Shown here piece by piece: positions 1 through 57,031 of a stretch of DNA of 57,031 nt. Where the stretch lies: positions 1-57,031 of the forward strand of contig JBAZZE010000004.1 of NCBI GenBank assembly GCA_041658955.1, written 5' to 3'. The notes beneath the pieces were generated by a model. The model had not been told where the DNA came from, did no database searches, and was given only the letters and a program-made list of their open reading frames with translations. Source of the stretch: Candidatus Shapirobacteria bacterium (GTDB lineage: Bacteria; Patescibacteriota; Microgenomatia; UBA12405). Within the stretch, counting starts at the first letter, position 1. Every line of letters begins with the position of its first letter. Both the position numbers and the translations under genes were made by a program.

Positions 1-38
1 CTATTCTAGCAAAATTATTGCTAAAATATGCTTTGTAA

Positions 39-120
39 GCCGCTGTGGTGAAATTGGTATACACGTACGCTTTAGGAGCGTATGTCGCAAGACGTGGAGG
101 TTCAAGTCCTCTCAGCGGCA
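39..120 (+). tRNA. tRNA-Leu(TAG)
   Basis: GCCGCTG/CAGCGGC acceptor stem, anticodon arm TACGC-TTTAGGA-GCGTA, long variable arm, GGTTCAAGTCC T-arm; no encoded CCA. Confidence 0.96.
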
Positions 121-123
121 CAA

Positions 124-555
124 ATGGTATTAAACAATAAAATATTGGCGACTGGAGTGTTTGTATCGGACATGGACGGAAAAATTTTATGTTTACACCG
201 AAAAATTAATTTTGTGGAGGGTGGTAAATATGGTGTTCCAGGTGGAGTCATCCGTAAGCATCGTGGAATTGTTGGCACGGCAATATACAAACTAGAAAAT
301 GAGGTTGGCCTAATTTATAAAAAAGAAGACTTGGAATTGATTGGGAAATTTGAATACAAATCTGGAGATAAATCTATTGTTTTTCATTTATTTTCTCTGC
401 GAATAGCTGACAAGCGTGCAGAAAATATTGAGGTAAATTTAAATCTCGAAGGACACGATAGATATTTTTGGGAGACACCTCAAAATCTGTTGAAAAGAAC
501 TGACTTGATGGTGGGAATGTATACCCTGCTGCCGGCTTATATAAACAAGCTCTGA
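124..555 (+). CDS. NUDIX-fold protein with degenerate Nudix box
   Basis: ORF 82..555; first 14 codons lie inside the tRNA, so ATG124 is the likely start; KYGVPGG...LENEVGL resembles a Nudix box. Confidence 0.7.
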   Translation: MVLNNKILATGVFVSDMDGKILCLHRKINFVEGGKYGVPGGVIRKHRGIVGTAIYKLENEVGLIYKKEDLELIGKFEYKSGDKSIVFHLFSLRIADKRAENIEVNLNLEGHDRYFWETPQNLLKRTDLMVGMYTLLPAYINKL

Positions 556-1949
556 AAATATTGAACTACTTTTTGAAGAATGGTGGTCTTGGGACTGTAG
601 ATGGTTCCTGAACCGTTTAGAGGCGAAATTTCTTGTGGGTCAATATTTTTCCAGCTGATAAAGGTCTTGTCTTTGTAGTCAGGTATATTTTTTATTTTTA
701 GTTTGTAGGAAAATTTACCTTTACTTCCGGGATATACGGTACTTGAAGTGCAGATTTGATCGACGGTGACATTGATCGTAGATTCTGGAGAAAGACAAAA
801 TGATGTCTCCCCCCAGATGGATTGGCCGGTGTTTTTAAGAATTACTTCTCCAAGATATTCGGTATCGGTAAGAATAATAAAAGGGAGATTGTTGGCCACC
901 AATTCATACGTGGTAACTTGGAATGGTGTGTTTTTATTTTTAGGATCATTGACTACTTTTTGATAAGCCGAATGGAGATTTTCAGAGGTATCAAGCCATG
1001 AAAAATGATCAAATGGGGCATACGGGTAGTTGTAAATAAAGGGTGTGACCGCTTGAACCCGATCATCTTTCTGCCAGATTTTCAGGGCCTGACGGAGTAA
1101 TTCAGCTGAAGTGTCGGCAGTGTAGTACTGATTACTTTTAGTCTCACCTTCCCGGTGGGGCCAACCAGTTTCGGTTATATAGATGGGATAGGTTTTGGTA
1201 ACCCCTAAAGCTTTGAGAAAACTTAATTCCCAAATATAGCCACGAATAGAATGCTGACCTGTATCAGTGGGTAGTCCAACATAACCGTGGTTGGGGTATG
1301 AATGTGAAGCTACACCATCGAGGTTTTGAAAATATTCCGGTTTGTAAAGATAAATTTCTCTGTAGGTGTCTCCGGCAGTTTTTAATTCTGCGCCTTTATT
1401 GGGAGCGGCGAGGTCCAGTCCCCCACTTAGAAACACAAAATTTGGATTCAAAGAGTGAAGTTTTTGATAGGCATAAATTGAGAGGTCAGCATATGACTTG
1501 ATATCAACTTCTCCACCCCATTCGGTACCGTGATTAATTTCGTTAAAAAAGATGACGTGTTGTTTTTGGGTGGGCCAATTTAAACCATGTAGAAAATTGA
1601 CAAGATTGTCGATGTCAGAAGCAGAAGGTCGCTTCCAGTAACCATTTTCCATAATACTCGCCAAACGAATTATGGGAATAATGTGGTACTTACGGCATTT
1701 GTCCATGAACTCTTGCCAGTTGTTGTGGTTGAGTTGATCAGTACGAATGACAATGGTGATATACCCCCAATCACCACCCTGGGAATTGATGATAGAATGA
1801 GCCTTATCAATATCCCCTGTTTGAGTAAGGTGAAGTCCGAAAATATTTTTATCGACAGCATTAACACTGCCGACTTGGGCGAAAAGATAAATTGCAATTA
1901 AGATCAGAAAAACCGTCAATTTTTTCATATAATACAAAGAAACATCCAT
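537..1949 (-). CDS. Secreted clan GH-A glycoside hydrolase with C-terminal Ig-like domain
   Basis: Signal peptide (MKKLTVFLILIAIY...VNA), FFNEINH acid/base Glu, IYITETGW nucleophile Glu, C-terminal LKNTG...VYPG Ig-like segment; true start probably MKKL. Confidence 0.75.
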   Translation of the reverse strand: MDVSLYYMKKLTVFLILIAIYLFAQVGSVNAVDKNIFGLHLTQTGDIDKAHSIINSQGGDWGYITIVIRTDQLNHNNWQEFMDKCRKYHIIPIIRLASIMENGYWKRPSASDIDNLVNFLHGLNWPTQKQHVIFFNEINHGTEWGGEVDIKSYADLSIYAYQKLHSLNPNFVFLSGGLDLAAPNKGAELKTAGDTYREIYLYKPEYFQNLDGVASHSYPNHGYVGLPTDTGQHSIRGYIWELSFLKALGVTKTYPIYITETGWPHREGETKSNQYYTADTSAELLRQALKIWQKDDRVQAVTPFIYNYPYAPFDHFSWLDTSENLHSAYQKVVNDPKNKNTPFQVTTYELVANNLPFIILTDTEYLGEVILKNTGQSIWGETSFCLSPESTINVTVDQICTSSTVYPGSKGKFSYKLKIKNIPDYKDKTFISWKNIDPQEISPLNGSGTIYSPKTTILQKVVQYFQSLFI

Positions 1950-1963
1950 ATTTTACCTTATAA

Positions 1964-3049
1964 ATGATTGCCGAAGAAATTAGTCGAAAAATAGAAGCCG
2001 TCGAAAAGGAACTTCGTGACACACCTTACGACAAAAGTAGTCAGTTTCACCATGGAGTTTTGAAGGCGAAGCTATCAAAACTTAAGGACATGTTGGATGT
2101 TAAGAATAGCAGTGGAGGTGGTGGAGTTGGTTATGCAATCAAACATTCGGGTGATGCATCAGTGGTTTTAGTAGGATTACCTTCCGTGGGTAAATCAACG
2201 CTATTAAATGCAGTTACTAATGCCGAATCAAAAATTGGTAACTATGACTTTACTACCTTAGGAGTTATTCCAGGGATGATGGAATACAAAGGTATTAAGA
2301 TACAAATACTTGATCTTCCAGGAATAATTGAAGGTGCTGCCAGTGGAAAAGGTTTTGGAAGAAAGGTTTTGTCCGTAGTACGAGCGTCAGATATGGTAAT
2401 TTTGATGGCAGATATTCAGAGAATTGCCTGGATAAACAAAATCAGAAACGAAATGGAACAAGCAGGAGTACGGCCAAATCAACACCCTCCGAAAATAATA
2501 ATCAATCGGGTTAGTAAGGGTGGACTCCGAATTCTTGATCCCTTTAATACCCTACCAATGGACCAGATGGAACAGATTGCCATTGAGATGGGTTTTGAAA
2601 GTGCCCTGATCCAGTTGGGTGAAAGAATCGATACCATTGATCGGTTTATTGACGGACTGAGTAAATCGAGAACTTATATTCCTCTACTGGAGATTGTCAC
2701 TAAGATTGATACTGATCCAAAACATAAAAAAGAAAAAGTAGAAGATCGGTTATATATGAGTGCTGATAAGAACATTGGTCTTGATGATTTTAAAGAAGCC
2801 GTGTGGCGGAAACTAGGGTTGGTTAGGGTATATTTGAAGCGGGAAAGAACTAGCGAACCAGATAGAAGAGAGCCCTTGATTATGCGCCGGGGGCAAAATT
2901 TAAAAGATGTTTTAAATAAGTTATCGACTCAAATGAGTGAAGATGTGGCCAGAGCTTTTGTGTGGGGAAAGGAAGCTCGATTTGCTGGTCAAGAAGTCAG
3001 CTTTAAGTATGAGGTTTTCGATGAGATGGAAGTCTGGTTCGGACGATAA
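1964..3049 (+). CDS. DRG-family (OBG-like) GTPase with TGS domain
   Basis: N-terminal IEAVEKELRDTP...HHGVLKAKLSKL helix pair, GLPSVGKSTLL, YDFTT, DLPGIIEGAASGKG, TKID, C-terminal LGLVRVYLK...TGS-like region. Confidence 0.88.
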   Translation: MIAEEISRKIEAVEKELRDTPYDKSSQFHHGVLKAKLSKLKDMLDVKNSSGGGGVGYAIKHSGDASVVLVGLPSVGKSTLLNAVTNAESKIGNYDFTTLGVIPGMMEYKGIKIQILDLPGIIEGAASGKGFGRKVLSVVRASDMVILMADIQRIAWINKIRNEMEQAGVRPNQHPPKIIINRVSKGGLRILDPFNTLPMDQMEQIAIEMGFESALIQLGERIDTIDRFIDGLSKSRTYIPLLEIVTKIDTDPKHKKEKVEDRLYMSADKNIGLDDFKEAVWRKLGLVRVYLKRERTSEPDRREPLIMRRGQNLKDVLNKLSTQMSEDVARAFVWGKEARFAGQEVSFKYEVFDEMEVWFGR

Positions 3050-4108
3050 TTATTCTCCTGAGATACTTCGTATAAGTCGACTCCGTCGAGTTAATTCATC
3101 TTTGGAAATTTTTTCAGATTTCAAAAAAATCTCACGAGCTACAGTATCAGGTCGGGGAGAATAACGAAAAACATGGAGTTTGCTAAAGCCAATCGACTGG
3201 CAGAGTTTAAAAGTTTCTTGAAAATCTAGATCCGTTTCGGTAGGAAAACCGACGATAATATCGCTACCAAAAGTGAGTGTTGGATTTTGTTTGAGTCGAG
3301 CAAAGGTATCAATTATTCTTTTTTTATCGTATTGCCGGTTCATTAGTTTGAGGATTTTGTCAGAACAAGATTGAAGTGGTATATGAAGAAATCTAGAAAC
3401 ACGGGTGGGATATTCAGACAGTAAATTGGTGAATTTATCGTCAATAGTTATTAGGGGGATAGAACCAAAACTAATCAGCTCTATTTTGGTTCTAGTTAAT
3501 AAAGCCTCAACTAGATTTGAAAGGCCTGGAAAATATTGACCGAGGTTGACACCGGTAATGATAACTTCTGAATAACCATTTTTGACTGCCTCGTTAACTG
3601 TGTTGACTGCCTCATCAAGCGGAATTGCATTTAGATATGGTCGACGCGATGGGACAATACAAAAAGTGCAGTTTACCGAGCAACCAGATTGGACCCGAAA
3701 AACATAACGCTTGGTATGGGAAAATTTATCGAGAACATCAGATGAGTATTTACCGAAATTTTCCTTAAGGATGGTTTCTTTTTGAGTATTATCAAAGGTA
3801 TAGACTCGAGGAATATGATCAACTTTTTCAAGATGAGCACAACCGGTGGCCAGGACTATCGCCTCAGGATCGTCTTTAATAATCTTTTTGATTTGATAAA
3901 TAGATTCGTACTCACCTTTTTTGGTGATGGCGCAGGTATTCACTAAATAAACATCTGGTTTGTCCGTATCTGGAGATAGTCCTAGATCGACTAAAATTTG
4001 AGATAGTTGATTGGACTCTGAAGCATTGGCTCGGCAGCCAAAATTTATGGTAGCGAAAGTATGGGAACTATGACGAGCGATGATAGGTTTGAGGTCGGTA
4101 ATTTTCAT
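3050..4108 (-). CDS. mtaB: MtaB/MiaB-like radical SAM methylthiotransferase, apparently without TRAM domain
   Basis: FGCRAN, VNTCAIT, CSVNCTFC, IIVGFPTET, HVFRYSPRP. Confidence 0.85.
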   Translation of the reverse strand: MKITDLKPIIARHSSHTFATINFGCRANASESNQLSQILVDLGLSPDTDKPDVYLVNTCAITKKGEYESIYQIKKIIKDDPEAIVLATGCAHLEKVDHIPRVYTFDNTQKETILKENFGKYSSDVLDKFSHTKRYVFRVQSGCSVNCTFCIVPSRRPYLNAIPLDEAVNTVNEAVKNGYSEVIITGVNLGQYFPGLSNLVEALLTRTKIELISFGSIPLITIDDKFTNLLSEYPTRVSRFLHIPLQSCSDKILKLMNRQYDKKRIIDTFARLKQNPTLTFGSDIIVGFPTETDLDFQETFKLCQSIGFSKLHVFRYSPRPDTVAREIFLKSEKISKDELTRRSRLIRSISGE

Positions 4109-4121
4109 GAAAACAAAGTTG

Positions 4122-4994
4122 TTATTTTCGAGGATGCTCTTTCACAAACTCTTTGATGTAGTCGATTATATCAATCGTGGCTTTCCACCCCAGTTCATCC
4201 TGAGCTTTGGTTGAAGGATCAAGGGATTCGGTTCGTCCTGGGTAACCATCGATATATTCTACAGATCCGCCAAACGCTTTGGCAATTTCGTCAATGGAAT
4301 ACTTGTTGGGGTTAGCCAGTTGATAACCATCACCCAATCCTTTTTCACCAACCATAATTATTCCCCTGGCTAAGTCACTAGCATAAGTAAAATTACGTTT
4401 TTGGGTACCTGGTTTAACAATGATTAGTGGTTTGTTTTCTAAATATCTTTGCTCGAAATTGGCGATTACGGTACCGTAAGGTGGACCACCTTTTTCTCTA
4501 GGTCCAAAGGCATTATAAAAGTAGCAAATAGCGTAAGGCAGATCATACCACCGACCGTAATTGTTGATCAGGTCAACATTGTTGGCTTTGGTAAATGAGT
4601 AGGGATTCTGATGACGACCGTCACCTTCGATGGCAAATTTGGTACTAGAGGCAGCATAAACAAGTTTACCTACTTTTCGTTGGCGACAAAACTCAACTAC
4701 TGAAAATGTACCAGTCATGTTCATATCATAAACTTTGGCGACATCGTCAAATGATGGAGTAATTCGGGCATATTCCCCTAAGTGGAAAACGATATCAGGT
4801 GTCTCAGGTACTAGTTCGTTGATGTTTTTAGTATGACCCTTTCGATATTCAGCACCAGGAATGTGATTGTTTTCACTTCCATTGAAATAATTATCTAGGG
4901 AAATTATTTGGTTGTTAGGATCTTTAACTAAAATTTCAATTATATGCGAACCGACATGACCGGCACCGCCAGTAACCAAAATTAATTTAGACAT
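4122..4994 (-). CDS. NAD-dependent epimerase/dehydratase (extended SDR)
   Basis: VTGGAGHVGSH, YSFTK catalytic YxxxK, FYNAFGP. Confidence 0.9.
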   Translation of the reverse strand: MSKLILVTGGAGHVGSHIIEILVKDPNNQIISLDNYFNGSENNHIPGAEYRKGHTKNINELVPETPDIVFHLGEYARITPSFDDVAKVYDMNMTGTFSVVEFCRQRKVGKLVYAASSTKFAIEGDGRHQNPYSFTKANNVDLINNYGRWYDLPYAICYFYNAFGPREKGGPPYGTVIANFEQRYLENKPLIIVKPGTQKRNFTYASDLARGIIMVGEKGLGDGYQLANPNKYSIDEIAKAFGGSVEYIDGYPGRTESLDPSTKAQDELGWKATIDIIDYIKEFVKEHPRK

Positions 4995-6102
4995 TTTTAT
5001 TTTGATAAATAATTTTTAACTTTTCCATAAGAATAGAGTAAAAACGAAGATTGTGGATAGTAGCTAATCTTCCGGCAGTCATATCGCCGACTTGAAATAA
5101 GTGACGAAGATAGGATCGGTCATAACGGGTACACAGCAAACAGTCACAAGCAGTACTGATGGGATTGTGGTCGTGAGTATTGACCTCTTTATCGGGAACA
5201 TAAAAGGAATAAAAATTTTTAGAGGTAACGTCGATGTCGTCTATCGTTTTGGCATTGTAGACATAAAGTCGTTTATGGCGGGCATCACGGGTAGGAAGAA
5301 CACAGTCAAAAATGTTCCAACCTAAGTTGACTGACTCCACAATATCTTCAGGTTTACCAACTCCTAAGCCATAAAGAAAGTATTCTTCTGGCGAATTTCG
5401 GGCGATTATTTTGGCGGTTTCAAAATTTATTTTACCGTCTTGTATGGGCCAACCACCCCACCCAAGTCCATCAAAACCAATATCGACAAGACGTTCAGTA
5501 CATTCTTTTCGGAGGGCAGGGTCATTTCCCCCCTGAACAACACCCAGAAGATAAGGCCTTTTTTCTGGTGGAATTTTTTGATCTTCGATCGCTTTTTGGA
5601 AAATTTGTTTACATTCTTTGGCCCACATAATAGTTCGTTCAACAGTCTCGCGTTCCTTATAGGAGTTGGCATCAATGTCGGTAAAGTCATCAAGAACGAC
5701 CACCATGTCCGTTTGGAGAACTATTTGGAGATCAATTGACATCTTGGGAGTAAATAGAATTCTTTTCTTGGTGTTGGGTACCTTAAACTTGACACCTTCG
5801 TCAGAAACTGAATTTTTACCACCAAATTTTTTGGCGAGTGACATGACTTGAAAACCTCCAGAATCAGAAATTGCGGCTCCACTCCAGGACATAAAGTTGC
5901 GGACACCTCCGTGTTCTTTGATGACATCGCTGCCAGGAAAATTGTTAAGATGAAAAGTATTGACTAAAATTCCCTGTGTTTTGGTAGATTCAATATCGGC
6001 ACTGTCTAAGGTTTTGAGAACAGCCCGAGTGGCGTCAGGAAAAAAGACTGGTAGTGATATTTCTTTGCCGGTGATGGTACGAAATATTTTTGGCTTAGGC
6101 AT
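4987..6102 (-). CDS. tgt: tRNA-guanine transglycosylase
   Basis: LVNTFHL, SDSGGFQVMSL, GVVQGG, GLGVGKP, FDCVLPTRDARH, Zn site CDCLLC...HNL. Confidence 0.93.
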   Translation of the reverse strand: MPKPKIFRTITGKEISLPVFFPDATRAVLKTLDSADIESTKTQGILVNTFHLNNFPGSDVIKEHGGVRNFMSWSGAAISDSGGFQVMSLAKKFGGKNSVSDEGVKFKVPNTKKRILFTPKMSIDLQIVLQTDMVVVLDDFTDIDANSYKERETVERTIMWAKECKQIFQKAIEDQKIPPEKRPYLLGVVQGGNDPALRKECTERLVDIGFDGLGWGGWPIQDGKINFETAKIIARNSPEEYFLYGLGVGKPEDIVESVNLGWNIFDCVLPTRDARHKRLYVYNAKTIDDIDVTSKNFYSFYVPDKEVNTHDHNPISTACDCLLCTRYDRSYLRHLFQVGDMTAGRLATIHNLRFYSILMEKLKIIYQNKNV

Positions 6103-6146
6103 TGGTTGTTTGATATAGTGCGTTTTGATTATATAATACTTTGGCT

Positions 6147-6231
6147 GCCGCCATGGTGAAATTGGTATACACGCAAGACTTAAAATCTTGTGCTCTCAAC
6201 AAGCGTGGGGGTTCGATCCCCTCTGGCGGCA
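6147..6231 (+). tRNA. tRNA-Leu(TAA)
   Basis: GCCGCCA/TGGCGGC stem, CAAGA-CTTAAAA-TCTTG, long variable arm, GGTTCGATCC. Confidence 0.96.
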
Positions 6232-6255
6232 CATATTTGATAAACTACAAAGCAA

Positions 6256-6329
6256 CGGGGATTGGCGCAATTGGCTAGCGCGCACGGTTTGGGACCGTGA
6301 GGTTGCTGGTTCGAATCCAGTATCCCCGA
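6256..6329 (+). tRNA. tRNA-Pro(TGG)
   Basis: CGGGGAT/ATCCCCG stem, CACGG-TTTGGGA-CCGTG, GGTTCGAATCC. Confidence 0.96.
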
Positions 6330-6358
6330 CAGAGTCTATTTGATAAAATAGGTTCACT

Positions 6359-6429
6359 GCGGGATTAGTTAATCGGTATAACTTCACTTTTCCAAAGTGA
6401 AATGGTGGGTCCGACTCCCACATCCCGCT
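6359..6429 (+). tRNA. tRNA-Gly(TCC)
   Basis: GCGGGAT/ATCCCGC stem, TCACT-TTTCCAA-AGTGA; T-loop reads TCCGACT. Confidence 0.92.
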
Positions 6430-6471
6430 CAGATTTTTTCACCACATCGCACTGTAAAGGCATAACTGAAA

Positions 6472-6972
6472 ATGAATATTGATCCCAAATATCACCCAGT
6501 GGTTTCTAAAATTATTAACTTGCTTGAGAAGAATGGAGCTTGGTTTGAAGTTTTTAAGCATGAACCGGTGAGGACTTCTGAGGAAGCAGCCAAGATTAGG
6601 ACTGGATATGAACTTCATCAAGGTGCAAAAGCATTGATTGTTAGGGTAAAAATAAGTAATACGGAAAAGAAGTTTGCTATGTTGGTGTGTCCGGGAAATT
6701 CTCGGTTTGATAATGATAAGGTCAAGCAATATTTTGGAGCCAAGGATATTCGATTTGCGACTGAAGAAGAAGTTTCAACTATCACCGCTGGTGTTCAGCC
6801 TGGTGGGGTGCCACCGTTTGGTAATTTATTTGAATTAGAAGTGGTGGTCGATCCGACACTGTTACAAAATGAAAAAATAATCTTTAATGCTGGAGACAGA
6901 GGTTTTTCCATAGGGATGAAGTCGACTGACTACACGACTATTGTTGGTCCAAAAGTTGAGAATATTGTCTAG
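6472..6972 (+). CDS. YbaK/ProXp-type aminoacyl-tRNA deacylase
   Basis: HEPVRTSEEAA, GAKAL, RFATEEE, GGVPPFG, FNAG. Confidence 0.9.
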   Translation: MNIDPKYHPVVSKIINLLEKNGAWFEVFKHEPVRTSEEAAKIRTGYELHQGAKALIVRVKISNTEKKFAMLVCPGNSRFDNDKVKQYFGAKDIRFATEEEVSTITAGVQPGGVPPFGNLFELEVVVDPTLLQNEKIIFNAGDRGFSIGMKSTDYTTIVGPKVENIV

Positions 6973-7024
6973 TACAGAAAACTATCCAGGATGATTAAAA
7001 TTGGCTATAATACAGGCTGTATAA

Positions 7025-7106
7025 GCCGCCGTGGTGAAATTGGTATACACGTACGTTTCAGAAGCGTATAGAGCAATCTGTGGAGGTTCAAGTCCTCTCG
7101 GCGGCA
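7025..7106 (+). tRNA. tRNA-Leu(CAG)
   Basis: GCCGCCG/CGGCGGC stem, TACGT-TTCAGAA-GCGTA, long variable arm, GGTTCAAGTCC. Confidence 0.95.
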
Positions 7107-7109
7107 CTC

Positions 7110-8285
7110 GTGAGAAGAATTGTTTTAATAGTTACCTTTGGACTGTGGGTTTTGATGGGCGGATTTTCGTACCTGTTTGTGAACAAAGCAGTTATTAGCA
7201 TGCTTTTGCCGTCCCATCCTGAATATGGAGGATTAATAAATATTGTTGACTGGGGCAATAATAATCGCTATTGGTTATGGAGCGTATTTTCGGGAATAGT
7301 CGGTTTTTTAACTTTACTTCAATTGTGGTGGCTTAAAAGAGAAAATGGCAAAAACTGGTCGAAAAAAATGTGGATAGGGGTGATGATAATAGAACTCATG
7401 GCTGTCCTAAGCTACAACTTCATTTCTGATGATCTATATAGCTATTTATATTCTGGAAAAATGGTGGTGGAATATAAGGTTAACCCCTATACCGTCATGC
7501 CCAAAGAATTTTTTGGTCGTGATCAATGGTTATTTTTTGTAAAAAATGTAAATAATGTCTACTATCACTTGGGAGATACTGGAATAACTTATTACTATGG
7601 TCCTTTGTTTTTGGCTTATACGTCAATATTTGTAAAACTAGTTGGTCCAGGTAGGTTTGTGGGAATGTATTTGGGGTGGAAGATATTAAATCTGATTTGG
7701 TTTATGTTGGCAGGGTGGGTATTAATGCGACTAATTAAGGATCGTTCGAAAGTGATGGCTTTGTGGTATTTCAATCCCCTACTGCAATTTGAAATGTTGA
7801 CCAATAATCACAATGATCTGATGATGATTGGCTTGTTTTTTACTTCGTTATTACTACTCACTAAAAACAAAATCGGTGCTGTTGTATCGGTTTTGGCATC
7901 TTTGGCAATAAAGTTTGTTACTGTTGTTGGATTACCTCTACTATTTCTTAAGGAAAAATACAAAGAATGGGGATTTTTTATGATGGGCTTTGTGGTGGTA
8001 CTATTCCATGCCCTCAAGCCACTCCACTTATGGTATTACAGTTGGCTATACATTTTTTGGCCTATGGCACGGCTAAAAACACGTACATGGTTAATACTCT
8101 TCCTGTTTCAAGGTGTGATGCTTATAAATTATTCTGGCTATATTTGGTTTAATCGTTGGACTGACGCACCTTTCCTACCGCCAATTGGCATAATTCGGTG
8201 GATGCTTTTGTTATTACTACTTGCTTCTGAATGGGAGCGAATAGTTGAGAATGCGAAGAAAGTTGTCGTTAGGACTAAGCGCTAG
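7110..8285 (+). CDS. GT-C polytopic membrane glycosyltransferase (MptA/MptB or GT87-like)
   Basis: Many TM helices; SDDLYSY..G...NPY, YGPLF, FNP...NNHND motifs; ORF 7080 start is inside the tRNA, GTG7110 likely. Confidence 0.72.
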   Translation: MRRIVLIVTFGLWVLMGGFSYLFVNKAVISMLLPSHPEYGGLINIVDWGNNNRYWLWSVFSGIVGFLTLLQLWWLKRENGKNWSKKMWIGVMIIELMAVLSYNFISDDLYSYLYSGKMVVEYKVNPYTVMPKEFFGRDQWLFFVKNVNNVYYHLGDTGITYYYGPLFLAYTSIFVKLVGPGRFVGMYLGWKILNLIWFMLAGWVLMRLIKDRSKVMALWYFNPLLQFEMLTNNHNDLMMIGLFFTSLLLLTKNKIGAVVSVLASLAIKFVTVVGLPLLFLKEKYKEWGFFMMGFVVVLFHALKPLHLWYYSWLYIFWPMARLKTRTWLILFLFQGVMLINYSGYIWFNRWTDAPFLPPIGIIRWMLLLLLLASEWERIVENAKKVVVRTKR

Positions 8286-8958
8286 GTCGTTTGATAATTA
8301 GTTCTAGTTCGGGTTTATCGAGTTTTAAATTATCAATAACTTTTGCTGAGACATAGTCTGGGTTCATAAAGTTATTAAATTCAGCCGGAATTGCCTCATC
8401 GTGAAGGTGAGTTTTCATACCGCCAGGATATATTGAAAAAACGTTTATATCCTTATTTTCTGCTCTAAGGGCATCGGTATAGCCTCGAACCGCCCACTTG
8501 CTACTAGCATAGAGACTGGCCCCAATAGCTCTGGTGGCATCAAGTGCAGCACTAGATAATATATTGATAATTGACCCGTCTTTGTTAAGGTGGCTGATGG
8601 CAACTTTTGAGCCTAATACAGTACCGAAAAAATTAACATCAAACATCTCACGAGCTCTGTCCATATTTAACGGTTCGTTGTTTGGGAATTTCATAAATAC
8701 ACCAGCAGAGTTTATCCAAATGTCGATATTACCCAGCATATTTACTATTTCTGTAGCGACTTGATTTAGACTTTCTTCACTGCGGACGTCAGCTACGAAT
8801 GGAATGACACCAATTTCTTGAGCGGTTAATTCGACAGTTGATTTATTCTTACTAATAATTGCTACTTTTGCCCCTTCGTTGATAAAAAGTTTAGCCAGTG
8901 ATTTGCCAAACCCTTGGCTACCACCGACGATGACAACTACTTTATTGGTTAGATTCAT
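8275..8958 (-). CDS. Short-chain dehydrogenase/reductase
   Basis: VGGSQGFG, INSAG, YASSK, IYPGGMKT. Confidence 0.92.
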   Translation of the reverse strand: MNLTNKVVVIVGGSQGFGKSLAKLFINEGAKVAIISKNKSTVELTAQEIGVIPFVADVRSEESLNQVATEIVNMLGNIDIWINSAGVFMKFPNNEPLNMDRAREMFDVNFFGTVLGSKVAISHLNKDGSIINILSSAALDATRAIGASLYASSKWAVRGYTDALRAENKDINVFSIYPGGMKTHLHDEAIPAEFNNFMNPDYVSAKVIDNLKLDKPELELIIKRPSA

Positions 8959-9030
8959 GGCTTATCTTAACATTCGTGAGTATAACGGTACCAAAATAGG
9001 TTTTATTTTGTATAATACAAATACTTCTTA

Positions 9031-9103
9031 GCCGAAGTAGCCAAGATGGTCACGGCACTGGTCTGAAAAACCTGGGATGTTGGTTCGAGTCCAACCTTCG
9101 GCA
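9031..9103 (+). tRNA. tRNA-Phe(GAA)
   Basis: GCCGAAG/CTTCGGC stem, CTGGT-CTGAAAA-ACCTG (one T-T mismatch), GGTTCGAGTCC. Confidence 0.92.
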
Positions 9104-9131
9104 CCTACGAATACGATATAATTAACAAATT

Positions 9132-9204
<73 letters not shown>

Positions 9205-9208
9205 CATA

Positions 9209-9427
9209 ATGGCTATTCAGGCAGTAAGACTAGCAGACGCAGAAAATATCCTCAATCTTGTACTGGACGCAGCATCCCTAAATTTACCGACAGCAATTGG
9301 GGTGATGCAAGCTGATGGAGTTCATGCTCGGGTTGTGGGAAGAAAGATGGGTGAAATTAAAGTTGATTATCCAGAAGCTGTTGGACCTGGTGATTTTGTG
9401 ATTGTCCGAGATCGTGCGGATTGGTAG
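9209..9427 (+). CDS. Small hypothetical protein (72 aa)
   Basis: Fills the gap between tRNA-Gly and the XRE gene; protein-like composition; no family recognised. Confidence 0.55.
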   Translation: MAIQAVRLADAENILNLVLDAASLNLPTAIGVMQADGVHARVVGRKMGEIKVDYPEAVGPGDFVIVRDRADW

Positions 9428-9435
9428 AATAGCAG

Positions 9436-9642
9436 ATGGCAGTAATTGTTAATAACCGAGTACAAGAGTTCCGAAATAAAAGTCGAACGACCCAAGAAGA
9501 ATTGGCAAAATCGGTAAGTGTGACCCGTCAGACAATTATTGCTATCGAGAAAGGTAACTATACTCCATCAGTTGTGTTGGCTTTAAAACTTTCCAAATTC
9601 TTTAAAACTACGGTTGAGAAATTATTTATAATGGAGGAATAA
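9436..9642 (+). CDS. XRE-family helix-turn-helix regulator
   Basis: TQEELAKSVSVTRQTIIAIEKGNYTPSVVLALKL. Confidence 0.93.
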   Translation: MAVIVNNRVQEFRNKSRTTQEELAKSVSVTRQTIIAIEKGNYTPSVVLALKLSKFFKTTVEKLFIMEE

Positions 9643-9643
9643 G

Positions 9644-9997
9644 ATGATTATTGAATCTATAAGTGCCTTAATAATTTTAGGGATAGCTTTGTTATTTTTG
9701 AACCCGGGGCATTTAACTATGCCTGACAATATTCAGTCAATGTTAATTGTTGGCTTGATAATTTCCTTTTTAACATTTGCCGCTTATCTTTTTTCAGAAA
9801 AATCGTCGGATGAACGCGAGGCTATTCACATCTTAACGGCAGGGAGAATTTCTTATTTAGTTGGAGTAGGCACTTTGATTTGCGGACTAATAGTACAAGC
9901 TTTGAAACATGAGATTGACGTGTGGTTAATTTTTTCTTTATGCTTCATGGTGTTTTCAAAATTGGTTTCTCGAATATATTCTCGATTCAGAATGTAA
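9644..9997 (+). CDS. Small 4-TM membrane protein typically paired with XRE regulators (DUF2178-like)
   Basis: Four hydrophobic segments, SDERE motif, 1-nt gap after the XRE gene. Confidence 0.65.
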   Translation: MIIESISALIILGIALLFLNPGHLTMPDNIQSMLIVGLIISFLTFAAYLFSEKSSDEREAIHILTAGRISYLVGVGTLICGLIVQALKHEIDVWLIFSLCFMVFSKLVSRIYSRFRM

Positions 9998-10004
9998 AGT
10001 ACAC

Positions 10005-10050
10005 TTGACATCGGAAAATTTATTTACTACTATCTAACTAGTATTAGTTA
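10005..10050 (+). promoter_or_regulatory. Sigma70 promoter with overlapping inverted repeat
   Basis: TTGACA(10005-10010)-17 nt-TACTAT(10028-10033); TAACTA-GTAT-TAGTTA at 10035-10050. Confidence 0.65.
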
Positions 10051-10065
10051 ATAGTTTGTAAATTT

Positions 10066-10641
10066 ATGAATAATCAAAAAGTTGTTTTGTATATTGTGTT
10101 GGCAGTTGTTTTGTTGGGTTTAGGTGGGTTTGTTTTTACTCGCAACCCAAGTGATAAACAAATGGTAGCGATACCAACCCCAGTGTTAGAAGTTGCACCT
10201 ACAGAAAATTCAACTATGCAAATTAAACCGAGTGAGGATACGAGTATGATGGTGACTCCTGCTGAAGAAAACACTTCAAAGATGGTTGATAAAACTCCAA
10301 AAATGATGGCCGGTAGTGAACAAAGATATACAGAATATTCTAATGACGTTATTAACAGTTCTAGTGGTAAACGTCGAGTACTTTTTTTCTATGCCAACTG
10401 GTGTCCAACATGCAAACCAGCTGATGCTGATTTTACAAAAAATTCAACAATGATTCCTGAAGATGTCGAGCTAATAAGAGTTAATTATAATGATCCAGAT
10501 ACTGACCCGGCAGAAAAGGAACTAGCCAATAAATATGGTATTACCTATCAACATACTTTCGTTCAAATTGATGCCAATGGTAATGTAGTTACAAAATGGA
10601 ATGGTGGTCAAATAAAAGAATTAGTAATGAATATTAAATAA
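10066..10641 (+). CDS. Membrane-anchored thioredoxin-family protein
   Basis: N-terminal TM, low-complexity linker, FYANWCPTCK, ITYQHTFV. Confidence 0.88.
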   Translation: MNNQKVVLYIVLAVVLLGLGGFVFTRNPSDKQMVAIPTPVLEVAPTENSTMQIKPSEDTSMMVTPAEENTSKMVDKTPKMMAGSEQRYTEYSNDVINSSSGKRRVLFFYANWCPTCKPADADFTKNSTMIPEDVELIRVNYNDPDTDPAEKELANKYGITYQHTFVQIDANGNVVTKWNGGQIKELVMNIK

Positions 10642-12359
10642 TGATATTACTACTTATTTTTGCATTTTTAGCTGGTTTAGTGACTGTATTGTCTCCATGC
10701 ATTTTGCCGATATTGCCAGTTATTCTAACTTCTACAATTGGTGGCAAGAACGTAGGCAAAGCCAGACCTTTAGGAGTGGTATTTGGATTTGTGATGAGTT
10801 TTACTTTCTTTACTTTGTTTTTATCTAAGATTGTTGAACTGAGTGGAATTTCTGGAAACACATTAAGAAATATATCGGTGGTGGTTATCGCTGGATTTGG
10901 AATTAGTTTGCTGATCCCAAAAATCCAAATGTTTGTAGAAATATTGTTTTCCAGATTTGCTGCGTTGGTGCCGAGTAGTCAAAATAAAGAAGGGTTTTGG
11001 GGAGGATTATTGATCGGGCTTTCAGTGGGTTTGTTGTGGACACCTTGTGTCGGTCCAATACTGGCCTCAGTAATTTCTTTGGCTATTACAGGAAAAGTTA
11101 CCTTCGATGCTTTTCTAATTACTCTGGCATATTCACTAGGGACTTCGATTCCGATGTTTTTAATTATGTGGGGAGGACAAAATTTACTCCATAAAGTTCC
11201 TTGGCTGCTAAAGAACTTGGGAAAAGTGCAGAAAATATTTGGACTAATAATGATAATGACTGCGGTAGGAATTTTCTTTGAAGTAGATAGAAAGTTTCAG
11301 ACATATATTCTAAAGACTTTTCCAACTTATGGTACTGGATTGACTCGACTAGAGGACAATACTTGGGTAAAAGAACAATTGGAGTTGTTTGGGAATAGCC
11401 AAAAAACAGCAGATGAGGAGAAACTTATTTTAAGTAATTCTCAAAAATCAAAAGCACCAGAATTGATTCCTGGTGGAGAATGGTTTAACAGTGACCCACT
11501 AACATTGTCTAAACTTAAGGGAAAGGTGGTGATTGTCGATTTTTGGACTTATTCTTGTATAAATTGCCAACGGACACTCCCCTACCTTAAAAACTGGTAT
11601 GAAAAATATAAAGAAAAAGGCCTTGTGATTATCGGGGTTCATTCTCCAGAATTTGAATTTGAAAAAAATAAAAATAATGTTGGACGGGCTATAAAAGATT
11701 TTGGCTTATCATATCCAGTGGTTCAGGACAATAACTTTGCAACTTGGAGAGCTTACCAAAATCAATATTGGCCAGCCAAATATTTTGTTGATAAGGATGG
11801 AAATATCCGATATTGGCATTTTGGAGAGGGTGGCTATGACGAGAGTGAAAAGGTAATCCAAGAATTATTGAAAGAAAGCGGGGTGGTGGATGTGCCAACA
11901 GGAATAAGTAATCCGTCTTATCAGGTGATGGCTAAAACTCCAGAAACATATCTAGGGTATGGCAGAATGGAGAACTTTGGTTCAAGTGAAAGAATAAAAA
12001 AGGATTTGGTGAGTCAATATACATTTCCTTCAAGGTTAGGTGAAAATCAATTTGCGTTTGAGGGATCTTGGGAATCAAAAGAGGAATATTCATCCCCAAA
12101 ACTGGGCTCCAAACTAGAGATGGATTTTAATGCTAAGGAAGTGTATTTGGTAATGAGACCAAGTGATAAAACTTCTAAAGTAAAAGTGTGGATTGATGAT
12201 CAAATTCAGTACCCCGGAGAAGATAGTCCTGCTGGGGTGGTAACCGTGGACGCTGATCGACTTTATAAATTGGTGAAGCTGGATACTCCTGGTCGTCATA
12301 ATTTGAAACTTGAATTTGAAGATGATAATTGTGATGTTTTTGCGTTTACATTTGGTTAG
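10641..12359 (+). CDS. dipZ: Cytochrome c biogenesis protein DipZ (CcdA + thioredoxin + C-terminal domain)
   Basis: LSPCILP, WTPCVGP, DFWTYSCINC, GVHSPEF, TPETYLGY. Confidence 0.92.
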   Translation: MILLLIFAFLAGLVTVLSPCILPILPVILTSTIGGKNVGKARPLGVVFGFVMSFTFFTLFLSKIVELSGISGNTLRNISVVVIAGFGISLLIPKIQMFVEILFSRFAALVPSSQNKEGFWGGLLIGLSVGLLWTPCVGPILASVISLAITGKVTFDAFLITLAYSLGTSIPMFLIMWGGQNLLHKVPWLLKNLGKVQKIFGLIMIMTAVGIFFEVDRKFQTYILKTFPTYGTGLTRLEDNTWVKEQLELFGNSQKTADEEKLILSNSQKSKAPELIPGGEWFNSDPLTLSKLKGKVVIVDFWTYSCINCQRTLPYLKNWYEKYKEKGLVIIGVHSPEFEFEKNKNNVGRAIKDFGLSYPVVQDNNFATWRAYQNQYWPAKYFVDKDGNIRYWHFGEGGYDESEKVIQELLKESGVVDVPTGISNPSYQVMAKTPETYLGYGRMENFGSSERIKKDLVSQYTFPSRLGENQFAFEGSWESKEEYSSPKLGSKLEMDFNAKEVYLVMRPSDKTSKVKVWIDDQIQYPGEDSPAGVVTVDADRLYKLVKLDTPGRHNLKLEFEDDNCDVFAFTFG

Positions 12360-12374
12360 TTATTTTATTAAAAA

Positions 12375-12863
12375 ATGTTAAAAAAAATAGTTTTGGGAGG
12401 AGGTTGTTTTTGGGGGATGCAGGAATTATTTAGAGCTCAGGGTGGAGTAACAGCAACACGGGTTGGTTATGCTGGGGGTAGTGAACCGTCGCCGACATAT
12501 GAAAATCATACTGGTCATGCTGAGGTCATTGAAATAACCTATGATAGTGATAAAACATCATTTAAAAATATTCTGGACTACTTCTTTAGAATTCATGATC
12601 CGACAACTCTGAATCAACAGGGAAATGACATGGGAACAAGTTATCGCTCGGTAATTTTTTATAGCAATGAAGAAGAAAGAACCGAGGCTATAAATTTTAT
12701 TAATTTGGTAAATGCTTCAAAACGCTGGGATAAGCCCGTAGTTACTAGTTTGGAGTCGCTTACAAAATTTACAGAAGCTGAAGACTATCACCGGGACTAT
12801 CTACAAAAATATCCCAACGGATATACCTGTCATTTTGTTCGGGGAGGTAGCTATTTAGAATAA
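12375..12863 (+). CDS. msrA: Peptide-methionine (S)-sulfoxide reductase
   Basis: GGGCFWG, GHAEVI, HDPT, YRSVIF, AEDYH. Confidence 0.95.
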   Translation: MLKKIVLGGGCFWGMQELFRAQGGVTATRVGYAGGSEPSPTYENHTGHAEVIEITYDSDKTSFKNILDYFFRIHDPTTLNQQGNDMGTSYRSVIFYSNEEERTEAINFINLVNASKRWDKPVVTSLESLTKFTEAEDYHRDYLQKYPNGYTCHFVRGGSYLE

Positions 12864-12864
12864 T

Positions 12865-13344
12865 ATGAAAAAAATATTCATTATTGTTGGCTTGTTGGTA
12901 TTGTTGTTGATTGGATTGGTAGCTCTTAAAAATAACAATCCTTTTTCCAAGTCAAATTTAGTAAATAATGATGATCCTTGGAGGAAAAAACTGACTTCTG
13001 AGGAATATCATATACTTCGGGAAAAAGGGACAGAAGTCCCCTTTTCGGGAAAGTTAACTCATGAAATAAGAAAAGGGACTTATTATAGTGTCGGTTGTGA
13101 TAAGCCAATTTTTAGGTCGGAAGAAAAATATGATTCGGGTACTGGTTGGCCGAGTTTTTCATCACCGATAGGCCAGAACGCTGTAGTCTTACGAAATGAG
13201 AATGGCTTTGGTGATAACCGGATTGAGGTATTGGACACATGTGGCAGCCATTTGGGGCACGTATTTGATGATGGACCACCACCAACTGGTAAGCGCTATT
13301 GTATGAATTCGGTGGCTTTGCGATTTGTACCTGACAAAGAATAG
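12865..13344 (+). CDS. msrB: Peptide-methionine (R)-sulfoxide reductase with N-terminal anchor
   Basis: LREKGTE, KYDSGTGWPSF, HLGHVFDDGP, RYCMNS. Confidence 0.95.
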   Translation: MKKIFIIVGLLVLLLIGLVALKNNNPFSKSNLVNNDDPWRKKLTSEEYHILREKGTEVPFSGKLTHEIRKGTYYSVGCDKPIFRSEEKYDSGTGWPSFSSPIGQNAVVLRNENGFGDNRIEVLDTCGSHLGHVFDDGPPPTGKRYCMNSVALRFVPDKE

Positions 13345-13390
13345 TTTTAAGCTACTCGGTTTTCCCGTTTACTGGTAAAATATGTCAATT

Positions 13391-13463
13391 GGCTGCTTAG
13401 CTCAGTTGGTAGAGCATCCCGTTTACATCGGGGTGGTCGGGGGTTCGAGTCCCTCAGCGGCCA
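13391..13463 (+). tRNA. tRNA-Val(TAC)
   Basis: GGCTGCT/AGCGGCC stem, TCCCG-TTTACAT-CGGGG, GGTTCGAGTCC. Confidence 0.95.
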
Positions 13464-15262
13464 CAAGAGATTTTTATTGCTATAATATAGAGCTCTTTTA
13501 ACAAATTGCCGATCCACCACAGGCGGACAGGTGTGGTGAACATCGGGAAAAAATGCCGACGTGGTGAAATTGGTATACACGTACGCTTGAGGTGCGTATG
13601 CCGCAAGGTGTGGAGGTTCAAGTCCTCTCGTCGGCACCATACAGAACTTTTTAAATAGCTTTTCAAATTATCACGATTTGACGGGCTATTTTTAGGTTCA
13701 AGCGGTCCACTTTTATCATTACTCATTTTTGCACCCTCCTTTAACTTCAAAAAGATAAATCTAGGCTGATATTCAAGTTTCTGATCTAGTAAGATCGGGT
13801 TCAAGCCGATTGCCTTGAAAATGACTTTTTTGTCTTCTGAATCACCGTTTTCAAAGCGTTGATTGGCTAGTAATGCAAATTCGAATGAGTCTTTGGCTAC
13901 GTCTGCCCAATCAGAACCGTTGTTATTTGCCTGAGCCAGTTGTCGGGTAATGTTGTCCTTCTCGATCATGAGCTCCCGCTTTCTATCCGCAAACTCAGTA
14001 TCAGATAGTAAACTCCCGTCATTCTCTGGTGAAATCTTAAGCGCTATCAGATTATCAATTCGACGATTTACCCCGTCTAAAGCAGTCTGGAGTGCCTCTG
14101 AGCTATTCTTATTTACAGCTTGACTCTTCTCTTTGGTTTCATCGAGCGCCTCATAAGCCCAATCGACAAATTCTTTATCTTCGATATTAAACTGGAGTAG
14201 ATCGCTCGAGAACTGACCTTCAAGTTTTGAAGTAGCAATATATGGCTGTGAACACTTAGTTTGACCTTTCTTCGTACAACAATAATAACCAAATATTTGC
14301 TCGGTCCCATTCTTGTATCTTTTCTTATGCTCTTGCGCCGTGATGCAGTAGTGACACTCTCCGCATTTCATGATTCCATTAAGTGCAAAATCATGTACCT
14401 GTATTCTTGCCTTTGATCTGCCATCCAAAATATCCTGTAAGAGGTTAAATTCTGCCTCGCTCAACATAGCAGGATGCTGACCTTGATAGAGCTTCCCTCC
14501 ATACATGAATTTGCCGGTATAGAAGGGGTCTCGCAACAGCCTGTGCATCCAGCTTTTTACAATCGGTTTACCTGACTTTGAGCTCCTGATCCCTAATATA
14601 TTTGCTTCTCTCATCAAGGCTTGAACGCTGTAGTTACCAGTTAATGCAAGATCAAACAGCTTTCTCATGAGTGGAAAGTACACAGGGTGAGCTGAGATAT
14701 CTCTGAGACCCTGAGGTTTCTCATGATTATTCTTGTAGCCTGGTCTGGCTTTGCCAGGGAACACGCCCCGTTCAGCTTTAAGCTTTAAAGCCTCAGTCAC
14801 ATTAACACTTTTGTTATCATTCTCGAGTTTTGCCTGAGTGCAGAGGAGATTCAGCATAAACTTATCATTTGGATTATTACGGAATGTTTGATAAGGAGTA
14901 ACTACCTCAATGAGTTTCCCTTGATCCATCATATAAATGATTCTGCCAGTATCGACAGTATTTCTTGATAACCGTGATGGATTTAGTAAGACTATTCCGT
15001 TTACATCACCGTCTTCAATTTTCTGGATAAGTTGACCAAAGATTGGTCTGCCAGGCGTTTTGGCTGTTCGTTGCTCCAGAAGTGGCTCTCCAACTAATTC
15101 AACGCCTCTTTGGTGTACCAGAGCAGTTAGATTAGTGATCTGATCAGGTAGGGATTGGATTTGTCGCTCATCGGATTCACTACTTTTCCGGCAATACATC
15201 ATGTAGCGAGGAATTATGGGAGCTTGGCTTTTACCTTGAGTGTTATAGTCTGCGAGTTTCAT
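13454..15262 (-). CDS. Large serine recombinase (integrase); last 59 aa come from host sequence beyond the junction, mostly antisense to tRNA-Leu
   Basis: YCRKSS catalytic Ser, SRLSRN, GKARPGY, recombinase domain, Zn ribbon CGEC...YYCC...C, coiled coil; ends ...SSVWC|RREDLNLH (tRNA antisense). Confidence 0.93.
   Translation of the reverse strand: MKLADYNTQGKSQAPIIPRYMMYCRKSSESDERQIQSLPDQITNLTALVHQRGVELVGEPLLEQRTAKTPGRPIFGQLIQKIEDGDVNGIVLLNPSRLSRNTVDTGRIIYMMDQGKLIEVVTPYQTFRNNPNDKFMLNLLCTQAKLENDNKSVNVTEALKLKAERGVFPGKARPGYKNNHEKPQGLRDISAHPVYFPLMRKLFDLALTGNYSVQALMREANILGIRSSKSGKPIVKSWMHRLLRDPFYTGKFMYGGKLYQGQHPAMLSEAEFNLLQDILDGRSKARIQVHDFALNGIMKCGECHYCITAQEHKKRYKNGTEQIFGYYCCTKKGQTKCSQPYIATSKLEGQFSSDLLQFNIEDKEFVDWAYEALDETKEKSQAVNKNSSEALQTALDGVNRRIDNLIALKISPENDGSLLSDTEFADRKRELMIEKDNITRQLAQANNNGSDWADVAKDSFEFALLANQRFENGDSEDKKVIFKAIGLNPILLDQKLEYQPRFIFLKLKEGAKMSNDKSGPLEPKNSPSNRDNLKSYLKSSVWCRREDLNLHTLRHTHLKRTCIPISPRRHFFPMFTTPVRLWWIGNLLKELYIIAIKISCGR
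13555..13639 (+). tRNA. tRNA-Leu(GAG), integration target, followed by CCA
   Basis: GCCGACG/CGTCGGC stem, TACGC-TTGAGGT-GCGTA, discriminator A13636 then CCA 13637-13639. Confidence 0.96.
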
Positions 15263-15458
15263 ATTGCCTCCCTTCTGATTCCGATGATTTATTAACCTTC
15301 GAATCGATCATGTTTGTTTTTGGTTTTGGTCTAATTAAAATTTCCATAAGGTTTAAAAAATGGTTTGCCAATTCAGTTGCCTCCTCATCTGTGAGAGTAA
15401 TGTCATATTTGTCCTTATATAGCTTCTTAAACTTATCTAAATACTCTTTACTTATCAT
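15243..15458 (-). CDS. Small protein upstream of the integrase (candidate recombination directionality factor)
   Basis: MISKEYLDKFKKLYKDKYDITLTDEEATELANHFLNL; overlaps the integrase start by 20 bp; function inferred from position only. Confidence 0.65.
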   Translation of the reverse strand: MISKEYLDKFKKLYKDKYDITLTDEEATELANHFLNLMEILIRPKPKTNMIDSKVNKSSESEGRQYETRRL

Positions 15459-15481
15459 GGCTGTACTCTTAAATAAACTAC

Positions 15482-15558
15482 AACTATAGTTACAGAATAG
15501 CAATTATAGTTGTAGTTGTCAAGCATATTTTAAGGCTAAATTATAACTATAGTTACAG
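15482..15558. promoter_or_regulatory. Leftward sigma70 promoter with three palindromic operator-like sites
   Basis: Minus strand TTGACA(15522-15517)-17 nt-TATTCT(15499-15494); AACTATAGTT at 15482-15491 and 15545-15554, variant AATTATAGTT at 15502-15511. Confidence 0.75.
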
Positions 15559-15650
15559 TGGATATTTAGGCTCAAACTATGTCCTATAACTTGAAGAAAT
15601 GAGAGTTCTTTGATAAACTACCGTCAAATTGCGAGTGATATACTACGATT

Positions 15651-15875
15651 ATGAATATGTTGCCAGATGAAAAAAGCCAGAAAGCGTTCGGTAAAAACCT
15701 GCGCTCTGTTCGGGAGGATAAAAACCTTTCACAAGAAGAGGTTGCGGTACTGAGTAAAATTTCTACAACCCACTATGCTGGCATTGAACGAGGAGAAGAA
15801 AACCCTACTTTTTCAGTGATCGAAAGTATTTGCAAGGCGCTCAAGATTAAATCATCCCAAGTCCTTCCGTTTTAA
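15651..15875 (+). CDS. XRE-family HTH repressor
   Basis: FGKNLRSVREDKNLSQEEVA...HYAGIERGEENPT; divergent from the integrase module. Confidence 0.92.
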   Translation: MNMLPDEKSQKAFGKNLRSVREDKNLSQEEVAVLSKISTTHYAGIERGEENPTFSVIESICKALKIKSSQVLPF

Positions 15876-15879
15876 GCTT

Positions 15880-15908
15880 TTGCTCACAAGGGGAACTTCC
15901 TGTATACT
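15880..15908 (+). promoter_or_regulatory. Candidate promoter for the T4CP-relaxase unit
   Basis: TTGCTC-17 nt-TATACT. Confidence 0.5.
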
Positions 15909-15940
15909 CTCAACTAAATCCTGCCTATTAAGGTCGGATT

Positions 15941-18532
15941 ATGCTTAATATAACTTCCATACAAAAAACTCTAGCTCCGTATTTAATTTCGTTGCTCACC
16001 TCATTTAATCCTTTTATTACTCCACTCAAGATAGTTTTACTGGCTTTGGTGCTCTTATATGTCTGTTTTCAAATATTTCGGGTATATCTTTTCATTAAAC
16101 AGTTAAAAGAGAAAAGTATCCTTTTTGAGATTAAACCTCTCAAAAATACAGAACAGTCTTCATATACAACTCAGCAATTATTTGCCATTCTGCATGGGCT
16201 GGCCAGACAACGATCATTTATCAACCGTTTATTTGATATCCAAAAAACCTATTCTTTTGAGATCGTTTCGACGAAGAATGGCGGAATAACCTATTACACG
16301 AGAATTGGAGAAGATGAAGCTGACTTAGTTAAGAAAACCCTCTTATCCTATCTACCCGGAATCAGTGTAAAAGAAACGACTGATTATCTGGAGTTACTTA
16401 CTAAGCAACATACACGAATATCTAGTTATAGACTTTCACGACACTTTGCATACCCACTTAAACACCAAGAGGATTTAGCCAGCCATGATCCAATAGCATA
16501 CCTAACAGGAAGTATGACTAAGTTAAGTGACGATGATCTAACTGCATTTCAGGTCGTATTATCGCCTCTGCGTAAATCTTCACTTCCTGACGTTTCGCGT
16601 ATTTCTCATCTTATTTACTCAGGTAAAGATATTGTTTCAAACTTGGGCAATGATGCAAGCTCAAATCCAGTTGTAGTCTTATTCAAAATGCTCTTCGGTT
16701 TAATACTTCGTATACTGATGCTTCCATTCGGATTATTAGTCTTTATCACAACAGATGGCAGAGAAGGTCCGATGCTACGGCTTCCTACCGATATCGAACC
16801 ACTCAAAACACCAAACCCGTATCAGATGGAACTGGAACAGCTGGTAAAGAATAAATTAGATCAACAGTTATTCTCGACATCTGTACGGCTCATGGTAGCA
16901 AGCAATAATTATAGTGAACTAAGAAAACGGGAACGAGGTTTTCAATCTGCACTTTCCGCGCTTAATAATTCGGAGTACCAGGCACTCATTCCGTCATTTC
17001 GGATCAGGGTAAAGATATTTGATCGAATAATGGAATCACTTTACAATTTAAGATTTTTGCTTCCAACTAGATCATTTATTCTCTCGGCCACTGAGGTATC
17101 AGATCTCTATCACTTTCCCTATACTAGTACGACTAAGACTGAGGATTTGCTCAAGCAACACAGTAAAGAATTGCCCGCTCCATTATCACTTAAGCAGAAA
17201 CAAGAAAGTGATTTGTACTTTGGGACAAATACCTATGGTGGCACTGAGACTAAAATAGGGTTAACCGCTGACGAAAGACGGCGCCATGTGTATATTCTCG
17301 GAGCTACCGGCACAGGAAAGTCCACGATGTTGCTATCGATGATTAAGCAAGATATTGATCATAACAAAGGGTTATCGGTGATTGACCCACACGGTGATCT
17401 GATTGAGCAGATATTGTCTGTAATACCTCGCGAGAGGATCAAGGATGTAGTCTACTTTAATCCAGATGACATTAGCTACCCTATGGGCATCAATCTTCTT
17501 GAACTAACTCCAGGGTTAAATCCTGAAGATGCTATCAGAGAAAAAGAATTTATAGCAGAAAGTATTATCTCGGTCTTCCATAAAATCTACACCGATAAAT
17601 ACTCAGGGCCAAGAATGGAATACATATTGAGAAATACTATTCATACTGCCTTTACCGTTCCAGATGCTACTTTGTTTACAGTGTATAAACTCCTCATAAA
17701 CACGAGCTACCGAAAATCTGTTACCAAAAACCTGACAGATGAGAATCTTAACGATTTCTGGAAGTTTGAATTTGCCAAAGCGGGTGATTATCAAAAAGTG
17801 AAAATGATTTCTCCAATAACCAATAAGATCGGTCGTTTCCTGTTTTCTCCAACAGCTAAGCGAATACTCGAGCAGGGTAAGTCAACCGTAAACTTCGATA
17901 CCATTATGAATGAAGGGAAAATACTCTTATGCAATCTCTCGAAAGGCAAGATCGGAGAGGATAACTCAAGTGTTTTTGGAGTTTTAATCATGGCAAAGAT
18001 TCAGTTGGCTGCCTTAAAGAGAGCCAGGATGAAGCAGGAAGAAAGAAAAGACTTCTTCTTGTATGTTGATGAGTTCCAAAACTTTGCTACACCAGCGTTT
18101 GCCCAAATCCTCTCAGAGGCGCGAAAATATAGACTTGGCGCTATCTTAGCTCACCAAACCACCTCACAACTTGAAGATGTTTCACTCGTAAATATTACCC
18201 TAGCTAATACGGGTACAGTGATTTGCTTTAGAACCGCTAACCCAGAGGATGAGCGGATGATCTTGCCACAATTCAGGCCATATATTGAACAGGGTGAAAT
18301 CGCGAGCCTTCCCTCATATCACTTTTACATGAGGCTTGGAGCACTTAACCCAGAAGAACCATTTTCAGGTGTTACTGTTCCAGTACAAATCGAATACAGT
18401 CAGAATAGGGTTAATGAGGTTGTTGAATCGTCGAGAAAATTGTATGCCAAGTTCTACACTCCAGATATACAAATACCAGTCAAAAAATCTACTAATCAAG
18501 CTACACAAAAGATCTATTCTACAGTGCCATAA
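15941..18532 (+). CDS. Type IV coupling protein (VirD4/TraD/HerA-like ATPase)
   Basis: N-terminal TM, RRRHVYILGATGTGKS, IDPHGD, LYVDEFQNF, SEARKY, LAHQ. Confidence 0.88.
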   Translation: MLNITSIQKTLAPYLISLLTSFNPFITPLKIVLLALVLLYVCFQIFRVYLFIKQLKEKSILFEIKPLKNTEQSSYTTQQLFAILHGLARQRSFINRLFDIQKTYSFEIVSTKNGGITYYTRIGEDEADLVKKTLLSYLPGISVKETTDYLELLTKQHTRISSYRLSRHFAYPLKHQEDLASHDPIAYLTGSMTKLSDDDLTAFQVVLSPLRKSSLPDVSRISHLIYSGKDIVSNLGNDASSNPVVVLFKMLFGLILRILMLPFGLLVFITTDGREGPMLRLPTDIEPLKTPNPYQMELEQLVKNKLDQQLFSTSVRLMVASNNYSELRKRERGFQSALSALNNSEYQALIPSFRIRVKIFDRIMESLYNLRFLLPTRSFILSATEVSDLYHFPYTSTTKTEDLLKQHSKELPAPLSLKQKQESDLYFGTNTYGGTETKIGLTADERRRHVYILGATGTGKSTMLLSMIKQDIDHNKGLSVIDPHGDLIEQILSVIPRERIKDVVYFNPDDISYPMGINLLELTPGLNPEDAIREKEFIAESIISVFHKIYTDKYSGPRMEYILRNTIHTAFTVPDATLFTVYKLLINTSYRKSVTKNLTDENLNDFWKFEFAKAGDYQKVKMISPITNKIGRFLFSPTAKRILEQGKSTVNFDTIMNEGKILLCNLSKGKIGEDNSSVFGVLIMAKIQLAALKRARMKQEERKDFFLYVDEFQNFATPAFAQILSEARKYRLGAILAHQTTSQLEDVSLVNITLANTGTVICFRTANPEDERMILPQFRPYIEQGEIASLPSYHFYMRLGALNPEEPFSGVTVPVQIEYSQNRVNEVVESSRKLYAKFYTPDIQIPVKKSTNQATQKIYSTVP

Positions 18533-18671
18533 CTTTACCTACCGGTAGGAAAATATTATTTTTAGTTTAGGCCGATAAATAGATCCTTTTAACTTTTACT
18601 TTTACCCCTTATTCCTTATATATAAGGGAGAGGAATGATACAATCATTCCAGATTCTGCTCTACACATACT

Positions 18672-19445
18672 ATGGACAATCAAAAACTATCCACTCTACA
18701 ACTCAACATTCTTCACTATCTCTATCGCTTTCGCTTCTTAACCAGTCTACAACTTCAAAAACTTCTTACTCACAAAACTATCCGCCTGACTAACTACCAC
18801 TTACAACTACTCACTTCAAAAAATTACATCGGCAAACACTATACACGATCACTAGGCTTAGCTAATCTCCCAGCAGTCTATTATCTAACGTCAGGAAGTA
18901 TCCAGATATTAGAACAACAAGACAATATCGATAAACGAGCCTTGAAACGAATCTACAGAGAAAAAATCAGATCTCAACAATTTATCGCTCATACCTCATT
19001 TTTAGCAGAATACTTCTTACATCTAAGCCAAGAATCAGAAAAAACCAAGCACACACTCCATTTCTTTACTAAAACAGATCTACTGGCACACCCCTACATG
19101 CCTCACCCATTACCCGATGCTTATTTTGCTCGGGTAGATATTGCAGGCAATACAAAAAGATACTTTGTCGAAGTAGTTGAAGATAGCTCGCCTCGGTTTG
19201 CCTTGCGCAAGCGAGTCCAAGAGTTCTGTGATTATATCGATGACGGAAAATTTGAGGAGGCGACTAACCATCCATTTCCGGCCATACTTTTTATCTGTCC
19301 TGGATACGGCAGTATGATCTACCTAAAGAAACATATAGCCCGTATTTATGAAGAAACACCGCTTGATCAAGTAGATATATACCTTGCAACTAGAGAGGGT
19401 GCATTTTCAGGACATTGGGAAAAGGTGGAAGCGGAAGACGACTAA
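18672..19445 (+). CDS. Replication-relaxation (Replic_Relax) family protein
   Basis: N-terminal wHTH (RFRFLTSLQLQKL), HTSFLAEYF, PDAYF, YFVEV; directly downstream of the T4CP. Confidence 0.78.
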   Translation: MDNQKLSTLQLNILHYLYRFRFLTSLQLQKLLTHKTIRLTNYHLQLLTSKNYIGKHYTRSLGLANLPAVYYLTSGSIQILEQQDNIDKRALKRIYREKIRSQQFIAHTSFLAEYFLHLSQESEKTKHTLHFFTKTDLLAHPYMPHPLPDAYFARVDIAGNTKRYFVEVVEDSSPRFALRKRVQEFCDYIDDGKFEEATNHPFPAILFICPGYGSMIYLKKHIARIYEETPLDQVDIYLATREGAFSGHWEKVEAEDD

Positions 19446-19943
19446 CTACGGCATAAAGAAATAGTTATATTCATCAAATGGAAAATGCCCAGCGGGTTTA
19501 TTCAAGAGAAGATCTGCCATTTCCCACGCGCTCATAGATTCCGATATTCTATATTCTGCGTTTGTGTCGATAGTGCCGTCCTTGCCCACTTTGATTGCCT
19601 TGTCGCTTGGCGTGGTGTCTTTGGTGTGTTCTAGAGCGTATCTGAACGCTTTTTCATCTCGCACAAATCCATAATAGAAAAGATTCCCTATAAGTGCATC
19701 GAGTGTTACATCTGTACTAATCCTTAAATCTGCTGTTCCATCTACTCCTGGCTTCGATCTTATCTGTTCGGCTTCTGCTACGGGCATATGAAGGCGTTCA
19801 ATAAAATAATCTTCTACCTTTTTGGCTGATTCCCAATCTTTCCCTGGCGCTTTGAAATTTTCCTCGTTTGGTTTGGTAAAGAAATAATAACCACCGGTTG
19901 CCAACAATAAAAGCACAACCAATATTATTACTTTCTTGATCAT
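19446..19943 (-). CDS. Membrane-anchored protein resembling the MltG/YceG N-terminal domain
   Basis: Signal anchor; NLFYYGFVRDEKAF and EYRISESMSAWEMADLL resemble the YceG N-terminus; no catalytic domain follows. Confidence 0.5.
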   Translation of the reverse strand: MIKKVIILVVLLLLATGGYYFFTKPNEENFKAPGKDWESAKKVEDYFIERLHMPVAEAEQIRSKPGVDGTADLRISTDVTLDALIGNLFYYGFVRDEKAFRYALEHTKDTTPSDKAIKVGKDGTIDTNAEYRISESMSAWEMADLLLNKPAGHFPFDEYNYFFMP

Positions 19944-19966
19944 GCCTTTATTATAGACCTTTTAAG

Positions 19967-20170
19967 CTAGTAGTCGCCTAGGCGTCTCCCAAGTACGTAA
20001 GCAATTTCCTTTCTGCCTTCTTCTGTTTGCCTAAACTCATTAAACAGTCGAGCCCCTTTATCGCTTAAGAGCGGGATAAACTCGGGTAACGTATCCATTT
20101 CAATTTTTCTAAACTCTTGCAGTCGTAAATCGACTGTATAACCTTTAAATACTGGTAATACTCTGATCAT
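19967..20170 (-). CDS. Small hypothetical protein (67 aa)
   Basis: GAAAGGA SD upstream; co-oriented with the DUF2958 gene. Confidence 0.65.
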   Translation of the reverse strand: MIRVLPVFKGYTVDLRLQEFRKIEMDTLPEFIPLLSDKGARLFNEFRQTEEGRKEIAYVLGRRLGDY

Positions 20171-20229
20171 ATATTTTCCTTTCTCGGATACCCATCCGCG
20201 GGGTTGGGGCCCCGCGGTGGGTACAATAT

Positions 20230-20544
20230 TTATAATTTTGCACTGGGCATAACTTCGCTGATTCTCTTCTCGTCAAAATACAAATCTCTCTCAATCCCTA
20301 ATCCAAAGTTGCCATGATAGCTTTCGAGTTCATCCAGAGAAAAAGAGCCCCATTCGTCATTCCAATCCCCAAAGATGGAAACAAATCCGAAAAACTCTCT
20401 CGATGCTGGATCGTACTCGGTTGCGTACCATGTACCCGCGCCTGTTGGGTTAAAGAATTTCGCAACCACAACAGGATCGCTACTGTCTTCTTGTCTGCCT
20501 ACCTTGGCGAACCTTTCTAATAGTCCTTTTGTAAGTAGTTTCAT
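20230..20544 (-). CDS. DUF2958 domain protein
   Basis: VVAKFFNPTGAGTWYATE, FFGFV, EWGSFSLDEL, IERDLYF; SD AAGGAGGTG. Confidence 0.85.
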   Translation of the reverse strand: MKLLTKGLLERFAKVGRQEDSSDPVVVAKFFNPTGAGTWYATEYDPASREFFGFVSIFGDWNDEWGSFSLDELESYHGNFGLGIERDLYFDEKRISEVMPSAKL

Positions 20545-20586
20545 AATTTCTCACCTCCTTTTTGGCTTATTCCCGAAATTAATAGT

Positions 20587-20719
20587 TGGGAAGTATGGCC
20601 ATACTTCCCATACCAGGGGAACCCTCAAGCAGGGTGAAATTTTGCAAGGGCAAACGAAGTGCAGTTTATTGGAGGCGTAGCCGGAAACCCTTGCAAAAAG
20701 AGGGGTAAGACCCCTTCTT
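20587..20719. repeat. Cluster of inverted repeats
   Basis: Perfect 24-bp palindrome 20587-20610; 11-bp arms TTTTGCAAGGG (20640-20650) / CCCTTGCAAAA (20688-20698); AGGGGT-AAG-ACCCCT near 20701-20715. Confidence 0.85.
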
Positions 20720-20743
20720 ACTGTGTTGTGATATAACTAATTT

Positions 20744-21214
20744 GTGCCTAAAACGAAGCTTATAAAAGTTGATACAGAGTTTGTCCAAAAATGGGCTGGT
20801 GTTCTTGAATCAACTTTTGATGAACACGGAATGCTGACAAAGGTAATGGAAGTAAATCTTCAGGATAAAGGTGTTGAATACAGGCTCAGCATTGTCGCTG
20901 GACTCAAATTGAAATATATTATTGAGCTTGAACCCGATATAGCATTAGCAATGGCTTCACCTACGGGACATGTAAAGATAGAAGCGCCGATTCCCGGAAC
21001 CCAATTTGTAGGCATTACGGTTCCAAAACCCAAAGAAGCCGAACCCGTGAAGGAACAGAAACTTAAAGTGGTACATCTGACAAAAGAAGTAAAAGTCCCA
21101 GAATATTCATTTATTGAAGTAACTCGTGACCTGTTTACACTAGTGTTTAGATCAATCGGAAAATATAGCTATATTTTGGCTGAGAAAACTCAAAAAATCG
21201 GACAGAAGAAATAG
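20744..21214 (+). CDS. Stand-alone FtsK alpha-domain protein
   Basis: YRLSIVAGLKLKYIIELEPDIALAMA...VKIEAPIPGTQFVGITVP; no Walker motifs; GTG start. Confidence 0.72.
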   Translation: MPKTKLIKVDTEFVQKWAGVLESTFDEHGMLTKVMEVNLQDKGVEYRLSIVAGLKLKYIIELEPDIALAMASPTGHVKIEAPIPGTQFVGITVPKPKEAEPVKEQKLKVVHLTKEVKVPEYSFIEVTRDLFTLVFRSIGKYSYILAEKTQKIGQKK

Positions 21215-21219
21215 AAAAA

Positions 21220-23310
21220 TTACTTGTCCAGAATAACCTTTATATCGGTCTTCTCCAAGTCTAAATGTTCAGCTAATTTAACGACAATATCTCGCTTGAG
21301 ATTGGTGTTCGTATTATTTTCATAAAAATATGAGGTTTCATTTATCGCATTAGGTGTCCTGAGTTCGCTTGAATCTGAGGTTATATATCGATGCAAAAAG
21401 TCGTCACTTGTTACATAGTCATAGAGTTTGTCATCTAACATGAATAGTTTAGTAAGTATTGTCCCAAGCACAGCAGCCCAACTATTACACTCTGTAACTT
21501 CACCAAGTATTGAAACTCCCTTTACTTTCGATCCCGTTAGGTCCTTATCATCATAGAACGAGAGCTCAGTTTCATTCACAACGGGAACAAAGTTAGTCTT
21601 TGGAAGTGGCCAAATCTTTTCAATTTGGTCATACCACCATGATTCGCGTTCCTCTAGCGCTAGAATATCCCATTTTTCTTTATTCTTTACGTATTGATTA
21701 ATCAGGAGAGGGCTTTCGTTGAATCCATTTTCTGTCGTCTTTTTGATCTCAAAATCGTTGTTTGAATACTTTGAGTTATATCCTGTTAACGTCAGGTTCG
21801 GCAGAGTATGTAAATATTGCTGATGGATTTGTTCGTAATTGTCACCTAAAGACTCAATCCACGCTTTATTCAGAGTTTGGGGCATGACATGTTCAATCGT
21901 GAGCTGAATCTCTTGCTTGGCGATTTGTTTGAGGAGAGTAGATTCTTTGGACTGATCGTCTACGGAACTAAGAACAAAATAAATATAGTAATTTCGCTGA
22001 CTGTACATCGGATTGTTTTTAATAGCGCTCCTGATCTCAGCTTCTTTGGGTATGCGTAGTCCACCAGTTTTATCAGTCAAAATGTATCCAAGTATTTCGG
22101 AATATTTTTGGTCGGGATATTCAGATAGGTATTTCTCTATATCTTTATGGATTGATGAAAATAAGTTGTTAACGCCAGTTGTTGGGATATTGCAAATAAT
22201 TCTTCTCGTTAGATATGTTTCTACACACTCAAAAACTTTATAGAGCTCCGTGTTATCTAATTTTCCGTGGGTGTATTCATCCAAGACTCTCATCAAAAAA
22301 GGGAATGGAGTTTCAAGTTTCAAGTAATTGAGCCTAAATCCCTTATCTGCTACAAATTTATAAACTCCGTCCTCGTCGAGATTAAATTTCAAAAAGATAT
22401 AGTGATATAAATAATCGACAACTTGCCCATAAAATTCTTCTAGCTTTGAGATATCACCCTGAACCTCGCCAATGTACGAATAAAAAAGCTTTTTAAACTC
22501 TGGATATACTTGTTCGATTTTAACTTCCTTCTGTAATTTACTAGTCAGATAAAACTTGAAAAAATCTGAAATGTAGTCTTTATTGATATACGTCAATCGA
22601 CTTTCAATTTTTTGCCAATATTTCTTAAGTACCAGATCTCTCGCTTGGTCGTTATTAAGCATTAGGGCAAAGTTACGAATTTTGTCTCCATCAGTTAGTG
22701 GCTTACCCGTGGAGTTTATGCTCTCAAAAATCTTTTGCGGGTTATCATCAGTAGCGTCTAGCGCGATGGTAACGACCTCAAAATTCTTCAGAATGTCTAT
22801 ATATTTTTGAAGATCCGTTTTCTCTTTAAAATATAGGTAAAATTGCTCATATGCTTGATATAGCTTACTGTCTTTACTGTGTGGGCCAAATTCTCGTTCA
22901 AATATCTGTTCAAATATTTCGTTATCAGTCGTAACAGTGCGCAATTTTATGCGATTTTTCTCTTCATTGTAATCATGACTGTTGTATAAATATTGATCTT
23001 TAATTGCTTGAGCTGGAATTGTAGAGGATGCTGGGTTATCCGAAATTATGTGATATAGAGCAGTCAACATCAATAAAACTGTGGTAGCCCTCTGTTGTCC
23101 GTCGATGATGGTGCTATTGTTTCCCTCATTAAGATAAACAATGCTGCCAAAATAATGATTTTTACTTTTGACTAAGACTGATTCAAGATCATCAATAAAA
23201 GAACTAATATTTGCTTTATCCCATGAATAAGGGCGTTGAAAGTCGGGAATTACGAAGTATTTCCCGGGTGTATAGAGAAACGTATTAATGTTGTCGTGAG
23301 TCACCTTCAT
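21220..23310 (-). CDS. gmrSD: GmrSD-type restriction endonuclease (DUF262 + DUF1524 HNH) with extra C-terminal domain
   Basis: IPDFQRPYSW, IIDGQQRATT, FESINSTGKPL, TIEHVMPQ, NLTL...NSKYSN. Confidence 0.88.
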   Translation of the reverse strand: MKVTHDNINTFLYTPGKYFVIPDFQRPYSWDKANISSFIDDLESVLVKSKNHYFGSIVYLNEGNNSTIIDGQQRATTVLLMLTALYHIISDNPASSTIPAQAIKDQYLYNSHDYNEEKNRIKLRTVTTDNEIFEQIFEREFGPHSKDSKLYQAYEQFYLYFKEKTDLQKYIDILKNFEVVTIALDATDDNPQKIFESINSTGKPLTDGDKIRNFALMLNNDQARDLVLKKYWQKIESRLTYINKDYISDFFKFYLTSKLQKEVKIEQVYPEFKKLFYSYIGEVQGDISKLEEFYGQVVDYLYHYIFLKFNLDEDGVYKFVADKGFRLNYLKLETPFPFLMRVLDEYTHGKLDNTELYKVFECVETYLTRRIICNIPTTGVNNLFSSIHKDIEKYLSEYPDQKYSEILGYILTDKTGGLRIPKEAEIRSAIKNNPMYSQRNYYIYFVLSSVDDQSKESTLLKQIAKQEIQLTIEHVMPQTLNKAWIESLGDNYEQIHQQYLHTLPNLTLTGYNSKYSNNDFEIKKTTENGFNESPLLINQYVKNKEKWDILALEERESWWYDQIEKIWPLPKTNFVPVVNETELSFYDDKDLTGSKVKGVSILGEVTECNSWAAVLGTILTKLFMLDDKLYDYVTSDDFLHRYITSDSSELRTPNAINETSYFYENNTNTNLKRDIVVKLAEHLDLEKTDIKVILDK

Positions 23311-23327
23311 AATGCAATTATACTCAT

Positions 23328-24614
23328 TTATTCATAAAACCAGCTATAGTCAGGGTTTTCAACCTCTACAATCTTACTTTTAAGCATTTTATAGACGCCT
23401 TCTTCCTGAACTGTTTGCCAGGTACCTTCATAAAAGTGCATCTCCGCTTCGTTATCTACCCAGTTTTTTGTAGAGAATTTTACAAATGCCGTATCTTTGC
23501 TGTTCTCAAACTTGTCGGCCTTGATCACATCTACATCAAGAATATCCGTAAACCTCGCAGTCCACTCCTCAAAATTAGTTTTCTTGAGGTATTCTTGACT
23601 CAGTAATTTGAATCCTTCCTCCATTCTTCTAGCTTTTAAGTAGGTATAAAAAGCTTTCACTGCGTCTTCCGGAGATTTAGAAGCATCGACTTCAATTTTC
23701 GTCACATTCTGATCAGTAAATGACGGAATCATCGTGTTGGCCTGATACCCAGAGATAAATAGCGAGAGCCCAGCCAAGGTCATTGTGTTGATTCCAACGA
23801 CATTTCCACATTGATCAGTTAGTGGTCCACCACTCATCCCTTTTACCAGACTAACATCAGTTTGGATATATACGACAGGGTCTCTTTTTGATTTACGATA
23901 CGCAATAAAGTTTCCTTTGGCAATGGTGGCCTGACCTACCAAGTCCGTACCGAGTGGGTAGCCGGTGGCGATAAGCGGTTCGTCTTCATATATCGTTAAT
24001 TCATCATTAGGCAGAGGCAATACTAGGTCAAGATAAGATTTATCCGTCGTCAAAACAGCGAGATCAGCGTCTTTGTTGCCTGTGATCTTGATTGGGGTAA
24101 AAAATTTGCCGTCTGGTAAAATTACTTTTGGACTAGGTTCATCTGCTATCACATGGAAATTGGTGAGGATTTGATTCTGGTTGATAAAGAAGCCTGTACC
24201 CTCGGAATACCCGCCTACAATGCGTACTACAGAGCCTTGTAGTTTATCTTTAGCTCCTATTGAGCATAGGAATTTACCATAGAAACCATATTGTGTTCTT
24301 AGGTAATCGGCAATCACGAAGAGTGAAGCTGCCATATAGATAACCACCCCTAGTATAAAAAGGGACTTGAGAAAATTCCGTAGTCCCCGGAAGGGATAAA
24401 TAATTGTTTCTATTAAAATTTTAAGCAAGGAGAACATCAACCGAAATATAAATCTGATCAGATAATATGCGGAGTAGGTAACGAGCTTAATTGGAAATAA
24501 ATACACCGGAAAGAGAAGTTTGTGAAAATAGGCTTTGAGTCGAAGTGTGTATTTAGCCCAGAGTTGCCTCAGATTTTTAATGAGGACATCAATCTTTTTT
24601 TCCAATAAGTCCAT
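23328..24614 (-). CDS. Membrane-anchored trypsin-like (S1) serine protease
   Basis: GTGFFI, LTNFHV (His), DLAVL (Asp), GMSGGPL (Ser); hydrophobic N-terminus; extra C-terminal domain. Confidence 0.88.
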   Translation of the reverse strand: MDLLEKKIDVLIKNLRQLWAKYTLRLKAYFHKLLFPVYLFPIKLVTYSAYYLIRFIFRLMFSLLKILIETIIYPFRGLRNFLKSLFILGVVIYMAASLFVIADYLRTQYGFYGKFLCSIGAKDKLQGSVVRIVGGYSEGTGFFINQNQILTNFHVIADEPSPKVILPDGKFFTPIKITGNKDADLAVLTTDKSYLDLVLPLPNDELTIYEDEPLIATGYPLGTDLVGQATIAKGNFIAYRKSKRDPVVYIQTDVSLVKGMSGGPLTDQCGNVVGINTMTLAGLSLFISGYQANTMIPSFTDQNVTKIEVDASKSPEDAVKAFYTYLKARRMEEGFKLLSQEYLKKTNFEEWTARFTDILDVDVIKADKFENSKDTAFVKFSTKNWVDNEAEMHFYEGTWQTVQEEGVYKMLKSKIVEVENPDYSWFYE

Positions 24615-24619
24615 AATTA

Positions 24620-25435
24620 TTATTCCGACGTCTTCTCGAGTTTTTCAATCAACTGCTCAAGCTCTTTAAGTAAGGGGTGACTCCATTGTTCTTTAGCCAT
24701 CTTTAGTACTTCCTTCTCGAACCAAACCTTTTTATCCTTGCCTCGATTAAACTTTGTCCAGAGTTTTGACCCTTCCTTTTCGTATTGTTCAAAGAAAGAA
24801 TGAAGATTAGCAATCTTATCAACCACACTCACCATAATTGCTTTCTCTCCACCTTTCCGCACACTCTCAACATACTTTGACTTTTTCTTTTCCCAATCGG
24901 TTGAATCTGACAATTCCTCATCATTTGATACTGCTTTAACGATCCTTAATACTTCCAGACCACAAGCATCTTCTACTTCATATTCCTGACATTTCGTGTC
25001 CTCAAGTAAGTCATGGCAATATCCGGCTGCAATCACTTCTGGTGGAAAATTGTTTTTCCAGAGCATGTGAGCAACTTCGAGTGGGTGTTCAACGTAGGGA
25101 TGACCATCTCCTTTGCGCTTTTGACCGGCATGAAACTTCTTCATTAGAAAAACGGCATTAAATACCTCTTGAGATAATAGTAAAGAGCTAACACGAAGTA
25201 ATTCTTTTCCTCCGGATAGCAACGCAAACTCATATCCGCCGTCTTCAGCGGTCTCAAGCCACTGTTTATACGACTTCATCTTCGGATTTTCATGGAAGAA
25301 TCCACCTAGTGCAGTATCCAACATCTTTTCAAGATCACCACCTTGAGCAAGGATGGTGTATTTTTCGTCATCGAAAATATCAGCTAGAGGGTAAGAGTCG
25401 AGTAGATCAATTTTTGCTAGTTTATACATAAACAT
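24620..25435 (-). CDS. HD-domain protein, RelA/SpoT hydrolase (Mesh1/SAH)-like, with N-terminal extension
   Basis: HAGQKRKGDGHPYVEHP, HDLLEDT, DKIANL, FNRG. Confidence 0.82.
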   Translation of the reverse strand: MFMYKLAKIDLLDSYPLADIFDDEKYTILAQGGDLEKMLDTALGGFFHENPKMKSYKQWLETAEDGGYEFALLSGGKELLRVSSLLLSQEVFNAVFLMKKFHAGQKRKGDGHPYVEHPLEVAHMLWKNNFPPEVIAAGYCHDLLEDTKCQEYEVEDACGLEVLRIVKAVSNDEELSDSTDWEKKKSKYVESVRKGGEKAIMVSVVDKIANLHSFFEQYEKEGSKLWTKFNRGKDKKVWFEKEVLKMAKEQWSHPLLKELEQLIEKLEKTSE

Positions 25436-25471
25436 CCTTTTAGACTTACTTATCGGCTATAATCGCATTAT

Positions 25472-26881
25472 ATGCTAACTAAATCAGATTTTCTTCTATT
25501 TCTAGAGGCTCCCATGCACTTGTGGGCAAAAGAGCATGGAAAGTTGCAGATAACGGCTCCATCAACCTATGACCAGCATCTCATGTTGCAAGGGTACGAG
25601 GTTGAAAAGGTTGCACATGACTACCTTACCCAATATGTACTTCCTAAATACAAAAATGCCGAACTGCTTTGGCAACAAACATATATGTCGGGTGAGTATC
25701 AATCTCGAGCCGATGGAATTATCCATGACCTAGACACAGATACTTATGATATCTACGAAATCAAGAGCTCCACTTCAGAGAAAAAAGATCATTTACCGGA
25801 TGCTGCTTTCCAATCTATTGTTATTGGAGACACTCTCACCATTGGCTCGATTCACTTAATACTCCTCAACGATGAGTATGTTCGAGGTGATTCTCTCGAT
25901 ATAGAACAACTATTTAAAGTACCCGATGTAACCAGTGATGTAGCTGAAATGACTCCAACTGTACAATCACAAATGAGAGAGGCGTTACGAATAGTAAAAA
26001 CGGATAGTTCCGATACTTTCCTCAATTGTCTTAATCCAAAGTGCTGTCCGTGCATGAATCTATGTCACCCCGATTTACCACAATACTCGATCTACAACAT
26101 TCCCAATCTCGCTCCGAAAAAACGCAGGCAGTTAGAAGAGGCTAAAACGATTGCAATCGAAGATATTGACCTAAATTTCACCTTTACACCCAAACAACAG
26201 AAGATCGTAGATGTCATGCAAAGCAAGACTCCATTTATCGACAAATCGACGATCCTAACGCTATTCCACGGGCTTACATACCCGTTATATTTCCTAGACT
26301 ATGAAACATACGACGAAGCCATGCCCCTCTACAAAGGCCATAAACCATACCAGAAAATGGTATTTCAGTATTCACTTCATATTGTTAGCAGTAATAGTGA
26401 AGAAATTCAGCACGAAGAGTATGTAGCTCTGGAGCCTGGCGATCCCGCAAGAGAGCTTGTAAGACATCTCCGAAGCCGTATTAGCGGAACTGGCTCAGTC
26501 ATAGTCTGGAATAAGGCGTTTGAAGGTGGACGAAACAAAGAAATGGCGGAGCTATACCCCGAATATAAAGATTTTCTACTAGATATAAACAATCGCATGT
26601 TCGATCTGATGGAAATTGTATCTAAGGGGTATTATCTCCACCCAGACTTTAAAGGCAGATGGTCGATTAAAAACGTATTGCCTGTTATGGTGCCAGAACT
26701 AAGCTATAACGATCTTGCAATCAATAAAGGTGATATGGCCATGATTGCATGGTGGGAGATGGTGCATAGTAACGACACGACTGCGAAACAAAGAACCGCC
26801 GACTCACTCCTTCAATACTGTGGATTAGATACACTAGCAATGGTGAAGATTTGGGAAAAGCTAAAAGAAATTATTGTCTAG
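25472..26881 (+). CDS. DUF2779-containing protein (RecB-like nuclease plus DEDD-like exonuclease fold)
   Basis: LTKSDF, ADGI...YEIKSST, YFLDYET, FQYSLH, VWNKAFE, SIKNVLP, YCGLDT. Confidence 0.8.
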   Translation: MLTKSDFLLFLEAPMHLWAKEHGKLQITAPSTYDQHLMLQGYEVEKVAHDYLTQYVLPKYKNAELLWQQTYMSGEYQSRADGIIHDLDTDTYDIYEIKSSTSEKKDHLPDAAFQSIVIGDTLTIGSIHLILLNDEYVRGDSLDIEQLFKVPDVTSDVAEMTPTVQSQMREALRIVKTDSSDTFLNCLNPKCCPCMNLCHPDLPQYSIYNIPNLAPKKRRQLEEAKTIAIEDIDLNFTFTPKQQKIVDVMQSKTPFIDKSTILTLFHGLTYPLYFLDYETYDEAMPLYKGHKPYQKMVFQYSLHIVSSNSEEIQHEEYVALEPGDPARELVRHLRSRISGTGSVIVWNKAFEGGRNKEMAELYPEYKDFLLDINNRMFDLMEIVSKGYYLHPDFKGRWSIKNVLPVMVPELSYNDLAINKGDMAMIAWWEMVHSNDTTAKQRTADSLLQYCGLDTLAMVKIWEKLKEIIV

Positions 26882-29522
26882 AACTCAATTCTTTAAAGCT
26901 CATGTTCGGTGATACTGCTGTGTGAGCTAAAATAATATATTTCCATGGTTTACCTCGATTTGCAGAATTAAACTTTGTAGCAGCTTCGCAGTATTTTTTA
27001 CCGGCTTCTGCTTTTTCTTGAACTTCTGAATCATCCATGTCGCGCTCTGCTTTAATTTCGACAAGGTAAATAATTTCTTTTGTTTCAACTACAAAATCAG
27101 GTTCGTATTGTAGTGAATTTCTCTTCCAATATAGCCAAAACTGAGTTTTTGCAGGTCGAAGCCATTTTAATACATCTCTGTCATCTTCGAGTATTGTGGC
27201 GAAATCCTTTTCTGCTTTTGAATCAAATTTATAAAGATTATGACTAGCTTTTTTAAATCCACCGAACACTTTGGTAGAGATCATGTTGGTTGGGGTGATA
27301 GTTTCTGTAAAATGATGAATTTTATCAACTGTATATTTTGAAAAATTATGTGGTTTTATTTCAGTGAATGGAAAAACGTCTGGATCTTTGTAAGCACCAG
27401 TTTCTATGTAAAAATTTTGTTGAAGTTGAGCATAAATAAATTGTCCGATCTCTCTCTTGTGGTAAAGCACAATATTCTTTAAATCTTCTTCACTTCGCCC
27501 ACTGCCTAGCTTTGCTAAAGCTTGGTCTACTAACTTGTGAAGTAGTACAGATTCACGGTCATAATCAACCTCGGGATAATTAACGAGCTCGTTCATAATA
27601 ATGTTGCTTGGGATATCTCGCTCAACACCGCTTTCAGTGCTTTGTAATACTTCACTTAAGTTAGTGCGTAAGGTGCGCCTTACGATCTCTTCTGAAACGG
27701 GCTGATAATTTAGACCTGTAACATCGAGTTGAAAATCATGGAATCCAGATTTAGTTTCATTGCTTTGTTGGACAAGAATTCTCGGAATTGGAATCGTTTT
27801 AGAAATAAGTTCCTCTACAACTGCTTCATATTCCTTTTCAGCAGCAACAACTATTTGATCTTTAAATAAATTCTGCTGAGGTGTATTTTCAATATGCTCC
27901 ACCATCTTTTTGATGGCTAGCTTTTGAACGTCGCTACTCTTTAACTCGTCGATGTTTTTTATCTGACTTCCGAGCGAACTAACTGCATCTACAATCATTT
28001 GTTGGGCATCAAGTTTAAACTCAGCAGTTCTCCGTTCTTCTTCATTTTGTAACTTCGCAATTTGTACGCGCTGTTCATTAAATGAAGATTGCATTGTAGA
28101 GGGTGAAGTTATAACTTCCTGATCGGCAGGAAGTGCGTTTGGATCAATTTCTACGATATTTTCTTTACGGATGATTGAATTTGGATCATTGGCTGCATCA
28201 ACGATAGACTGGAAACGATCATGGGCGATAATCGTCAACTTATCTACTTTCTCAACACCTGTTCGCGCCCCGTATGGTAAACGCAGTCCACGACCTATTG
28301 TTTGCTCCGTTAATATCTGAGAATTAGCAGCGCGGAGAGGAATAATCGTATATAGATTGGTGACATCCCAACCCTCCTTCAGCATGTTAACGTGAATAAC
28401 AATTTCGACAGTATTATCTTCTTTTTCCAATGCTAATAATTTTTGGACATTTTCTTCCTTCTCTTCACCCCGCTGATTCGAGTGTATTTCGATAACTTTT
28501 CCTTTGTATCTGCCCTCAAAGAATTGTTCAGACTCAATCACATCATGAATTTCTTTAGCGTGATCGGTATCTTTAGCAACGACAAGTACAAACGGACGAA
28601 CCAACCTATTGCCTGTGTCTCGAGAATAAATGTCGAGTGCGACCTTGGTGTCCTCATGAATACGAACCCCATCTTCCAATTTAATTAAATCAAGTTCTTT
28701 CGGGTCATTCTTGTATTGATCAGGGTTAAAGTTACGTCGTGTGGCAATGGCCGGTTCTTTTACAAATCCATCCTGTAAAGCCTTCGCCAATGGATAGTCG
28801 TATACAACATTCTTAAAAGTTACTCCATGAGAATCAATTGGGGTAGCAGTCAGCTCAAGTCCTAAAATTGGTTTTAGTTCATTTATTGCTTTTAATCCTG
28901 AATCAGCTCGGTAGTGATGTGATTCATCCATCAGAAGGACTAGGTCGGGCAATCCGGCAAGATAATTAAAGTATGATTCTCCCAAGTACTCAGAGAGTCT
29001 CTTAATTCGAGGCTCACGACCGCCGCGCACTTCTGAGTTAATCTTTGAAATGTTAAAGATATTGATACGTATAGTTTCACCTAGCATTTGTTGGGCATTC
29101 GCATATGTATCACCAGTCACAATGCGGGGGCCGAAGACTGCAAACTCAGAAATACCTTTAAACACATACTTAGGACTCTGTGGATTAGACAAGTCGTCAA
29201 TTAATTTGTTGTAGATTGTTAGGTTAGGCGCTAATACAAAATAATTTTGTATCCCCTTAGCTGAGTAGAGATAGGCGATAAACGCACCCATCAATCGAGT
29301 TTTACCTACACCCGTAGCAAGTGAAAAACATAATGAGGGGAATTCTCTCTCAAAATCAGAGCAAGTCGGATACATTGCACGAACCTTGGCTAGTTGGCTT
29401 ACTACATCCACTTCGTTTTTTAGTTCGAGAGTGTCAGTAATCTTTTGCAATATTTCCAAACTCTCTGCTTGCGGTTTACGCAGACTTAATCTATTTTTGA
29501 TTGTTTGAGCTTTACTGTTCAT
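26871..29522 (-). CDS. res: Type III restriction enzyme Res subunit
   Basis: LSLRKPQ, LATGVGKT, MDESHHY, LKEGWDV, QTIGRGLR, C-terminal YEPDFVV...VEIK. Confidence 0.9.
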   Translation of the reverse strand: MNSKAQTIKNRLSLRKPQAESLEILQKITDTLELKNEVDVVSQLAKVRAMYPTCSDFEREFPSLCFSLATGVGKTRLMGAFIAYLYSAKGIQNYFVLAPNLTIYNKLIDDLSNPQSPKYVFKGISEFAVFGPRIVTGDTYANAQQMLGETIRINIFNISKINSEVRGGREPRIKRLSEYLGESYFNYLAGLPDLVLLMDESHHYRADSGLKAINELKPILGLELTATPIDSHGVTFKNVVYDYPLAKALQDGFVKEPAIATRRNFNPDQYKNDPKELDLIKLEDGVRIHEDTKVALDIYSRDTGNRLVRPFVLVVAKDTDHAKEIHDVIESEQFFEGRYKGKVIEIHSNQRGEEKEENVQKLLALEKEDNTVEIVIHVNMLKEGWDVTNLYTIIPLRAANSQILTEQTIGRGLRLPYGARTGVEKVDKLTIIAHDRFQSIVDAANDPNSIIRKENIVEIDPNALPADQEVITSPSTMQSSFNEQRVQIAKLQNEEERRTAEFKLDAQQMIVDAVSSLGSQIKNIDELKSSDVQKLAIKKMVEHIENTPQQNLFKDQIVVAAEKEYEAVVEELISKTIPIPRILVQQSNETKSGFHDFQLDVTGLNYQPVSEEIVRRTLRTNLSEVLQSTESGVERDIPSNIIMNELVNYPEVDYDRESVLLHKLVDQALAKLGSGRSEEDLKNIVLYHKREIGQFIYAQLQQNFYIETGAYKDPDVFPFTEIKPHNFSKYTVDKIHHFTETITPTNMISTKVFGGFKKASHNLYKFDSKAEKDFATILEDDRDVLKWLRPAKTQFWLYWKRNSLQYEPDFVVETKEIIYLVEIKAERDMDDSEVQEKAEAGKKYCEAATKFNSANRGKPWKYIILAHTAVSPNMSFKELSSRQ

Positions 29523-31110
29523 CTTGTGCCTCGTTTGATTCTTCTGCTTCCTCCATAGTTGCTTTCACAATATTCAGATCATAGTTATCCTTAGCAAATT
29601 CACATTTTCCAAGAATCATTTGAGGAATCTTCTTAATAGTTACGTTTGAATAGTGACTTTCGCTACCTGGTGCAAAAGATTTTGCGCATATTAACAAGCT
29701 CTCATTTTCAGTCATTTGTGTATGAATAGCGTCGAGTTGTTCCTTTGTAACAAAGCCCGTAGTTACAAAAATATAATCTGTTTCTGTGGATCTCCCTTGT
29801 TTCCAGTAAATCGCTTCATCAGGAGAATACTTGAATCCTTCATGCTTGCACATTGCAGCGGCCAACATATTGGCATTGTATTGTTCATCGATTACAAAGT
29901 TTCCAAAGCTATCTTTACGGAGAAGCGAGGGGGCAAGATTATAAAACTTAAAACCACCTCCACCTTTCCAATCAAGAGTCTCTGATAGTGGTAAACCATC
30001 ATTACCATCAACTACTTTTTTGAGTCTTGGAAGACAGTGCGTAGAAGCATGTTCACCAAACTCGATACCAATATGTTTCCTACCCATCTTGTGTGCCACT
30101 GCTGACGTAGTACCAGAACCCAAAAAGCTATCTAATACCCAATCACCAGGCTTCGTACTTAATTCAAGAACTCTTTTAATCAATCGTTCGGGCTTAGGTG
30201 TATCAAATGGATCAGTATTAAAAAGTATCTTCATCTCACGTTTAGCTTCTTGGTTGTCTCCGACCTCGACACGATACCATATAGTTTTAGAAACCAAGCC
30301 TTCTTGAACCTCTGACAGAAATAGCTTTAATCTTGGAACGTTGCTCCCGCTTTTACCAAAATACACGCGATTATCCTTAACTAATTCCTCAAATTTTAAT
30401 TTAGAAATTGACCAACAACGGCTTTGAGTTGGATTAACAACCTTTCCACTTGGAGTTGTTATTGGATAGTCAGTTGATGCATTATAAGTTTTAACAGTCA
30501 TATCAGAAGATGCCCAGATTCCCCTTGGATCGTTGTCGGGATTTTTAAACCGTTTATCAGTATCAGAGGTCCGAGGGAGCATTTGGGGTCGCCATATTTC
30601 TTTATTATTAGCGTAAACGAGGACGTGATCGTGGCTATCAGATAACCATTTAGCATCATTCTGTGGAGAAAATTTCTTTTCCCATATAACATTTGCAACA
30701 AAGTTATTTCTTCCAAATACTTCATCACAAAGAACTTTTAAATAGTGGCTCTCGTCATCATCAATTGAAATCCAGATACTACCCTCAGTTGGGTGAAGTA
30801 ACGTTTTTAGAATCTCAAGTCTTGGTTTAATTAAACTAAGCCATGTAGAATGTTCTAAGTTATCGTCATAGTGTTCAAAAGCACTACCGGTGTTATAAGG
30901 CGGATCGATATAGATACACTTAATTAGTCCAGCATAGTCTTGTTCTAAAGCTTTTAAGGCTAATAAATTATCACCATAAATAAGCATGTTTTCGGAGTTT
31001 GGATCACCATGCGATTTATTTGGATCTTCAATAAGGATTCGAGGCTCAAGTTTAATCTCCTGATCTTTTCCGATCCATGTCAGCTCTAATTTTTGCTTCT
31101 TGTCAGTCAT
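29512..31110 (-). CDS. mod: Type III Mod N6-adenine DNA methyltransferase
   Basis: KLELTWIGK, GDNL, YIDPPYNTG, FDTPKPE, VLDSFLGSGTT. Confidence 0.92.
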   Translation of the reverse strand: MTDKKQKLELTWIGKDQEIKLEPRILIEDPNKSHGDPNSENMLIYGDNLLALKALEQDYAGLIKCIYIDPPYNTGSAFEHYDDNLEHSTWLSLIKPRLEILKTLLHPTEGSIWISIDDDESHYLKVLCDEVFGRNNFVANVIWEKKFSPQNDAKWLSDSHDHVLVYANNKEIWRPQMLPRTSDTDKRFKNPDNDPRGIWASSDMTVKTYNASTDYPITTPSGKVVNPTQSRCWSISKLKFEELVKDNRVYFGKSGSNVPRLKLFLSEVQEGLVSKTIWYRVEVGDNQEAKREMKILFNTDPFDTPKPERLIKRVLELSTKPGDWVLDSFLGSGTTSAVAHKMGRKHIGIEFGEHASTHCLPRLKKVVDGNDGLPLSETLDWKGGGGFKFYNLAPSLLRKDSFGNFVIDEQYNANMLAAAMCKHEGFKYSPDEAIYWKQGRSTETDYIFVTTGFVTKEQLDAIHTQMTENESLLICAKSFAPGSESHYSNVTIKKIPQMILGKCEFAKDNYDLNIVKATMEEAEESNEAQDEQ

Positions 31111-31114
31111 AGTC

Positions 31115-34100
31115 TTATATTATCTTCCATTTAATCGTAAACAAGGTCTCAAGTTTTGCTTGTTGAGCTAGTCTTGCCTCGACAGACTCGAGTAATTTTT
31201 CTTTCTTTAATTCTACATCATCTTGAGTCTCAAATAACCGTCTTCTCATGTCATTACGCTTCTTTTCCCAATCCTTAATTTCTCGTTGTGCTTTTAATTT
31301 CTCATCAAGATTGATTATTTTCTTTGCATTTGTCTTAGCAGTCTTTATATCAATATCAAGCTTTCTCAGATCGATTTCTAGACCTTTTTTAACGTCTTCT
31401 GCCCAATTATCGAGCTTATCTACCTCGTGATCAAAGAAGCTACCATTGCGCTCGGCAATCTGAGTAGAAACGATCTTTATGTATTTATCTTCCAACTCAT
31501 TCAATTTGCCCTTATTCTCATCTGAAATTTGTTCTGGGGTGGTAGAGTCTGCGGATAATTGGAATATTTTCTTCATAATTTCGGGTTCTATAACATCTCC
31601 GGAGTCCGTAATAGCAGAGAGGATGATATTATCCTCGGCTTCAAAAGATTCGACAGTAAAGTTGGATATTTTTAACATTCCCCCCATTCCGATAAATGGC
31701 TGAAGGACTGAAATGATTGTTTGGTTATCTGAATAATTAAAAATAATTTCTGTTTCGTCTGACGGCTTTGACTTGATATCAGCTAATATTCGTTGAGCAA
31801 GCGAATGACCGGGGCGATAAACGTGTGCATCTTCAATATTTTTGCCAATCTTATATGGACCAGCATCAATTTCTTCGTTGGGGAAAGGGTTATTTTTCAA
31901 TACGAATGAATATTCATGTTCAGCAAATTCTGCATTGTCACCAAGATAATACCTCGTTGTATCCCACAGCCACCGGTTATACGTGTCGAGGTACATCGTG
32001 CTTTCTCGCAGATTGAGTTTAAGTTTTTCATGAACTTCTGCATCGAAGTTCTCAAGGAGAGTTTGGCGAGTTTCGGATAGATTATTCTGAATACTGTCAT
32101 CCATTTCTTCCTGTAGTTTATCGAAAGCAGTATTAATTTCTTCCGTCGTTCGACAATCCTGATAGATTGCAGCGATTCGCTTTTCAAAATCAACACCTGA
32201 CTCGATATTACCCAAGACCTCATCACTTGCTCCAAACACGCCTTTAAATAGCTTGAATTTTTGATCTAGTAGGTCGTACACGCGACTATCCGCTGCATTT
32301 TTACGGTTCACAAAGTTAATTACCACAACGTCATGCTTCTGACCATATCGATGACATCTTCCAATCCGTTGTTCAATACGCTGAGGATTCCATGGCAAGT
32401 CATAATTAATGACCAGAGAACAAAATTGTAAATTCACACCTTCCGCGGCAGCCTCTGTTGCAATCATTATGTCTGCTTCGTCATGGAAGTAATCGATGAG
32501 AGCTGACCTCATGTCTGCGGTCTTTGACCCCGTGAGCTTATCAGTATCTTTATTTCTCTCAAGCCAATTCTTGTAAATTTCTTTTGATTTTGGATCGTTA
32601 TTTGATCCGTTGAACAAAACAATTTTATCCTTGTATCCATTTTCCGGAAGAAGGGTTTCGGATAAATACTTTTGGGTAATAGTCGATTCAGTAAAGATGA
32701 TTGCTTTTTGCTTTGCTCCGAGATCTTTCGTCATCTCAAAACCTTTTTTCAAGGCAACAAGAAGTGCATCTCCTTTTGAATTGGTAAAAATGGCTTTTGC
32801 TAAACCTCTAAATTTCTCCAAGTCTTTCTTTTCCTGTTCCATGAGTGGAATATCGTCTTTGGTATAGACCTTAGATTTCTTGGTTGAATCTTCATCCTCG
32901 TCACCCTCCTCATCGTCTATCCATTCCTCGGACATTTCCTCAAATCCCTCAAAGTTTTGGGCAAGATCTGTGGTGTCAAACTCAGGTGGCATTGTTTCAA
33001 GCTTTTTCTTGGTTTCATCAATAACTAGACCGAGTTTAATTACGAGATTATTTAGGGTACTAGCAATGGCAAACGAAGATGATGCCAGAAGTTTACGCAA
33101 AATAAGCGTCATCAGTTGGCGTTGACTTGAGGGAAGTGCATACAGCGCTGGTCGTTGTAAATATTCCGACATACCGTCATACAATTCAATTTCTTGTTTT
33201 GTTGGTATGTAGTCTTGGGTAATTGGTTTACGTTCAGTGTATTTAATGTATTCCAACACTTGTCTACGAAGCGTACGAATACATACTGGCTTTAATCGAT
33301 TCCGCAGGTCAGTAAATAGAAGTTGTTTTGGATCGAGTATTTCATCTTCATCTGGTAATCCCATTTCTCTGGTAACAACACCTTTTCCAACACCTGATTC
33401 AGTAGACCATTTAATATCTTTTATGTGACTTGTAAGCTCCTGTTCTCTTGGAGCATGGGAATAGTTAGCTTTAAAACTTTTTAGATCACCAAATACATGA
33501 TCATCAATAATGCTCACTAAACCATAAAGTTCTAAGAGCGAATTTTGTAGAGGAGTAGCAGTCAATAGAATCTTTGGTACATCTGAAAGTGAGTACTTTA
33601 TTTCACGAGCTATTTTATTACTGGTCTTGTAAACATTTCTTAAGCGGTGAGCCTCATCGATAACCGATAAATCCCATTTGGTTTGTTTGACATACGGAGC
33701 TTTGCTTCTCGCAAAATGATATGAACAAATAATAATCTTATCTTCTTGATTAAATGGGTTCAGGTTGCCGTCTTTTATAGCCTGGTTAAATGATTTAGCT
33801 TCTAATATTACTGAGGGCAAGAAAAACTTTTCCTGCAATTCCATGTTCCATTGCTTTCGTAGTGCTGCGGGAACAATCAAAAGTATTTTTCGTTTTCTCT
33901 CTGCCCATTTTTGAGATAGGACGAGGCCAGCTTCAATAGTTTTGCCAAGTCCTACTTCATCAGCTAATATGGCACCCATAGATAGCGGTGACTTAAAAGC
34001 AAATAAAGCTGCTTCAATTTGATGAGGATTTAGGTCTACTTGAGCATTTGAGAGGGTTGAAGATAATTTTTCTAAACTATCGGATGAACATCTCTTGGTT

Positions 34101-34168
34101 AGTTCATATGCAAAGTATTTGGCGTGATATGGAGTTATTTTTTGCATAGAATGATCTGATTTTATCAC
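31115..34168 (-). CDS. SNF2-family helicase co-transcribed with mod-res
   Basis: LADEVGLGKT, IDEAHRL, TATPLQN, ATEAAAEGVNL, QRIGRCHRYGQ; C-terminal coiled coil. Confidence 0.9.
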   Translation of the reverse strand: MIKSDHSMQKITPYHAKYFAYELTKRCSSDSLEKLSSTLSNAQVDLNPHQIEAALFAFKSPLSMGAILADEVGLGKTIEAGLVLSQKWAERKRKILLIVPAALRKQWNMELQEKFFLPSVILEAKSFNQAIKDGNLNPFNQEDKIIICSYHFARSKAPYVKQTKWDLSVIDEAHRLRNVYKTSNKIAREIKYSLSDVPKILLTATPLQNSLLELYGLVSIIDDHVFGDLKSFKANYSHAPREQELTSHIKDIKWSTESGVGKGVVTREMGLPDEDEILDPKQLLFTDLRNRLKPVCIRTLRRQVLEYIKYTERKPITQDYIPTKQEIELYDGMSEYLQRPALYALPSSQRQLMTLILRKLLASSSFAIASTLNNLVIKLGLVIDETKKKLETMPPEFDTTDLAQNFEGFEEMSEEWIDDEEGDEDEDSTKKSKVYTKDDIPLMEQEKKDLEKFRGLAKAIFTNSKGDALLVALKKGFEMTKDLGAKQKAIIFTESTITQKYLSETLLPENGYKDKIVLFNGSNNDPKSKEIYKNWLERNKDTDKLTGSKTADMRSALIDYFHDEADIMIATEAAAEGVNLQFCSLVINYDLPWNPQRIEQRIGRCHRYGQKHDVVVINFVNRKNAADSRVYDLLDQKFKLFKGVFGASDEVLGNIESGVDFEKRIAAIYQDCRTTEEINTAFDKLQEEMDDSIQNNLSETRQTLLENFDAEVHEKLKLNLRESTMYLDTYNRWLWDTTRYYLGDNAEFAEHEYSFVLKNNPFPNEEIDAGPYKIGKNIEDAHVYRPGHSLAQRILADIKSKPSDETEIIFNYSDNQTIISVLQPFIGMGGMLKISNFTVESFEAEDNIILSAITDSGDVIEPEIMKKIFQLSADSTTPEQISDENKGKLNELEDKYIKIVSTQIAERNGSFFDHEVDKLDNWAEDVKKGLEIDLRKLDIDIKTAKTNAKKIINLDEKLKAQREIKDWEKKRNDMRRRLFETQDDVELKKEKLLESVEARLAQQAKLETLFTIKWKII

Positions 34169-34237
34169 TTTTTATCTTGAATCGTACTCAACTATATTGA
34201 ACATGTAGTATTTTAATTGTTGCAACGCGCTAACCCA

Positions 34238-34266
34238 TTGACTTTGCCTCTGGACTGTATCATAAT
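34238..34266 (+). promoter_or_regulatory. Sigma70 promoter of the T4SS operon
   Basis: TTGACT-17 nt-CATAAT. Confidence 0.7.
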
Positions 34267-34287
34267 CCCCTCAAGTTCAGAAGAGCT

Positions 34288-34310
34288 GCCCCTCCGATAG
34301 GGGCTTTTTT
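34288..34310 (+). terminator. Intrinsic terminator-like hairpin in the operon leader
   Basis: GCCCCT-CCGAT-AGGGGC followed by TTTTTT. Confidence 0.7.
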
Positions 34311-34364
34311 GTAGCCAGACCTGCCAAACTATTAACAAATTATTTATTTGTAAGGAGGTGGGTT

Positions 34365-34700
34365 ATGAACAAAAAATTAATCACATTATCTTCACTAGCC
34401 ATAACCGCGCTAGCATTTGCATCTCCGGCCTACGCTGCAACAGGTGACGTAGCCAACATCGAAACATTCATCAAGAGTGTCATTCTCATTCTCGTTAAAG
34501 TCGCAGGTCTCGTATCTGCTGGATTCTTTGTCTGGGGTGGATTTGGATATATTACTAGCTCGGGCAATCCAGAGATGCTCGACCGCTCCAAGAAAACTAT
34601 TTTGTACTCTGCAATCGGACTGGCAGTAGTACTAGGTGCATTTGTCTTGACCAACATCGTATCTGACTTGGCGACCGGTGCATTTGGTGCCACGCAGTAA
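34365..34700 (+). CDS. VirB2/TrbC-like pilin
   Basis: Signal peptide ending AYA, two hydrophobic segments, GGFGYITSSGNPE...SKKTI; SD AAGGAGGTG. Confidence 0.8.
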   Translation: MNKKLITLSSLAITALAFASPAYAATGDVANIETFIKSVILILVKVAGLVSAGFFVWGGFGYITSSGNPEMLDRSKKTILYSAIGLAVVLGAFVLTNIVSDLATGAFGATQ

Positions 34701-34728
34701 ATACAAAATATGCACAACATAAAACATT

Positions 34729-36006
34729 ATGCGAAAACTGATGCTCTTGGCCGGTATCTTACTGACTTCGTTATTCTTCCCTCATTCTGTCTTGGCCGCA
34801 TCACCAATTCCTGAGATTAGCTCGTTTACTTCTGATACGCTCAAGATAATTACTTTGATTGCTTCAGCTTCTGCCGTATTTTTTCTACTACGCGGTGGAT
34901 ACCTCTACATCACATCAACTGGTAGACCAGAGGCACTAGAAGAAGCCAAGAAAACAATTCGTAATGCTCTGCTTGGGCTCGTGCTTGTCATCGCGGCCAA
35001 TGGGATCGTTTCACTTCTACAAGGAGCACTGGTAGGCAATTCTGATAGTTCTACAATTACCAACCTTCCTCTTACTCAAATTGAGAGTGTAGCGCCTAAC
35101 GAGGGTTTAACCCAAGTTCTCATCGATGCTGTTAATGGCTTTATTCAAAACATTGTGGAAAGTTCCACAAAGCCAGTCGTGGATGGGATCATGACACTTC
35201 TTACAACAACTCCTGAATTACTGACAAACGCCACTATCGTCAAGTTCTGGCTCATCATGCTTGGTATAACCGACACACTCTTTGTACTGGTTGTGGCACT
35301 CTTGGGACTTCAATTTATGAGTGCATCCACATTCGGGTTTGAAGAAATCGAGTTTAAACACCTCCTACCCAGAATTGGGTTAGCGTTCCTCGGAACGAAT
35401 GTATCGTTATTTCTGGCGGATTACGCCGTAAAAACATGTAACGTACTTGTGGCAGGTGTAATATCTGCAACCGGAGGACTCAACCATGCATGGGTCACGA
35501 ACGCAATTACTCTACAAAATATTACAACTGGTACAGCTCCGCTCATCACTTTGATTTTTCTACTTCTGTTCTTGATCGTAGCGATTGTGCTTCTACTTAT
35601 GTATATCAGCCGTTTGATTGTTATAGCTCTTGGAGCTGTACTCTCTCCATTCATATTCTTACTTTGGACACTCCCTAAGACCGCCGACTTTGCTGAAATG
35701 GCAATTAAGAGCTATCTAGTCTCAGTATTTATGATTTTTATTCATGTCGTAACTATTCAACTGGCCGGATCATTCCTGGCACTACCTGAGCAAACCAATA
35801 ACTCACTAATCTCAATTGCGGTAGCCATTGGACTTTTACTCACGTTGCTTAAGATCCCAAGCTTCTTGATGCAACTAATTTTATTTTCTCGAAGTGTGGG
35901 AACGGTCAAACACATGGGAAGTCAGATTATTAACGTCATGAGTACTGATACAGCTCACAAAGGTACAGTTGGCTCCAAGACACCTAGAAAGACCTTAAAC
36001 GTATGA
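34729..36006 (+). CDS. Pilin-like domain fused to a VirB6/TrbL-like polytopic membrane protein
   Basis: N-terminal GGYLYITSTGRPE...AKKTI is paralogous to the upstream pilin; about 6 further TM helices with LSPFIF, LPKT. Confidence 0.72.
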   Translation: MRKLMLLAGILLTSLFFPHSVLAASPIPEISSFTSDTLKIITLIASASAVFFLLRGGYLYITSTGRPEALEEAKKTIRNALLGLVLVIAANGIVSLLQGALVGNSDSSTITNLPLTQIESVAPNEGLTQVLIDAVNGFIQNIVESSTKPVVDGIMTLLTTTPELLTNATIVKFWLIMLGITDTLFVLVVALLGLQFMSASTFGFEEIEFKHLLPRIGLAFLGTNVSLFLADYAVKTCNVLVAGVISATGGLNHAWVTNAITLQNITTGTAPLITLIFLLLFLIVAIVLLLMYISRLIVIALGAVLSPFIFLLWTLPKTADFAEMAIKSYLVSVFMIFIHVVTIQLAGSFLALPEQTNNSLISIAVAIGLLLTLLKIPSFLMQLILFSRSVGTVKHMGSQIINVMSTDTAHKGTVGSKTPRKTLNV

Positions 36007-36473
36007 GAACAACAATCATTCCAGCACAAATCACGACAGTTGAAGACAAAATCGCAGGATCTCTCAATTTCGCACAGATACTACTTCTGATGTTGCCTGT
36101 TCTCTGGGGGACACTGGTATATGCGATATTTATTCCAACGATGAAGCTAGCTCCGTACAAGGTAAGCTTGGTGCTATTGGTTAGTGCTACCTCACTTATT
36201 TTGGCGATCCGAGTTAAAGATAAAATCATTGCGGAATGGATTGGAATATTACTTCGCTACAAATTACGTCCGAAATTCTATATCTTCAATAAAAATGACA
36301 TAACTGAGCGGTTAGTTGATTTGCCATTTGAATCTGTAGCAAACCACAAAAAGGCAGTAGCAAAAACAACCAAGAGGCTCACTAAAGAACTGTCGGTCAA
36401 GGAGCTTATCAAATTTGAGCAGGCAATGGCATCAAAGAATCTGGCTGTATCGTTTCGGTACGGGAGGAAATGA
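36003..36473 (+). CDS. PrgI-family (VirB3-like) protein
   Basis: IPAQITTVEDKIAGSLNFAQ, two TM helices, RYKLRPKFY. Confidence 0.8.
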   Translation: MRTTIIPAQITTVEDKIAGSLNFAQILLLMLPVLWGTLVYAIFIPTMKLAPYKVSLVLLVSATSLILAIRVKDKIIAEWIGILLRYKLRPKFYIFNKNDITERLVDLPFESVANHKKAVAKTTKRLTKELSVKELIKFEQAMASKNLAVSFRYGRK

Positions 36474-37087
36474 CTATGACACTATTCAATAAATCTCAAT
36501 CATCGCGACAGCAAATACAAATCAAAAAAGTCTTGGATAATGTTCTGGTTTTGCCTAACCAGGAATATCGGTTGATTTTGGAAACCTCATCCATAAACTT
36601 CGAGCTCAAGAGTGAAGAGGAACAGGACGTCATGATCGATAGTTTCCAAAACTTTCTAAATGCCTTACCTTGCCAGATTCAAATCTTGGTACGAGTTCGT
36701 GAGATTGATATCGACAAATATGCTGAAGATGTGGCTAGATCAAAAGATAAAGAGAAAGATCCGATCTATCGCAAGCAAATCGAGGGATATAGTGCTTTTG
36801 TTAAAAAACTTGTATCTGGTAATAGCATTCTCTCAAGACGATTTTATATTGTCTTGCCGTATCACCACCCAGACCGGCACGAAGATTGGAAAGTAATCAA
36901 AGAACATTTAAATCTAAATCGCGATATTGTCGTCAAAGGCTTGGAGCGGATGCAGATGAAAGCTAAAACTCTCTCTAGTATCGAGATTATTAACTTGTTC
37001 TACAGTTTTTATAACCCTGAATCGGTTAAGACCCAGGCGGTTACAAAAGAAGCATTATCGGCATTATTCAAACACAATTATGTTTAA
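36470..37087 (+). CDS. VirB4-associated accessory T4SS protein
   Basis: SSINFELKSEEEQD...FLNAL, RRFYIVLP; between PrgI and VirB4. Confidence 0.68.
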   Translation: MTMTLFNKSQSSRQQIQIKKVLDNVLVLPNQEYRLILETSSINFELKSEEEQDVMIDSFQNFLNALPCQIQILVRVREIDIDKYAEDVARSKDKEKDPIYRKQIEGYSAFVKKLVSGNSILSRRFYIVLPYHHPDRHEDWKVIKEHLNLNRDIVVKGLERMQMKAKTLSSIEIINLFYSFYNPESVKTQAVTKEALSALFKHNYV

Positions 37088-38867
37088 TATCACCAAAATC
37101 AAACCTATTCGTGATTGGCAAAAGCGCCAAAAGAAAAAACGCTTAGCGCACCAAGCTATCAACGTCACGTTTGGCGAACAAGACCAACTCGACCTTATTT
37201 CCTATGCCGGACTTAAAGAGGAATCGAGCTATTTACAGATAAACGATACTTTTGTCCGAACACTCTTTGTTTCGGGATACCCATATGTTGCCTCTACTGG
37301 CTGGCTTTCAATGCTGGTGAACTTTAACCACAATATTGACATTAATTATCACGTTGAACAGATTGATCCTCTCATAGCTCTGCCCAAGCTTAACCGCAAA
37401 ATCACAGAACTTGAGTCCACCAAGCGCACCATGCTCAAAGAAGGACGGGTTATCGGAAGTGAAATCACTGATCCGCTTGAATCTGCCATGGAACTCAAAG
37501 ATAAAATTCAGCGGGGCATGGAAAAACTGTTCCAAGTTTCCATATATATGACTGTCACCGCTGAGAGCTTGGTCGAACTGGATAAAGTGACGAAGCTGTT
37601 AGAAACGGTTATGCAGACAAGGCTTTTCTATATAAAACCCGCGACTTTCCAACAAGTCGAAGCCCTGCAATCAGTCTTACCTCGAGGTGAAAATAAGCTG
37701 GCTCAAAAGAGAAACTTGGATAGCTCAAGTGCTGCGCTTACATTCCCATTTGTGTCCTCCGAACTGGTACAGGAGTCCGGAATCCTCTATGGCATCAACA
37801 AATCGAATAATTCTCTGGTTATCATTGACCGCTACAGTCTAAACAATGCCAACTCCATTATTTTTGCCCAGTCTGGTTCAGGCAAGAGCTTTACTGCCAA
37901 AGTAGAGATCCTGCGTCACCTCATGCAAGGTACAAAAGTCATAGTCATTGATCCAGAACGCGAATATAAGCAACTGGCTAAAAGCGTCAACGGAACCTAT
38001 ATCAAACTATCAAGCACCTCGAAAGAAAAGATTAACCCATTTGATTACTCCCAAACCTCCGTCACGGGTGAGAATAGCCTCGCTGAGCACATACAAGACC
38101 TCACAGAGCTCATATCGCTCATGGTTGGCAGTCTGACTTCGGAAGAGCGGGCAACCGTTGATCGCGCGCTCCTGCAAACATATAAAAATGCGGGCATGAG
38201 TAAACGCAAGAATGGTAGGAAACCAGCGAAAATTGTCTATCCAGTCCTCAAGGATTTCTATAAGGAACTAAAATCAATGAAGCACAAAGACCTCTGTAAC
38301 AGACTTGAGCGGTTTGTAAAAGGCTCACTTGGTGGTGTTTTTGATTCTCAGACAAATATCGAGATGAATAATCGCCTTGTAGTGTTTGATATCAAGGATC
38401 TCAATGAATCACTTCGTCAGATCATGATGATGGTGGTTGCCAATTTCGTCCATAGTGAGGTCAAACAGAACCCACAAAAAAGAATGCTGGTCATTGATGA
38501 GGGTTGGATTCTACTACAGGAGCCAGAAAGCGCCCGATTTATCTCAGGACTTGTCAGGCGCGCCAGAAAATACTATCTGGGGGTCACAATCATTACTCAA
38601 CAAGCAAATGACTTCCTGTCACAGGAGTACGGGAAGGCTATTGCTAGCCAATCTTCGCTTCGTATTCTCATGCGCCAAGATACTACCACCATCAAAAAAG
38701 TGGCGGAAGAATTCCATCTTTCGGCCTTTGAACAGCATTACCTATTAACGTGTGAACGCGGTGAGGCTCTCATCATTGCTGATCAAAACCATGTAGCTGT
38801 AAAAGTGGTTGCCTCCGAAGAAGAGCACCCACTCCTCACAACCGATCCTCGGGAGATCTACATCTGA
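37080..38867 (+). CDS. virB4: VirB4-like conjugation ATPase
   Basis: FAQSGSGKSF, IDPEREY, FDIKDL, LVIDEGW, RRARKY, ITQQ. Confidence 0.9.
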   Translation: MFNITKIKPIRDWQKRQKKKRLAHQAINVTFGEQDQLDLISYAGLKEESSYLQINDTFVRTLFVSGYPYVASTGWLSMLVNFNHNIDINYHVEQIDPLIALPKLNRKITELESTKRTMLKEGRVIGSEITDPLESAMELKDKIQRGMEKLFQVSIYMTVTAESLVELDKVTKLLETVMQTRLFYIKPATFQQVEALQSVLPRGENKLAQKRNLDSSSAALTFPFVSSELVQESGILYGINKSNNSLVIIDRYSLNNANSIIFAQSGSGKSFTAKVEILRHLMQGTKVIVIDPEREYKQLAKSVNGTYIKLSSTSKEKINPFDYSQTSVTGENSLAEHIQDLTELISLMVGSLTSEERATVDRALLQTYKNAGMSKRKNGRKPAKIVYPVLKDFYKELKSMKHKDLCNRLERFVKGSLGGVFDSQTNIEMNNRLVVFDIKDLNESLRQIMMMVVANFVHSEVKQNPQKRMLVIDEGWILLQEPESARFISGLVRRARKYYLGVTIITQQANDFLSQEYGKAIASQSSLRILMRQDTTTIKKVAEEFHLSAFEQHYLLTCERGEALIIADQNHVAVKVVASEEEHPLLTTDPREIYI

Positions 38868-38868
38868 C

Positions 38869-39477
38869 ATGAATCCAAAACTGTTCCTAACCCTCTGGTC
38901 GTTTCGCAAGGAACTAAAATTCGTATTCCTAGCATTCCTCACTATCCTCATGGTGCCGGTTATCGGGGTCATCTTACTCACCAGAGTAGGTATCAACATC
39001 ATTTCCGATAAATTAGTTGAAAGTAACCCAGTCACACAGTCAATTGAGATCAAAGATCCAACGTCCGGAGAAGTTGTTAAATCCATATCTCCACAGGTCG
39101 CTTGGCCTGTTCACGGGGTAATAACACTAGAATTTGGCCAATCCAGTCTCTATCAAGTCTTTCACACTGGTATTGATATTGCGAACCCCTCAGGGCAAAT
39201 CGGTGATCTTATCAACCCCGCAATGGATGGCGAAGTCATGTATGCTGGAGAAATATTCTGGGGGTATGGAAAGCACGTTATCATTGACCACGGTAACAAT
39301 ATAACGAGCATCTATGGCCACTTAGATAAGATTTTCGTCTACAAAGGCCAGAAAGTAACTATTACAGACACCATTGGGAAAGAGGGACAAACTGGATGGG
39401 CTACCGGACCACACTTACACTTTGAAACGAGGATATATGGGATTCCGGTTAATCCAAGAGTATTTTTAGGCGAATGA
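38869..39477 (+). CDS. M23-family peptidase (cell-wall hydrolase)
   Basis: N-terminal TM, FHTGIDIA, YGHL, TGPHLHFE; start MNPKLF. Confidence 0.9.
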   Translation: MNPKLFLTLWSFRKELKFVFLAFLTILMVPVIGVILLTRVGINIISDKLVESNPVTQSIEIKDPTSGEVVKSISPQVAWPVHGVITLEFGQSSLYQVFHTGIDIANPSGQIGDLINPAMDGEVMYAGEIFWGYGKHVIIDHGNNITSIYGHLDKIFVYKGQKVTITDTIGKEGQTGWATGPHLHFETRIYGIPVNPRVFLGE

Positions 39478-39502
39478 ATAAATACTTTCGTATTGAATTA
39501 TA

Positions 39503-42500
39503 ATGTTTCTAGGGTTATTTATGAGTAAAACTGGTGGAAAAGCAACATATAAGGGAATTAATGCACAGTCATGGGCAGCATTATCATTATTTCTTCAATA
39601 CGTCAGAAGCTCCAATCTTGATCACATAGCTTTTGAACAGGATGAGCTCAAAGACTTTGACTTGGTTTTCTCCTCAGGAAAAAAAATTATTTGTGAATCC
39701 AAAACAGAAAGAGTTACCCATGGTGTCATCAAAGGTATATTAGATAACCTGATTGATAATAAAAAGGTAGGAACTGATGATGAAATACTTATTATTTGCC
39801 AGGATTTAAGTCCAGATGCACAGGGTGATGTTGAAAACGTAAAGTATTTTGAGGAAATAAAGGAGAAATTAAAGAAAAAAGGATTTACTGACCAGCATTT
39901 AGAATTACTACCCAAAATCAAGTTTTGGAAAGTTGATCAAGATACTAATGAATTTATTGTAACGACACTACTTGCTGAAATTCTGGGTGCATGGTTTCCT
40001 GATACAACCTTTGATGAAATAGTAAGCAATATTCTTATTGATAGAGTTTATAAAGGATCTCAACTAGGTAAAACATTTACGAAGGATGAGTTTTACAAGC
40101 AGATTGATGAGAGAAAAAAACAGGTTCAAGATGATGCAGGCTATAAAGATGAACAAAAGGAAAAAATAGAAAGAATAAATAAATTGCTCACAGCAATTGA
40201 TAGTCCAACCAGCCAAGACTGGTGCAATAACGAAATAACTCTTCTTACTACCACTCCTGATCTCTATTACCTCACAATAAAAAAGCTAGACGGTCTTCCA
40301 AATCTTAATCTACCTCAATGGGATAACTTATGGAAAGCAGCAGCCAGAGGAACATTCTCGATAAATGTTTTCGAAATTTTCCAAAAGAATGTAAATGATC
40401 CAGAAAACCAGGAATATTTAATCAACTTTTTACCAACAGTTATTGAAAGGATATTAAGTTTTTATAGGCAAGAATTTATTGTTGTGGACATTGTGAAGAT
40501 CTGTTCAGCAATTCTTGACCAGACACACAAGTACGACAAACAAATATTTGAAATACTAAAAAGCTTAATCGAGGTCAATACCAAAGAGGTCTTCTTTATC
40601 AAAAAATCACATCGTAAGGAATGGGAGCAAGAACAAACAACGGAGGCGTTAGAAAAACTTTATCAGAAAGCAGAAGAGAGTGTTAAAAAAGAAATTGTCG
40701 CCTTTATTTTTATGTTTTTTGATTTGGTGAGTGATGATGGTGAGTACTGGCACTATACCCCAGACTCCATTTTTGGAATCCTCAAAATACATACGGAAGC
40801 TGATGTTGAGTCTAGAATTATATCTTTATCGGAAGAACTGTCAAAACAATATGAGAAATTTTATAACAGACATGGCAGAAGATCCACATATCAGGGCTGG
40901 GAACACATGGGTTTTACAAATACTGATAGGCATTTTATTACTCATATATTGCAGCCAATATTAACTCAGTATTATGCAGCTAATCCTGATGCAGCGTGGA
41001 AATTTATTACCGAAAAATTAATTACAGTAAAACAAGATTTAGTATCAGCAGAGAAACCAGATTATTTAAATAGAGCTTCTGTTCCAGTAATAATTAGTGC
41101 TTATTTAGATCCTAAATATAAAAAGGAAGCACTCGCAATAATCAAAGACTTTGTAGAAATGCGAAAAGGAATTCCTCATAAGACAGAGCTGATTTACAAG
41201 CAAGTAGGCGGAGACGCGTTTTCTGATGATCAAAAATGGGAACTTGTAAAATTACAACTCGATTATGAACCATACAAAGGCATCCCTGCTAATGATCATG
41301 TAGAAAAAATAGTTAGTGAGTTAGCAAATAAAGGACATGAGGATGCATTAGCTGCTTTGGAGGCATGGGGAAAAAACCCTGAGTATAATAAGTTTCGAGG
41401 AGTTCTAGAAGGAAATATTACTTCAAATGTTCCAGGTCTACTTGCGAACCCAAAGACGAAGAGCAGGGGCATAGCCATTTTAAGAGAGTTTCTCAAAAGT
41501 GACTATTTCATAAATAAACAGGGAGAGTGGGACGTATGGCAAACAGCTAGAGTTTTATCACAGGTTTTGGTTGAAGACTTTGAAGAAGGAAAGGCAATTA
41601 TCCAGGAAATATGGGTTCAAGATTCACTCACTCATAATCAGCAGATTGTAATTACTAGTAGTATTAATGACATTGAAAATAATGATAGTTTAATTGCAAG
41701 AATTTATGATGAGATAGTTTCATCTTGGCTCACTGATTGTAAAGATGATGTAAAACTTTTTATAGCAAAAATACCTGATGTCCAATCAAGATTGTCCGTT
41801 GTTCGATATGGAGACAAACTAGCAAAGGCAAAAAAGTATGAAGGTGCAATAAAAATTGCCAGATTCTTTATTGATGATCCAGATCCGACTTTAGAAAACG
41901 ATCCTAATGACCCAGAAGGAAAACACAATCTCCATGAGCAGGTTAAAAAGGGCAAGGACGTAAATGAGATTACTACAATTAGAGCCTCAGTCGCATGGAT
42001 ATTACAAAGTATAGCCATATTGCCAGGGCGTGATTATATTCCTGAGATTATTCCGCTAGTAGAAAAACTAACTAAAGACGAAAATTATTACGTAAGGGCG
42101 TACGCTTGTATCCCATTAGAACAGCTAATGACCGTAAGGCATACTGTTTTACCCACTGATTCCACGGAAAGATTCCTCAGTATTGAGGTTGCAAATGAAA
42201 TTGAGCGGATCGCTTATGCAATGTTGCGAAATAAAGAGAACTGGGGACTAGAACAAATAATGATGGGAATTTTGAGACTTTTTTATAACGTTAGAAGCGT
42301 TACCACTGAGGAGGCAAAGGAAATATTGAATACTTTCTTGGAAACTAAGAATGACAAAATTATTGAAGAAGCCAGAAGCTTATTTATTTTCTTTGCAGAG
42401 TTTAGAGCAGGTGCAATCGATGAGGAGAAACTGAAATACGTTTATAGCAAAGAAAGAATAGCAGAGTTAACGGATTTTGATGATACTTACTTCAAGGAAT

Positions 42501-43060
42501 TGCTTATTAAAATCTTAACCGATTCATCAAGTGAAGTTAAGGCAGGGCTTGCTTGGGCATTTTGGCACTTACCAAAAGAACAGGGAGTTAATTTTGAAAA
42601 CTGTTTTGCAATTGCCTATAAATATCTTCTAATCCTCGCTGATTCTTATGAGCATGAAGTTATGACAAATATCTATTATTTCATTGAAGAAAATTTTGAG
42701 CATAAGTTTGAAGAATGTTTTGAACTTTGGAAAAAATGCTTAACTGTAGAAAGACCATATTTGCAAGGAAAAATCACAAAAGATAATCTTTACGAAATGC
42801 ACTGGTGGCCATTTCATTACAATGGCAAGATCCTTGTCAAAATTGCAGACGAGAAAGGTGATGAAGAGTTTTTAGAATGGGTCGATTATCTAGCTGACTA
42901 TCCAGAAGGTGTCATTATTGCAAATGATTTAGATCTTGTTATTGATAGACTTGCCAATCTTCCTATCACTGATAAAGCAAAGTCTGTTTTTGAGAAACTA
43001 GTTACTCGAAATCCACAGTATTTTGTAAAAATGAAAAGTTGGTTAGCAGTTATCTCGTAA
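39503..43060 (+). CDS. 1185-aa protein: N-terminal PD-(D/E)xK (Cap4/DUF4297-like) nuclease plus long HEAT-like helical region; candidate antiphage protein
   Basis: GGKATYKGINAQ...FEQDELKDFDL...IICESK; HEAT-like LTKDENYYVRAYA and LTDSSSEVKAGLAW; no canonical Walker A seen. Confidence 0.7.
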   Translation: MFLGLFMSKTGGKATYKGINAQSWAALSLFLQYVRSSNLDHIAFEQDELKDFDLVFSSGKKIICESKTERVTHGVIKGILDNLIDNKKVGTDDEILIICQDLSPDAQGDVENVKYFEEIKEKLKKKGFTDQHLELLPKIKFWKVDQDTNEFIVTTLLAEILGAWFPDTTFDEIVSNILIDRVYKGSQLGKTFTKDEFYKQIDERKKQVQDDAGYKDEQKEKIERINKLLTAIDSPTSQDWCNNEITLLTTTPDLYYLTIKKLDGLPNLNLPQWDNLWKAAARGTFSINVFEIFQKNVNDPENQEYLINFLPTVIERILSFYRQEFIVVDIVKICSAILDQTHKYDKQIFEILKSLIEVNTKEVFFIKKSHRKEWEQEQTTEALEKLYQKAEESVKKEIVAFIFMFFDLVSDDGEYWHYTPDSIFGILKIHTEADVESRIISLSEELSKQYEKFYNRHGRRSTYQGWEHMGFTNTDRHFITHILQPILTQYYAANPDAAWKFITEKLITVKQDLVSAEKPDYLNRASVPVIISAYLDPKYKKEALAIIKDFVEMRKGIPHKTELIYKQVGGDAFSDDQKWELVKLQLDYEPYKGIPANDHVEKIVSELANKGHEDALAALEAWGKNPEYNKFRGVLEGNITSNVPGLLANPKTKSRGIAILREFLKSDYFINKQGEWDVWQTARVLSQVLVEDFEEGKAIIQEIWVQDSLTHNQQIVITSSINDIENNDSLIARIYDEIVSSWLTDCKDDVKLFIAKIPDVQSRLSVVRYGDKLAKAKKYEGAIKIARFFIDDPDPTLENDPNDPEGKHNLHEQVKKGKDVNEITTIRASVAWILQSIAILPGRDYIPEIIPLVEKLTKDENYYVRAYACIPLEQLMTVRHTVLPTDSTERFLSIEVANEIERIAYAMLRNKENWGLEQIMMGILRLFYNVRSVTTEEAKEILNTFLETKNDKIIEEARSLFIFFAEFRAGAIDEEKLKYVYSKERIAELTDFDDTYFKELLIKILTDSSSEVKAGLAWAFWHLPKEQGVNFENCFAIAYKYLLILADSYEHEVMTNIYYFIEENFEHKFEECFELWKKCLTVERPYLQGKITKDNLYEMHWWPFHYNGKILVKIADEKGDEEFLEWVDYLADYPEGVIIANDLDLVIDRLANLPITDKAKSVFEKLVTRNPQYFVKMKSWLAVIS

Positions 43061-43101
43061 TAATATTATTATTAACTTACAAAAATATATACAATGAGAA
43101 T

Positions 43102-43821
43102 ATGGCATCATTTTACGGTCATCCCAGCCGATATCTCAATACAAATAGAACTATTAGTAAATACGGTGCATTGGCTTATCTAATTCACTTCACCATCATT
43201 ATTGGAATAGTCATCTGGAGATTGTCGATAGCCTCATTTTCATTGCCCGCAGTATTCGCTATTACACTCGTATTTGGGCCATTACTGCTCGTTACAGACT
43301 CCCTGATGAGAAAAGAAGAGTCTTTGATGTATAAATTCCGCAGTGGAATCGTCGGTGAAAAGTTCATTGGTGATGAATTAAAAAAGCTGGATGCTAGCTA
43401 TACAGTTTTTCAAGATATCCACGTACCGGGAAAGAAAGAAAATATAGATTTTGTTGTTGTCGGACCAACGGGTATTCACGCTATAGAAGTCAAAAATCAT
43501 CATGGAACGGTAGGATTTAATGGTGACGAGCTTACCCTAAATCAAAAATCATTTGAAAAGGACTTTTTACGCCAAACCATGAGGGAAGCTACTTCACTTC
43601 ATGATTATTTGATTTCGTCTCGTATCACCAACGCATTCGTCATTCCGATTATAGTTTTCTCTCATCGCTTTGCTATTGTTCGATTCGGGATTCAACCAAT
43701 TAAAAATGTTCGTGTTATACAATATCGCTGGCTAATAAAGATGATTACCAGTGAGCCAAGAAGCTATCCAGATCAGCGAACAGTCGATTTATTAAAGGCT
43801 ACATATACTAGCGCCATATGA
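43102..43821 (+). CDS. 2-TM NERD-domain nuclease
   Basis: Two TM helices, GIVGEKFI, NIDFVVVGPTGIHAIEVKN. Confidence 0.82.
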   Translation: MASFYGHPSRYLNTNRTISKYGALAYLIHFTIIIGIVIWRLSIASFSLPAVFAITLVFGPLLLVTDSLMRKEESLMYKFRSGIVGEKFIGDELKKLDASYTVFQDIHVPGKKENIDFVVVGPTGIHAIEVKNHHGTVGFNGDELTLNQKSFEKDFLRQTMREATSLHDYLISSRITNAFVIPIIVFSHRFAIVRFGIQPIKNVRVIQYRWLIKMITSEPRSYPDQRTVDLLKATYTSAI

Positions 43822-44114
43822 CATACCAAGTATTTGTTGATGATAACTTTCACTTCATGGACGAGAGTGAGAGGTACTTGCATGGTGAATTTGACACCTG
43901 TGAGGAAGCGATTGTTGCCTGCAAGAAGATTGTTGATGACTGCCTGAAAAGCTCGTATCAACCAAAAATGAGTGCAGACCAGTTATATGAATCGTATATT
44001 GGGTTTGGTGATGATCCATTCATCAAATGTGATGATAAATCATGTGACTTTCATGCGAGGGATTATGCAAAATCACGGTGCCAAGCAATTATCGACGAGA
44101 AAATAACTAGTTAA
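43818..44114 (+). CDS. Small acidic hypothetical protein (98 aa)
   Basis: ATGA-coupled to the NERD gene; YQVFVDDNFHFMDESERY. Confidence 0.65.
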   Translation: MTYQVFVDDNFHFMDESERYLHGEFDTCEEAIVACKKIVDDCLKSSYQPKMSADQLYESYIGFGDDPFIKCDDKSCDFHARDYAKSRCQAIIDEKITS

Positions 44115-44341
44115 TTGGATAATTTGTCTTCAGATTTCAAGTCACGAGCTTTAATACCCATAAAGGTATCTGAAGTTTTAAGAAGCTCGGCGAACTCTGC
44201 AACATTTTCTTTGTGGTCAGGGTCAAGAACATCGAGAATTTTTTGTACATCACCCACGTTGTTTACATCCAAATTGTGATCGTGTGCATATTGGAGCGCA
44301 TCGATGACTAGTTCTGACTTTTTGGTTACTGTATCGTTCAT
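44111..44341 (-). CDS. Small hypothetical protein (76 aa)
   Basis: ATGA overlap with the PLD stop; SD AAGGAGG. Confidence 0.65.
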   Translation of the reverse strand: MNDTVTKKSELVIDALQYAHDHNLDVNNVGDVQKILDVLDPDHKENVAEFAELLKTSDTFMGIKARDLKSEDKLSN

Positions 44342-44859
44342 ATTTCCTCCTTAGTATAACAAATATTTTGTATTTCTCTGACATGATCATATTTTAGAAA
44401 GGAAAACAGGTCTTTAGCCTTCTTCTCATCATCCTCGCGCTCCATAAGTTCACGGCTATTCTTGTGTGACAAAATGTTAAGACTGCCTTTCCAGACGATC
44501 CTACGGTCAATCATGGCTAATTTCCTATGGTGAGTCTTGCTCATAAATACTTGTACGCCTATTTTTTCAAAAAACTGGATTCCTGCCTCAGCTTGTTCGG
44601 ACATGAACGAATCGTGCTCTTCGGGATGCCGAGTTATGATAAACACAGCTATTTTGCGCTCCATAAGTGACTCAAAGACGTGCTTCAGATTTCGCAGCTT
44701 TGGAACGGTGATAAATGGACTTTCAATAATTACTTCATGTTTTGCCTGAGCCAAATCACGCTCGAATTGATAGTAAAAGGAGTTTTCATCTGCTAAAATA
44801 ACGTTTGCAGTCTGGCGAGAGTCAGATTGAGAGCCCATATAGGACGAATTGTAACTCAT
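44338..44859 (-). CDS. Single-HKD phospholipase D-family nuclease
   Basis: IESPFIT, HRKLAMID (HxKxxxxD), WKGSLN; no signal peptide. Confidence 0.85.
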   Translation of the reverse strand: MSYNSSYMGSQSDSRQTANVILADENSFYYQFERDLAQAKHEVIIESPFITVPKLRNLKHVFESLMERKIAVFIITRHPEEHDSFMSEQAEAGIQFFEKIGVQVFMSKTHHRKLAMIDRRIVWKGSLNILSHKNSRELMEREDDEKKAKDLFSFLKYDHVREIQNICYTKEEI

Positions 44860-44969
44860 AGCTTTTTCTCCTTCTTAAAGTGAGCAATAGCGATGATAAG
44901 ACTAGCTTTCTCTTTTGGATTAATCGAGGAGGTTAGATAGGTTCCAACATCGTCCCAGATGGTGCACAT
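44856..44969 (-). other. Orphan 3' end of the integrase gene (attR side): (M)CTIWDDVGTYLTSSINPKEKASLIIAIAHFKKEKKL*
   Basis: Open frame 44969-44856; its TGA overlaps the PLD ATG; in frame with integrase codon C543 across the GCAC core. Confidence 0.75.
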
Positions 44970-44983
44970 TAAGTCTTAGACAC

Positions 44984-45054
44984 TGCCCCGTCGTCTAATG
45001 GTAGGACAGCAGCCTTTGGAGCTGTTTACTGTGGTTCGAATCCATGCGGGGCAA
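44984..45054 (+). tRNA. tRNA-Gln(TTG)
   Basis: TGCCCCG/CGGGGCA stem, GCAGC-CTTTGGA-GCTGT, GGTTCGAATCC. Confidence 0.95.
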
Positions 45055-45063
45055 CACTAAAGT

Positions 45064-45510
45064 ATGAATATTAAACGCGATCGTGAGTTTATTAGTAAGC
45101 GTAATAAGATTTCACTGTTTCACAGAAACTTTATTGTTATTTTCTTGACGGTTATTTCAACAATTGCTTTGATTGCTATTCCGAATATTCCGAAAGAATG
45201 GATAAAGAACGGTGATTTACTTAAGATATCTTTTTTACTACTACTTGTCGATATTGTAATCATTCCGATCTATACACAGTATAGAAATAATAGAGATTTA
45301 GATAATTTGGATAAGTTAATTAGTGCTAATCGTGCAAATAAACCAGAAACTGAAATTGAGAAAATTGTGGAAAAGTCGCACTGGAACGAATACTTATCAG
45401 AGTTGGTGGTATTTCTTTATGTAGTGTCTATTATTCTCATTTTTCTTGCCATAGACCCATTTTCATTCTCAACTTTGCTTGAAAACTTCGTAAAATTTTG
45501 GAAAGGTTAA
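45064..45510 (+). CDS. 3-TM membrane protein of unknown function
   Basis: Three hydrophobic segments. Confidence 0.65.
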   Translation: MNIKRDREFISKRNKISLFHRNFIVIFLTVISTIALIAIPNIPKEWIKNGDLLKISFLLLLVDIVIIPIYTQYRNNRDLDNLDKLISANRANKPETEIEKIVEKSHWNEYLSELVVFLYVVSIILIFLAIDPFSFSTLLENFVKFWKG

Positions 45511-45546
45511 TAAAGAATTGAATAGAATTGTTTTGTATAATGCGGT

Positions 45547-46029
45547 ATGTCACAATATAAAATTTCTCAAATTGGAACTGATAAAGTAAATGAGTTTTTT
45601 GAACTTTACAAAGTATTGGTGGGGACTGATTTTAAAGAATGGAGCGAAGAAGCTAAGAACAAGTGGTTAACTGAAGATTATGCACCAGAGTTTTGGAATA
45701 GGATTTTGAATAACGGTTGCCCGGTACTTGTGGCTTATGATGGTGACAAAATGGTGAGCTATATAGCTATCGAACACCTTACTTTTGGAGTGGCTTATCT
45801 TAGCTGGATGGGGACATTATCTGATTATCGGAAAAAAGGAATTACTCGAGAGTTGGTCGCCGAACTAGAAAATTGGTGTAAACAAAACAACATTCACAAA
45901 ATAGAATTGGAGACCCAAGTAACCGAGCTTCTCCCCTACTTTGAAAAACTAGGTTTTTCACTTGAGGGAGTTCGAAAAAATAGTTGGCAGAAATTAGATA
46001 ACTACATGTTTGGAAAAGATGTCAAATAA
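45547..46029 (+). CDS. GNAT N-acetyltransferase
   Basis: GTLSDYRKKGITRELV, FEKLGFSLEG. Confidence 0.85.
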   Translation: MSQYKISQIGTDKVNEFFELYKVLVGTDFKEWSEEAKNKWLTEDYAPEFWNRILNNGCPVLVAYDGDKMVSYIAIEHLTFGVAYLSWMGTLSDYRKKGITRELVAELENWCKQNNIHKIELETQVTELLPYFEKLGFSLEGVRKNSWQKLDNYMFGKDVK

Positions 46030-46534
46030 GACTGTAAAGATTTTTTCTGAACTATTATGGGGTGGTGAAAGATACAAGCTTGAATATACCGATCTCGATT
46101 CTTTTGATGAACTACCCTATGAAAAATGTGTTCAAGTCTATGGGGTTTGTTTTATGGAAGATAAGATTGTCATTGGACATGGTAGGACCAGTAAAACCGA
46201 TAGTGGTTGGAACCTAATCGGTGGTCATATAGAAAAAGGAGAAACTTTTGAGCAGACTTTACGTCGAGAAATAAAAGAAGAATCTAACATGGAACTATTG
46301 AACTACTTGCCGATTGGTGTTCAAAAAGTAACTGCCCCAAGTGGTGAATTTACTTATCAGTTACGATACGTTACCAAAGTAAGGCCTTTTGGTAAATTTA
46401 GGAATGATCCGGCAGGAAGTGTTACAGATATTATGTTGATTGATCCTAAAAATTATCGTCAGTATTTTGATTGGGGTGAAATTGGAGAAAGAATTATTTC
46501 CAGAGCGATAGAGGTAAAGAAGAGACTGCTATAA
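46010..46534 (+). CDS. NUDIX hydrolase
   Basis: WNLIGGHIEKGETFEQTLRREIKEES. Confidence 0.9.
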   Translation: MEKMSNKTVKIFSELLWGGERYKLEYTDLDSFDELPYEKCVQVYGVCFMEDKIVIGHGRTSKTDSGWNLIGGHIEKGETFEQTLRREIKEESNMELLNYLPIGVQKVTAPSGEFTYQLRYVTKVRPFGKFRNDPAGSVTDIMLIDPKNYRQYFDWGEIGERIISRAIEVKKRLL

Positions 46535-46542
46535 TTATTTGA

Positions 46543-47193
46543 ATGGAAACTACTCACATAAGTGACGTTGAGTTGGGAGAACTAGTAAAGACAACTTTGC
46601 CTCGGCTAATTTTTATTACCGGAAAAACCTGTACCGGTAAATCAACTTTTGCAAAAAGCATCATTCCATTGGGATATGAACATTTAGAACTAGATTTTGT
46701 AGTTCGGGAAAGTGTCGTGAATAAGTTTGAAGAGAGTAAGGGTGGAAAAGCATTTTCGGTTTATAAGGGTGAAGCACCCAAAGAGTGGCAAGACTCATTT
46801 GAAGCCGCAGCAAAAAAACTAATTGTCGAAAAATTGACGCAGTCAAAGGTAATTGTTGACGCGGCTCTGGCAACACCTGAAGTTGTGGGCAGAATATTTT
46901 CTGGAGAATTAGCTGACTTCATGTTCGTCTATCTTCATCCGTTTGACGCCACATTTTACAACGAATATATAATGGCCAGACTTATTAATGATATTGAAAC
47001 TATGGGAAGATCCTTCCCAATCTGGGATTTTATGACAGCTGAAGCGGTTGACGACTATCGTAGAAATGGTAAAGCGGGAGAAAAAATAATGAGGATCGTA
47101 AAAGAATATGGAGAACAGAGTATAAAGACTTCAGTGGAGAGATATGAAAGTTTTAAATCGGTGTACCCAAATATTTTATTAGTCGGTCGATAA
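46543..47193 (+). CDS. P-loop kinase-like protein
   Basis: IFITGKTCTGKST, VIVDA. Confidence 0.7.
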   Translation: METTHISDVELGELVKTTLPRLIFITGKTCTGKSTFAKSIIPLGYEHLELDFVVRESVVNKFEESKGGKAFSVYKGEAPKEWQDSFEAAAKKLIVEKLTQSKVIVDAALATPEVVGRIFSGELADFMFVYLHPFDATFYNEYIMARLINDIETMGRSFPIWDFMTAEAVDDYRRNGKAGEKIMRIVKEYGEQSIKTSVERYESFKSVYPNILLVGR

Positions 47194-47195
47194 TT

Positions 47196-47447
47196 ATGAA
47201 AAAAATGAACCTTAATCAATACATTTCGGCGATCATAGCTTTGGTGTTGGGGATATTAGTGGGTCAAAATATCGATCGGATAAGAGAATTTTTAATAATA
47301 AAACAACTTTCCCCTTCTAAAGTTTGCCAATATGATGGAAAGACTTATCAGTCAGGAGAGAGTTTTCGATCGACTGATGGTTGTAACAGTTGTGGTTGCA
47401 ACAATGGTGAAGTGGCTTGTACCCTAATGGCCTGTGGTCAGCCATAA
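47196..47447 (+). CDS. Small membrane-anchored protein with pacifastin/VWC-like six-Cys domain
   Basis: TM helix, then C...CNSCGCNNGEVACTLMAC. Confidence 0.75.
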   Translation: MKKMNLNQYISAIIALVLGILVGQNIDRIREFLIIKQLSPSKVCQYDGKTYQSGESFRSTDGCNSCGCNNGEVACTLMACGQP

Positions 47448-47453
47448 ATAATT

Positions 47454-47909
47454 ATGGATGATATAAAAATACACATTAACCAAATTGACGAATTGGATGA
47501 AGTATTGATTGTTGCCGATATTGTTTTTCAGCCAAACGATGAGGAAAAAGCAAAATATCATTTCAAAGATGATTGGCTGACTAAAATAAACAATGGGCTG
47601 ATGGTAACTGCCAGTATAAATAATAAGTTTGTTGGGTTTGCAATTTGTTATCAAAAAGAAAAGACACTCCATATTTGGAATGTGGGTGTACTTCCAGAGT
47701 ATCGAAAAAATGGGATATGGCAAAAAATGTATGAGGAAGTTTTGTCTTTTGCAACCGAGAATAAATTTTCTGGGCTAAGTTTAAATACCTATAAAGATAA
47801 GTTTCCAGGTATGTATAACTTCTGTCAGTCACATGGGTTTGAAGAATATAAAACTGAATTAGATCAACTTTCGGGAACTACTAAGTCAATGTTTTTAAAA
47901 AAAATGTAG
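47454..47909 (+). CDS. GNAT N-acetyltransferase
   Basis: WNVGVLPEYRKNGIW, FCQSHGF. Confidence 0.88.
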   Translation: MDDIKIHINQIDELDEVLIVADIVFQPNDEEKAKYHFKDDWLTKINNGLMVTASINNKFVGFAICYQKEKTLHIWNVGVLPEYRKNGIWQKMYEEVLSFATENKFSGLSLNTYKDKFPGMYNFCQSHGFEEYKTELDQLSGTTKSMFLKKM

Positions 47910-47933
47910 TCGGCCGTTTTGGTAGAATGTAGT

Positions 47934-48386
47934 ATGAAAGCACCAAATTTTGAACTCGCTGATCAGAATGGAATTATCCGTAAATTAACTGACTACAAAG
48001 GTAAGTGGGTCTTGGTTTATTTTTACCCAAAAGATGACACTCCGGGTTGTACCGTCGAGGCTTGTGGGCTTAGAGATAGTTATCATGAGTTGGAGGGGTT
48101 GGGTGTACAAGTGTTGGGTATTTCCAAAGATAGCGTCAAGTCTCATGAAAAGTTTTCCAAAAAGTATGAGCTAAATTTTCCAATTTTAAGTGACGAGTCG
48201 ACAGAGACTATAAAAGCCTTTGGAGCATGGGGTATGAAAAGTTTTATGGGACGAAAGTATGAGGGAATAAATCGAAAAAGTTATTTAGTTGATCCAGAGG
48301 GTGAGATAAGAAAAGAATACGACAAAGTGAATCCGACTATTCATGCTGCAGAAATAATTGAAGATGTTAAGTCATTTCAGAAGTAA
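47934..48386 (+). CDS. bcp: Peroxiredoxin Bcp/PrxQ
   Basis: YFYPKDDTPGCTVEAC, GISKD, RKSYLVD. Confidence 0.93.
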   Translation: MKAPNFELADQNGIIRKLTDYKGKWVLVYFYPKDDTPGCTVEACGLRDSYHELEGLGVQVLGISKDSVKSHEKFSKKYELNFPILSDESTETIKAFGAWGMKSFMGRKYEGINRKSYLVDPEGEIRKEYDKVNPTIHAAEIIEDVKSFQK

Positions 48387-48430
48387 TTGTTGGATATTAG
48401 TGCCAATATTGAGTTTGCTAAAATAGCGTT

Positions 48431-48736
48431 ATGATTACAGTGGTTTATAGAGTTGTAGCAAAAGAAGGCCAGTCTCGAAATCTCGAAAACATTATTTCAG
48501 ATTTTGTACAGTGTGCTCACGAAAGCCCGGATTGCATCTACTATACTTTTTTTAAATCAATTTCCAACTCGTTGGAGTATCTCGTTTATTACCGTTTCAC
48601 TACAAAACTGGCTCAAGATGAGCATATAAAGAATCTACAATCTAAAGTTGGACCGCCTAGAAATGGTCGTGATCTACCCGAAAAATTTTTAGACTTATTA
48701 GACCAAGAAGAGTTGGTTTTGTTTGAAGATAAATAA
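48431..48736 (+). CDS. Antibiotic biosynthesis monooxygenase (ABM)-like protein
   Basis: VVYRVVAKEGQ, ESPDCIYY, AQDEH. Confidence 0.65.
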   Translation: MITVVYRVVAKEGQSRNLENIISDFVQCAHESPDCIYYTFFKSISNSLEYLVYYRFTTKLAQDEHIKNLQSKVGPPRNGRDLPEKFLDLLDQEELVLFEDK

Positions 48737-48999
48737 TGAAAGGATTCGTTGTTTATATTTTGCGGACATCGGGAGATACCTTATACACTGGCCAGACAAA
48801 TGATTTAGAAAAAAGACTAGAGCAACATCGAAAGGGAAAAGTTGGAGCAAAATATCTTAGAATGTTTACCTCATTTAAACTGGTTTATAGTGAAAAAGTA
48901 GCAAGTCTGTCTGAAGCACTAAAAAGAGAAAGTGAGGTTAAGAAAATGAGTAAATCAACTAAAGAGGATTTGGTAAAATTGGCAAATGATAAAAATTAG
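48736..48999 (+). CDS. GIY-YIG nuclease (UPF0213/YhbQ-like)
   Basis: VYIL...LYTGQTNDLEKRLEQH, GAKY, ALKRESEVK. Confidence 0.9.
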   Translation: MKGFVVYILRTSGDTLYTGQTNDLEKRLEQHRKGKVGAKYLRMFTSFKLVYSEKVASLSEALKRESEVKKMSKSTKEDLVKLANDKN

Positions 49000-49396
49000 A
49001 GCCTACCAAGAACAAGATTATCCAAAACTTAAAGAGTTGCTGACTGGTGCTGGTCTTTTTGATGCTACTTGGGAGTCGGAAGACAATCTAAAGAAAATGC
49101 GAAGTGTATTGGCAGTTGATGAAGAAAAGATTGTAGGTAATGTTTTTGTAGTTCCTTATGGTGCTACAGTGGTGATTATTTTTAGATTGGCGGTTGCTGT
49201 GGATTATCGTAATCAAGGAATTGCCACAATGCTACTCGATTACGTAACTGATATGGTCAAAAAAGAGGGCGTAAAAGAGATTGGTCTGTTTGTCGATAAT
49301 GATAAACAAGATCTCCATAAATTTTATGCCAAAAGAGGGTTCAATAGCTCGACTACTGAGTCAGAATTTGTAGTAATGTGGAAACCGCTTACTTAG
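48986..49396 (+). CDS. GNAT N-acetyltransferase
   Basis: LAVAVDYRNQGIATMLL, FYAKRGF. Confidence 0.88.
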   Translation: MIKIRAYQEQDYPKLKELLTGAGLFDATWESEDNLKKMRSVLAVDEEKIVGNVFVVPYGATVVIIFRLAVAVDYRNQGIATMLLDYVTDMVKKEGVKEIGLFVDNDKQDLHKFYAKRGFNSSTTESEFVVMWKPLT

Positions 49397-49610
49397 TGGT
49401 AGGAAGAGGTTGTGTGGCAGCAGATGGTGAAGCCGTGACCGCTGAAGGACTGGCAACTACAGGTGTTGGTAGAACTAAAGTTTGAGATTCTAATCTTTTT
49501 AAAACGGTCCAATCAATACTTTTATAAGAAATTACTCCAGCATAAGTTAGTAATCCCAAAAATATTACAATCAGGGTTATGCCAATTGGGTCAAGTGACG
49601 GTTGCTTCAT
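49389..49610 (-). CDS. Small membrane protein with Pro/Ser/Thr tail
   Basis: One TM helix, PTPVVASPSAVTASPS tail. Confidence 0.55.
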   Translation of the reverse strand: MKQPSLDPIGITLIVIFLGLLTYAGVISYKSIDWTVLKRLESQTLVLPTPVVASPSAVTASPSAATQPLPTTK

Positions 49611-49614
49611 TGAA

Positions 49615-50952
49615 TTATTTTATCCTAGAAATGGTGTAAGAGGTAGGGAACTCGAGAAAGATAGCTGGAGATTCTTCCAATAGAAATTTCTGAAAGTCGG
49701 TATATATTTGTTTACGTTCAACGGGGTTGGCACTAAGCCGTCCTTCTTCCAAAAGTTTGTCGATACGAGAGTTGTTAAAGTGAGTAATATTGGTATTTGT
49801 TTGGGTCGAATGCCAGAAAGGATACTGATCAGGATCGTGAGGAATTATGCCGTAAGTAAGGATAGCTTCGTATTCGTTTAGATCTGGTTTCTGATTTTCG
49901 ATAGAAATTTCGGCGGTGATACCTAGATTTTCCAACCAGCTTTTTTTAATATTTTCGGCAGTTGAGAGAAGCTCCCGGTCGGTGACGGATAGTTTTATGG
50001 TGGTGGGGTGGTCTTTATCGAGAAGTTCTTTGGCACGGGTGGGATTGTAGTTGTAGGGTTTAATATTGGGATTATAAGCCCAAGAATTTGGAGCGATAGG
50101 ACCAAGGGTCCTTTTGTTATTATCATCGGTTTTAGGGGTAGCATAGGCTAGTGATTGGCGGAGTGTCTTACTACCCAATTTGTTAGTGTTTAGAAAAATG
50201 GCTAAGTATTTTTGGGTGGAAACAGATGGATTAACTTTAATTTTTGACCATGAAGTAGCGTAATCATCAAGTGACGAGGTGGTGATCTGATTGACCTCAC
50301 CCAACTTAAAGGCGTTCATCAAGTCAGTACCATTTGGGTAAAAATGGTAGGTTATTTGATCACGATGATCTTTGGTGGAGGTTAGGTGGATGGTTTTTAT
50401 AAAACCATCTTGATAAGTAGTTTTGGTAACTTTGTATTCACCGATACCAATTAAACTTTTGTTGTAAAAGAGTGGTTGACTAAGGATAGATAGTAAAGGT
50501 GAAAATGGAGTTTGGAGAGTAAGTACTAAAACATTTGCTGATTTGTGAGTAACGGTAGTACCAGCAATTTCAATCGATAGATCCGAAGTGCGAAACTTGC
50601 GACCGTTATGCCAGTAGAGATCGTCTTTAAAATAAAAGGTGTAATTTAGATTGCCTTCATCAACTTCGAGTTTCTCAATAATCGGTGAAGTGATGGCCTT
50701 TTCGTTTTGGGTGAGTGAAGTGATGCCATGACTTATCTTATTAGAAACTTCCGCTGGGAGGTTGGCTATAGAATAAAGTCCTTCGATGCCAATATCGGTC
50801 CGTCGGTAACTAAGATCACTGACCAATTGAATTATGAGACTTCGCTTGGCATATAAAAAAGAGCCAAAAATCAGACCGAGTATGATCACCGGTGCATAGG
50901 TACGAAGATAGTATATAAAATACTCGATAAAAAAACGGACTTTTTTTGGCAA
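49615..50952 (-). CDS. ABC transporter family-5 solute-binding protein (OppA-like)
   Basis: YWHNG, LRQSLAYA, LGPIAPNSWAY, YNPTRAKELL, YPFWHS, FQKFLLEESPAIF. Confidence 0.85.
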   Translation of the reverse strand: MPKKVRFFIEYFIYYLRTYAPVIILGLIFGSFLYAKRSLIIQLVSDLSYRRTDIGIEGLYSIANLPAEVSNKISHGITSLTQNEKAITSPIIEKLEVDEGNLNYTFYFKDDLYWHNGRKFRTSDLSIEIAGTTVTHKSANVLVLTLQTPFSPLLSILSQPLFYNKSLIGIGEYKVTKTTYQDGFIKTIHLTSTKDHRDQITYHFYPNGTDLMNAFKLGEVNQITTSSLDDYATSWSKIKVNPSVSTQKYLAIFLNTNKLGSKTLRQSLAYATPKTDDNNKRTLGPIAPNSWAYNPNIKPYNYNPTRAKELLDKDHPTTIKLSVTDRELLSTAENIKKSWLENLGITAEISIENQKPDLNEYEAILTYGIIPHDPDQYPFWHSTQTNTNITHFNNSRIDKLLEEGRLSANPVERKQIYTDFQKFLLEESPAIFLEFPTSYTISRIK

Positions 50953-50959
50953 GTTGTTT

Positions 50960-51172
50960 TTAAATTGCTGTTTGAATAATTGAAGAAATTAGGAACAATA
51001 CTAAAACGCCGATGGTGGCAAAATAAACAGCTTTTTCCAACCCTCTTTTTTGAAAAGTGGTGGTTGATAAAATATTCGAGCGAGAATCACTGTCATCCCC
51101 TGACTGGAGAAAGATGAGACCAGTGAGTGCTACTGATAAAACTATCTGAAAAACGGTAAGTGCAGTATTCAT
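50960..51172 (-). CDS. secG: Preprotein translocase subunit SecG
   Basis: Two TM helices, LIFLQS, RGLEK. Confidence 0.8.
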   Translation of the reverse strand: MNTALTVFQIVLSVALTGLIFLQSGDDSDSRSNILSTTTFQKRGLEKAVYFATIGVLVLFLISSIIQTAI

Positions 51173-51588
51173 TTTTTTTCCTTTTTTGTTTTTAAAATAA
51201 ACTTAAATATATATAGCAGAAAACTATTGGAAGTGGAATTTAGAAGATGAGCCCAAAAACCGACTAGATTGATGGCGGGAATCTGAATTCCCTGGATGGT
51301 AACTGGTAAAGTATGGATTGGACCAACGATAAAATCAGCTAAAACAAAGGCTGCTAAATAAAAGCCAACCGTGTTAATAACTATACGGAATAATCCTAAT
51401 GTCAGTACATTAATGGGGAACAACAATATTTTAATAATTGGTTTTAAAATAAGTTCAAAAATTGATAAAACCAAAGCGACTTTAAGAACACTAAGAATTG
51501 GTGTTTGAAACTGGAGGTTCCCCCAAAGTTGATTTTGGGTTACTAGGGCAAATGATATAAGTAGGGTTAACTTGAGTATTTTTTTCAT
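51169..51588 (-). CDS. 4-TM holin-like membrane protein (YvlD/DUF360)
   Basis: LKPIIKILLFPINVLTLGLFRIVIN. Confidence 0.82.
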   Translation of the reverse strand: MKKILKLTLLISFALVTQNQLWGNLQFQTPILSVLKVALVLSIFELILKPIIKILLFPINVLTLGLFRIVINTVGFYLAAFVLADFIVGPIHTLPVTIQGIQIPAINLVGFWAHLLNSTSNSFLLYIFKFILKTKKEKK

Positions 51589-53333
51589 TTTTTCTTTGGT
51601 GCAGTTGTAAGTATTATACCGCCAATACATAGGATGAAGATAGCTACACCGGCGGTAATTGCTAAGTTTAGGTAATGATCGCGATTGATTATGGTTTTGA
51701 CAACTTTTCCGTCAGAAGTAGAAATTTCAAATTTAAAGTTTGAGTTTTTGGATAGAAGAGAATTGATAAAAGAAGTTTTGGGAATACTGATAGTTTCTTT
51801 CCCTAAAGGAGGTAATGTTTTGGTAGAAAATTCTTGCGACAAATTTTGAAGATTAATTTGAGTAGGAGGAAGGGCAAAAAGGTTGGGGTTGCGAATTACT
51901 AGTTGATTGTTTTCGACTTCGATTACTGGGCTTTGAAGTTGAGGGTTGAGCGAATCAGAGGCAAAGTCAACAAAAACCGTTTTGGAGAGATTGTCTTTTT
52001 TATATGCCCCTGGAGGAGCTGGGTTTTCACTACTTTTCCCATGGATTACAAAAGTGATGTGGTTTAGGTCCAGTTCCTTAAAAAAATCGATACCATTAGT
52101 AGTTTTTTCCCAAGTGGGATCGACTTGAATCCAAGTCTTAGTATTCGAATCATAATACTCAGGCCAAGCATGAAGAATGTCAGCGCCAAGATTAGTTGGT
52201 TTTATTTTGGGGTTATTACTATAAGCAAACCCTTCAATTTCCCGAGCCGGTATCTTGGCGGACCTGGCCAAAGTAACAAAAAGATCGGTAAATTCGGTAC
52301 AGAGTGATTTTGATGGATTGAGAATTGCGGTTTGTCCACCTTTTCGACTAGCAGAATTGATCAGATCATAATCGTAAGTTAGGGTGGAGACGACATAGTC
52401 GTAAATTGATTTGGGAGTATTTAGGGTGTTGGAAATAATAGAAATGTCTGGCGAATCGACCTCCCAATATTTTTGGGCAGTGGTGTAAGCTGATGGATCT
52501 ATTGACACAGGCTGTTTGATTGAGGGATGAATTTTGGCTTGTCCCTCAATGGTTATCTCGACATCCAAAGATGGGTTTACAAAAAAAGAAGCCAACCAGT
52601 TGCCATCTTCATCGATGCGAACAGACTGAGGTTTGGGGTTGAAATCTTTATAAATAATTGTTTGAAGGTTGGTATCTGGAGGAATGGGAATCTCCATGTT
52701 TTTAGGTGCTGAATCGGGATTCTTTAAATAATAAAGTAATTTAAAATCGAAGACCTGATTGTTTCCAAAAACCAACAGTGGCTTACTTTTACTGGACGAG
52801 GGCGAGAACTCGATTATGGTGCGATTGTCGACGAGGTGATTGTTTTGAATCGGAATGGAAGCAAAGGACAGGTCCCCAAAGGATCCGGGAATACTTAAAG
52901 TAATATTGAGCTTGGCGGTGGGGATTTGGTTCTCAAATTGAGGAAAAAGTAGCTCCCAGGTACTCCCCTTTTTTTGAGCAAACTTAGAAATAGTATATTC
53001 GAGGAAAAAATTGTTTTGCTGATCTTTACCAATAGTTGGTTGATCAAATTGTAAATTAATAGTAGTTTTGTCTAGTTCGGGGACAACAGACTTAACGATA
53101 TTGCCGTGTTTGTCGTGGCCTGTAACTGATTGAATATTGGTGTTGTGGATTACTATTTGATATTCCTTGGCGTATATCTGGGAGATTCTATTGGTTAAGC
53201 TAATGTCGTGACTAACCTTGGCATCGCCTTGTAAATTGACTTCGTAGCTAATATTTTGGATGACATCAAATTCGTTGCTGGCAAAAACATTACTCGGGAA
53301 AAAGAGCGCGAGAATAATAATGAGTAAGAACAT
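51585..53333 (-). CDS. Secreted transglutaminase-like domain protein
   Basis: Signal peptide; SLCTEFTDLF, HAWPEYY, WIQVDPTW triad; C-terminal TM. Confidence 0.88.
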   Translation of the reverse strand: MFLLIIILALFFPSNVFASNEFDVIQNISYEVNLQGDAKVSHDISLTNRISQIYAKEYQIVIHNTNIQSVTGHDKHGNIVKSVVPELDKTTINLQFDQPTIGKDQQNNFFLEYTISKFAQKKGSTWELLFPQFENQIPTAKLNITLSIPGSFGDLSFASIPIQNNHLVDNRTIIEFSPSSSKSKPLLVFGNNQVFDFKLLYYLKNPDSAPKNMEIPIPPDTNLQTIIYKDFNPKPQSVRIDEDGNWLASFFVNPSLDVEITIEGQAKIHPSIKQPVSIDPSAYTTAQKYWEVDSPDISIISNTLNTPKSIYDYVVSTLTYDYDLINSASRKGGQTAILNPSKSLCTEFTDLFVTLARSAKIPAREIEGFAYSNNPKIKPTNLGADILHAWPEYYDSNTKTWIQVDPTWEKTTNGIDFFKELDLNHITFVIHGKSSENPAPPGAYKKDNLSKTVFVDFASDSLNPQLQSPVIEVENNQLVIRNPNLFALPPTQINLQNLSQEFSTKTLPPLGKETISIPKTSFINSLLSKNSNFKFEISTSDGKVVKTIINRDHYLNLAITAGVAIFILCIGGIILTTAPKKK

Positions 53334-53399
53334 GATTGATTTAATATATCATCGTTTTTAGTGGATTGACTTCGGGTATTATTCGTGTAATATCAATTT

Positions 53400-54020
53400 A
53401 TGACTGCAATTTTGTACAAAAGACAGAAACAAATTCTTGATTATATTAATGAGAATATCAGCAAGTATTCCTGTGCTCCGACACTTACCGAGATAGCGGC
53501 TCATTTAGGGTTATCATCTTTGGCTACGGTTCATGAGCATTTGGCTGTTTTAGAAAAAAAAGGATTAATTCGTCGTTATCGGGGTGCGGTTCGAGGGATT
53601 GAAGTTGTTGATGCTGAACTACCAATGAACACCCAGGGACTTATGGAACTACCAGTGCTGGGGTTTATTGCTTGCGGTGCACCTCTTGAGCCGTATACTG
53701 ACCCAAATGCGACGCTATTGGTTAGCGCTGGTGTAGTTAAGCCAGGATATAAATCATACGTATTACAAGCAAAGGGTGATTCCATGATTGATGATGGAAT
53801 ATTGAATGGTGATTATCTGGTTATTAAAGAACAACGCGAGGCCAACAATGGTGACATTGTAGTAGCAGTTCTAAAAAATGGTTTTGCGACTCTGAAGCGA
53901 TATTACAAGGAAGTTGGTCGGATTAGACTACAACCAGCAAACTCAACTATGTCACCGATGTATGTCCGGGAAGTAGAAATTCGCGGAAAAGTAATTCAAG
54001 TTATTCGCCAATTTAACTAA
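53400..54020 (+). CDS. lexA: LexA repressor
   Basis: RQKQILDYI, PTLTEIA, LEKKGLI, IACG, KGDSM (Ser), TLKRY (Lys). Confidence 0.95.
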   Translation: MTAILYKRQKQILDYINENISKYSCAPTLTEIAAHLGLSSLATVHEHLAVLEKKGLIRRYRGAVRGIEVVDAELPMNTQGLMELPVLGFIACGAPLEPYTDPNATLLVSAGVVKPGYKSYVLQAKGDSMIDDGILNGDYLVIKEQREANNGDIVVAVLKNGFATLKRYYKEVGRIRLQPANSTMSPMYVREVEIRGKVIQVIRQFN

Positions 54021-54022
54021 TC

Positions 54023-54661
54023 GTGCTCTACATAATTTCAACACCAATTGGAAACTTGGGTGATATTACCCGAAGGGCTATTGAAGTCCTAGAGGAGATT
54101 GATGTATTACTTTGCGAGGATACTCGGAAGACTGGTCTACTACTTTCTAGTCTAAACATTGGTAACAAACCAAAACTAGTTTCATTTTATGATGAGGTGG
54201 AACGACAGAAAATCCCCCAAGTAATTGACATGCTAAAAGAAGGTTTGGAAGTTGGACTAGTGACTGATGCAGGAACTCCTCTAATTTCTGACCCTGGGTG
54301 GTTGCTTATTAAAAAATGTCAGGAATTGGGCTTACCATATACTGCCCTACCCGGTCCGAGTGCAGTGATTAATGCTTTAGTGTTGTCTGGTTTGCCGGCG
54401 GCTCGTTTTTGTTTTTTGGGTTTCTTACCCAAAAAGATCGGTGATATTAAAAAAATAATCAATAAATATAAAGATTTTGAGGGTACAAAAATTGTTTACG
54501 AATCCCCTCTTCGGGTCAAAAAGACTTTGGCTGTTATCCGTGAAATTGTTGGTGTCGATACCGAAATTAAAGTAATCCGGGAAATGACCAAAAAATTTGA
54601 AGAAGTAAGCGACGGATCGGTAGGTGAAATCCGTGGCGAAGTGGTACTGGTTTGGAACTAG
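54023..54661 (+). CDS. rsmI: 16S rRNA (cytidine1402-2'-O)-methyltransferase
   Basis: LYIISTPIGNLGDIT, EDTR, DAGTPLISDPG, YESP, REMTKKFEE. Confidence 0.93.
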   Translation: MLYIISTPIGNLGDITRRAIEVLEEIDVLLCEDTRKTGLLLSSLNIGNKPKLVSFYDEVERQKIPQVIDMLKEGLEVGLVTDAGTPLISDPGWLLIKKCQELGLPYTALPGPSAVINALVLSGLPAARFCFLGFLPKKIGDIKKIINKYKDFEGTKIVYESPLRVKKTLAVIREIVGVDTEIKVIREMTKKFEEVSDGSVGEIRGEVVLVWN

Positions 54662-54666
54662 CTAGA

Positions 54667-56931
54667 CTATTTGTTTTCCAAACGTTTTTTCTCAGCCCAG
54701 GAAACTATTTCTCGAGTCCGATCGATAGCATCTGGTGAGACAGAGATGGAAGTGACTCCCCATTTAACTAATTTTTCAACTAATTCAGGGTGATTACTGG
54801 GAGCCTGGCCACAAATTGAAGCGAGAATACCTCGTTTTTTCGCCTTAGTAATGGCCCTTTTTAGACTCCATAATACTGCAGGATCAAGCTCGTTAAAGTC
54901 TTTGGCAACTTCGCCGTTGTCGCGATCTAGCCCTAAAGTAAGCATGGTCAGGTCATTGCTTCCAATACTAATACCGTCAATACCAACATCAATGAATTTG
55001 TCGAGAAGGATGACATTACTGGGAATTTCGACCATCATAAAGAGTTTGAAGGTTGGAGAACGAAGCAAGCCATGGTCAGAAATAATCTTCTTGACTTTAA
55101 AAAGTTCATTGGGCGTGCGGACAAAAGGAATCATTAACCAAAGATTTTTTAGATTAAGCTTGTTGCGGACCATTTTGATGGCTTCTAGCTCCATGCTAAA
55201 AACATCGGGACTGTTGATATATCTAGTGGCACCTCGAAAACCTAAAAGTGGATTTGGTTCCTCTGGTTCGTACAATTTACCCCATTTAAGAAAACGATAT
55301 TCGTTAGTTTTAAAATCAGTGGCTCGGTAAACTACGGGTCGAGGAGAAAAGTTTTTACAAAATTTGGCAATATTCATGGCCAACTTTTCAATGTACTCAG
55401 TTTGGCGTCCATCGGCAATCATTTTTTTAGGGTGAATTCCAATATTGGCGATCATAAACTCAGCACGTAGCAAACCGATCCCATCAACATATCGCTTACT
55501 AATTTCTTTGGCGAGTTCTGGCTCTCCAAGGTTGACATAGACTTTAGTGGCAGTGTTGATTTTTTTAGTGGAAGTTTTTTTGATAACCACTTCACCCTTA
55601 GGCATTAGGTCTCCAAACCATATTTCTCCGGTAGTGCCATTTAGGGTCACTACATCCCCTTCTTTGAGAACTTTAGTGGCAGTTTTGGTACCAACAACAC
55701 AAGGGACTCCTAATTCACGACTAACAATGGCGGCGTGTGAAGTTTGACCACCTTTGTCAGTAATAATCCCGTTGACTTTTTTCATAGCCGGGACAAAATC
55801 AGGTGAGGTCATGGTGGTCACCAATATCTGACCTTTTTGGGCGCGGTTAATATCTTTGGGTGAGCGGATAATAACGACTACCCCACTAGCATTTCCAGGG
55901 CTGGCGGACTCTCCGGTAAGGTCTGGTTTGGCAGTAATAGTAGTTTGTTCATTGAGAACTTTTTGGTTGGAGAGAATCGTGGTGATTGGTCTGGTTTGGA
56001 CTATGTAGACATCACCATTTTGAATAGCAAACTCAATATCTTGAGGCTTACCATAATGGTTATGAAGTTTTTGGCCTATTTTGGCTATTTTTATGGCTAC
56101 TTGGTCGCTGATTTTGAATTTATTTTGTTTAGACTTTGGTACTGGGACTTCGTGAGTTTCGTTTTGAGTTTTTACTAGTTGAACGTCTTGAGAGATGTGG
56201 TTTTTGGAAACTATACTCCAATTACTTTTATCGAGAATTATTTGATCAGGAGTTACTTGACCTTGGACAATATATTCACCCAGACCCCAGATAGTTTCAA
56301 CAATGATTTGATTTTTATTGTTGCTGACAGGATTGACAGTAAACATAATCCCCGAAATCTCAGATTGAATTTGTTTTTGAATAGGGACTGCGACACCTAC
56401 TTTAAAGTGATCGTATTTTTTCTTGACCCGATAGAAAATAGATCGAGGAGTAAATAGTGATGCCCAACAATCACGAACACGATTGACTACATTGGCTTCG
56501 CCAATGACATTTAAAAAAGTTTCTTGCTGACCAGCAAAAGAAGCATCGGCTGAATCTTCGGCGGTGGCAGAAGAACGGACGGCAACAGGGGCATTGGCTA
56601 TACCCATAAAACCAGATAATTTTTTGTAGTTGGCCATGATCTCAAAAGCCAAGGCATCGGGAAGGGGTGACTTTTTAATGATGGATTTTATTTTCTTTGA
56701 AGCACTTAAAAGCTGATCTGGCTGGTCAACATCCATGGTTTGAAGAATGTCTCCGATTACTTTTTTAAGATTGTTATCTTTAATGAATTGAAAATAGGCA
56801 GTGGAAGTGACGACAAAACCATTTGGAACTGGAATTCCCAAGTTGTACATTTCACCCAAATTAGCGCCCTTCCCACCAACTATATTGACATCCTCAAAAT
56901 GGATTTCTTTAAACCAAAGTGTATTTTTCAT
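54667..56931 (-). CDS. ppsA: Phosphoenolpyruvate synthase
   Basis: VGGKGANLGE, VRSSATAED...SFAGQ, QTRPIT, GGQTSHAAIVSRE, LLRAEF, MVEIP, SIGSNDL, SICGQ. Confidence 0.95.
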   Translation of the reverse strand: MKNTLWFKEIHFEDVNIVGGKGANLGEMYNLGIPVPNGFVVTSTAYFQFIKDNNLKKVIGDILQTMDVDQPDQLLSASKKIKSIIKKSPLPDALAFEIMANYKKLSGFMGIANAPVAVRSSATAEDSADASFAGQQETFLNVIGEANVVNRVRDCWASLFTPRSIFYRVKKKYDHFKVGVAVPIQKQIQSEISGIMFTVNPVSNNKNQIIVETIWGLGEYIVQGQVTPDQIILDKSNWSIVSKNHISQDVQLVKTQNETHEVPVPKSKQNKFKISDQVAIKIAKIGQKLHNHYGKPQDIEFAIQNGDVYIVQTRPITTILSNQKVLNEQTTITAKPDLTGESASPGNASGVVVIIRSPKDINRAQKGQILVTTMTSPDFVPAMKKVNGIITDKGGQTSHAAIVSRELGVPCVVGTKTATKVLKEGDVVTLNGTTGEIWFGDLMPKGEVVIKKTSTKKINTATKVYVNLGEPELAKEISKRYVDGIGLLRAEFMIANIGIHPKKMIADGRQTEYIEKLAMNIAKFCKNFSPRPVVYRATDFKTNEYRFLKWGKLYEPEEPNPLLGFRGATRYINSPDVFSMELEAIKMVRNKLNLKNLWLMIPFVRTPNELFKVKKIISDHGLLRSPTFKLFMMVEIPSNVILLDKFIDVGIDGISIGSNDLTMLTLGLDRDNGEVAKDFNELDPAVLWSLKRAITKAKKRGILASICGQAPSNHPELVEKLVKWGVTSISVSPDAIDRTREIVSWAEKKRLENK

Positions 56932-56982
56932 AAATTAATAATACGCTAAAAATGAAAAACAAAAAACGACTCAGGTGTGGTT

Positions 56983-57031
56983 TTACCGGAGTAGTGGTAA
57001 GAGGACTCTTTCCAAGGCAATATCTTTAGGG
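56983..57031 (-). CDS. Possible 3' end of a gene starting beyond the window
   Basis: Minus-strand frame ...PKDIALERVLLPLLR* ends 51 nt before the ppsA start. Confidence 0.3.
   Translation of the reverse strand, partial: PKDIALERVLLPLLR

Follow-up and report, generated by a model that had tools for sequence, protein, structure and literature searches.

A probable integrative and conjugative element of a CPR bacterium carries its attachment site inside the reading frame of its serine integrase

Introduction

Where does a mobile element end if its two junctions share only four base pairs, and what becomes of its integrase if the gene runs across one of them? Both questions are raised by an island in a 57,031-nucleotide stretch of DNA (hereafter, the window), for which a first-pass annotation had proposed hidden boundaries with a 4-bp core and a palindromic attP within the integrase gene. 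Serine integrases are major tools for genome engineering, and their directionality is thought to need a separate factor. Here, we describe evidence that positions 13638–44967 very probably constitute an integrative and conjugative element (ICE), set by a large serine recombinase into the 3′ end of a tRNA-Leu(GAG) gene, with attP within the integrase frame.

Results

The tetranucleotide GCAC is present on the plus strand at 13634–13637, where it forms positions 71–74 of the target tRNA-Leu(GAG) (13555–13639, +; detected with ARAGORN), and again at 44964–44967, just as the annotation had placed it. Identity between the two junctions is confined to these 4 bp, and a search for longer direct repeats (at least 16 bp) flanking the island found none. 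By itself, a 4-bp repeat is statistically worthless; what lifts the observation beyond chance is the combination of empty-site breakpoints, a contig with joined ends, a palindrome shared with distant relatives and a family-wide break at the WC codons. Joining the outer ends in the window sequence gives ...GTCGGCAC-ATTAAGTCTTAGACAC-tRNA-Gln, a tandem of tRNA-Leu(GAG) and the host gene tRNA-Gln(TTG) (44984–45055, +). The same adjacency, which had been predicted for relatives lacking the element, was found in four Candidatus Shapirobacteria contigs without it, in which tRNA-Gln(TTG) lies directly 3′ of tRNA-Leu(GAG) with a 6–16-nt spacer. These contigs share gene order with the window on both sides, at 50–72% amino-acid identity; the host belongs to the CPR bacteria and is a relative of Candidatus Shapirobacteria.

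Compared with an empty site (L004), identity to the window ends at 13637 and restarts at 44979. The tRNA bases up to 13637 match those of empty-site relatives, in which GGCAC is followed by bases other than CCA; in the window, the CA that completes the CCA end (13638–13639) is derived from the element. The tRNA-Leu remains intact after insertion, with the element providing the last two CCA bases. Counting the core once, the inserted element extends over 31,330 bp (13638–44967).

Joining the inner ends yields ...CCCAG-ATGGTGCACCAT-ACAG..., a perfect 12-bp palindrome that does lie inside the integrase gene, and the same palindrome, at 10–12 bp, occurs in distant relatives. The joined arrangement is captured in a 928-bp metagenome contig (L054), in which the 3′ end of an integrase gene, TATGGTGCACCAT, the tail described below and the start of the PLD gene are contiguous. 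This contig matches the window at 14288–13634 and 44967–44856, the two matches overlapping by exactly 4 bp, and it aligns with the predicted joint over 763 bp with no gaps. Its joined ends could belong to a tandem array rather than to a free circle. Together, the L004 breakpoints and the L054 overlap support both GCAC copies as the attL and attR cores and fix the proposed boundaries to the base, with CGTCCCAGATGGTGCACCATACAGAAC and CTCGTCGGCACATTAAGTCTTAGAC as diagnostic junction strings for boundaries and attP.

As integrated, the integrase is a 602-aa open reading frame (13454–15262, −), with Resolvase (PF00239, 65.2 bits), Recombinase (PF07508, 43.4 bits) and Zn_ribbon_recom (PF13408, 29.8 bits) domains, all above their Pfam cut-offs and in the order of large serine recombinases. 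In an AlphaFold model of a homologue (P0085), paired long helices (residues 365–409 and 424–447) follow the zinc-ribbon strands as a coiled-coil motif. In the integrase of the island, all catalytic and DNA-binding domains fall within residues 1 to about 524. The conserved part of the protein comprises 543 residues (13634–15262); the codons after Cys543 (13454–13633) are read-through of the antisense tRNA-Leu and DNA upstream of it. With the ends joined, the frame instead runs on as TIWDDVGTYLTSSINPKEKASLIIAIAHFKKEKKL to a stop, and the reading frames bear out the annotated lengths of 578 aa in the joined form versus 602 aa when integrated. A search returned 859 homologues, and among the 134 sequences examined, similarity ends at ...KSS[VL]WC, past which at least 84 read antisense tRNA. 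Integrases with a mutual identity of 90% or more split exactly after WC into different tRNAs.

A small open reading frame that overlaps the integrase start (15243–15503, −) occupies the same position in relatives (58–79 aa) and has no family match; it may be a directionality factor, for which it is the sole candidate, or a regulator. Transcribed divergently from the integrase operon is an Xre-type HTH regulator (15651–15875, +), a conserved neighbour in relatives, and between the divergent genes are operator-like repeats (15474–15558), consisting of two 22-nt direct repeats with AACTATAGTT palindromes. As a separate observation on homologues, P0085 (on L006, with intact integrase and tail reading frame) sits in a chromosome-like contig, while P0148 and P0150 (on L052 and L053, integrase with tail) are N-terminally truncated integrase genes; none of them is free-circle-like.

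The P arm of attP (13638–13662, +), whose minus strand encodes integrase residues ...KSYLKSSVW, is conserved in relatives, including sites without an integrase gene (L016, L013). In the P′ arm (44938–44963, +), GGTTCCAA starts 24 nt and GTCC 12 nt to the left of GCAC; in the B half-site, within the tRNA T-arm (13615–13625, +), GGTTCAAG starts 19 nt to the left. The T-arm motif GGTTCNA is thus copied in the P′ arm displaced 5 bp outward (GGTTC starting at 13615 on the attB side and 44940 on the attP side), while GTCC keeps its 12-nt register on both sides. The P′ arm bases are invariant across 26 elements, third codon positions included. Serine integrases discriminate attP from attB by a zinc-ribbon motif that lies 5 bp further inward in attB (PMC3783163), and the motif spacing here follows this shift. 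The displacement of GGTTC against a fixed GTCC is this known way of telling the two sites apart. The arrangement resembles that of the Listeria phage A118 (LI) integrase (PMC3783163), which combines a recombinase domain with a zinc-ribbon domain bearing a coiled coil, and whose attB, relative to attP, has the zinc-ribbon motif moved 5 bp inward and the proximal motif in fixed register; in contrast to A118, the recognised motif here is a universal tRNA T-arm sequence, and the attP centre is a perfect 10–12-bp palindrome.

The crossover falls somewhere within the 4-bp GCAC, which holds AC and CA beside the palindromic GC at the dyad centre. We give slightly less than an even chance to strand exchange at this central GC (13634–13635/44964–44965), with orientation set by something else. 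The attP site is symmetric around G|C, both arms reading outward as C-ACCAT...G(G/A)AC, and with GC as the centre, the GAACC motif occupies half-site positions 21–25 in P′ and 16–20 in B, compared with positions near 16–24 and 11–19 reported for the Listeria integrase (PMC3783163). In addition, the attR of one relative (L051) equals attP only up to GC, continuing as TCAAATT. However, the junction of another (L050, DUF2958::tail) is compatible with exchange at AC instead, so that these two junctions point to different dinucleotides. A palindromic overlap dinucleotide abolishes orientation control in characterised serine integrases. For phiC31 and Bxb1, polarity depends solely on the asymmetric dinucleotide at the centre (PMC3783163, citing its references 43 and 44). 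A palindromic GC overlap would therefore be expected to allow both insertion orientations, contrary to the strong bias seen, in which at least 84 of the 134 integrase sequences run into antisense tRNA and 8 have other tail types.

Beyond the integration module, the island encodes a VirD4/TraD-like type IV coupling protein with T4CP domains (15941–18532, +) and a 257-aa Replic_Relax protein (18672–19445, +; PF13814, 45.4 bits against a cut-off of 25.3), a candidate relaxase with this one Pfam match and no NCBIfam match; oriT was not found. A DUF2958 protein (20230–20544, −) and an FtsK_alpha-domain protein (20744–21214, +) precede a cargo of mainly defence genes (21220–34168), comprising a GmrSD-type restriction enzyme (21220–23310), a trypsin-like protease (23328–24614), HD_4 (24620–25435) and DUF2779 (25472–26881) proteins, type III Res (26871–29522) and Mod (29512–31110) and a DrmD-like SNF2 helicase (31115–34168). 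The mating-pore genes (34365–39477), all on the plus strand, encode a VirB2/TrbC pilin (34365–34700), a 425-aa pilin-domain protein (34729–36006), a PrgI-like protein (36003–36473), a 205-aa product (36470–37087), a VirB4 ATPase (37080–38867; NCBIfam conju_CD1110, 377.7 bits against a 325-bit cut-off) and an M23 peptidase (38809–39477). The far end holds an 1185-aa protein of no family (39503–43060), a NERD nuclease-like protein (43039–43821), a 98-aa open reading frame (43818–44114), a 76-aa one (orf76; 44111–44341, −) and a PLD-like (PLDc_2) protein (44338–44859, −), whose ATG overlaps the joined-form integrase stop (44856–44858) as ATGA. This tail–PLD–orf76 module is kept at the same end of related elements.

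With an att-bounded integration module, an empty site, a coupling protein, VirB4 and mating-pore genes, the island qualifies as an ICE as far as gene content can indicate. Its type IV secretion system (T4SS) resembles those described in Patescibacteria (PMC12102498; PMC12857230), with monoderm-type VirB4, VirB2-like pilins and VirB3/PrgI-like and VirD4-like proteins. Those systems are described as chromosomal and largely without relaxase, whereas the one described here lies within a delimited mobile element that also carries a relaxase-like gene; the text of PMC12102498 nowhere mentions integrase, recombinase or tRNA. Few relaxases lie near Patescibacteria virB4 genes, and most of these type IV systems have been judged non-conjugative, the system being argued to be co-opted (PMC12102498); an essential T4SS has been described in Saccharibacteria (PMC12857230), and the relaxase of the island is called from one Pfam match. 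The island might accordingly be integrative and not conjugative, its T4SS serving an epibiotic lifestyle and the element moving otherwise or no longer. We consider this improbable, since the att-bounded element contains the T4SS, the coupling protein and the relaxase-like gene together, and the empty-site relatives have none of them. Moreover, the same element, 96–99% identical in nucleotide sequence over 10.7 kb, recurs in L005 beside another tRNA-Leu(GAG) and other host genes, the host flanking proteins there being only about 38% identical to those of the window, and integrases at least 90% identical are spread over many different tRNAs, with a Woesebacteria genome among those that carry them. 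The joined ends of L054 and the close copies found in separate hosts give indirect evidence of excision and transfer, and conjugative transfer of the island remains the preferred reading.

The segment added to the integrase by joining the ends (44856–44963, −) comprises 35 codons (T544–L578) and a stop, in the integrase frame only in that state. The annotation had staked its proposal on homologues with a WDD-type tail, and these exist: integrase body and tail form one reading frame in P0085, P0147, P0148 and P0150, and a tail is encoded adjoining attR in 26 distinct elements. Across these 26, codons 7–10 are invariant at all three positions, and codons 11–31 show a pS of 0.71 and a pN of 0.24 (pN/pS 0.34); the tail is thus conserved under purifying selection. 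It could in principle be a separate small peptide made from the integrated element, such as a reading frame MCTIWDD... using an ATG from the host flank; an ATG does directly precede the Cys codon in the window and in P0144, and gene callers report 37–41-aa reading frames at some attR sites. We regard this as very unlikely, since 16 of the 25 attR-type junctions offer no ATG, GTG or TTG in frame between the closest stop upstream and the tail, and among the other nine, a Shine-Dalgarno-like motif occurs in one only (a DUF2958 fusion). With start codons so often absent at attR, selection across hosts cannot rely on host-supplied starts, suggesting that the tail is made only from joined ends. Also very unlikely is that the 108 bp are not protein-coding at all, being P′ arm plus PLD-gene leader in a frame open by chance. 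In its favour, a 35-codon open frame is not uncommon by chance at this GC content, roughly the first 30 nt show conservation at the DNA level, even at third codon positions, and the end overlaps the PLD-gene ribosome-binding site. Against it, codons 11–31 vary chiefly at third positions across the 26 elements, and most tails have 32–37 residues and terminate near a common KKE..* point; in line with this, the frame and ATGA overlap are retained in L050, L051 and L054.

As for what a translated tail might do, its pLDDT in the AlphaFold model is below 50 and it is docked nowhere, so the model is silent on function. We think it possible, rather than probable, that the tail, in which an amphipathic helix follows a disordered linker, tips the enzyme towards integration or sets enzyme level.

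Discussion

In Tn4451, joining of the ends creates a promoter, altering recombinase expression. Our element differs in that attP lies in the recombinase coding sequence, so that the protein sequence, and not just transcription, changes with state. It otherwise shares with Firmicutes conjugative elements using large serine recombinases (LSRs; Tn5397/TndX, Tn4451/TnpX, streptococcal ICEs; PMC4701971) a single LSR gene at one end, very short exchange cores without long flanking repeats, and conjugation genes of monoderm (FA/FATA) type, but its target is a tRNA gene 3′ end and its host a CPR bacterium. An attP within the integrase gene, tRNA targets and splitting of the gene on integration recall the SSV-type ('suicidal') integrases, tyrosine recombinases of archaeal viruses and plasmids that are split into two inactive pieces (PMC7253208, PMC8371274). 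In our case, the catalytic and DNA-binding domains stay in one piece and only the 35-residue tail is swapped. We rejected an SSV-type identity, as the fold is that of a serine recombinase, and the likeness is one of attP position only.

With the P arm encoding ...KSSVWC and the P′ arm TIWDDVGTY..., integration strips the last 35 codons and substitutes antisense-tRNA read-through, and rejoining of the ends restores the 578-aa protein, its stop overlapping the PLD-like gene start. These features suggest a possible cycle. In a donor, the 543-aa body with its host-derived tail would excise the element, possibly aided by the small upstream open reading frame, and joining of the ends would also place the PLD gene and orf76 under integrase transcription and translation. 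Transfer would proceed through the relaxase-like protein, the coupling protein and the VirB4 system. A recipient would hold joined ends only, so integration there would be carried out by the full 578-aa form, and we infer that the two reaction directions would be catalysed by two isoforms. That the 578-aa form is the integration enzyme, the tail-less integrated-copy form excision-competent or differently regulated, and PLD and orf76 switched on only after excision, is a tentative proposal that we rate as less likely than not. If true, recombination would rewrite its own enzyme, and directionality, left by other serine integrases to a separate factor, would follow at least in part from where attP lies.

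Because recombination itself physically swaps a conserved C-terminal tail, this tail is a simple, directly testable candidate for self-encoded state control. The family is also a source of numerous natural integrases that target tRNA 3′ ends and have a readable recognition code, the T-arm motif copied with a 5-bp shift. For annotation, finders of long att repeats miss such elements, and gene callers report integrases with spurious C-termini from antisense tRNA. Finally, near-identical copies in hosts with very different flanking genes point to real conjugative traffic in CPR/Patescibacteria, and the element suggests possible vectors for the genetics of these hard-to-culture bacteria.

The element ends and the integrase reading frame

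The tetranucleotide GCAC occurs at 13634-13637, among the final bases of tRNA-Leu(GAG) (13555-13639), and once more at 44964-44967, with tRNA-Gln(TTG) (44984-45055) beginning 17 nt past the second copy. The sign of the GC skew flips between about 13 and 45 kb. No direct repeat longer than 4 bp was found at the element ends; a 4-bp repeat alone carries no meaning, and the case rests on comparison with other sequences. The integrase ORF (13454..15262, minus strand) encodes 602 aa with all three large serine recombinase domains, and the 59-aa read-through past Cys543 passes through antisense tRNA-Leu. When the inner ends are joined in silico, they read ...CCCAG-ATGGTGCACCAT-ACAG..., and the integrase frame runs on as TIWDDVGTYLTSSINPKEKASLIIAIAHFKKEKKL to a stop, giving 578 aa in total; this stop (44856-44858) forms an ATGA overlap with the start codon of the following minus-strand gene. 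The predicted circle joint is CGTCCCAGATGGTGCACCATACAGAAC and the predicted empty site is CTCGTCGGCACATTAAGTCTTAGAC. On re-reading, all sequence facts of the first-pass annotation were correct, including the GCAC cores, the palindromic sequence of the joined ends and the continuation of the frame from residue 543 to 578. We regard that observation as confirmed and its interpretation as supported, and the proposed anatomy is very probably right. A contig in SRR18595301 is identical to the window attR, and an exact look-up of the PLD-like protein adjoining attR matched only a Logan contig with the window's own attR.

Element-free relatives reveal the empty site

To locate empty sites, reference genomes were scanned for a tRNA-Leu 3′ end with a tRNA-Gln 5′ end no more than 30 nt downstream. 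The Leu(GAG)-Gln(TTG) adjacency predicted for relatives lacking the element was seen in four contigs, all from Candidatus Shapirobacteria (CPR/Patescibacteria). Each has a tRNA-Leu(GAG) ending in ...GTCGGCAC, then 5-15 unrelated bases and then tRNA-Gln(TTG), and in none of the four does tRNA-Leu(GAG) encode CCA. The two sides of the empty-site contigs encode proteins 50-72% identical to those from window 540-6195 and 47910-53348, and DNA of the database contig L004 matches the window at 13554-13637 and then again from 44979. This flank synteny, together with the L004 breakpoints, shows that the host is a relative of Shapirobacteria and that the 31,330 bp between the cores are an insertion. The 13.6 kb left of the element (39-13639) contain nine tRNA genes, and a tenth, tRNA-Gln, is found to its right. 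Host-encoded CCA was absent from the two tRNAs inspected, tRNA-Val (13391-13464) and tRNA-Leu(GAG), the latter judged from the empty-site relatives.

Joined ends in other contigs

The tail, 35 codons and a stop at the attR end (44856-44963, minus strand), is in frame with the integrase only in the joined form. The expectation that homologues would carry a WDD-type tail was borne out by four proteins in which it is contiguous with the integrase body: P0085, already obtained in the first search, and P0147, P0148 and P0150, three ORFs retrieved with a consensus query comprising the integrase C-terminal region and the tail. A short tail-centred protein query returned only 8 small proteins, and the intact integrase-plus-tail ORFs needed the consensus C-terminal query.

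P0147 is encoded on L054, a 928-bp JGI metagenome contig whose integrase frame is open from the first base. The contig reads ...AAAAGTTCTGTATGGTGCACCATCTGGAACGATGTTGGAACC..., then the tail, and then passes via ATGA into a PLD-like gene. On the window it yields two matches, 1-655 to 14288..13634 (78%) and 652-763 to 44967..44856 (88%), which overlap by 4 bp; against the predicted joint, 763 bp align with zero gaps. L054 thus carries the attP proposed in the first-pass annotation, in a related element; its source may be a free circle or a tandem array.

We rejected the intact attP of L006, the contig encoding P0085, as the mark of a free element because its neighbours are chromosomal genes; a tandem array or a remnant is the more likely origin. 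P0148 and P0150 (contigs L052 and L053) are N-terminally truncated integrase genes that retain the native tail, and we suspect that intact attP sites in such chromosome-like settings (L006, L052, L053) are remnants of tandem arrays. P0132, a member of the integrase cluster with 578 aa, was dismissed as a circular form, since its tail is antisense tRNA and the length match is coincidental. Scanning viral contigs for the P′-arm pattern gave three high-GC chance matches and no relative.

Complete attP sites without an adjoining integrase gene are present in contigs L016 (about 6630-6670), where the P arm is reduced to about 21 bp (LKSSIWC), and L013 (1608-1769), where the final 17 residues of the integrase and the tail form a 53-aa ORF. 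Such sites may be deletion remnants, or may belong to elements that lack an integrase and borrow the enzyme. Contig L040 holds integrase, VirB4 and M23 fragments, tRNA-Leu(GAG) and two P′ arm copies within 8 kb (190-212, 2078-2164, 7959-7981), and gives the impression of tandem or nested elements that have decayed at a single tRNA.

The integrase C-terminus is exchanged at tRNA genes

The first search returned 859 integrase homologues, whose named source organisms are CPR throughout (Woesebacteria, Roizmanbacteria, Woykebacteria, Microgenomates, Levybacteria, Saccharimonadales). Among the 134 examined for their C-terminal ends, similarity stops at ...KSS[VL]WC. Past this motif, 84 of the 134 run on into antisense tRNA read as protein (REDLNLH, for instance, is the tRNA-Leu T-arm), 35 end no more than one residue later, one has the native tail and eight have other tails; the remaining six are fragments without the WC motif. 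Members of the integrase cluster that are at least 90% identical part directly after WC into different tRNAs, and reverse-complementing the WC codons, TGGTGC, gives GCACCA, the tRNA 3′ end. In more distant family members WY replaces WC, and these are located in tRNA-Glu and tRNA-Arg. Their junction (L048 4624-4700; L049 4606-4681) reads TATGGTAC/C, and in both target tRNAs the acceptor stem is topped by a G1-T72 wobble pair, which is either native to those tRNAs or reflects rewriting of position 72 by the element. In contig L046 (1757-1812; P0121), an integrase at least 90% identical to that of the window is followed by a variant P′ arm, in which the 14 bp next to the core differ and TTCGAACCTATTT lies at an unchanged distance; no tRNA was found in this contig.

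The tail is genuinely coding. A metagenome scan, extended by later look-ups, identified 26 distinct elements that encode it, with the consensus C-TIWDDV[RG]TYLTSxIDPKEKxALxVAISHFKKExKQ and mostly 32-37 residues. Across these, codons 7-10 (GTT CGA ACC TAT) are invariant at all three positions, as would be expected for a DNA-binding site; codons 11-31 have a pS of 0.71 and a pN of 0.24 (ratio 0.34), the pattern that a protein would be expected to leave. At 16 of 25 attR-type junctions, the tail is preceded by no in-frame start codon back to the nearest upstream stop; of the remaining nine junctions, a single one has a Shine-Dalgarno-like motif. The tail is therefore consistently translatable only as the integrase C-terminus, with the ends joined. 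The AlphaFold model of P0085 is confident to about residue 524; beyond it lie a disordered stretch and a helix (562-578), all at low confidence, and the tail is not placed. A role for the tail in switching state or direction is a tentative idea that we consider somewhat less likely than not.

Site recognition and crossover position

Left of GCAC on the tRNA side, GGTTCAAG begins at a distance of 19 nt and GTCC at 12 nt; the P′ arm has GGTTCCAA (in most relatives GGTTCGAA) beginning at 24 nt and GTCC again at 12 nt. This is the same relation as between the attB and attP half-sites of the Listeria integrase, in which the distal motif is shifted by 5 bp and the proximal motif keeps its register (PMC3783163). 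Thus attP holds a displaced copy of the tRNA T-arm motif, and this copy doubles as the coding sequence for the tail residues V-[RG]-T.

The window confines the exchange to GCAC, and to this extent the crossover proposed in the first-pass annotation holds. For its exact position, at the central GC, there are hints from single sequences: the symmetry of attP, the half-site distances and the junction of contig L051 favour it, but GC is palindromic and should not yield the orientation bias observed among the integrases. The junction of contig L050, a DUF2958 gene fused to the tail, is instead compatible with exchange at AC, a hint that again comes from one sequence. The hints on the 2-bp crossover from L050, L051 and the WY subfamily (L048, L049), single examples each, are contradictory. 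In L050 (683-910; P0139), the tail (CTIWDD...) continues the frame of an N-terminal piece of DUF2958 (...GAGTW); at the matching point, 20437-20445, the window DUF2958 gene reads ACATGGTAC, which resembles the att core, and the fusion may mark a secondary insertion site inside another element.

Gene content and mobility

From the tRNA-Leu side, the element begins with the integrase, whose start is overlapped by a small conserved ORF (15243-15503), then operator-like repeats and a divergent Xre-type regulator, followed by a VirD4-type coupling protein, a 257-aa Replic_Relax protein, and DUF2958 and FtsK_alpha-domain proteins. A cargo block encodes a GmrSD-type enzyme, a protease, HD and DUF2779 proteins, a type III restriction-modification pair and a DrmD-like SNF2 helicase. 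The mating genes encode two VirB2-type pilin proteins, a PrgI-like protein, an M23 hydrolase and VirB4, which scores above the NCBIfam cut-off for the CD1110 conjugation family. Toward attR lie an unclassified 1185-aa protein, a NERD protein, two small ORFs and the PLD-like protein. By this gene content, the element is a putative ICE of the monoderm type.

Between the integrase operon and the divergent HTH gene, at 15474-15558, lie two direct repeats of 22 nt (TAAAYTAYAACTATAGTTACAG) with small palindromes; they are probably operator sites. For the 1185-aa protein in the transfer region (39503-43060), HEAT-repeat matches stayed below threshold and searches of PADLOC and NCBIfam gave no match; a homologue was not found in L035, a related element with the same neighbour genes.

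The left 10.7 kb of the same element are present in contig L005 at 96-99% nucleotide identity, adjoining a tRNA-Leu(GAG) with another acceptor stem and other neighbour genes; the sole flank protein common to L005 and the window is 38% identical. The two copies differ by a cargo indel, an extra segment of ~1 kb with a Na_Ca_ex gene in L005 (3525-4541, versus window about 20716-20721). Many groundwater metagenome contigs contain the tail-PLD-orf76 end, close to VirB4 and M23 genes.

Comparison with known systems

Conjugative elements with a serine recombinase are known from Firmicutes. Among archaeal SSV-type tyrosine integrases, genes that are split by their own attP have been described (PMC7253208). 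In the literature searched, we found no account of a serine integrase that has its C-terminus swapped upon integration, nor of delimited ICEs in Patescibacteria; a 2025 survey of type IV systems in Patescibacteria mentions neither integrases nor tRNAs, and concludes that most of these systems are not conjugative (PMC12102498). About 1 kb from the WY-type family member in tRNA-Glu, L048 carries a second recombinase ORF (5518-7170) with Resolvase and Recombinase domains and without the WC motif, the 3′ end of which reads through tRNA-Lys (5586-5658). Targeting of tRNA genes by serine recombinases may be general in CPR genomes.

Follow-up and report, generated by a model that had tools for sequence, protein, structure and literature searches.

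The window analysed here, a stretch of 57,031 nucleotides, comes from an ultra-small CPR (Patescibacteria) bacterium with a Microgenomatia-type genome and very probably carries an integrative and conjugative element (ICE) of 31.3 kb. The element occupies positions 13638-44967 (31,330 bp) between the genes for tRNA-Leu(GAG) and tRNA-Gln. Comparison with other genomes, all of which are metagenome bins, indicates insertion at the 3' end of tRNA-Leu(GAG), a fixed backbone with swappable cargo, and very recent spread between distant hosts. On this sequence evidence we regard the island as a recently mobile ICE, and we infer its capacity for transfer. An earlier note on this DNA had placed the system at 15941-39477. 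These limits are too narrow, as they leave out a serine recombinase (ending at 15262), an XRE regulator, the right-hand cargo and a conserved PLD gene; neither the large serine recombinase on the left nor the PLD nuclease on the right had been noticed.

The ends of the element were set by comparison with three other copies. On the left, homology with the copies in genomes G041 and G042 and in locus L043 reaches its limit at tRNA-Leu(GAG) (13555..13639, + strand; ARAGORN), the integration target, and the attL crossover lies inside this gene, within GCAC(CA) at 13634-13639. On the right, homology ends at 44967 against the G041 copy and at 44971 against the G042 copy. The right end of the element (44856..44967, - strand) comprises the last ~36 integrase codons of the circular form and the attR crossover GCAC at 44964-44967. 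It is followed by the host gene for tRNA-Gln(UUG) (44984..45055, + strand; ARAGORN), which comes directly after tRNA-Leu in element-free genomes. An empty site is found in a complete genome of the same genus (G004), where tRNA-Val, tRNA-Leu(GAG), 4 nt and tRNA-Gln follow one another, and the tRNA-Leu(GAG) of the window is 100% identical to the tRNA at this empty site. The two tRNA genes are also adjacent in G003, G005, G006, G007 and G011, and are 31.3 kb apart in the window. GC skew is negative in the insert and positive in both flanks. The island has an integrase and defined ends, its site is empty in a relative, and relaxase, coupling protein, VirB4 and mating-pore genes are found on the one element, as expected of an ICE. 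All backbone ORFs are full length relative to those of the family members.

The large serine recombinase, or integrase (13454..15262, - strand), is encoded by an ORF that runs across attL, its last ~61 codons lying antisense to tRNA-Leu. Its Resolvase (PF00239), Recombinase (PF07508) and Zn_ribbon_recom (PF13408) domains all score above the Pfam cut-offs, and NCBIfam models describe it as XisF- and Ccr-like. ORF reconstruction with both element ends joined yields an integrase ORF of 578 aa; in this circular form its stop overlaps with the beginning of the PLD gene. The altered integrase tail is seen family-wide because attP lies inside the integrase gene, and the original tail would be regained upon excision. 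A small conserved ORF of 86 aa (15243..15503, - strand; 66-99% identical in L041-L043) lies upstream of the integrase and overlaps its start; it had no match in a Pfam search and is a candidate excision accessory factor. Divergent from the integrase is an XRE-type HTH regulator (15651..15875, + strand; HTH_3, 46.9 bits), which is 93-100% identical in L041-L043.

A VirD4-type coupling protein (T4CP) of 863 aa (15941..18532, + strand) matches the Pfam families TrwB_AAD_bind, TraG-D_C and T4SS-DNA_transf, has two TM helices ~200 aa apart in a TM scan, and is 64-99% identical across the family. Downstream of it lies a Replic_Relax protein (PF13814; 18672..19445, + strand; 45.4 bits against a Pfam cut-off of 25.3), a putative relaxase of the MOBC class. 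The class assignment combines the Pfam match with the equivalence of PF13814 proteins and MOBC in CONJscan, which we took from PMC5357655. The earlier note's wording that the system has no MOB relaxase was wrong, since Replic_Relax is a recognised MOBC relaxase class and the relaxase is therefore not missing. In the AF2 model of this protein (pLDDT 95.8) a wHTH is followed by an alpha-beta-beta-beta-alpha-beta core, an order of elements compatible with a PD-(D/E)XK nuclease. Structural matches of the wHTH were to MarR-, PadR- and GntR-type proteins (probability 1.00), and the full-length model matched AF2093 and FokI weakly (TM 0.30-0.34). Four acidic positions, E97, D149, E/D167 and D/E170 (E97, D149, E167 and E170 in the window), are kept in 84-109 of 120 homologues. 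The active-site pattern does not include the classical lysine two residues past the second acidic residue. The model suggests a winged-helix domain joined to a PD-(D/E)XK-like nuclease domain, in a protein putatively of the MOBC class. A tblastn search (E 1e-3) of the 72,556 plasmids in PLSDB returned no BLAST-level match, the prototypes TraX (pAD1) and MobC (CloDF13) included, and no solved relative was found. The assignment to MOBC is based on the Pfam profile together with the fold.

Three small conserved genes follow on the minus strand. The first encodes a membrane-anchored protein of 165 aa, orf165 (19446..19943), which is 61-99% identical in family loci and has 313 homologue clusters; MltG-like matches of its structure model were non-significant. 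We considered orf165 as a VirB8-like component and rejected it, as it is not NTF2-like. The second encodes a 67-aa protein (19967..20170; 60-97% identical in family loci), and the third a DUF2958 backbone protein (20230..20544; Pfam, 68.6 bits), which is 74-99% identical in every locus of sufficient length. Next to it is a structured non-coding block (20545..20716, no strand assigned) with a 24-bp perfect palindrome at 20587-20610, a long-range stem (20640-50/20688-98) and a terminal hairpin (20701-16). The palindrome shows compensatory changes, with UA in 8 and CG in 8 sequences, and the block as a whole, which matched no family in an Rfam search, is kept in 21 of 22 family members and stops exactly at the start of the variable cargo. 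We consider it a candidate oriT or single-strand origin. In pAD1, the oriT contains five direct repeats 70-120 bp from nic; unlike these, the candidate site of the element is a palindrome with nested hairpins.

Two cargo slots hold defence genes; they follow the non-coding block and the M23 peptidase gene, respectively. The first (20744..34168, no strand assigned; Pfam, PADLOC) is a defence island encoding an FtsK_alpha fragment, GmrSD, a trypsin-like protease, HD_4, DUF2779, type III Res and Mod, and a DrmD-like SNF2 helicase. It is this island that forms the cargo which the earlier note had correctly seen between the T4CP/Replic_Relax and T4SS modules. The same region is missing from the compact G042 and G010 copies and partly replaced in G041. 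In the second slot (39503..44114, + strand; Pfam) are genes for a 1185-aa HEAT-repeat protein, a NERD nuclease-related protein and orf98; the HEAT gene is not present in G041 and G042, and the NERD gene and orf98 are common to the window and G042. The backbone gene at the right end encodes a PLD-family (Nuc-like) protein (44338..44859, - strand; PLDc_2), with homologues of 46-48% identity beside family elements in G001, G007, G010 and G052.

Each gene named in the earlier note was recovered intact and in place by Pfam, PrgI falling below its cut-off. The T4SS module starts with a VirB2/TrbC-type pilin (34365..34700, + strand; TrbC 37.5 bits, T4SS_pilin 36.7 bits), for which a TM scan indicates a signal peptide and two TM helices. 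A second pilin domain (T4SS_pilin, 40.4 bits) is fused to a polytopic membrane protein (34729..36006, + strand) with 7 hydrophobic segments in a hydropathy scan and a weak match to the Mbov_0395 pilin-like family. This gene had been described as a pilin-VirB6 fusion: both the pilin domain and the polytopic part are present, no VirB6 model matched, and its topology suggests a VirB6-like protein. The PrgI/VirB3-like protein (36003..36473, + strand) has two TM helices and a PrgI match of 22 bits, below the Pfam cut-off of 27; its position matches that of the PrgI-like gene in the core locus. The following gene (36470..37087, + strand), previously noted as an accessory gene, can now be described as TrsD-like, a free-standing N-terminal domain of VirB4 that aligns to residues 3-176 of conju_CD1110 and to TrsD, and it is 26% identical to the gene preceding core VirB4. 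The VirB4 ATPase itself (37080..38867, + strand; P-loop_TraG) is of the CD1110 (MPF_FATA) type, with 377.7 bits for the NCBIfam equivalog conju_CD1110 against a cut-off of 325. It is 82-99% identical in family copies and 39-44% identical to core CPR VirB4. The module closes with an M23 peptidase (38809..39477, + strand; Peptidase_M23, 95.4 bits) anchored by an N-terminal TM helix at residues 39-57, which is likely the cell-wall hydrolase of the T4SS, in the role of VirB1. As the earlier note had stated, no element ORF has a Pfam match to VirB7, VirB9 or VirB10, and no VirB8-like component was found among the element proteins. The VirB4 type, the wall hydrolase and the lack of outer-membrane components agree with an MPF_FATA system, and the element also has the Patescibacteria-type VirB2-like pilins and gene order PrgI, TrsD, VirB4, hydrolase.

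A synteny comparison identified ~29 loci or genomes with one backbone order: recombinase, XRE regulator, T4CP, MOBC, three small genes, non-coding block, pilins, polytopic protein, PrgI-like, TrsD-like, VirB4 and M23. They occur in Gottesman-, Shapiro-, Collier-, Woese-, Pace-, Nomura- and Saccharibacteria MAGs; some family loci are labelled implausibly ('Gammaproteobacteria', 'Pseudomonadales'). Wherever the left flank is available, the element sits at tRNA-Leu or tRNA-Glu. The earlier note had suggested a search for near-identical elements at the same site in other taxa, and such copies, with 86-99% nucleotide identity, do exist at the tRNA-Leu genes of G041 and G042. Over 7.2 kb the G041 copy matches the window at 98.7% nucleotide identity, and across cargo and T4SS at 93%; for the G042 copy the values are 86-90%. 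Genes flanking these copies are only 25-62% identical at the protein level to those of the window's genome (25-47% for the 98.7% copy), and the TGT protein is 32% (G041) and 35% (G042) identical. Near-identical copies in such distant hosts therefore indicate recent movement. One family member interrupts a comM gene on an Anaerolineae contig that has 52% GC and Wood-Ljungdahl genes, which provides a concrete lead for the earlier suggestion of transfer from CPR bacteria to their hosts. Within the order, the relaxase family is present in 3 of 41 genomes, versus 39 of 41 for the core T4SS paralogue VirB4. Together with the integrase and the empty site in the same genus, this sporadic occurrence supports the ICE reading; modules that are fixed and never associated with an integrase, which the earlier note had named as evidence to the contrary, are not what we observe.

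The element could also be mobile with a T4SS that does not carry DNA, a reading we consider unlikely. The element would then have spread by transformation or by some other vehicle and been integrated by the serine recombinase; its T4SS would be an accessory version of the epibiosis apparatus found in all CPR, with T4CP and Replic_Relax acting in replication or maintenance of the circle. Such a route of spread is possible because CPR bacteria are naturally competent (PMC12857230), and the Replic_Relax family was first described for replication as well as relaxation (PMC3424549). A T4CP gene with a MOBC relaxase gene directly behind it is, however, the standard mobilisation pair (PMC5357655), and in the ~29 loci the genes for T4CP, relaxase and T4SS move as one set with a constant order and occur nowhere else in those genomes. 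Epibiotic growth requires the core CPR T4SS, which is considered non-conjugative (PMC12102498; PMC12857230), and the core locus of this genome, on contig C6, has the same order PrgI, TrsD, VirB4, M23 as the ICE operon; but in a VirB4 tree of 25 sequences the ICE clade (support 100/99) is separate from the core CPR clade (96/99), the position of both relative to two plasmid VirB4s not being settled by this tree. The same tree speaks for recent transfer: the ICE copies of the window's genome (G000), G041 and G042 form one tight clade, whose terminal branches measure 0.002-0.01 substitutions per site, and the core copies of the same genomes are ~0.9 apart (manual sum of branch lengths). Nor would a host-interaction organ be expected inside an Anaerolineae chromosome.

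It is still less probable, and in our view improbable outright, that the island is a decayed or domesticated remnant that arrived by conjugation and is now fixed and immobile. The integrated integrase ORF does have a foreign 61-codon tail antisense through the tRNA, but this change is family-wide, stems from attP inside the gene and reverts on excision. A truncated relative in which the relaxase gene directly abuts tRNA-Leu (L065) is likewise in favour of this reading. Against it, every backbone ORF in the window is intact and the 98.7% identical copy resides in a very distant host. Moreover, 3 of the 4 other genomes of the genus are without the family relaxase and VirB4, and the tRNA site is uninterrupted in G004 and G003. 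That a foreign mobile element was wrongly joined to a CPR contig by assembly or binning is barely conceivable: metagenome bins were used throughout and some family loci bear implausible organism labels, but host tRNAs that are adjacent in six relatives flank the insert on both sides on one contig, the junctions lie at identical nucleotides in four independent assemblies, and it is not believable that two chimeric joins would both fall precisely on the att site.

Firmicutes ICEs and conjugative transposons (CTn2/CD1110 family, Tn5397) combine a single large serine integrase with an MPF_FATA T4SS. The element resembles them in its single large serine integrase, CD1110-family VirB4, wall hydrolase after VirB4 and lack of outer-membrane parts, and differs in its VirB2-type pilins, a VirB4 split into TrsD and ATPase, the MOBC relaxase and attP inside the integrase gene. 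VirB2-type pilins in Gram-positive systems have not been found outside Patescibacteria (PMC12857230). The streptococcal IME_Class_8 (Coluzzi et al. 2017, PMC5357655) likewise has a compact set of three components, in which a VirD4-type coupling protein is combined with a PF13814/MOBC relaxase and a serine integrase. Unlike the element, it belongs to Firmicutes and is mobilisable only, without a T4SS of its own; BLAST-level comparison detected no similarity between their sequences. The MOBC relaxases TraX (pAD1) and MobC (CloDF13) do not belong to the HUH enzymes and have no known covalent intermediate (PMC12857230); like these, the element relaxase is predicted to have an N-terminal winged helix and a restriction-endonuclease-like catalytic domain. 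In a survey of 3,035 CPR genomes, 109 relaxases were found in 103, MOBC being the commonest class (58, of which 39 adjoin a t4cp gene), and the T4SS was interpreted as a chromosomal organ with specialised functions that do not include conjugation (Quinonero-Coronel et al. 2025, PMC12102498). Neither 'integrase' nor 'recombinase' appears in that text, and no element is delimited there. The element shares with the Patescibacteria T4SS loci of the survey an MPF_FATA-like VirB4, TrsD, PrgI/VirB3, VirB6-like protein, VirB2-like pilins and M23-type hydrolase. Unlike the chromosomal T4SS, that of the element is a second, sporadic copy within a bounded ICE, and its VirB4 clade is apart from the sampled core copies.

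We propose that the large serine recombinase would recombine attL (..GGCAC|CATACAG) with attR (..GGTGCAC|AT), giving a circular element and restoring the 578-aa integrase ORF with its stop overlapping the start of the PLD nuclease gene. Next, the relaxase of the MOBC class would bind and nick an origin of transfer, for which the block at 20545-20716 is the best candidate, and the VirD4-type coupling protein would pass the DNA to a compact monoderm-type T4SS. This apparatus would consist of two VirB2-like pilins (one fused to the VirB6-like polytopic protein), the PrgI/VirB3-like and TrsD-like proteins, VirB4 and the M23 hydrolase. In the recipient, the recombinase would integrate the element at the 3' end of a tRNA gene. 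The element would thus represent an ICE with its own transfer machinery in CPR bacteria, whose T4SS is currently thought to be no longer conjugative.

The gene order around tRNA-Leu(GAG) in related genomes indicates that the conjugation genes lie on an insertion. In G004, a complete genome of the same genus, tRNA-Val, an identical tRNA-Leu(GAG) and tRNA-Gln are consecutive, with only 4 nt between the last two, and the tRNA-Leu/tRNA-Gln adjacency is seen in five further relatives; in the window, which is one complete 57-kb contig of a 1.03-Mb genome in 39 contigs, the distance between these two genes is 31.3 kb. We set the ends of the element by comparison with three other integrated copies. 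Homology among the copies begins at tRNA-Leu, and on the right it ends at 44967 (copy in genome G041) or 44971 (copy in genome G042), within ..CCCAGATGGTGCAC. A right end abutting tRNA-Gln (44981-44983) is ruled out by the comparison with G041 and G042, which puts the end at 44967. The attachment sites read ..GTCGGCAC/CATACAGAAC (attL) and ..GATGGTGCAC/ATTAAG (attR), which places the crossover in the GCAC(C)A that both have in common, at the tRNA's CCA end. The element spans 13638-44967 (31,330 bp), and GC skew is negative within it and positive in both flanks. We conclude from these comparisons that it is an insertion, and a larger one than the region singled out in the earlier note. The integrated tRNA-Leu(GAG) is followed at 13637-13639 by an encoded CCA, part of which is supplied by the element; the empty site of G004 has CCT.

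Scans with Pfam, NCBIfam and PADLOC recovered every gene that the earlier note had named, each in the place assigned to it; the extent given there was too small, as it leaves out an XRE regulator, directly left of that region, and the gene of a large serine recombinase at 13454-15262 on the minus strand, the reading frame of which runs antisense through tRNA-Leu(GAG). The VirD4-type coupling protein (T4CP) is encoded at 15941-18532 and the Replic_Relax protein at 18672-19445, and 13.4 kb of defence genes precede the pilin operon. This type IV secretion system (T4SS) operon encodes a VirB2-type pilin, a fusion of a pilin domain with a polytopic protein, a PrgI-like protein with two transmembrane helices that scores below the Pfam cut-off, a TrsD-like protein, VirB4 and a membrane-anchored M23 peptidase. 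The TrsD-like protein corresponds to the N-terminal domain of VirB4 as a free-standing protein, and VirB4 itself belongs to the CD1110 family (377.7 bits, cut-off 325). No outer-membrane T4SS parts are present in the element, in agreement with the earlier note, and no VirB8-like part was identified in it. We considered orf165, a 165-aa protein encoded at 19446-19943, for the latter role because it combines a transmembrane anchor with a 140-aa domain, but its structural model (pLDDT 85.7) lacks an NTF2-like fold, and the sole matches to the model, MltG/YceG, are non-significant (E 1.8-5.4). The coupling protein has two transmembrane helices, at residues 25-43 and 251-269, and therefore about 200 residues would lie outside the membrane, which is unusual among VirD4-type proteins.

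The suggestion that the element has no MOB relaxase was not borne out, as PF13814 proteins, to which the Replic_Relax protein belongs, carry the name MOBC in CONJscan (PMC5357655). Class 8 of the streptococcal IMEs is defined by the triad of VirD4, a PF13814/MOBC relaxase and a serine integrase (PMC5357655), and the window element has the same triad. MOBC enzymes, TraX of pAD1 among them, resemble restriction endonucleases and have an N-terminal winged helix, and no covalent intermediate has been detected for them (PMC12857230). In the AlphaFold model of the Replic_Relax protein (pLDDT 95.8, from 120 homologues), the N-terminal third matches MarR-type winged helices and the remainder has the order alpha-beta-beta-beta-alpha-beta of the PD-(D/E)XK core; AF2093 and FokI are weak matches to the whole-length model. 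Acidic residues 97, 149 (in a PD motif), 167 and 170 are kept in 84-109 of the 120 homologues, and the canonical PD-(D/E)XK position has no lysine. A tblastn search of 72,556 plasmids (PLSDB) returned no relatives of the relaxase, and a PDB sequence search returned nothing relevant. Given the weak fold matches, the missing lysine and the lack of a plasmid relative, the putative relaxase would be a diverged member of MOBC at best.

Joining the element ends in silico changes the integrase reading frame. In the integrated form the ORF has 602 aa, with its terminal 61 codons running antisense through tRNA-Leu (13454-13639); in the circular form it becomes a 578-aa ORF whose final ~36 codons come from the right end of the element (44856-44967) and which ends in an ATGA overlap with the start codon of a conserved PLD-family gene. 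In the predicted circular form, attP lies inside the integrase gene.

A non-coding block of ~170 nt (20545-20716), located upstream of the DUF2958 gene (20230-20544), is conserved in 21 of 22 family members and stops exactly at the start of the variable cargo. It contains a perfect 24-bp palindrome, a long-range 12-bp stem and a terminal GC hairpin. At one palindrome pair, eight sequences have U-A and eight have C-G, and compensatory changes are seen at two more pairs. The structure could reflect symmetric binding of a protein, a hairpin that forms in the transferred single strand of DNA, or an RNA. An Rfam search of the block matched no family; the only Rfam match, preQ1-II at the neighbouring 20168-20244 (E 0.45), is attributed to chance. 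The candidate role that we favour for the block is that of an oriT or a single-strand origin, in which case DUF2958, orf67 (a 67-aa protein, 19967-20170) and orf165 would be leading-region genes. A literature search on DUF2958 returned nothing useful.

Relatives of the element were identified by scanning for the relaxase in one genome per species, which yielded 29 loci with 62-100% identity, in genomes labelled, among others, Gottesman-, Shapiro-, Pace- and Nomurabacteria, Parcubacteria, Microgenomates and Saccharibacteria; a protein search added Collier- and Woesebacteria. Gene order is constant in all loci on sufficiently long contigs: tRNA, serine recombinase, T4CP, relaxase, orf165, orf67 and DUF2958 on the left, then variable cargo, then pilin, pilin-polytopic protein, PrgI-like, TrsD-like, VirB4 and M23. 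The left-end tRNA is Leu in six loci and Glu in two. The copies in G042 (18 kb) and in another genome, G010, are compact and lack defence cargo, and the G041 copy has kept part of the window cargo, with the remainder replaced; cargo thus occupies two slots, the first following the non-coding block and the second following M23. The first of these opens in the window with a 156-aa stand-alone FtsK alpha-domain ORF (20744-21214), common to the G041 copy (98%) and to locus L049 (46%). Cargo specific to the window copy, missing in G041 and G042, includes a 1185-aa protein (39503-43060) with weak HEAT-repeat matches and no PADLOC match.

Several loci show individual variation. In JAZDOQ010000001.1 a relaxase homologue with 64% identity (9916-10738) begins right at the tRNA-Leu(GAG) end, with neither recombinase nor T4CP in between, and this locus looks like what is left of a truncated family member. 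Two ICE-type VirB4 genes are found in addition to the core one both in G043 (C1:151952 and C9:24821; 96% and 93% identity) and in G041 (C12:11329; 99% and 68%), which shows that one genome can house several family members. In G010 (C27, 61-216) and G013 (C8, 1350-1764) a second copy of the initial ~27 nt of tRNA-Gln precedes the complete tRNA gene; a small GIY-YIG-like ORF lies between the duplicates in G013 and after the tRNA in G010. A small mobile sequence may have inserted within or next to tRNA-Gln.

Near-identical elements in other taxa, which the earlier note had proposed looking for, were found at tRNA-Leu in G041 and G042; these, like all genomes compared, are metagenome bins. Nucleotide identity to the window is 98.7% over 7.2 kb and 93% over cargo and T4SS for the G041 copy, and 86-90% for the G042 copy. 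On the contigs that carry these copies, the flanking genes have 25-62% protein identity to their best matches in the window's genome, and the housekeeping enzyme TGT is 32% (G041) and 35% (G042) identical. An internal control is available because each genome also has a core, non-ICE CPR VirB4 paralogue. In a maximum-likelihood VirB4 tree the ICE copies of the window's genome, G041 and G042 form one tight clade with end branches of 0.002-0.01 substitutions per site, and their core copies are ~0.9 apart (sum of branch lengths). Among 41 genomes of the order, the family relaxase occurs in 3 and core VirB4 in 39. In the window's genome the core locus, on contig C6, encodes PrgI-like, TrsD-like, VirB4 and M23-containing proteins in that order; two more T4CP paralogues and a pilin array are also present, and no second relaxase was found in this genome. 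These comparisons indicate that the element moved recently and that defence islands are carried between CPR lineages on such elements.

One family member is located on JAIOHL010000169.1, a 123.8-kb contig of a 7.6-Mb Anaerolineae bin. Its proteins are 69% (T4CP), 69% (relaxase), 66% (TrsD-like) and 82-84% (VirB4) identical to those of the window. Over its initial 24 kb the contig has 52-54% GC and holds the Wood-Ljungdahl genes for CO dehydrogenase/acetyl-CoA synthase, RACo and MTHFR, a set that CPR genomes are not known to carry. From 31.8 to 104.8 kb the GC content is lower, at about 40-50% (4-kb windows), and on either side of this ~73-kb stretch lies one of two complementary halves of a single comM/yifB-type gene, which cover residues 275-509 and 1-283 of ComM from the window's genome. 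Both halves have 52.5-53.5% GC and the ICE genes 40-42%. The full family member lies at about 34-57 kb inside this island, and further T4CP-like and DUF2958-like genes in it suggest tandem mobile elements. An assembly chimera is ruled out by the complementary halves of one gene of host GC on either side; a chimera would need two false joins within a single gene, which is not credible. The stretch therefore appears to be a genuine composite island that resides in a non-CPR chromosome. The nearest relative found for the Anaerolineae copy has 84-89% nucleotide identity and resides in a 0.8-Mb genome. A tentative and rather doubtful reading of this island is that the family crosses the phylum boundary, with conjugation carrying it between epibiotic CPR cells and the larger bacteria on or beside which they live.

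Quinonero-Coronel et al. 2025 (PMC12102498) surveyed 3,035 Patescibacteria genomes, finding VirB4 in 2,417 and 109 relaxases in 103 genomes, with MOBC the commonest class and 39 relaxases adjoining a t4cp gene. According to those authors, conjugative potential exists only in a minority of genomes, and the T4SS of the Patescibacteria clade seems specialised for other roles. Integrases were not searched for and elements were not delimited in that survey, whereas here we describe a bounded element with an integrase. In full-text literature searches we met no ICE described from Patescibacteria; the window element therefore represents a known general design and an undescribed family. What is unusual in it is the presence of VirB2-type pilins in a monoderm system, the split VirB4 and the position of attP within the integrase gene.

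The element combines a streamlined T4SS with a T4CP, a relaxase of the MOBC class and an integrase in a genome that keeps the core copy too. It offers a concrete system for testing whether CPR bacteria conjugate, with which partners and across which envelope, and its att sites, candidate oriT and cargo slots could be developed into a genetic tool for organisms in which manipulation is difficult. Defence islands have possibly been carried into a Chloroflexota genome on such elements. If crossing between phyla were true, CPR bacteria would take part, as donors or recipients, in gene flow between phyla, the monoderm T4SS with its pilins would be functional in mating, and CPR genetics would have a natural vector in the element.

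Follow-up and report, generated by a model that had tools for sequence, protein, structure and literature searches.

Gene and locus

The window analysed in this work is a whole stretch of 57,031 nucleotides from Candidatus Shapirobacteria bacterium (GCA_041658955.1 JBAZZE010000004.1:1-57031). On its plus strand, at 39503..43060, lies an intact open reading frame for a protein of 1185 aa, which we call the anchor. Judging from the homologues, which start with MSKTGG, translation probably begins at the ATG at 39521, which gives a coding sequence at 39521..43060 and a product of 1179 aa; residue numbers are nevertheless counted from 39503 throughout. The gene is not a chance open reading frame, because it has 75 full-length homologues and its dN/dS against relatives at 86-89% identity is 0.09-0.11, and hence it is under purifying selection. 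In the search of sequencing runs the sequence was found in metagenomic DNA runs only, and no RNA run contained it.

The anchor belongs to an ICE-like island with type III restriction-modification (R-M), DrmD-like SNF2 and GmrSD genes. It directly follows type IV secretion system (T4SS) genes. The DrmD-like SNF2 gene, the type III methyltransferase (MTase) and restriction endonuclease (REase) and a DrmC/MkoC-like PLD gene are found within 13 kb in the window. The first-pass annotation had described the gene as AT-rich relative to the transfer genes and adjacent to NERD and PLD genes. The difference in composition is present (GC 0.34-0.35 in the anchor versus 0.39-0.45 in the T4SS genes), but it is a weak signal, because other parts of the window are equally AT-rich. 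Both neighbours are also present: a NERD-domain protein with an N-terminal hydrophobic segment is encoded 41 nt downstream (43102..43821, plus strand; Pfam NERD, E 3e-17), and the PLD assignment is confirmed with E 4e-9. However, they are not conserved partners, since relatives at 89-91% identity carry a Zn-ribbon gene there. The NERD gene is a singleton in the clustering of 113 loci, and whether it belongs to the system is uncertain.

The position straight after the T4SS genes in the window could suggest an effector that the neighbouring T4SS-like apparatus delivers, and long HEAT/ARM proteins are often found as secreted effectors. The restriction of the family to CPR could in turn point to a housekeeping or lifestyle role, for example the cytoplasmic processing of scavenged DNA for nucleotides. 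However, T4SS genes adjoin the anchor in only 2 of the 78 non-redundant loci, and the patchy, mobile-element-borne occurrence, the variable context and the partner swapping described below are not expected of a housekeeping gene. We thus regard both versions as highly improbable. One of the T4SS genes, at 37080-38867 inside the pilin/VirB4/M23 cluster, gives a DUF87/HerA-like match. The HerA-DUF4297 reading of this match was rejected, as the gene is a VirB4/TraG-type T4SS ATPase and it adjoins the anchor in the same two loci only.

Family and distribution

The family comprises 504 clusters at 50% identity, and its members come almost entirely from CPR/Patescibacteria. Pfam, NCBIfam, PADLOC v2 and PHROGs do not assign the whole protein and give a sub-threshold HEAT repeat at most; searches of the PDB with the whole protein, by phmmer and by profile, return a sub-threshold HEAT repeat or nothing. 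No paper that describes the family was found, which, together with the PADLOC v2 result, upholds the novelty proposed earlier. We consider that the protein family is undescribed and probably represents an anti-phage system.

The number of defence systems identified in CPR/Patescibacteria is very small (PMC12366544). The Patescibacteria-restricted defence proteins LdgA/DdgA from the same study are unlikely members of this family, given the average insert size of 2 kb in the libraries used there and the lack of structural homology stated by the authors; this separation is made by description and not by sequence. The 'ARMADA' defence system is DISARM-like and unrelated to this family.

A predicted Cap4-type nuclease domain

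Residues 1-235 (39503..40207, plus strand) form a predicted Cap4-type PD-(D/E)xK nuclease domain, assigned by AlphaFold, Foldseek and hhalign. The AlphaFold model of the whole protein has a mean pLDDT of 87. As the Foldseek search with this model was swamped by HEAT solenoids, the nuclease domain was modelled on its own, with a pLDDT of 85. In the two AlphaFold models DSSP gives an alpha-beta-beta-beta-alpha-beta core, the canonical layout of PD-(D/E)xK nucleases. Strand 2 of the model begins with D51, and strand 3 carries E65-x-K67.

The top 12 Foldseek matches of the N-terminal domain are all Cap4 (E 1.8e-8 to 2.3e-7, TM 0.54-0.60), with 6vm5/6wan/6wam/6vm6 as the best PDB matches over about 200 residues. 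They are followed by Lamassu LmuA (E about 1e-4) and HerA-DUF4297 (E 7e-3). The domain aligns by hhalign to the Cap4-like upstream partner proteins (see below) with 92% probability and E 5.5e-7. The Pfam HMM PF14130 (Cap4_nuclease) does not match the window protein at E<=1; the link to it is indirect, through one upstream partner protein that scores 28.7 bits against a cut-off of 26.2.

The motif set read earlier from the sequence as GINAQ, E..D and E-S-K is real and conserved, as G18-I-N-A-Q22, E45, D51 and E65-S-K67. G18, Q22, Q32, E45, D51 and E65 are invariant (65/65 homologues), and K67 is kept in 64/65. By conservation, the G18-I-N-A-Q22 motif of helix 1 (39554..39568, plus strand) is the counterpart of G-x-x-Y-Q in Cap4/DUF4297, and in hhalign it aligns to GFxYQD of the partner nucleases. 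Conservation and the model both place the predicted catalytic residues D51 (39653-39655), E65 (39695-39697) and K67 (39701-39703) in the segment 39653..39703 of the plus strand. Thus the N-terminal domain is Cap4-type as judged from the modelled structure, in agreement with the earlier Cap4-like assignment, and its predicted catalytic residues are intact.

A HEAT-like solenoid without an NTPase

The rest of the protein, residues 236-1185 (40208..43057, plus strand), is predicted to be an all-helical HEAT-like alpha-solenoid scaffold of about 56 helices, and strands are absent from this part of the model. Foldseek aligns it to CAND1, karyopherins/importins and HEAT subunits of condensin (E about 1e-7), so that the proposed HEAT-like region of about 950 aa is borne out by the modelled structure. 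By sequence, one repeat alone scores as HEAT (residues 826-870; Pfam HEAT_EZ, E 1.8e-5), and its 25.6 bits lie just under the gathering cut-off of 27. The profile search of the PDB gives alphaRep matches in the same repeat region.

Conservation of the scaffold is even and fairly strong rather than hypervariable. The most conserved segments, loops in the model, are G465-W-E-H-M-G...D475-R-H-F478 and E517-K-P-D-Y-L-N-R-A-S526 (40868..41080, plus strand), with the invariant residues G465, D475, F478, P519, D520 and R524. A conserved acidic loop, F-I-D-D-P-D-P ... D-P-E-G-K-H, precedes the HEAT_EZ repeat 826-870 (together 41870..42112, plus strand), and in its region D792, P795, H811, G817 and R827 are invariant. 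Judging from the alignment, the even conservation and the invariant polar residues of the loops fit a conserved ligand. A direct sensor of phage proteins, which evolve fast, would not usually be so evenly conserved. In a Foldseek search of viral structures (BFVD) the only matches were generic repeat proteins with TM<=0.17, and there was no sign of a phage homologue. The net charge and pI of the scaffold, considered as a hint of DNA binding, were uninformative, with pI in the family ranging from 5.1 to 9.4.

The only P-loop-like string of the protein, GSQLGKT at residues 185-191 (40055..40075, plus strand), had been dismissed for its spacing. Conservation and structural context agree. It is not a Walker A motif, because K190 is lysine in only 14/65 homologues and the modelled order is helix-loop-strand and not strand-loop-helix; the STAND reading of the string was rejected on the same grounds. 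Searches of Pfam, NCBIfam and PADLOC give no match of the protein to NTPase families, and the AlphaFold model contains no Rossmann-like sheet beyond the nuclease core, as expected from the claim that the protein has no NTPase. A degenerate STAND domain, named in the first-pass annotation as the finding that would place the protein in a known Avs type, was seen neither in the model nor by sequence search. STAND, SMC and other NTPases are absent from the protein and from its conserved neighbours.

Exchangeable upstream partners and fusions

Related loci were collected with a search built on a 12-sequence alignment. The anchor is preceded by a same-strand partner gene, with -47 to +17 nt between the two, in about 60 of the roughly 70 non-redundant loci that could be assessed. 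The anchor had been described as a single-gene protein; the window copy and some close relatives are indeed solo, but this form is the minority. The lack of the usual partner means that the window copy could be a degenerate or differently regulated form.

The partners fall into at least six families: Cap4-like c2 (18 loci), Schlafen/AlbA_2 (17), Mrr-like (12), PF14130 Cap4_nuclease (7), c25 (3) and c58 (3). Two of the families are Cap4-like and two are of unknown kind. The partners are nuclease folds that retain their catalytic motifs; bacterial Schlafens are antiphage effectors (PMC12330615). The c12 upstream partner has weak PADLOC matches to HamA, SAVED-PDDEXK and LmuA. The partner type agrees for only 29/70 nearest-neighbour anchors, and it changes even between anchors that are 92-95% identical. 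The near-identical anchors of L083 and L084, for example, have an AlbA_2 and a Cap4-like partner, respectively. In L094/L084 and L020/L022 the first ~300 residues of the anchor are exchanged together with the partner. Thus the gene arrangement indicates that the partner is normally translationally coupled to the anchor and swapped rapidly across the family.

Two of these families also occur as fusions. In P0148 the scaffold carries a c2 module (E 5e-39), and in P0131 and P0141 a c25 module (E 1e-13 to 6e-16); in all three the module takes the place of the usual nuclease domain. Among the representatives listed, about 21/150 consist of the scaffold only, and in one such case a Cap4-like protein is encoded by its own gene upstream. 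Effector modularity of this type is a hallmark of immune systems.

Defence-like and mobile-element context

The anchor travels on mobile elements. In L001, L004, L010 and L029 it lies in serine-recombinase islands that also contain a TerL-like gene and a ParB-MTase, and in the window and L013 it lies in T4SS elements. This repeated carriage, with a cassette-like swapping of the 5' module that recalls polymorphic toxin loci, could suggest a weapon or addiction module of integrative elements, in which the nuclease toxin would exclude rivals or punish loss of the element, and the solenoid or the partner would serve as regulator or antidote. However, no small immunity-type gene co-varies with the nuclease, the variable partners are catalytically equipped nuclease folds and not inhibitors, and the protein has no secretion signal or TM segment. 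The mobile context itself does not discriminate between a selfish module and defence, because most defence systems travel on mobile elements too. We consider a selfish module quite unlikely.

R-M genes are the other recurrent neighbours. The neighbourhoods of relatives contain type IIG and type I R-M genes, and in 13 of the 41 loci with enough upstream sequence the genes follow the fixed co-oriented order [HKD-SNF2][type IIG RM][partner][anchor]; HsdR takes the upstream position in 4/41. Both values are raw frequencies with no matched background. In L030 the same HKD-SNF2 and type IIG genes come after the anchor instead. Such an order could mean that the anchor is an accessory or backup nuclease of R-M-type systems: the solenoid would dock on the R-M machinery next to it (type IIG RM/HKD-SNF2, type I or type III), be licensed by it, or read DNA modification or DNA ends, and the nucleases would finish the R-M-marked DNA. 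The DrmD-like SNF2, type III and PLD genes of the window are in line with this, and the Mrr-like, AlbA_2 and Cap4-like partners are DNA-binding nuclease folds typical of modification-dependent enzymes. However, about 60% of the assessable loci have no R-M gene directly upstream. The adjoining R-M types vary (IIG, I and III), which is more like clustering in defence islands than one machine, and in the window five opposite-strand T4SS genes stand between the R-M genes and the anchor. Hence we hold a dependence on R-M to be unlikely, if somewhat less so than a selfish module.

A third gene is sometimes found downstream of the anchor, and 3 loci have a PD-T7-5-like gene on the downstream side. 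The context of the family is defence-like and mobile-element-borne.

Proposed mechanism

We suggest that the anchor is the hub of an undescribed, mostly CPR/Patescibacteria-specific conflict system, directed against phages or mobile elements, in which a constant solenoid would act as the platform for sensing and assembly and nucleases as the effectors. We estimate the probability of this reading at roughly 0.55. The effector modules would be the nucleases fused at the N-terminus of the hub or encoded by the gene just before it; the window copy would have the fused Cap4-type nuclease as its sole effector.

In the uninfected cell the nuclease domains are presumably held apart or occluded. With infection, an associated ligand would bind to the conserved loops of the solenoid.

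Binding of the ligand may result in rearrangement or oligomerisation of the protein, thus joining two Cap4-type domains into a working cleavage pocket. The oligomerisation step is borrowed from the LmuA model, where on tetramerisation two Cap4 domains form one cleavage pocket (PMC12663957).

In the last step DNA would be degraded, either that of the invader or indiscriminately, the latter amounting to abortive infection. NTP hydrolysis would not be involved at any of these steps.

More tentatively, and with clearly less confidence than in the conflict role itself, the solenoid hub could represent a previously unrecognised NTPase-free class of modular immunity. It would dock interchangeable nuclease cassettes (Cap4-like, Schlafen-like, Mrr-like and others), fused or in trans and exchanged by recombination even between near-identical hubs, and would thus take the role of STAND, SMC or HerA ATPases. 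It might then rank among the major innate immune systems of CPR/Patescibacteria other than R-M, although we find this more doubtful than not.

Comparison with known systems

The best functional analogy is DSR2, the defence-associated sirtuin 2 of Bacillus subtilis, which is, like the window protein, a single protein of about 1,000-1,200 residues with an N-terminal enzyme, a HEAT-like solenoid and no NTPase. In DSR2 the solenoid captures the phage tail tube protein, and the N-terminal enzyme is activated within a tetramer with no NTPase (PMC11850899, PMC11263360). This makes the absence of an NTPase less unprecedented than the earlier annotation implied, because DSR2 already works in this way. 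However, the effector of DSR2 is a SIR2 NADase, whereas the window protein has a predicted Cap4-type nuclease and no SIR2 match in Pfam. DSR2 is a single gene of Firmicutes, and the present family belongs to CPR and usually has a swapped upstream partner. The family profile retrieved no DSR2 chain from the PDB at E<=10, and the 50 best Foldseek matches of the whole model do not include DSR2. The two thus appear to be analogous and not homologous.

With Cap4, the effector of CBASS, the window protein shares the nuclease fold, the G..Q motif of helix 1 and the D...ExK set. However, the C-terminal part of Cap4 is a nucleotide receptor and that of the window protein a solenoid; neither the SAVED/CARF receptor nor the CD-NTase gene of CBASS was found by Pfam and PADLOC in the window protein or its neighbours. 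Lamassu LmuA also places a Cap4-type nuclease on a non-catalytic regulatory region, and the Lamassu effector varies (Cap4, Mrr, Sir2 and others) as the partner does here. Unlike this family, Lamassu needs the SMC-like LmuB, with or without LmuC, and neither is near the anchor in the window or among the recurrent neighbours in the 78 non-redundant loci; the PADLOC LmuA models do not match the anchor. Avs proteins have the same layout of an N-terminal Cap4 or Mrr nuclease and a C-terminal helical repeat sensor, and they presumably share with this family the logic of sensing a conserved phage component, but the central STAND NTPase that defines Avs is missing from the window protein. HerA-DUF4297 and Hachiman (HamA/HamB) likewise keep Cap4-related nuclease effectors under a large partner, as here, but the HerA or HamB helicase partner is absent.

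CPR/Patescibacteria account for a large part of bacterial diversity, and the family is unnamed and escapes Pfam, NCBIfam, PADLOC v2 and PHROGs. Should it be a defence system, DSR2 would be joined by a second, mechanistically distinct enzyme under the control of a HEAT-like solenoid that works without nucleotide hydrolysis, and Cap4-type nucleases would have a fourth kind of regulator besides SAVED, SMC and STAND/HerA. The partner swaps among near-identical hubs are a natural experiment on the control of different effectors by one scaffold. As patescibacterial defence genes have been shown to be functional in E. coli (PMC12366544), the defence idea is directly testable.

Cas4-like and free trypsin-like genes are also present at the loci of the family. 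They differ from the nuclease-protease pairs described elsewhere (PMC12799240), which combine an MBL-fold nuclease with a protease fused to HamA, Avs or LmuA.

Architecture of the anchor protein

The gene under study, hereafter the anchor, joins a Cap4-type nuclease, its catalytic residues intact, to a conserved solenoid with no NTPase, and its family has modular effectors and an island context. The ORF spans 39503..43060 (+; 1185 codons). The true start is probably the second ATG at 39521, giving 1179 residues, because homologues begin MSKTGG...; residue numbers here count from 39503. None of the 75 homologues at E<=1e-3 has an informative name, and nearly all show 98-99% query coverage and lengths of 1173-1237 residues. 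The exhaustive profile search enlarges the family to 504 clusters at 50% identity, 294 of them with E<=1e-30. With dN/dS of 0.09-0.11 versus relatives 86-89% identical, the anchor is a genuine gene under selection. A groundwater metagenome contains its exact sequence; RNA runs with it were not found. Antisense inside the gene, at 40817-40844 (-), lies a perfect sigma-70 consensus (TTGACA, 16 nt, TATAAT; 12/12), which may be due to chance, since the region shows no excess of promoter-like sites over shuffles (26 found versus 33.8 expected).

The whole anchor was modelled with AlphaFold on a 65-sequence alignment (mean pLDDT 87.2), and the N-domain, extending to about residue 235, was also modelled separately (pLDDT 85). 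Residues 16-99 form a helix, three strands, a helix and a strand; strand 2 opens with D51 and strand 3 bears E65-x-K67, in canonical PD-(D/E)xK geometry. The 65 sequences show no variation at G18, Q22, Q32, E45, D51 or E65, and 64 of them keep the lysine at K67. The 12 best PDB matches of the N-domain model are Cap4 nuclease domains (6vm5, 6wan, 6wam, 6vm6; E 1.8e-8 to 2.3e-7; TM 0.54-0.60 across ~200 columns), followed by Lamassu LmuA (~1e-4) and HerA-DUF4297 (7e-3). In hhalign, residues 1-65 align with small Cap4-like proteins adjoining homologues (92% probability, E 5.5e-7), one of which exceeds the Pfam Cap4_nuclease threshold. The predicted fold places the N-domain in the Cap4/DUF4297 nuclease superfamily. 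The first-pass annotation, a Cap4-like nuclease on HEAT-like repeats, was correct, as the model, its PDB matches, residue conservation and hhalign agree and the remainder of the protein is helical.

Beyond residue ~235 the model is wholly helical (~56 helices), and as a whole it resembles CAND1, karyopherins, condensin HEAT subunits and the like (E ~1e-7). The sole Pfam match is HEAT_EZ at residues 826-870 (E 1.8e-5; 25.6 bits versus a cut-off of 27), and PDB sequence and profile searches return only designed alphaRep (HEAT-like) proteins. A conserved ligand of the scaffold (protein, DNA or small molecule) is suggested by the sequences, because conservation is even (majority identity 0.41-0.64 per 40-residue block) and invariant polar loop residues include G465, D475, D520, R524, K560, D792, H811 and R827. 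No TM or signal-like segment was found in the protein. The absence of an NTPase, as first proposed, is borne out: no NTPase model matches the protein and the AlphaFold model lacks a Rossmann-type sheet. The string GSQLGKT (residues 185-191) was rejected as an NTPase motif; its setting is helix-loop-strand and its lysine is present in only 14 of 65 sequences.

Partner genes and fusions

ORFs were called in all fetched homologous loci (L numbers) and clustered, and the set was reduced to 78 non-redundant loci. In ~60 of ~70 assessable loci a same-strand gene, the partner, ends -47 to +17 nt from the anchor start, so that the single-gene organisation claimed at first is atypical of the family. 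The partners belong to at least six unrelated families: c2 (~300 aa, Cap4-like with a G-F-x-Y-Q-D motif, 18 loci), c3 (~270 aa, Schlafen/AlbA_2, Pfam E 1e-16, 17 loci), c6 (~200 aa, Mrr-like, 12 loci), c12 (~265 aa, PF14130 Cap4_nuclease with weak PADLOC matches to HamA, SAVED-PDDEXK and LmuA, 7 loci), and c25 (~360 aa) and c58 (~215 aa), both with no family assigned and found in 3 loci each.

Partner type does not follow anchor relationships. Nearest-neighbour anchors have the same partner type in only 29 of 70 cases, and the partner can differ even where anchor identity is 92-95% (L083/L084, L057/L060, L017/L083). Some swaps (L094/L084, L020/L022) also involve the anchor itself, whose first ~300 residues differ along with the partner and whose remainder is >90% identical; thus, the anchor 5' end behaves as an exchangeable cassette.

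Fusions among the profile-search representatives (P numbers) also tie the partners to the scaffold. The usual N-domain is replaced by a c2-type domain in P0148 (1274 aa; blastp E 5e-39) and by a c25-type domain in P0131 and P0141 (1322 and 1343 aa; E 1e-13 to 6e-16). Scaffold-only proteins of 950-1020 aa, starting at profile position ~220, account for ~21 of the 150 representatives listed. In one such locus, L096, the match of the adjacent upstream gene is to the profile of the Cap4-like partners (82% probability, E 1e-5) and not to the anchor's own N-domain. P0134 and P0154 are full-length members with an XRE-type HTH_3 (E 1e-12 to 1e-14) added before the nuclease domain, which may reflect either a true fusion or an upstream regulator gene joined in error. 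A more novel possibility, to which we give only about three chances in ten, is that swappable nuclease cassettes of CPR bacteria share the solenoid as a general hub.

The window copy and its island

The window copy is a minority solo form of the family. The gene upstream, 43 nt away, is an M23 peptidase of the T4SS cluster, and no homologue of any partner family was found across the whole 57-kb window. The partner is also absent from relatives L029 and L032 (86-89% identity); the c2 partner is retained in L030, L037 and L034 (65-72%). Downstream lies a NERD gene (probable start 43102), a singleton in the clustering. Its place in relatives 89-91% identical is taken by the c5 gene, absent from the window. 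The c5 protein, usually ~365 aa and at most 565 aa long, has multiple CxxC zinc-ribbon motifs and was assigned to no family; in the window's closest relatives its gene and the anchor stop codon overlap by 8-22 nt. The c5 gene recurs in 7 non-redundant loci and was recorded at L032:12530-13618, L030:11429-12538, L006, L007, L020, L037, L051 and L059. A 98-aa ORF of no family (43818-44114, +) overlaps the NERD stop codon, and a 173-aa PLD-domain protein (44338-44859, -; PADLOC MkoC E 2e-12, DrmC E 1e-4) precedes tRNA-Gln (44984-45055).

The genes noted across 13391-44900 indicate an ICE-like element: a large serine recombinase (13454-15262, -) adjoins tRNA-Val and tRNA-Leu, a T4SS coupling protein is encoded at 15941-18532, and T4SS genes for a pilin, a VirB4-like protein and an M23 peptidase lie at 34729-39477. 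Its cargo includes a GmrSD/HEC-06-type enzyme (21220-23310, -; PADLOC E 3e-110), a type III REase (26871-29522, -; E 6e-180) and MTase (29512-31110, -; E 7e-188), a DrmD-like SNF2 (31115-34168, -; E 2e-211), and the NERD and DrmC/MkoC-like PLD genes. Beside GmrSD is a membrane-anchored trypsin-like peptidase (23328-24614, -). In L039 (8060-9343) and L047 the gene that immediately follows the anchor shares 67-70% identity with this peptidase, which was also noted for L072, although the L039 and L047 anchors share only ~40% identity with the window anchor. The peptidase may be an accessory gene that wanders between loci or a protease common among CPR bacteria.

Defence and mobile genes in other loci

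Of the 41 loci whose upstream flank reaches 3 kb or more, 13 have the co-oriented order HKD-SNF2, type IIG REase-MTase, partner, anchor, and 4 have HsdR at that upstream position. The pair consists of an HKD(PLD)-SNF2 helicase (PADLOC C3a139/DrmD-like) and a type IIG REase-MTase of ~1050-1175 aa; it lies upstream of the anchor in L023, L048, L059, L072, L044, L047, L050, L013, L039, L074, L067, L087, L060 and L061, and downstream in L030 (12709-18989). All four genes may form a larger unit. A PD-T7-5-like gene (~305 aa, PADLOC E 9e-22), PD-T7-5 being a known single-gene defence, directly follows the anchor in three loci (L001:11662-12579, L016, L059), overlapping it by 8-17 nt; in L020 it stands two genes before the anchor, upstream of HsdR and the partner. 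A Cas4-like PD-(D/E)xK nuclease (220-260 aa; Pfam PDDEXK_1 E 5e-14, PADLOC Cas4 E 1e-10) lies directly 3' of the anchor in L013, L043, L048, L072 and L107 (gap -25 to +32 nt), with no CRISPR genes seen near these five loci.

In all, 11 loci contain a serine recombinase. A small ~10-kb island common to L001:1-12600, L004:2293-12925, L010 and L029:2710-12531 carries, in order, a large serine recombinase, a tRNA_anti-like OB-fold protein, an XRE-type HTH, a TerL-like protein (~510 aa, weak Terminase_6C and GpA_ATPase matches), a small HTH_Tnp-like protein, a ParB_N-N6_N4 methyltransferase and the anchor. By its appearance this is a satellite-like element or prophage remnant of CPR bacteria with the system as cargo. 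In the 51 loci with at least 9 kb, an R-M or defence gene is present in 26, and that or a mobile-element marker in 32; these are raw counts with no matched background, so that defence enrichment is our judgement and not a statistic. By gene content the context is mobile and defence-like, and the R-M, GmrSD and SNF2 genes of the window agree with this; on the defence-like surroundings the first-pass interpretation holds up.

Proposed mechanism and comparison with known systems

We suggest, by analogy with LmuA and DSR2, that a ligand, perhaps the phage protein proposed at first, would bind the solenoid and the hub would then rearrange or oligomerise, so that the nuclease domains pair and DNA cleavage is licensed. 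Two Cap4 domains form the cleavage pocket in the LmuA tetramer (PMC12663957), and by analogy two would have to pair here. The partner nucleases, Schlafen-like ones included, would dock close to the first ~300 residues of the hub; Schlafen-like proteins are known antiphage effectors (PMC12330615).

The anchor is not CBASS Cap4 (no SAVED domain or CD-NTase), Lamassu (no SMC), Avs (no STAND), HerA-DUF4297 or Hachiman (no HerA or HamB). Closest in kind is DSR2, whose HEAT-like solenoid captures the phage tail tube protein, activating the N-terminal enzyme (PMC11850899, PMC11263360). However, DSR2 has a different effector and no detectable homology, and the anchor family has a two-gene habit. The anchor would thus be an enzyme-plus-solenoid immune protein without NTPase, a kind already known. 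The novelty of its particular architecture held up: Pfam provides no name, NCBIfam, PADLOC v2 and PHROGs gave no match to the protein, and full-text literature searches found no published description. LdgA and DdgA, Patescibacteria-restricted defence proteins from 2-kb insert libraries, are unlikely to be this family given its 3.5-kb gene, being set apart by description and not by sequence (PMC12366544).

Distribution of the family

Loci were fetched from species-representative genomes (23) and metagenomes (79). Named hosts are nearly all CPR/Patescibacteria: Daviesbacteria, WWE3, Shapirobacteria, Gottesmanbacteria, Doudnabacteria, Giovannonibacteria, Moraniibacteria, Peribacteria, Microgenomates, Saccharibacteria and Parcubacteria. 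The few non-CPR labels are Margulisiibacteriota, Actinomycetota, one Heimdallarchaeaceae MAG and several third-party 'Gammaproteobacteria' MAGs. By their titles, the third-party-assembled MAG contigs L006, L007, L010, L012, L013, L014 and L023 are labelled 'uncultured Gammaproteobacteria'. These labels may be wrong, because gene content and closest relatives look CPR (e.g. L008, Saccharibacteria, 91% identity).

Follow-up and report, generated by a model that had tools for sequence, protein, structure and literature searches.

An integrative conjugative element of a Shapirobacteria genome with its attachment site inside the serine integrase gene and a putative nuclease gene pair placed to join the integrase in the circular form

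The window analysed here is a stretch of 57,031 nt from Candidatus Shapirobacteria bacterium (GCA_041658955.1, contig JBAZZE010000004.1). As judged from gene content and junctions, positions 13638-44967 constitute an integrative conjugative element of approximately 31.3 kb in this Patescibacteria (CPR) genome, evidently inserted by a large serine recombinase with the 3′ end of tRNA-Leu(GAG) as its target. Comparison of the junctions places the attachment site inside the recombinase gene itself, at codons 542-543 (W-C; core GCAC). Integration would sever the last 35 codons of the integrase and move them, together with a coupled gene pair encoding a PLD-family putative nuclease and a small protein, p76, to the far end of the element. 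In the circle a single unit would be restored, consisting of a promoter-like site with operators, a 71-aa protein, a 578-aa integrase, the nuclease and p76. Assembly of this operon in the circle only is well supported as an architecture by the sequence comparisons. The full explanation, in which the integrase is split and the nuclease pair is expressed mainly from the circle and switched off by integration, is considered probable. The features concerned are as follows.

13454..15262, minus strand: large serine recombinase, integrated-state form, 602 aa (Pfam Resolvase, Recombinase, Zn_ribbon_recom)
13555..13639, plus strand: tRNA-Leu(GAG), integration target (ARAGORN, Rfam)
13634..13637, no strand: attL common core GCAC, 4 bp, contains the crossover (attL/attR/attP-type junction comparison)
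15243..15458, minus strand: 71-aa protein, first gene of the integrase operon (reading frames)
15476..15558, no strand: palindrome AACTATAGTT in three copies (repeats D1, I1, I2), over and beside the promoter-like site
15494..15522, minus strand: promoter-like site upstream of the 71-aa gene and integrase (TTGACA-17-TATTCT, TG-extended)
15651..15875, plus strand: Cro/CI-type HTH regulator, divergent from the integrase operon (Pfam HTH_3, 2.9e-12)
15941..39477, no strand: conjugative element body (domain searches; gene order colinear with L002, L004 and L009-L017)
15941-18532: coupling protein, TrwB/TraG-like
18672-19445: Replic_Relax protein (relaxase candidate)
34365-39477: type IV secretion block with TrbC, pilins (T4SS_pilin), VirB4-like ATPase (P-loop_TraG/AAA_10) and M23 peptidase
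44111..44341, minus strand: p76, 76 aa, small acidic three-helix protein, pI 4.7 (reading frames)
44338..44859, minus strand: single-HKD PLD-family protein, 173 aa, Nuc/NucT/Zucchini-like (Pfam PLDc_2)
44856..44963, minus strand: integrase tail, 35 codons (TIWDD...KKEKKL) and TGA (comparison, junction series, codon substitutions)
44964..44967, no strand: attR common core GCAC (start of homology among right ends)
44984..45055, plus strand: tRNA-Gln(UUG), first host gene past attR (ARAGORN, Rfam)

Between the attachment boundaries lie the genes that mark an integrative conjugative element, namely those for an integrase, a candidate relaxase, a coupling protein, a VirB4-type ATPase and the mating pore, and the backbone reading frames in the window are all intact. 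Defence cargo is also encoded, comprising GmrSD, a trypsin-like protease and a type III restriction-modification system with a DrmD-like SNF2 helicase. A near-identical copy (99% integrase identity) is located at the tRNA-Leu(GAG) gene of another genome between different flanks, indicating insertion polymorphism. Long direct repeats flanking the island were not found in a repeat search, as is expected with a serine recombinase, while an Rfam search of the window recovered tRNAs only. The attL, attR and attP-type junctions have only GCAC in common, which fits the short core (about 2-4 bp) of serine integrases. The 3′ end of tRNA-Leu(GAG) forms the host arm of attL, the element contributing the bases after 13637 (the encoded CCA end), and attL is likewise located at tRNA-Leu(GAG) in the related loci L006 and L092. 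The attP junction of the joined form has the sequence AAAAGTTCTGTATGGTGCACCATCTGGGACGATGTTGG, and the empty attB site the sequence ...CTCTCGTCGGCAC + ATTAAGTCTTAGACACTGCCCC.

An initial annotation of this DNA had placed the crossover at 13639/13640 and 44969/44970, with junction residues ...V|MCTIWDD. It is instead located within GCAC, at 13634-13637 and 44964-44967, and the circular-form junction reads ...KSSVWC|TIWDD.... The length of 578 aa given for the circular-form integrase is unchanged by this correction, and comprises 543 codons (15262->13634) and 35 codons (44963->44859). A register of attL and attR on a shared CAT, which sets head and tail out of frame, was ruled out by the fused integrase P0086 and the junction series, whereas the GCAC register is in frame. 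The ATG at 44969-44967 arose by chance where host (AT) and core (G) meet, and it lies outside the element. Past attR, the tRNA-Gln gene is divergent from the PLD gene and starts 16 nt from the core, one nucleotide less than the 17-nt host spacer first annotated, and the host genes beyond are oriented opposite to PLD.

The integrase shows the domain order PF00239 (9e-18), PF07508 (4e-11) and PF13408 (8e-7) by comparison with Pfam, with XisF and CcrB as distant NCBIfam relatives. Only residues 1-543 (15262->13634) of the integrated-state form are element-encoded, while the last 59 of its 602 residues are derived from antisense tRNA-Leu and host DNA. Conservation ends at "...KSS[VL]WC" in approximately 95% of 114 integrase homologues carrying the junction motif, 74 of which continue into antisense-tRNA sequence and 34 of which end no more than 2 aa past WC; a comparison of 120 homologues likewise lost conservation at WC. 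Upstream, the 3′ end of the 71-aa gene overlaps the integrase start by 20 nt, and L001, L006 and L092 have equivalent genes coding for 61-71 aa that likewise run into the start of the integrase gene. The translated product of the 71-aa gene has no Pfam or NCBIfam match and is a candidate directionality factor or regulator. The promoter-like site (15522->15494) has 10/12 sigma-70-like consensus matches, a consensus match only, to a consensus that may not be that of CPR bacteria. From their position, the three palindromes probably serve as operator sites of the divergent HTH regulator, which occupies the same position in L001, L006, L092 and L093.

The orphan reading frame at the opposite end had been attributed to the integrase in the initial annotation, and this attribution is borne out by its homology to the C-terminus of P0086 and by in-frame metagenome junctions. 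P0086, one of the 114 homologues, runs in frame past WC into a tail homologous to 44859-44963, and three metagenome contigs read ...KSS[LI]WCTIWDD in frame. At the level of sequence comparison, the frame 44859-44966 is confirmed as the true integrase C-terminus. The frame is open from the TGA (44858-44856) back to 44975 and reads ..DL MCTIWDDVGTYLTSSINPKEKASLIIAIAHFKKEKKL up to the stop. The encoded tail ends in ...AHFKKEKKL, is basic (pI 9.2) and is without a -LAA-like end, while the same DNA also carries the element-side attP arm and the PLD Shine-Dalgarno sequence, and shares the integrase frame solely in the excised element. Across more than 25 independent right ends the flanking DNA is unrelated, and homology sets in exactly at G|TGCACC. 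In the tail's own frame the ratio of synonymous to non-synonymous substitutions is 730:581, compared with 234:1063 and 99:1176 in the shifted frames, and the synonymous excess is confined to the tail's own frame. This pattern of substitutions points to purifying selection on the tail frame. Furthermore, a TAG codon immediately precedes the tail in five right ends, so that in these loci the tail is readable only in the joined form.

Both ATGA overlaps reported initially are present: the tail TGA (44858-44856) overlaps the PLD ATG (44859-44857) within 44856-44859, and the PLD stop overlaps the ATG of p76, its conserved partner, within 44338-44341. A recombinase tail is followed by a PLD gene and a p76-like gene in the majority of 80 related loci, in which three tail families (A, B and C) can be distinguished. 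The position of PLD relative to the attachment site, on which the initial proposal had been made to depend, is conserved in every type-A locus examined as well as in most of the 80 loci, and the ATGA coupling that it anticipated in homologous elements is retained between tail and PLD in 18 of 19 type-A loci. Of the 59 loci assigned to a type by tail motif, 58 have a tail stop that overlaps or directly adjoins the PLD start, despite differing recombinases, which argues for selection for a single translated unit. A tail of type C occurs in L058 fused to a different serine recombinase. These comparisons support the tail-PLD-p76 block as the conserved right terminus of the element family, in which the PLD-p76 pair behaves as backbone and not as cargo. 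Across Microgenomates and Paceibacteria, recombinase tails of all three families adjoin this one nuclease gene.

The translated PLD product contains one HxK(x)4D(x)6GSxN motif (HRKLAMIDRRIVWKGSLN), and residues H111, K113, D118, G125, S126 and N128 do not vary among 41 sequences. While a sequence search against the PDB was uninformative, an AF2 model (pLDDT 82) gave 4ggk, 6ehi and 1byr as top Foldseek matches (E 2.6e-9 to 7.9e-9), with TM-scores of approximately 0.7 against Nuc and NucT and approximately 0.6 against Zucchini (normalised to the target). The fold is accordingly modelled as Nuc-like. Proteins of the PLD fold include lipid enzymes and DNA-binding proteins, and TrmBL2 and Pss are also found among the Foldseek matches. 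No obvious signal peptide was seen by eye. A strong Shine-Dalgarno sequence, AAGGAG, is located 8 nt before the PLD ATG, and translational coupling to the tail is therefore not strictly needed. For p76, no family match (including Pfam, NCBIfam, PADLOC defence families and known toxin-antitoxin families) and no fold match was obtained. A terminator-like site was not found between the junction and PLD, and this region has fewer promoter- and terminator-like sites than shuffled sequence.

A free circular attP form was not recovered: a junction scan of metagenomes yielded three chromosomal remnants only, two scans of viral contigs yielded no attP junction, and a protein search with the tail returned eight small right-end reading frames only. 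Every fused integrase-tail junction found is a chromosomal remnant or a tandem array. The loci L003/L004 were rejected as a circular form, as L004 and L006 map to one 127-kb contig as a tandem array. The upstream recombinase of L003/L004 (515 aa, 26% identical to the window integrase) is part of a second element, and its reading frame, which differs from that of the tail, terminates within the tail DNA. L005 has the same PLD next to an unrelated flank. P0047, considered as an attP-type joint, was likewise rejected, being a scarred junction without PLD. L013 and L053 are probably tandem arrays similar to L003/L004. In such arrays the upstream recombinase reads into the PLD gene of an integrated element, and expression is thus not strictly limited to circles.

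The circular form would be present in the donor after excision and in the recipient before integration. If the integrase promoter is the main source of transcripts, the nuclease pair would be transcribed mainly in the extrachromosomal phase, and integration would then shut the pair off automatically. The proposal of a circle-assembled operon acting as an expression switch, made initially, stands as regards the arrangement, namely four genes with overlapping stops and starts behind one promoter-like site and a reading frame that crosses attP; its regulatory part, silence of PLD in the integrated state, is hypothetical. Our best guess is that the nuclease pair, with p76 as partner or inhibitor of the nuclease, acts transiently while the element is circular; it may aid establishment in a new host or counter that host's defences, or may stabilize or process the circle. 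The exchange of tails would also give two integrase isoforms, which may differ in stability or directionality. A more far-reaching version is put forward tentatively: the recombination state may be encoded in the integrase itself, the circle specifying the native tail, nuclease and p76 and the integrated element a tail-less or junk-tailed enzyme, so that the tail swap, perhaps with the 71-aa protein, would constitute a directionality or timing switch and the nuclease pair would act in the circular phase only.

Alternatively, PLD and p76 may be ordinary backbone genes, transcribed constitutively or under separate control from a promoter in or near the tail. Their place past attP would then be incidental, attP lying by chance at the 3′ end of the integrase within the integrase-PLD gene order, and recombination would play no regulatory part for them. 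The AAGGAG before the PLD ATG is compatible with such independence, conservation of the gene order of the whole backbone would lead one to expect a conserved PLD position in any case, and a non-canonical CPR promoter could escape a consensus scan. However, a scan for sigma-70-like promoters on the PLD strand from the junction to the ATG found none, although the CPR promoter consensus may differ; the close apposition of tail stop and PLD start is maintained in nearly all loci of types A, B and C; and the tail is a selected coding sequence which can be read only from the integrase side. We regard this alternative as rather unlikely, though it deserves the most weight of the three considered.

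An origin of the pair as self-contained toxin-antitoxin or defence cargo, for example as DrmC of DISARM-like genes and unrelated to the life cycle of the element, would agree with the PADLOC matches of PLD to the PLD domains of MkoC (2e-12) and DrmC (1e-4), with the DrmD-like SNF2 helicase in the island, and with a PIN-domain pair in the equivalent slot after the tail in L001. The pair is, however, retained at the right end of elements with quite different cargo, such as CBASS in L004 and copper resistance in L002, and p76 resembles no known defence or toxin-antitoxin family. The specific assignment of PLD as the DrmC of an island DISARM was rejected, given the 10-kb distance to the DrmD-like gene, which is embedded in the type III restriction-modification region, and the retention of PLD where those genes are absent. 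Cargo of this kind is judged improbable. Least credible of all is that the element is a fixed fossil, with a split integrase that cannot excise and an arrangement devoid of present function. Many related junctions are plainly decayed (L001, L089-L091, L093 and L058), but the intact backbone, the purifying selection indicated for the tail and the copy with 99% identical integrase in a different genome context speak against fossil status here.

If the more far-reaching version, in which the integrase itself records the recombination state, is true, it would represent a general design of CPR conjugative elements, and many or all of the widespread type IV secretion clusters of Patescibacteria would be parts of mobile conjugative elements and not domesticated machinery. 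It has been suggested that the type IV secretion machinery of Patescibacteria was co-opted for non-conjugative roles (PMC12102498). The location of such genes here in tRNA-integrated, insertion-polymorphic elements, with an integrase, coupling protein and Replic_Relax protein, bears on that suggestion. In the window, a reading frame and an operon would both be restored by site-specific recombination, a clean case at the sequence level that makes the gating of expression and enzyme isoform by integration state directly testable with few constructs. Serine integrases with short defined sites in conserved tRNA genes could furthermore serve genome engineering. A limited literature search found no paper on such conjugative elements in CPR bacteria, or on serine integrases spanning attP.

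The single-HKD protein resembles Nuc of pKM101 (1BYR), NucT of Helicobacter pylori and Zucchini/PLD6 in size, in its single HKD motif and in fold (Foldseek E about 1e-9), but shares only 18-22% sequence identity with these and is accompanied by a dedicated gene for a small acidic partner. Nuc, too, is encoded on a conjugative element. Unlike DrmC in DISARM, the PLD gene is not adjacent to drmA, drmB and drmD or a methylase gene.

The initial annotation recognised no described system of this type. Precedents nevertheless exist in Tn916, ICEKp1/ICEclc/ICEEc1, integration-dependent immunity and the SSV integrases, and the principle has already been described, while the present form appears new. 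In Tn916, excision-dependent expression across the joint is documented (PMC11658703). As in that element, a promoter-like site at one end points outward and co-oriented target genes without an evident promoter of their own (by consensus scan here) lie at the other, the two being contiguous only in the circle. In contrast to Tn916, the genes joined are two small ones (nuclease and p76) in place of the transfer machinery, the joint falls within a reading frame and translation as well as transcription would be reconstituted, the enzyme is a serine recombinase targeting a tRNA gene, and no terminator/antiterminator layer was identified. State-dependent promoter switching of int and excision-dependent expression are known from ICEKp1, ICEclc and ICEEc1 (PMC13023037). 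Integration next to a tRNA gene similarly rewires promoter-gene links in these elements, the ligated ends of the circle forming a transcription unit; there, however, the integrase gene changes promoter, whereas in the window the integrase keeps its promoter and its 3′ end and downstream genes change.

In the integration-dependent immunity of cluster G/N/P mycobacteriophages, attP is located inside the repressor gene (PMC9262239). Common to both systems are an attP in a coding gene, a tRNA 3′ end as target and replacement of a C-terminus, giving two state-specific isoforms. In the mycobacteriophages the repressor is cut by a tyrosine enzyme and an ssrA-like degradation tag is removed, whereas here the serine integrase itself is cut and its tail (…HFKKEKKL) is not ssrA-like. 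The mycobacteriophage literature holds that serine integrases do not use tRNA 3′ ends (PMC9262239), contrary to which the serine integrases considered here appear to target them. The archaeal SSV-type 'suicidal' integrases carry attP inside int, a property stated by a recent review to occur only in Archaea (PMC8371274). As in these, the recombinase would recombine within its own gene at a tRNA, leaving the gene split between the ends of the integrated element. The SSV-type enzymes are tyrosine recombinases (R...KxxR...Y) that are split near the N-terminus and inactivated, while the present enzyme is a bacterial serine recombinase and would lose the last 35 residues only, after all recognised domains. 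The likeness to the SSV type is one of analogy and not of membership, and the window would add a bacterial family of recombinases that act inside their own genes, the property which that review described as exclusive to Archaea.

In the integrated state, the ~31.3-kb island (13638-44967) carries the two parts of a putative integrase operon at opposite ends, in the following features:

15651-15875, divergent from the integrase operon: Cro/CI-type HTH regulator gene, adjoining the AACTATAGTT palindromes
15522-15494, minus strand: promoter-like site upstream of a 71-aa gene, by consensus match only
15262-13454, minus strand: large serine recombinase, 602 aa as integrated, with Resolvase, Recombinase and zinc-ribbon domains
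44975-44856, minus strand: short reading frame (orphan integrase tail)
44859-44338, minus strand: PLD-domain gene, 173 aa
44341-44111, minus strand: 76-aa gene (p76)
44984-45055, strand opposite to PLD, just beyond the short frame: tRNA-Gln

The promoter-like site, the 71-aa gene, which directly precedes the integrase and overlaps its start, and the integrase head point outward into tRNA-Leu, with the 602-aa frame running antisense through the whole tRNA-Leu(GAG) (13555-13639). The tail, PLD and p76 lie 31 kb off at the opposite end and face inward, the TGA of the short frame overlapping the PLD ATG and the PLD stop overlapping the p76 ATG, with only 16 nt of host DNA and the divergent tRNA upstream. 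In the joined form, the 71-aa gene, integrase, PLD and p76 are contiguous, with overlapping stops and starts. The initial annotation had proposed that this operon is assembled only in the circle. The two right-end overlaps, the integrase, the 71-aa gene, the promoter-like site and the tRNAs on which it drew are all present in the window sequence, and the observation was confirmed with corrected breakpoints; the proposal is well supported as an architecture conserved across many CPR elements.

The reconstructed joined integrase was used as query, and its best 120 matches (59-99% identity, all from CPR/Patescibacteria assemblies) were aligned. Conservation among these homologues reaches "...KSS[VLI]WC" and then ends. 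Seventy-four of the 114 homologues that reach this motif continue as "[GRP][RG][EQ]DLNLH...", which represents the tRNA acceptor stem and T-arm read backwards, and 34 end no more than two residues past WC. P0086 alone among the 114 reads WC-TIWDETRTYSTSRIDSKEKTALLEAIEYFTKEV, which is homologous to the orphan frame of the window, (M)C-TIWDDVGTYLTSSINPKEKASLIIAIAHFKKEKKL, and metagenome contigs scanned for the pattern of the joined sequence yielded three further in-frame fusions (...KSS[LI]WCTIWDD...). This homology and these fusions bear out the earlier assignment of the orphan frame as the integrase tail. Furthermore, the end of conservation at WC and the in-frame fusions indicate that this integrase family recombines within its own gene at the W-C codons, which are the reverse complement of the ...GCACCA end of the tRNA.

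Junctions were compared among attL (window and L006), attP-type sites (L001 and L089-L091), the window attR and ~27 further right ends, drawn from PLD-homologue contexts and a scan of GTDB genomes with the PLD alignment. The right ends share no homology in their left flanks and become homologous from G/TGCACC ATCTGGGACGATGTT onward. GCAC (window 13634-13637 and 44964-44967) is the core common to the attachment sites; the breakpoints first proposed were off by a few bases, with the reading frame unchanged, and the circular-form integrase retains its predicted length of 578 aa (543 + 35, reading ...KSSVWC/TIWDD...). The ATG at 44969, the apparent start of the orphan frame, is a junction product (host AT plus core G), its position being taken in other insertions by TTG, GTG, TGG, AAG or CAG, with a TAG stop in five. 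The joined site, as read off the reconstructed sequence, holds a 12-bp palindrome, ATGGTGCACCAT.

Three genomes (window 13555-13639, L006 11624-11708 and L092 4624-4708) have an integrase of this subfamily at the tRNA-Leu(GAG) 3′ end, and other family members enter other tRNAs, as judged by their differing antisense tails. Serine integrases are said not to use tRNA genes in the mycobacteriophage literature (PMC9262239). The insertion parts tRNA-Gln (44984-45055) from tRNA-Val and tRNA-Leu (13391-13639), otherwise ~16-17 nt upstream. With just 16 nt of host DNA left upstream, tRNA-Gln transcription must come out of the right end of the element, antisense to the tail and PLD; a consensus scan for promoter-like sites in 43700-45200 gave none on the plus strand.

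PLD keeps its position relative to the attachment site in most of the 80 loci of a homologue survey, a point on which the initial annotation had made its own reading depend. Tails of one family (type A) lie directly upstream of PLD in 19 of the 80 loci by motif, or ~22 with tblastn tail matches, and their stop forms an ATGA overlap with the PLD ATG in 18 of the 19. More distant PLD homologues are preceded by a type B frame (...YFEPL...LMEAYQ..., also ...AEDDSYFEPL...; 19 loci) or a type C frame (...W..F.SL...KL..LGFTYYNGKV...; 21 loci), seen in L030-L088 upstream of approximately position 8001 in each. These frames likewise begin after variable flanks, and nearly all of them have a stop that overlaps the PLD start, by 4 or 8 nt; in L058 the type C frame forms the C-terminal end of another, different serine recombinase. 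In most loci PLD is followed by a small helical p76 relative (motif L..L...DPE.A..E.A), and the conserved tail-PLD-p76 order shows the nuclease pair to be a backbone module. At least two recombinase lineages, and probably three, have this pair immediately after the recombinase tail.

In 14 type A tails of equal length, the variable sites at codon positions 1, 2 and 3 number 15, 8 and 24, respectively, and pairwise codon differences (synonymous:non-synonymous) stand at 730:581 in the tail frame and at 234:1063 and 99:1176 in the two shifted frames, a pattern that marks the tail as coding sequence under selection. The tail lacks an internal methionine and is directly preceded by a stop codon in some insertions, so that selection can act only on the joined form, be it a circle or a tandem junction.

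The PLD protein contains a single, perfect HKD motif, HRKLAMIDRRIVWKGSLN, which is invariant across 41 homologues, and no signal peptide was seen on inspection by eye. The top fold matches of its AlphaFold model (pLDDT 82) are the single-HKD nucleases Zucchini/PLD6, NucT and Nuc (1BYR; E ~1e-9), so that the fold predicts a Nuc-like nuclease module; in profile searches the protein matches the PLD domains of Mokosh MkoC and DISARM DrmC. Assignment of PLD to the DrmD-like cluster of the island was rejected, as the two are 10 kb apart and PLD is kept in elements without that cluster. The p76 protein is acidic (pI 4.7) and predicted to be a three-helix protein, and family-profile and fold searches gave no match to any family or fold.

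Three copies of the operator-like palindrome AACTATAGTT, within 16-25-nt repeats (15476-15558), overlap and flank the integrase promoter-like site. Together with the adjacent divergent Cro/CI-type regulator gene, they suggest that the whole unit downstream of the promoter-like site is probably repressible. No consensus promoter was found by scanning the PLD strand from the junction to the ATG, and the 1.5-kb region holds one promoter-like site against 4.4 expected from shuffled sequence.

We propose that the integrase promoter drives most transcription of PLD-p76, which would therefore fall largely in the circular phase, comprising the donor after excision and the recipient before integration. 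In the recipient, the integrase too would have to be expressed from the circle for integration to occur, and integration would then automatically cut PLD-p76 off from the promoter. Our best guess, which is speculative, is that the pair has a transient circular-phase function, either in establishment or counter-defence on entry or in stabilising or processing the circle, with p76 as partner or inhibitor of the nuclease. The tail swap furthermore yields two integrase isoforms, one with the native basic tail and one either tail-less or ending in up to ~110 random antisense-tRNA residues, which could differ in stability or directionality.

Loci with contiguous recombinase and PLD genes were considered as circular forms. 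L003 and L004 were rejected, as the adjoining recombinase is a 515-aa protein (26% identity to the window integrase) which runs into the tail DNA in another frame (...SCAPSGTMLEPI, followed by a stop). L004 (8380-10001) and L006 map to a single 127-kb contig. Along it, the tRNA is followed by integrase P0012, the type IV secretion genes and PLD-tail, and these by the 515-aa recombinase with a second coupling protein and relaxase.

By this layout, L003/L004 (with L006) represent two conjugative elements in tandem at one tRNA. L005 carries the identical PLD beside an unrelated flank. The 515-aa recombinase family of the distal element apparently uses the same crossover position, and L013 and L053 share the recombinase-tail-PLD layout. 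In L001 (10001-12800), the native-tail integrase P0086 precedes a toxin-antitoxin-like pair (a 90-aa gene plus a PIN_3 gene), with another copy of the tail at 12494-12598 and a fragment of PLD at 12625-12777 beyond the pair. This element is decayed, its coupling protein being cut by an insertion sequence (rve transposase adjoining), and it looks as if a tail-bearing cassette had inserted at the attachment site. L089-L091 were rejected as circles, being remnants, as was L093, with its scarred junction. A metagenome attP-pattern scan, viral-contig scans and a tail protein search found no free circular form; we infer the circle from sequence.

In the PLD direction on the minus strand, the island comprises attR, tail-PLD-p76, variable cargo (98-aa, NERD and 1185-aa HEAT proteins), M23 peptidase, VirB4-like ATPase, pilins and TrbC, then defence cargo, a Replic_Relax protein, coupling protein, HTH regulator, 71-aa protein, integrase head and attL at tRNA-Leu, which by gene content is the layout of an integrative conjugative element. 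The defence cargo consists of:

26871-34168: type III restriction enzyme and methylase with DrmD-like SNF2 helicase
23328-24614: trypsin-like protease
21220-23310: GmrSD

L002, L004/L005 and L009-L017 share a colinear backbone with the island but differ in cargo, and among related elements copper resistance (L002), CBASS (L004) or a diversity-generating retroelement (L006) takes the place of the island's cargo. The island cargo (21220-34168, and 39503-44114 with the HEAT-repeat, NERD-domain and 98-aa proteins) is mostly defence-like. The host flanks show positive GC skew; it is negative over most of the island (~14-38 kb) and positive again at ~39 kb, where the island genes switch strand. A copy with 99% integrase identity occurs in another assembly (contig CAZVTT010000004.1), ~33.6 kb from integrase to tail-PLD end, again at tRNA-Leu(GAG) but amid other neighbour genes, showing that the element has moved recently. 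The type IV secretion cluster (34365-39477; TrbC and pilins, VirB4-like ATPase, M23 peptidase) is of the Patescibacteria type and lies inside this tRNA-integrated element, which shows insertion polymorphism and also encodes the coupling and Replic_Relax (PF13814) proteins (15941-19445). In a 2025 survey, such systems were mostly without relaxases and considered co-opted for non-conjugative roles (PMC12102498). Many GTDB records with this CPR element (e.g. L010-L012, L018 and L022) bear the title 'uncultured Gammaproteobacteria' or 'Pseudomonadales'; by gene content and closest relatives they are Patescibacteria, and the titled taxonomy looks like a placeholder or an error.

We consider the structural part of the model very likely to be correct and the full model reasonably likely; the idea that the nuclease is switched on by recombination is plausible, though unproven. 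The initial annotation did not recognise a described system. The principle is already known, while the variant appears new, no paper on this arrangement having been found in a limited literature search. The logic of excision-coupled expression matches that of Tn916, and that of state-dependent promoter switching matches ICEKp1, ICEclc and ICEEc1 (PMC13023037). An attachment site inside a gene likewise alters the product in integration-dependent immunity, where the site lies in the repressor gene and the repressor loses an ssrA-like tag on integration (PMC9262239), and in archaeal SSV-type integrases, which split their own gene and have been described as exclusive to Archaea (PMC8371274). All of these differ from the arrangement in the window, in which a bacterial serine recombinase is cut at a tRNA 3′ end, in the final 35 codons, and the severed tail is translationally coupled to a Nuc-like nuclease module.
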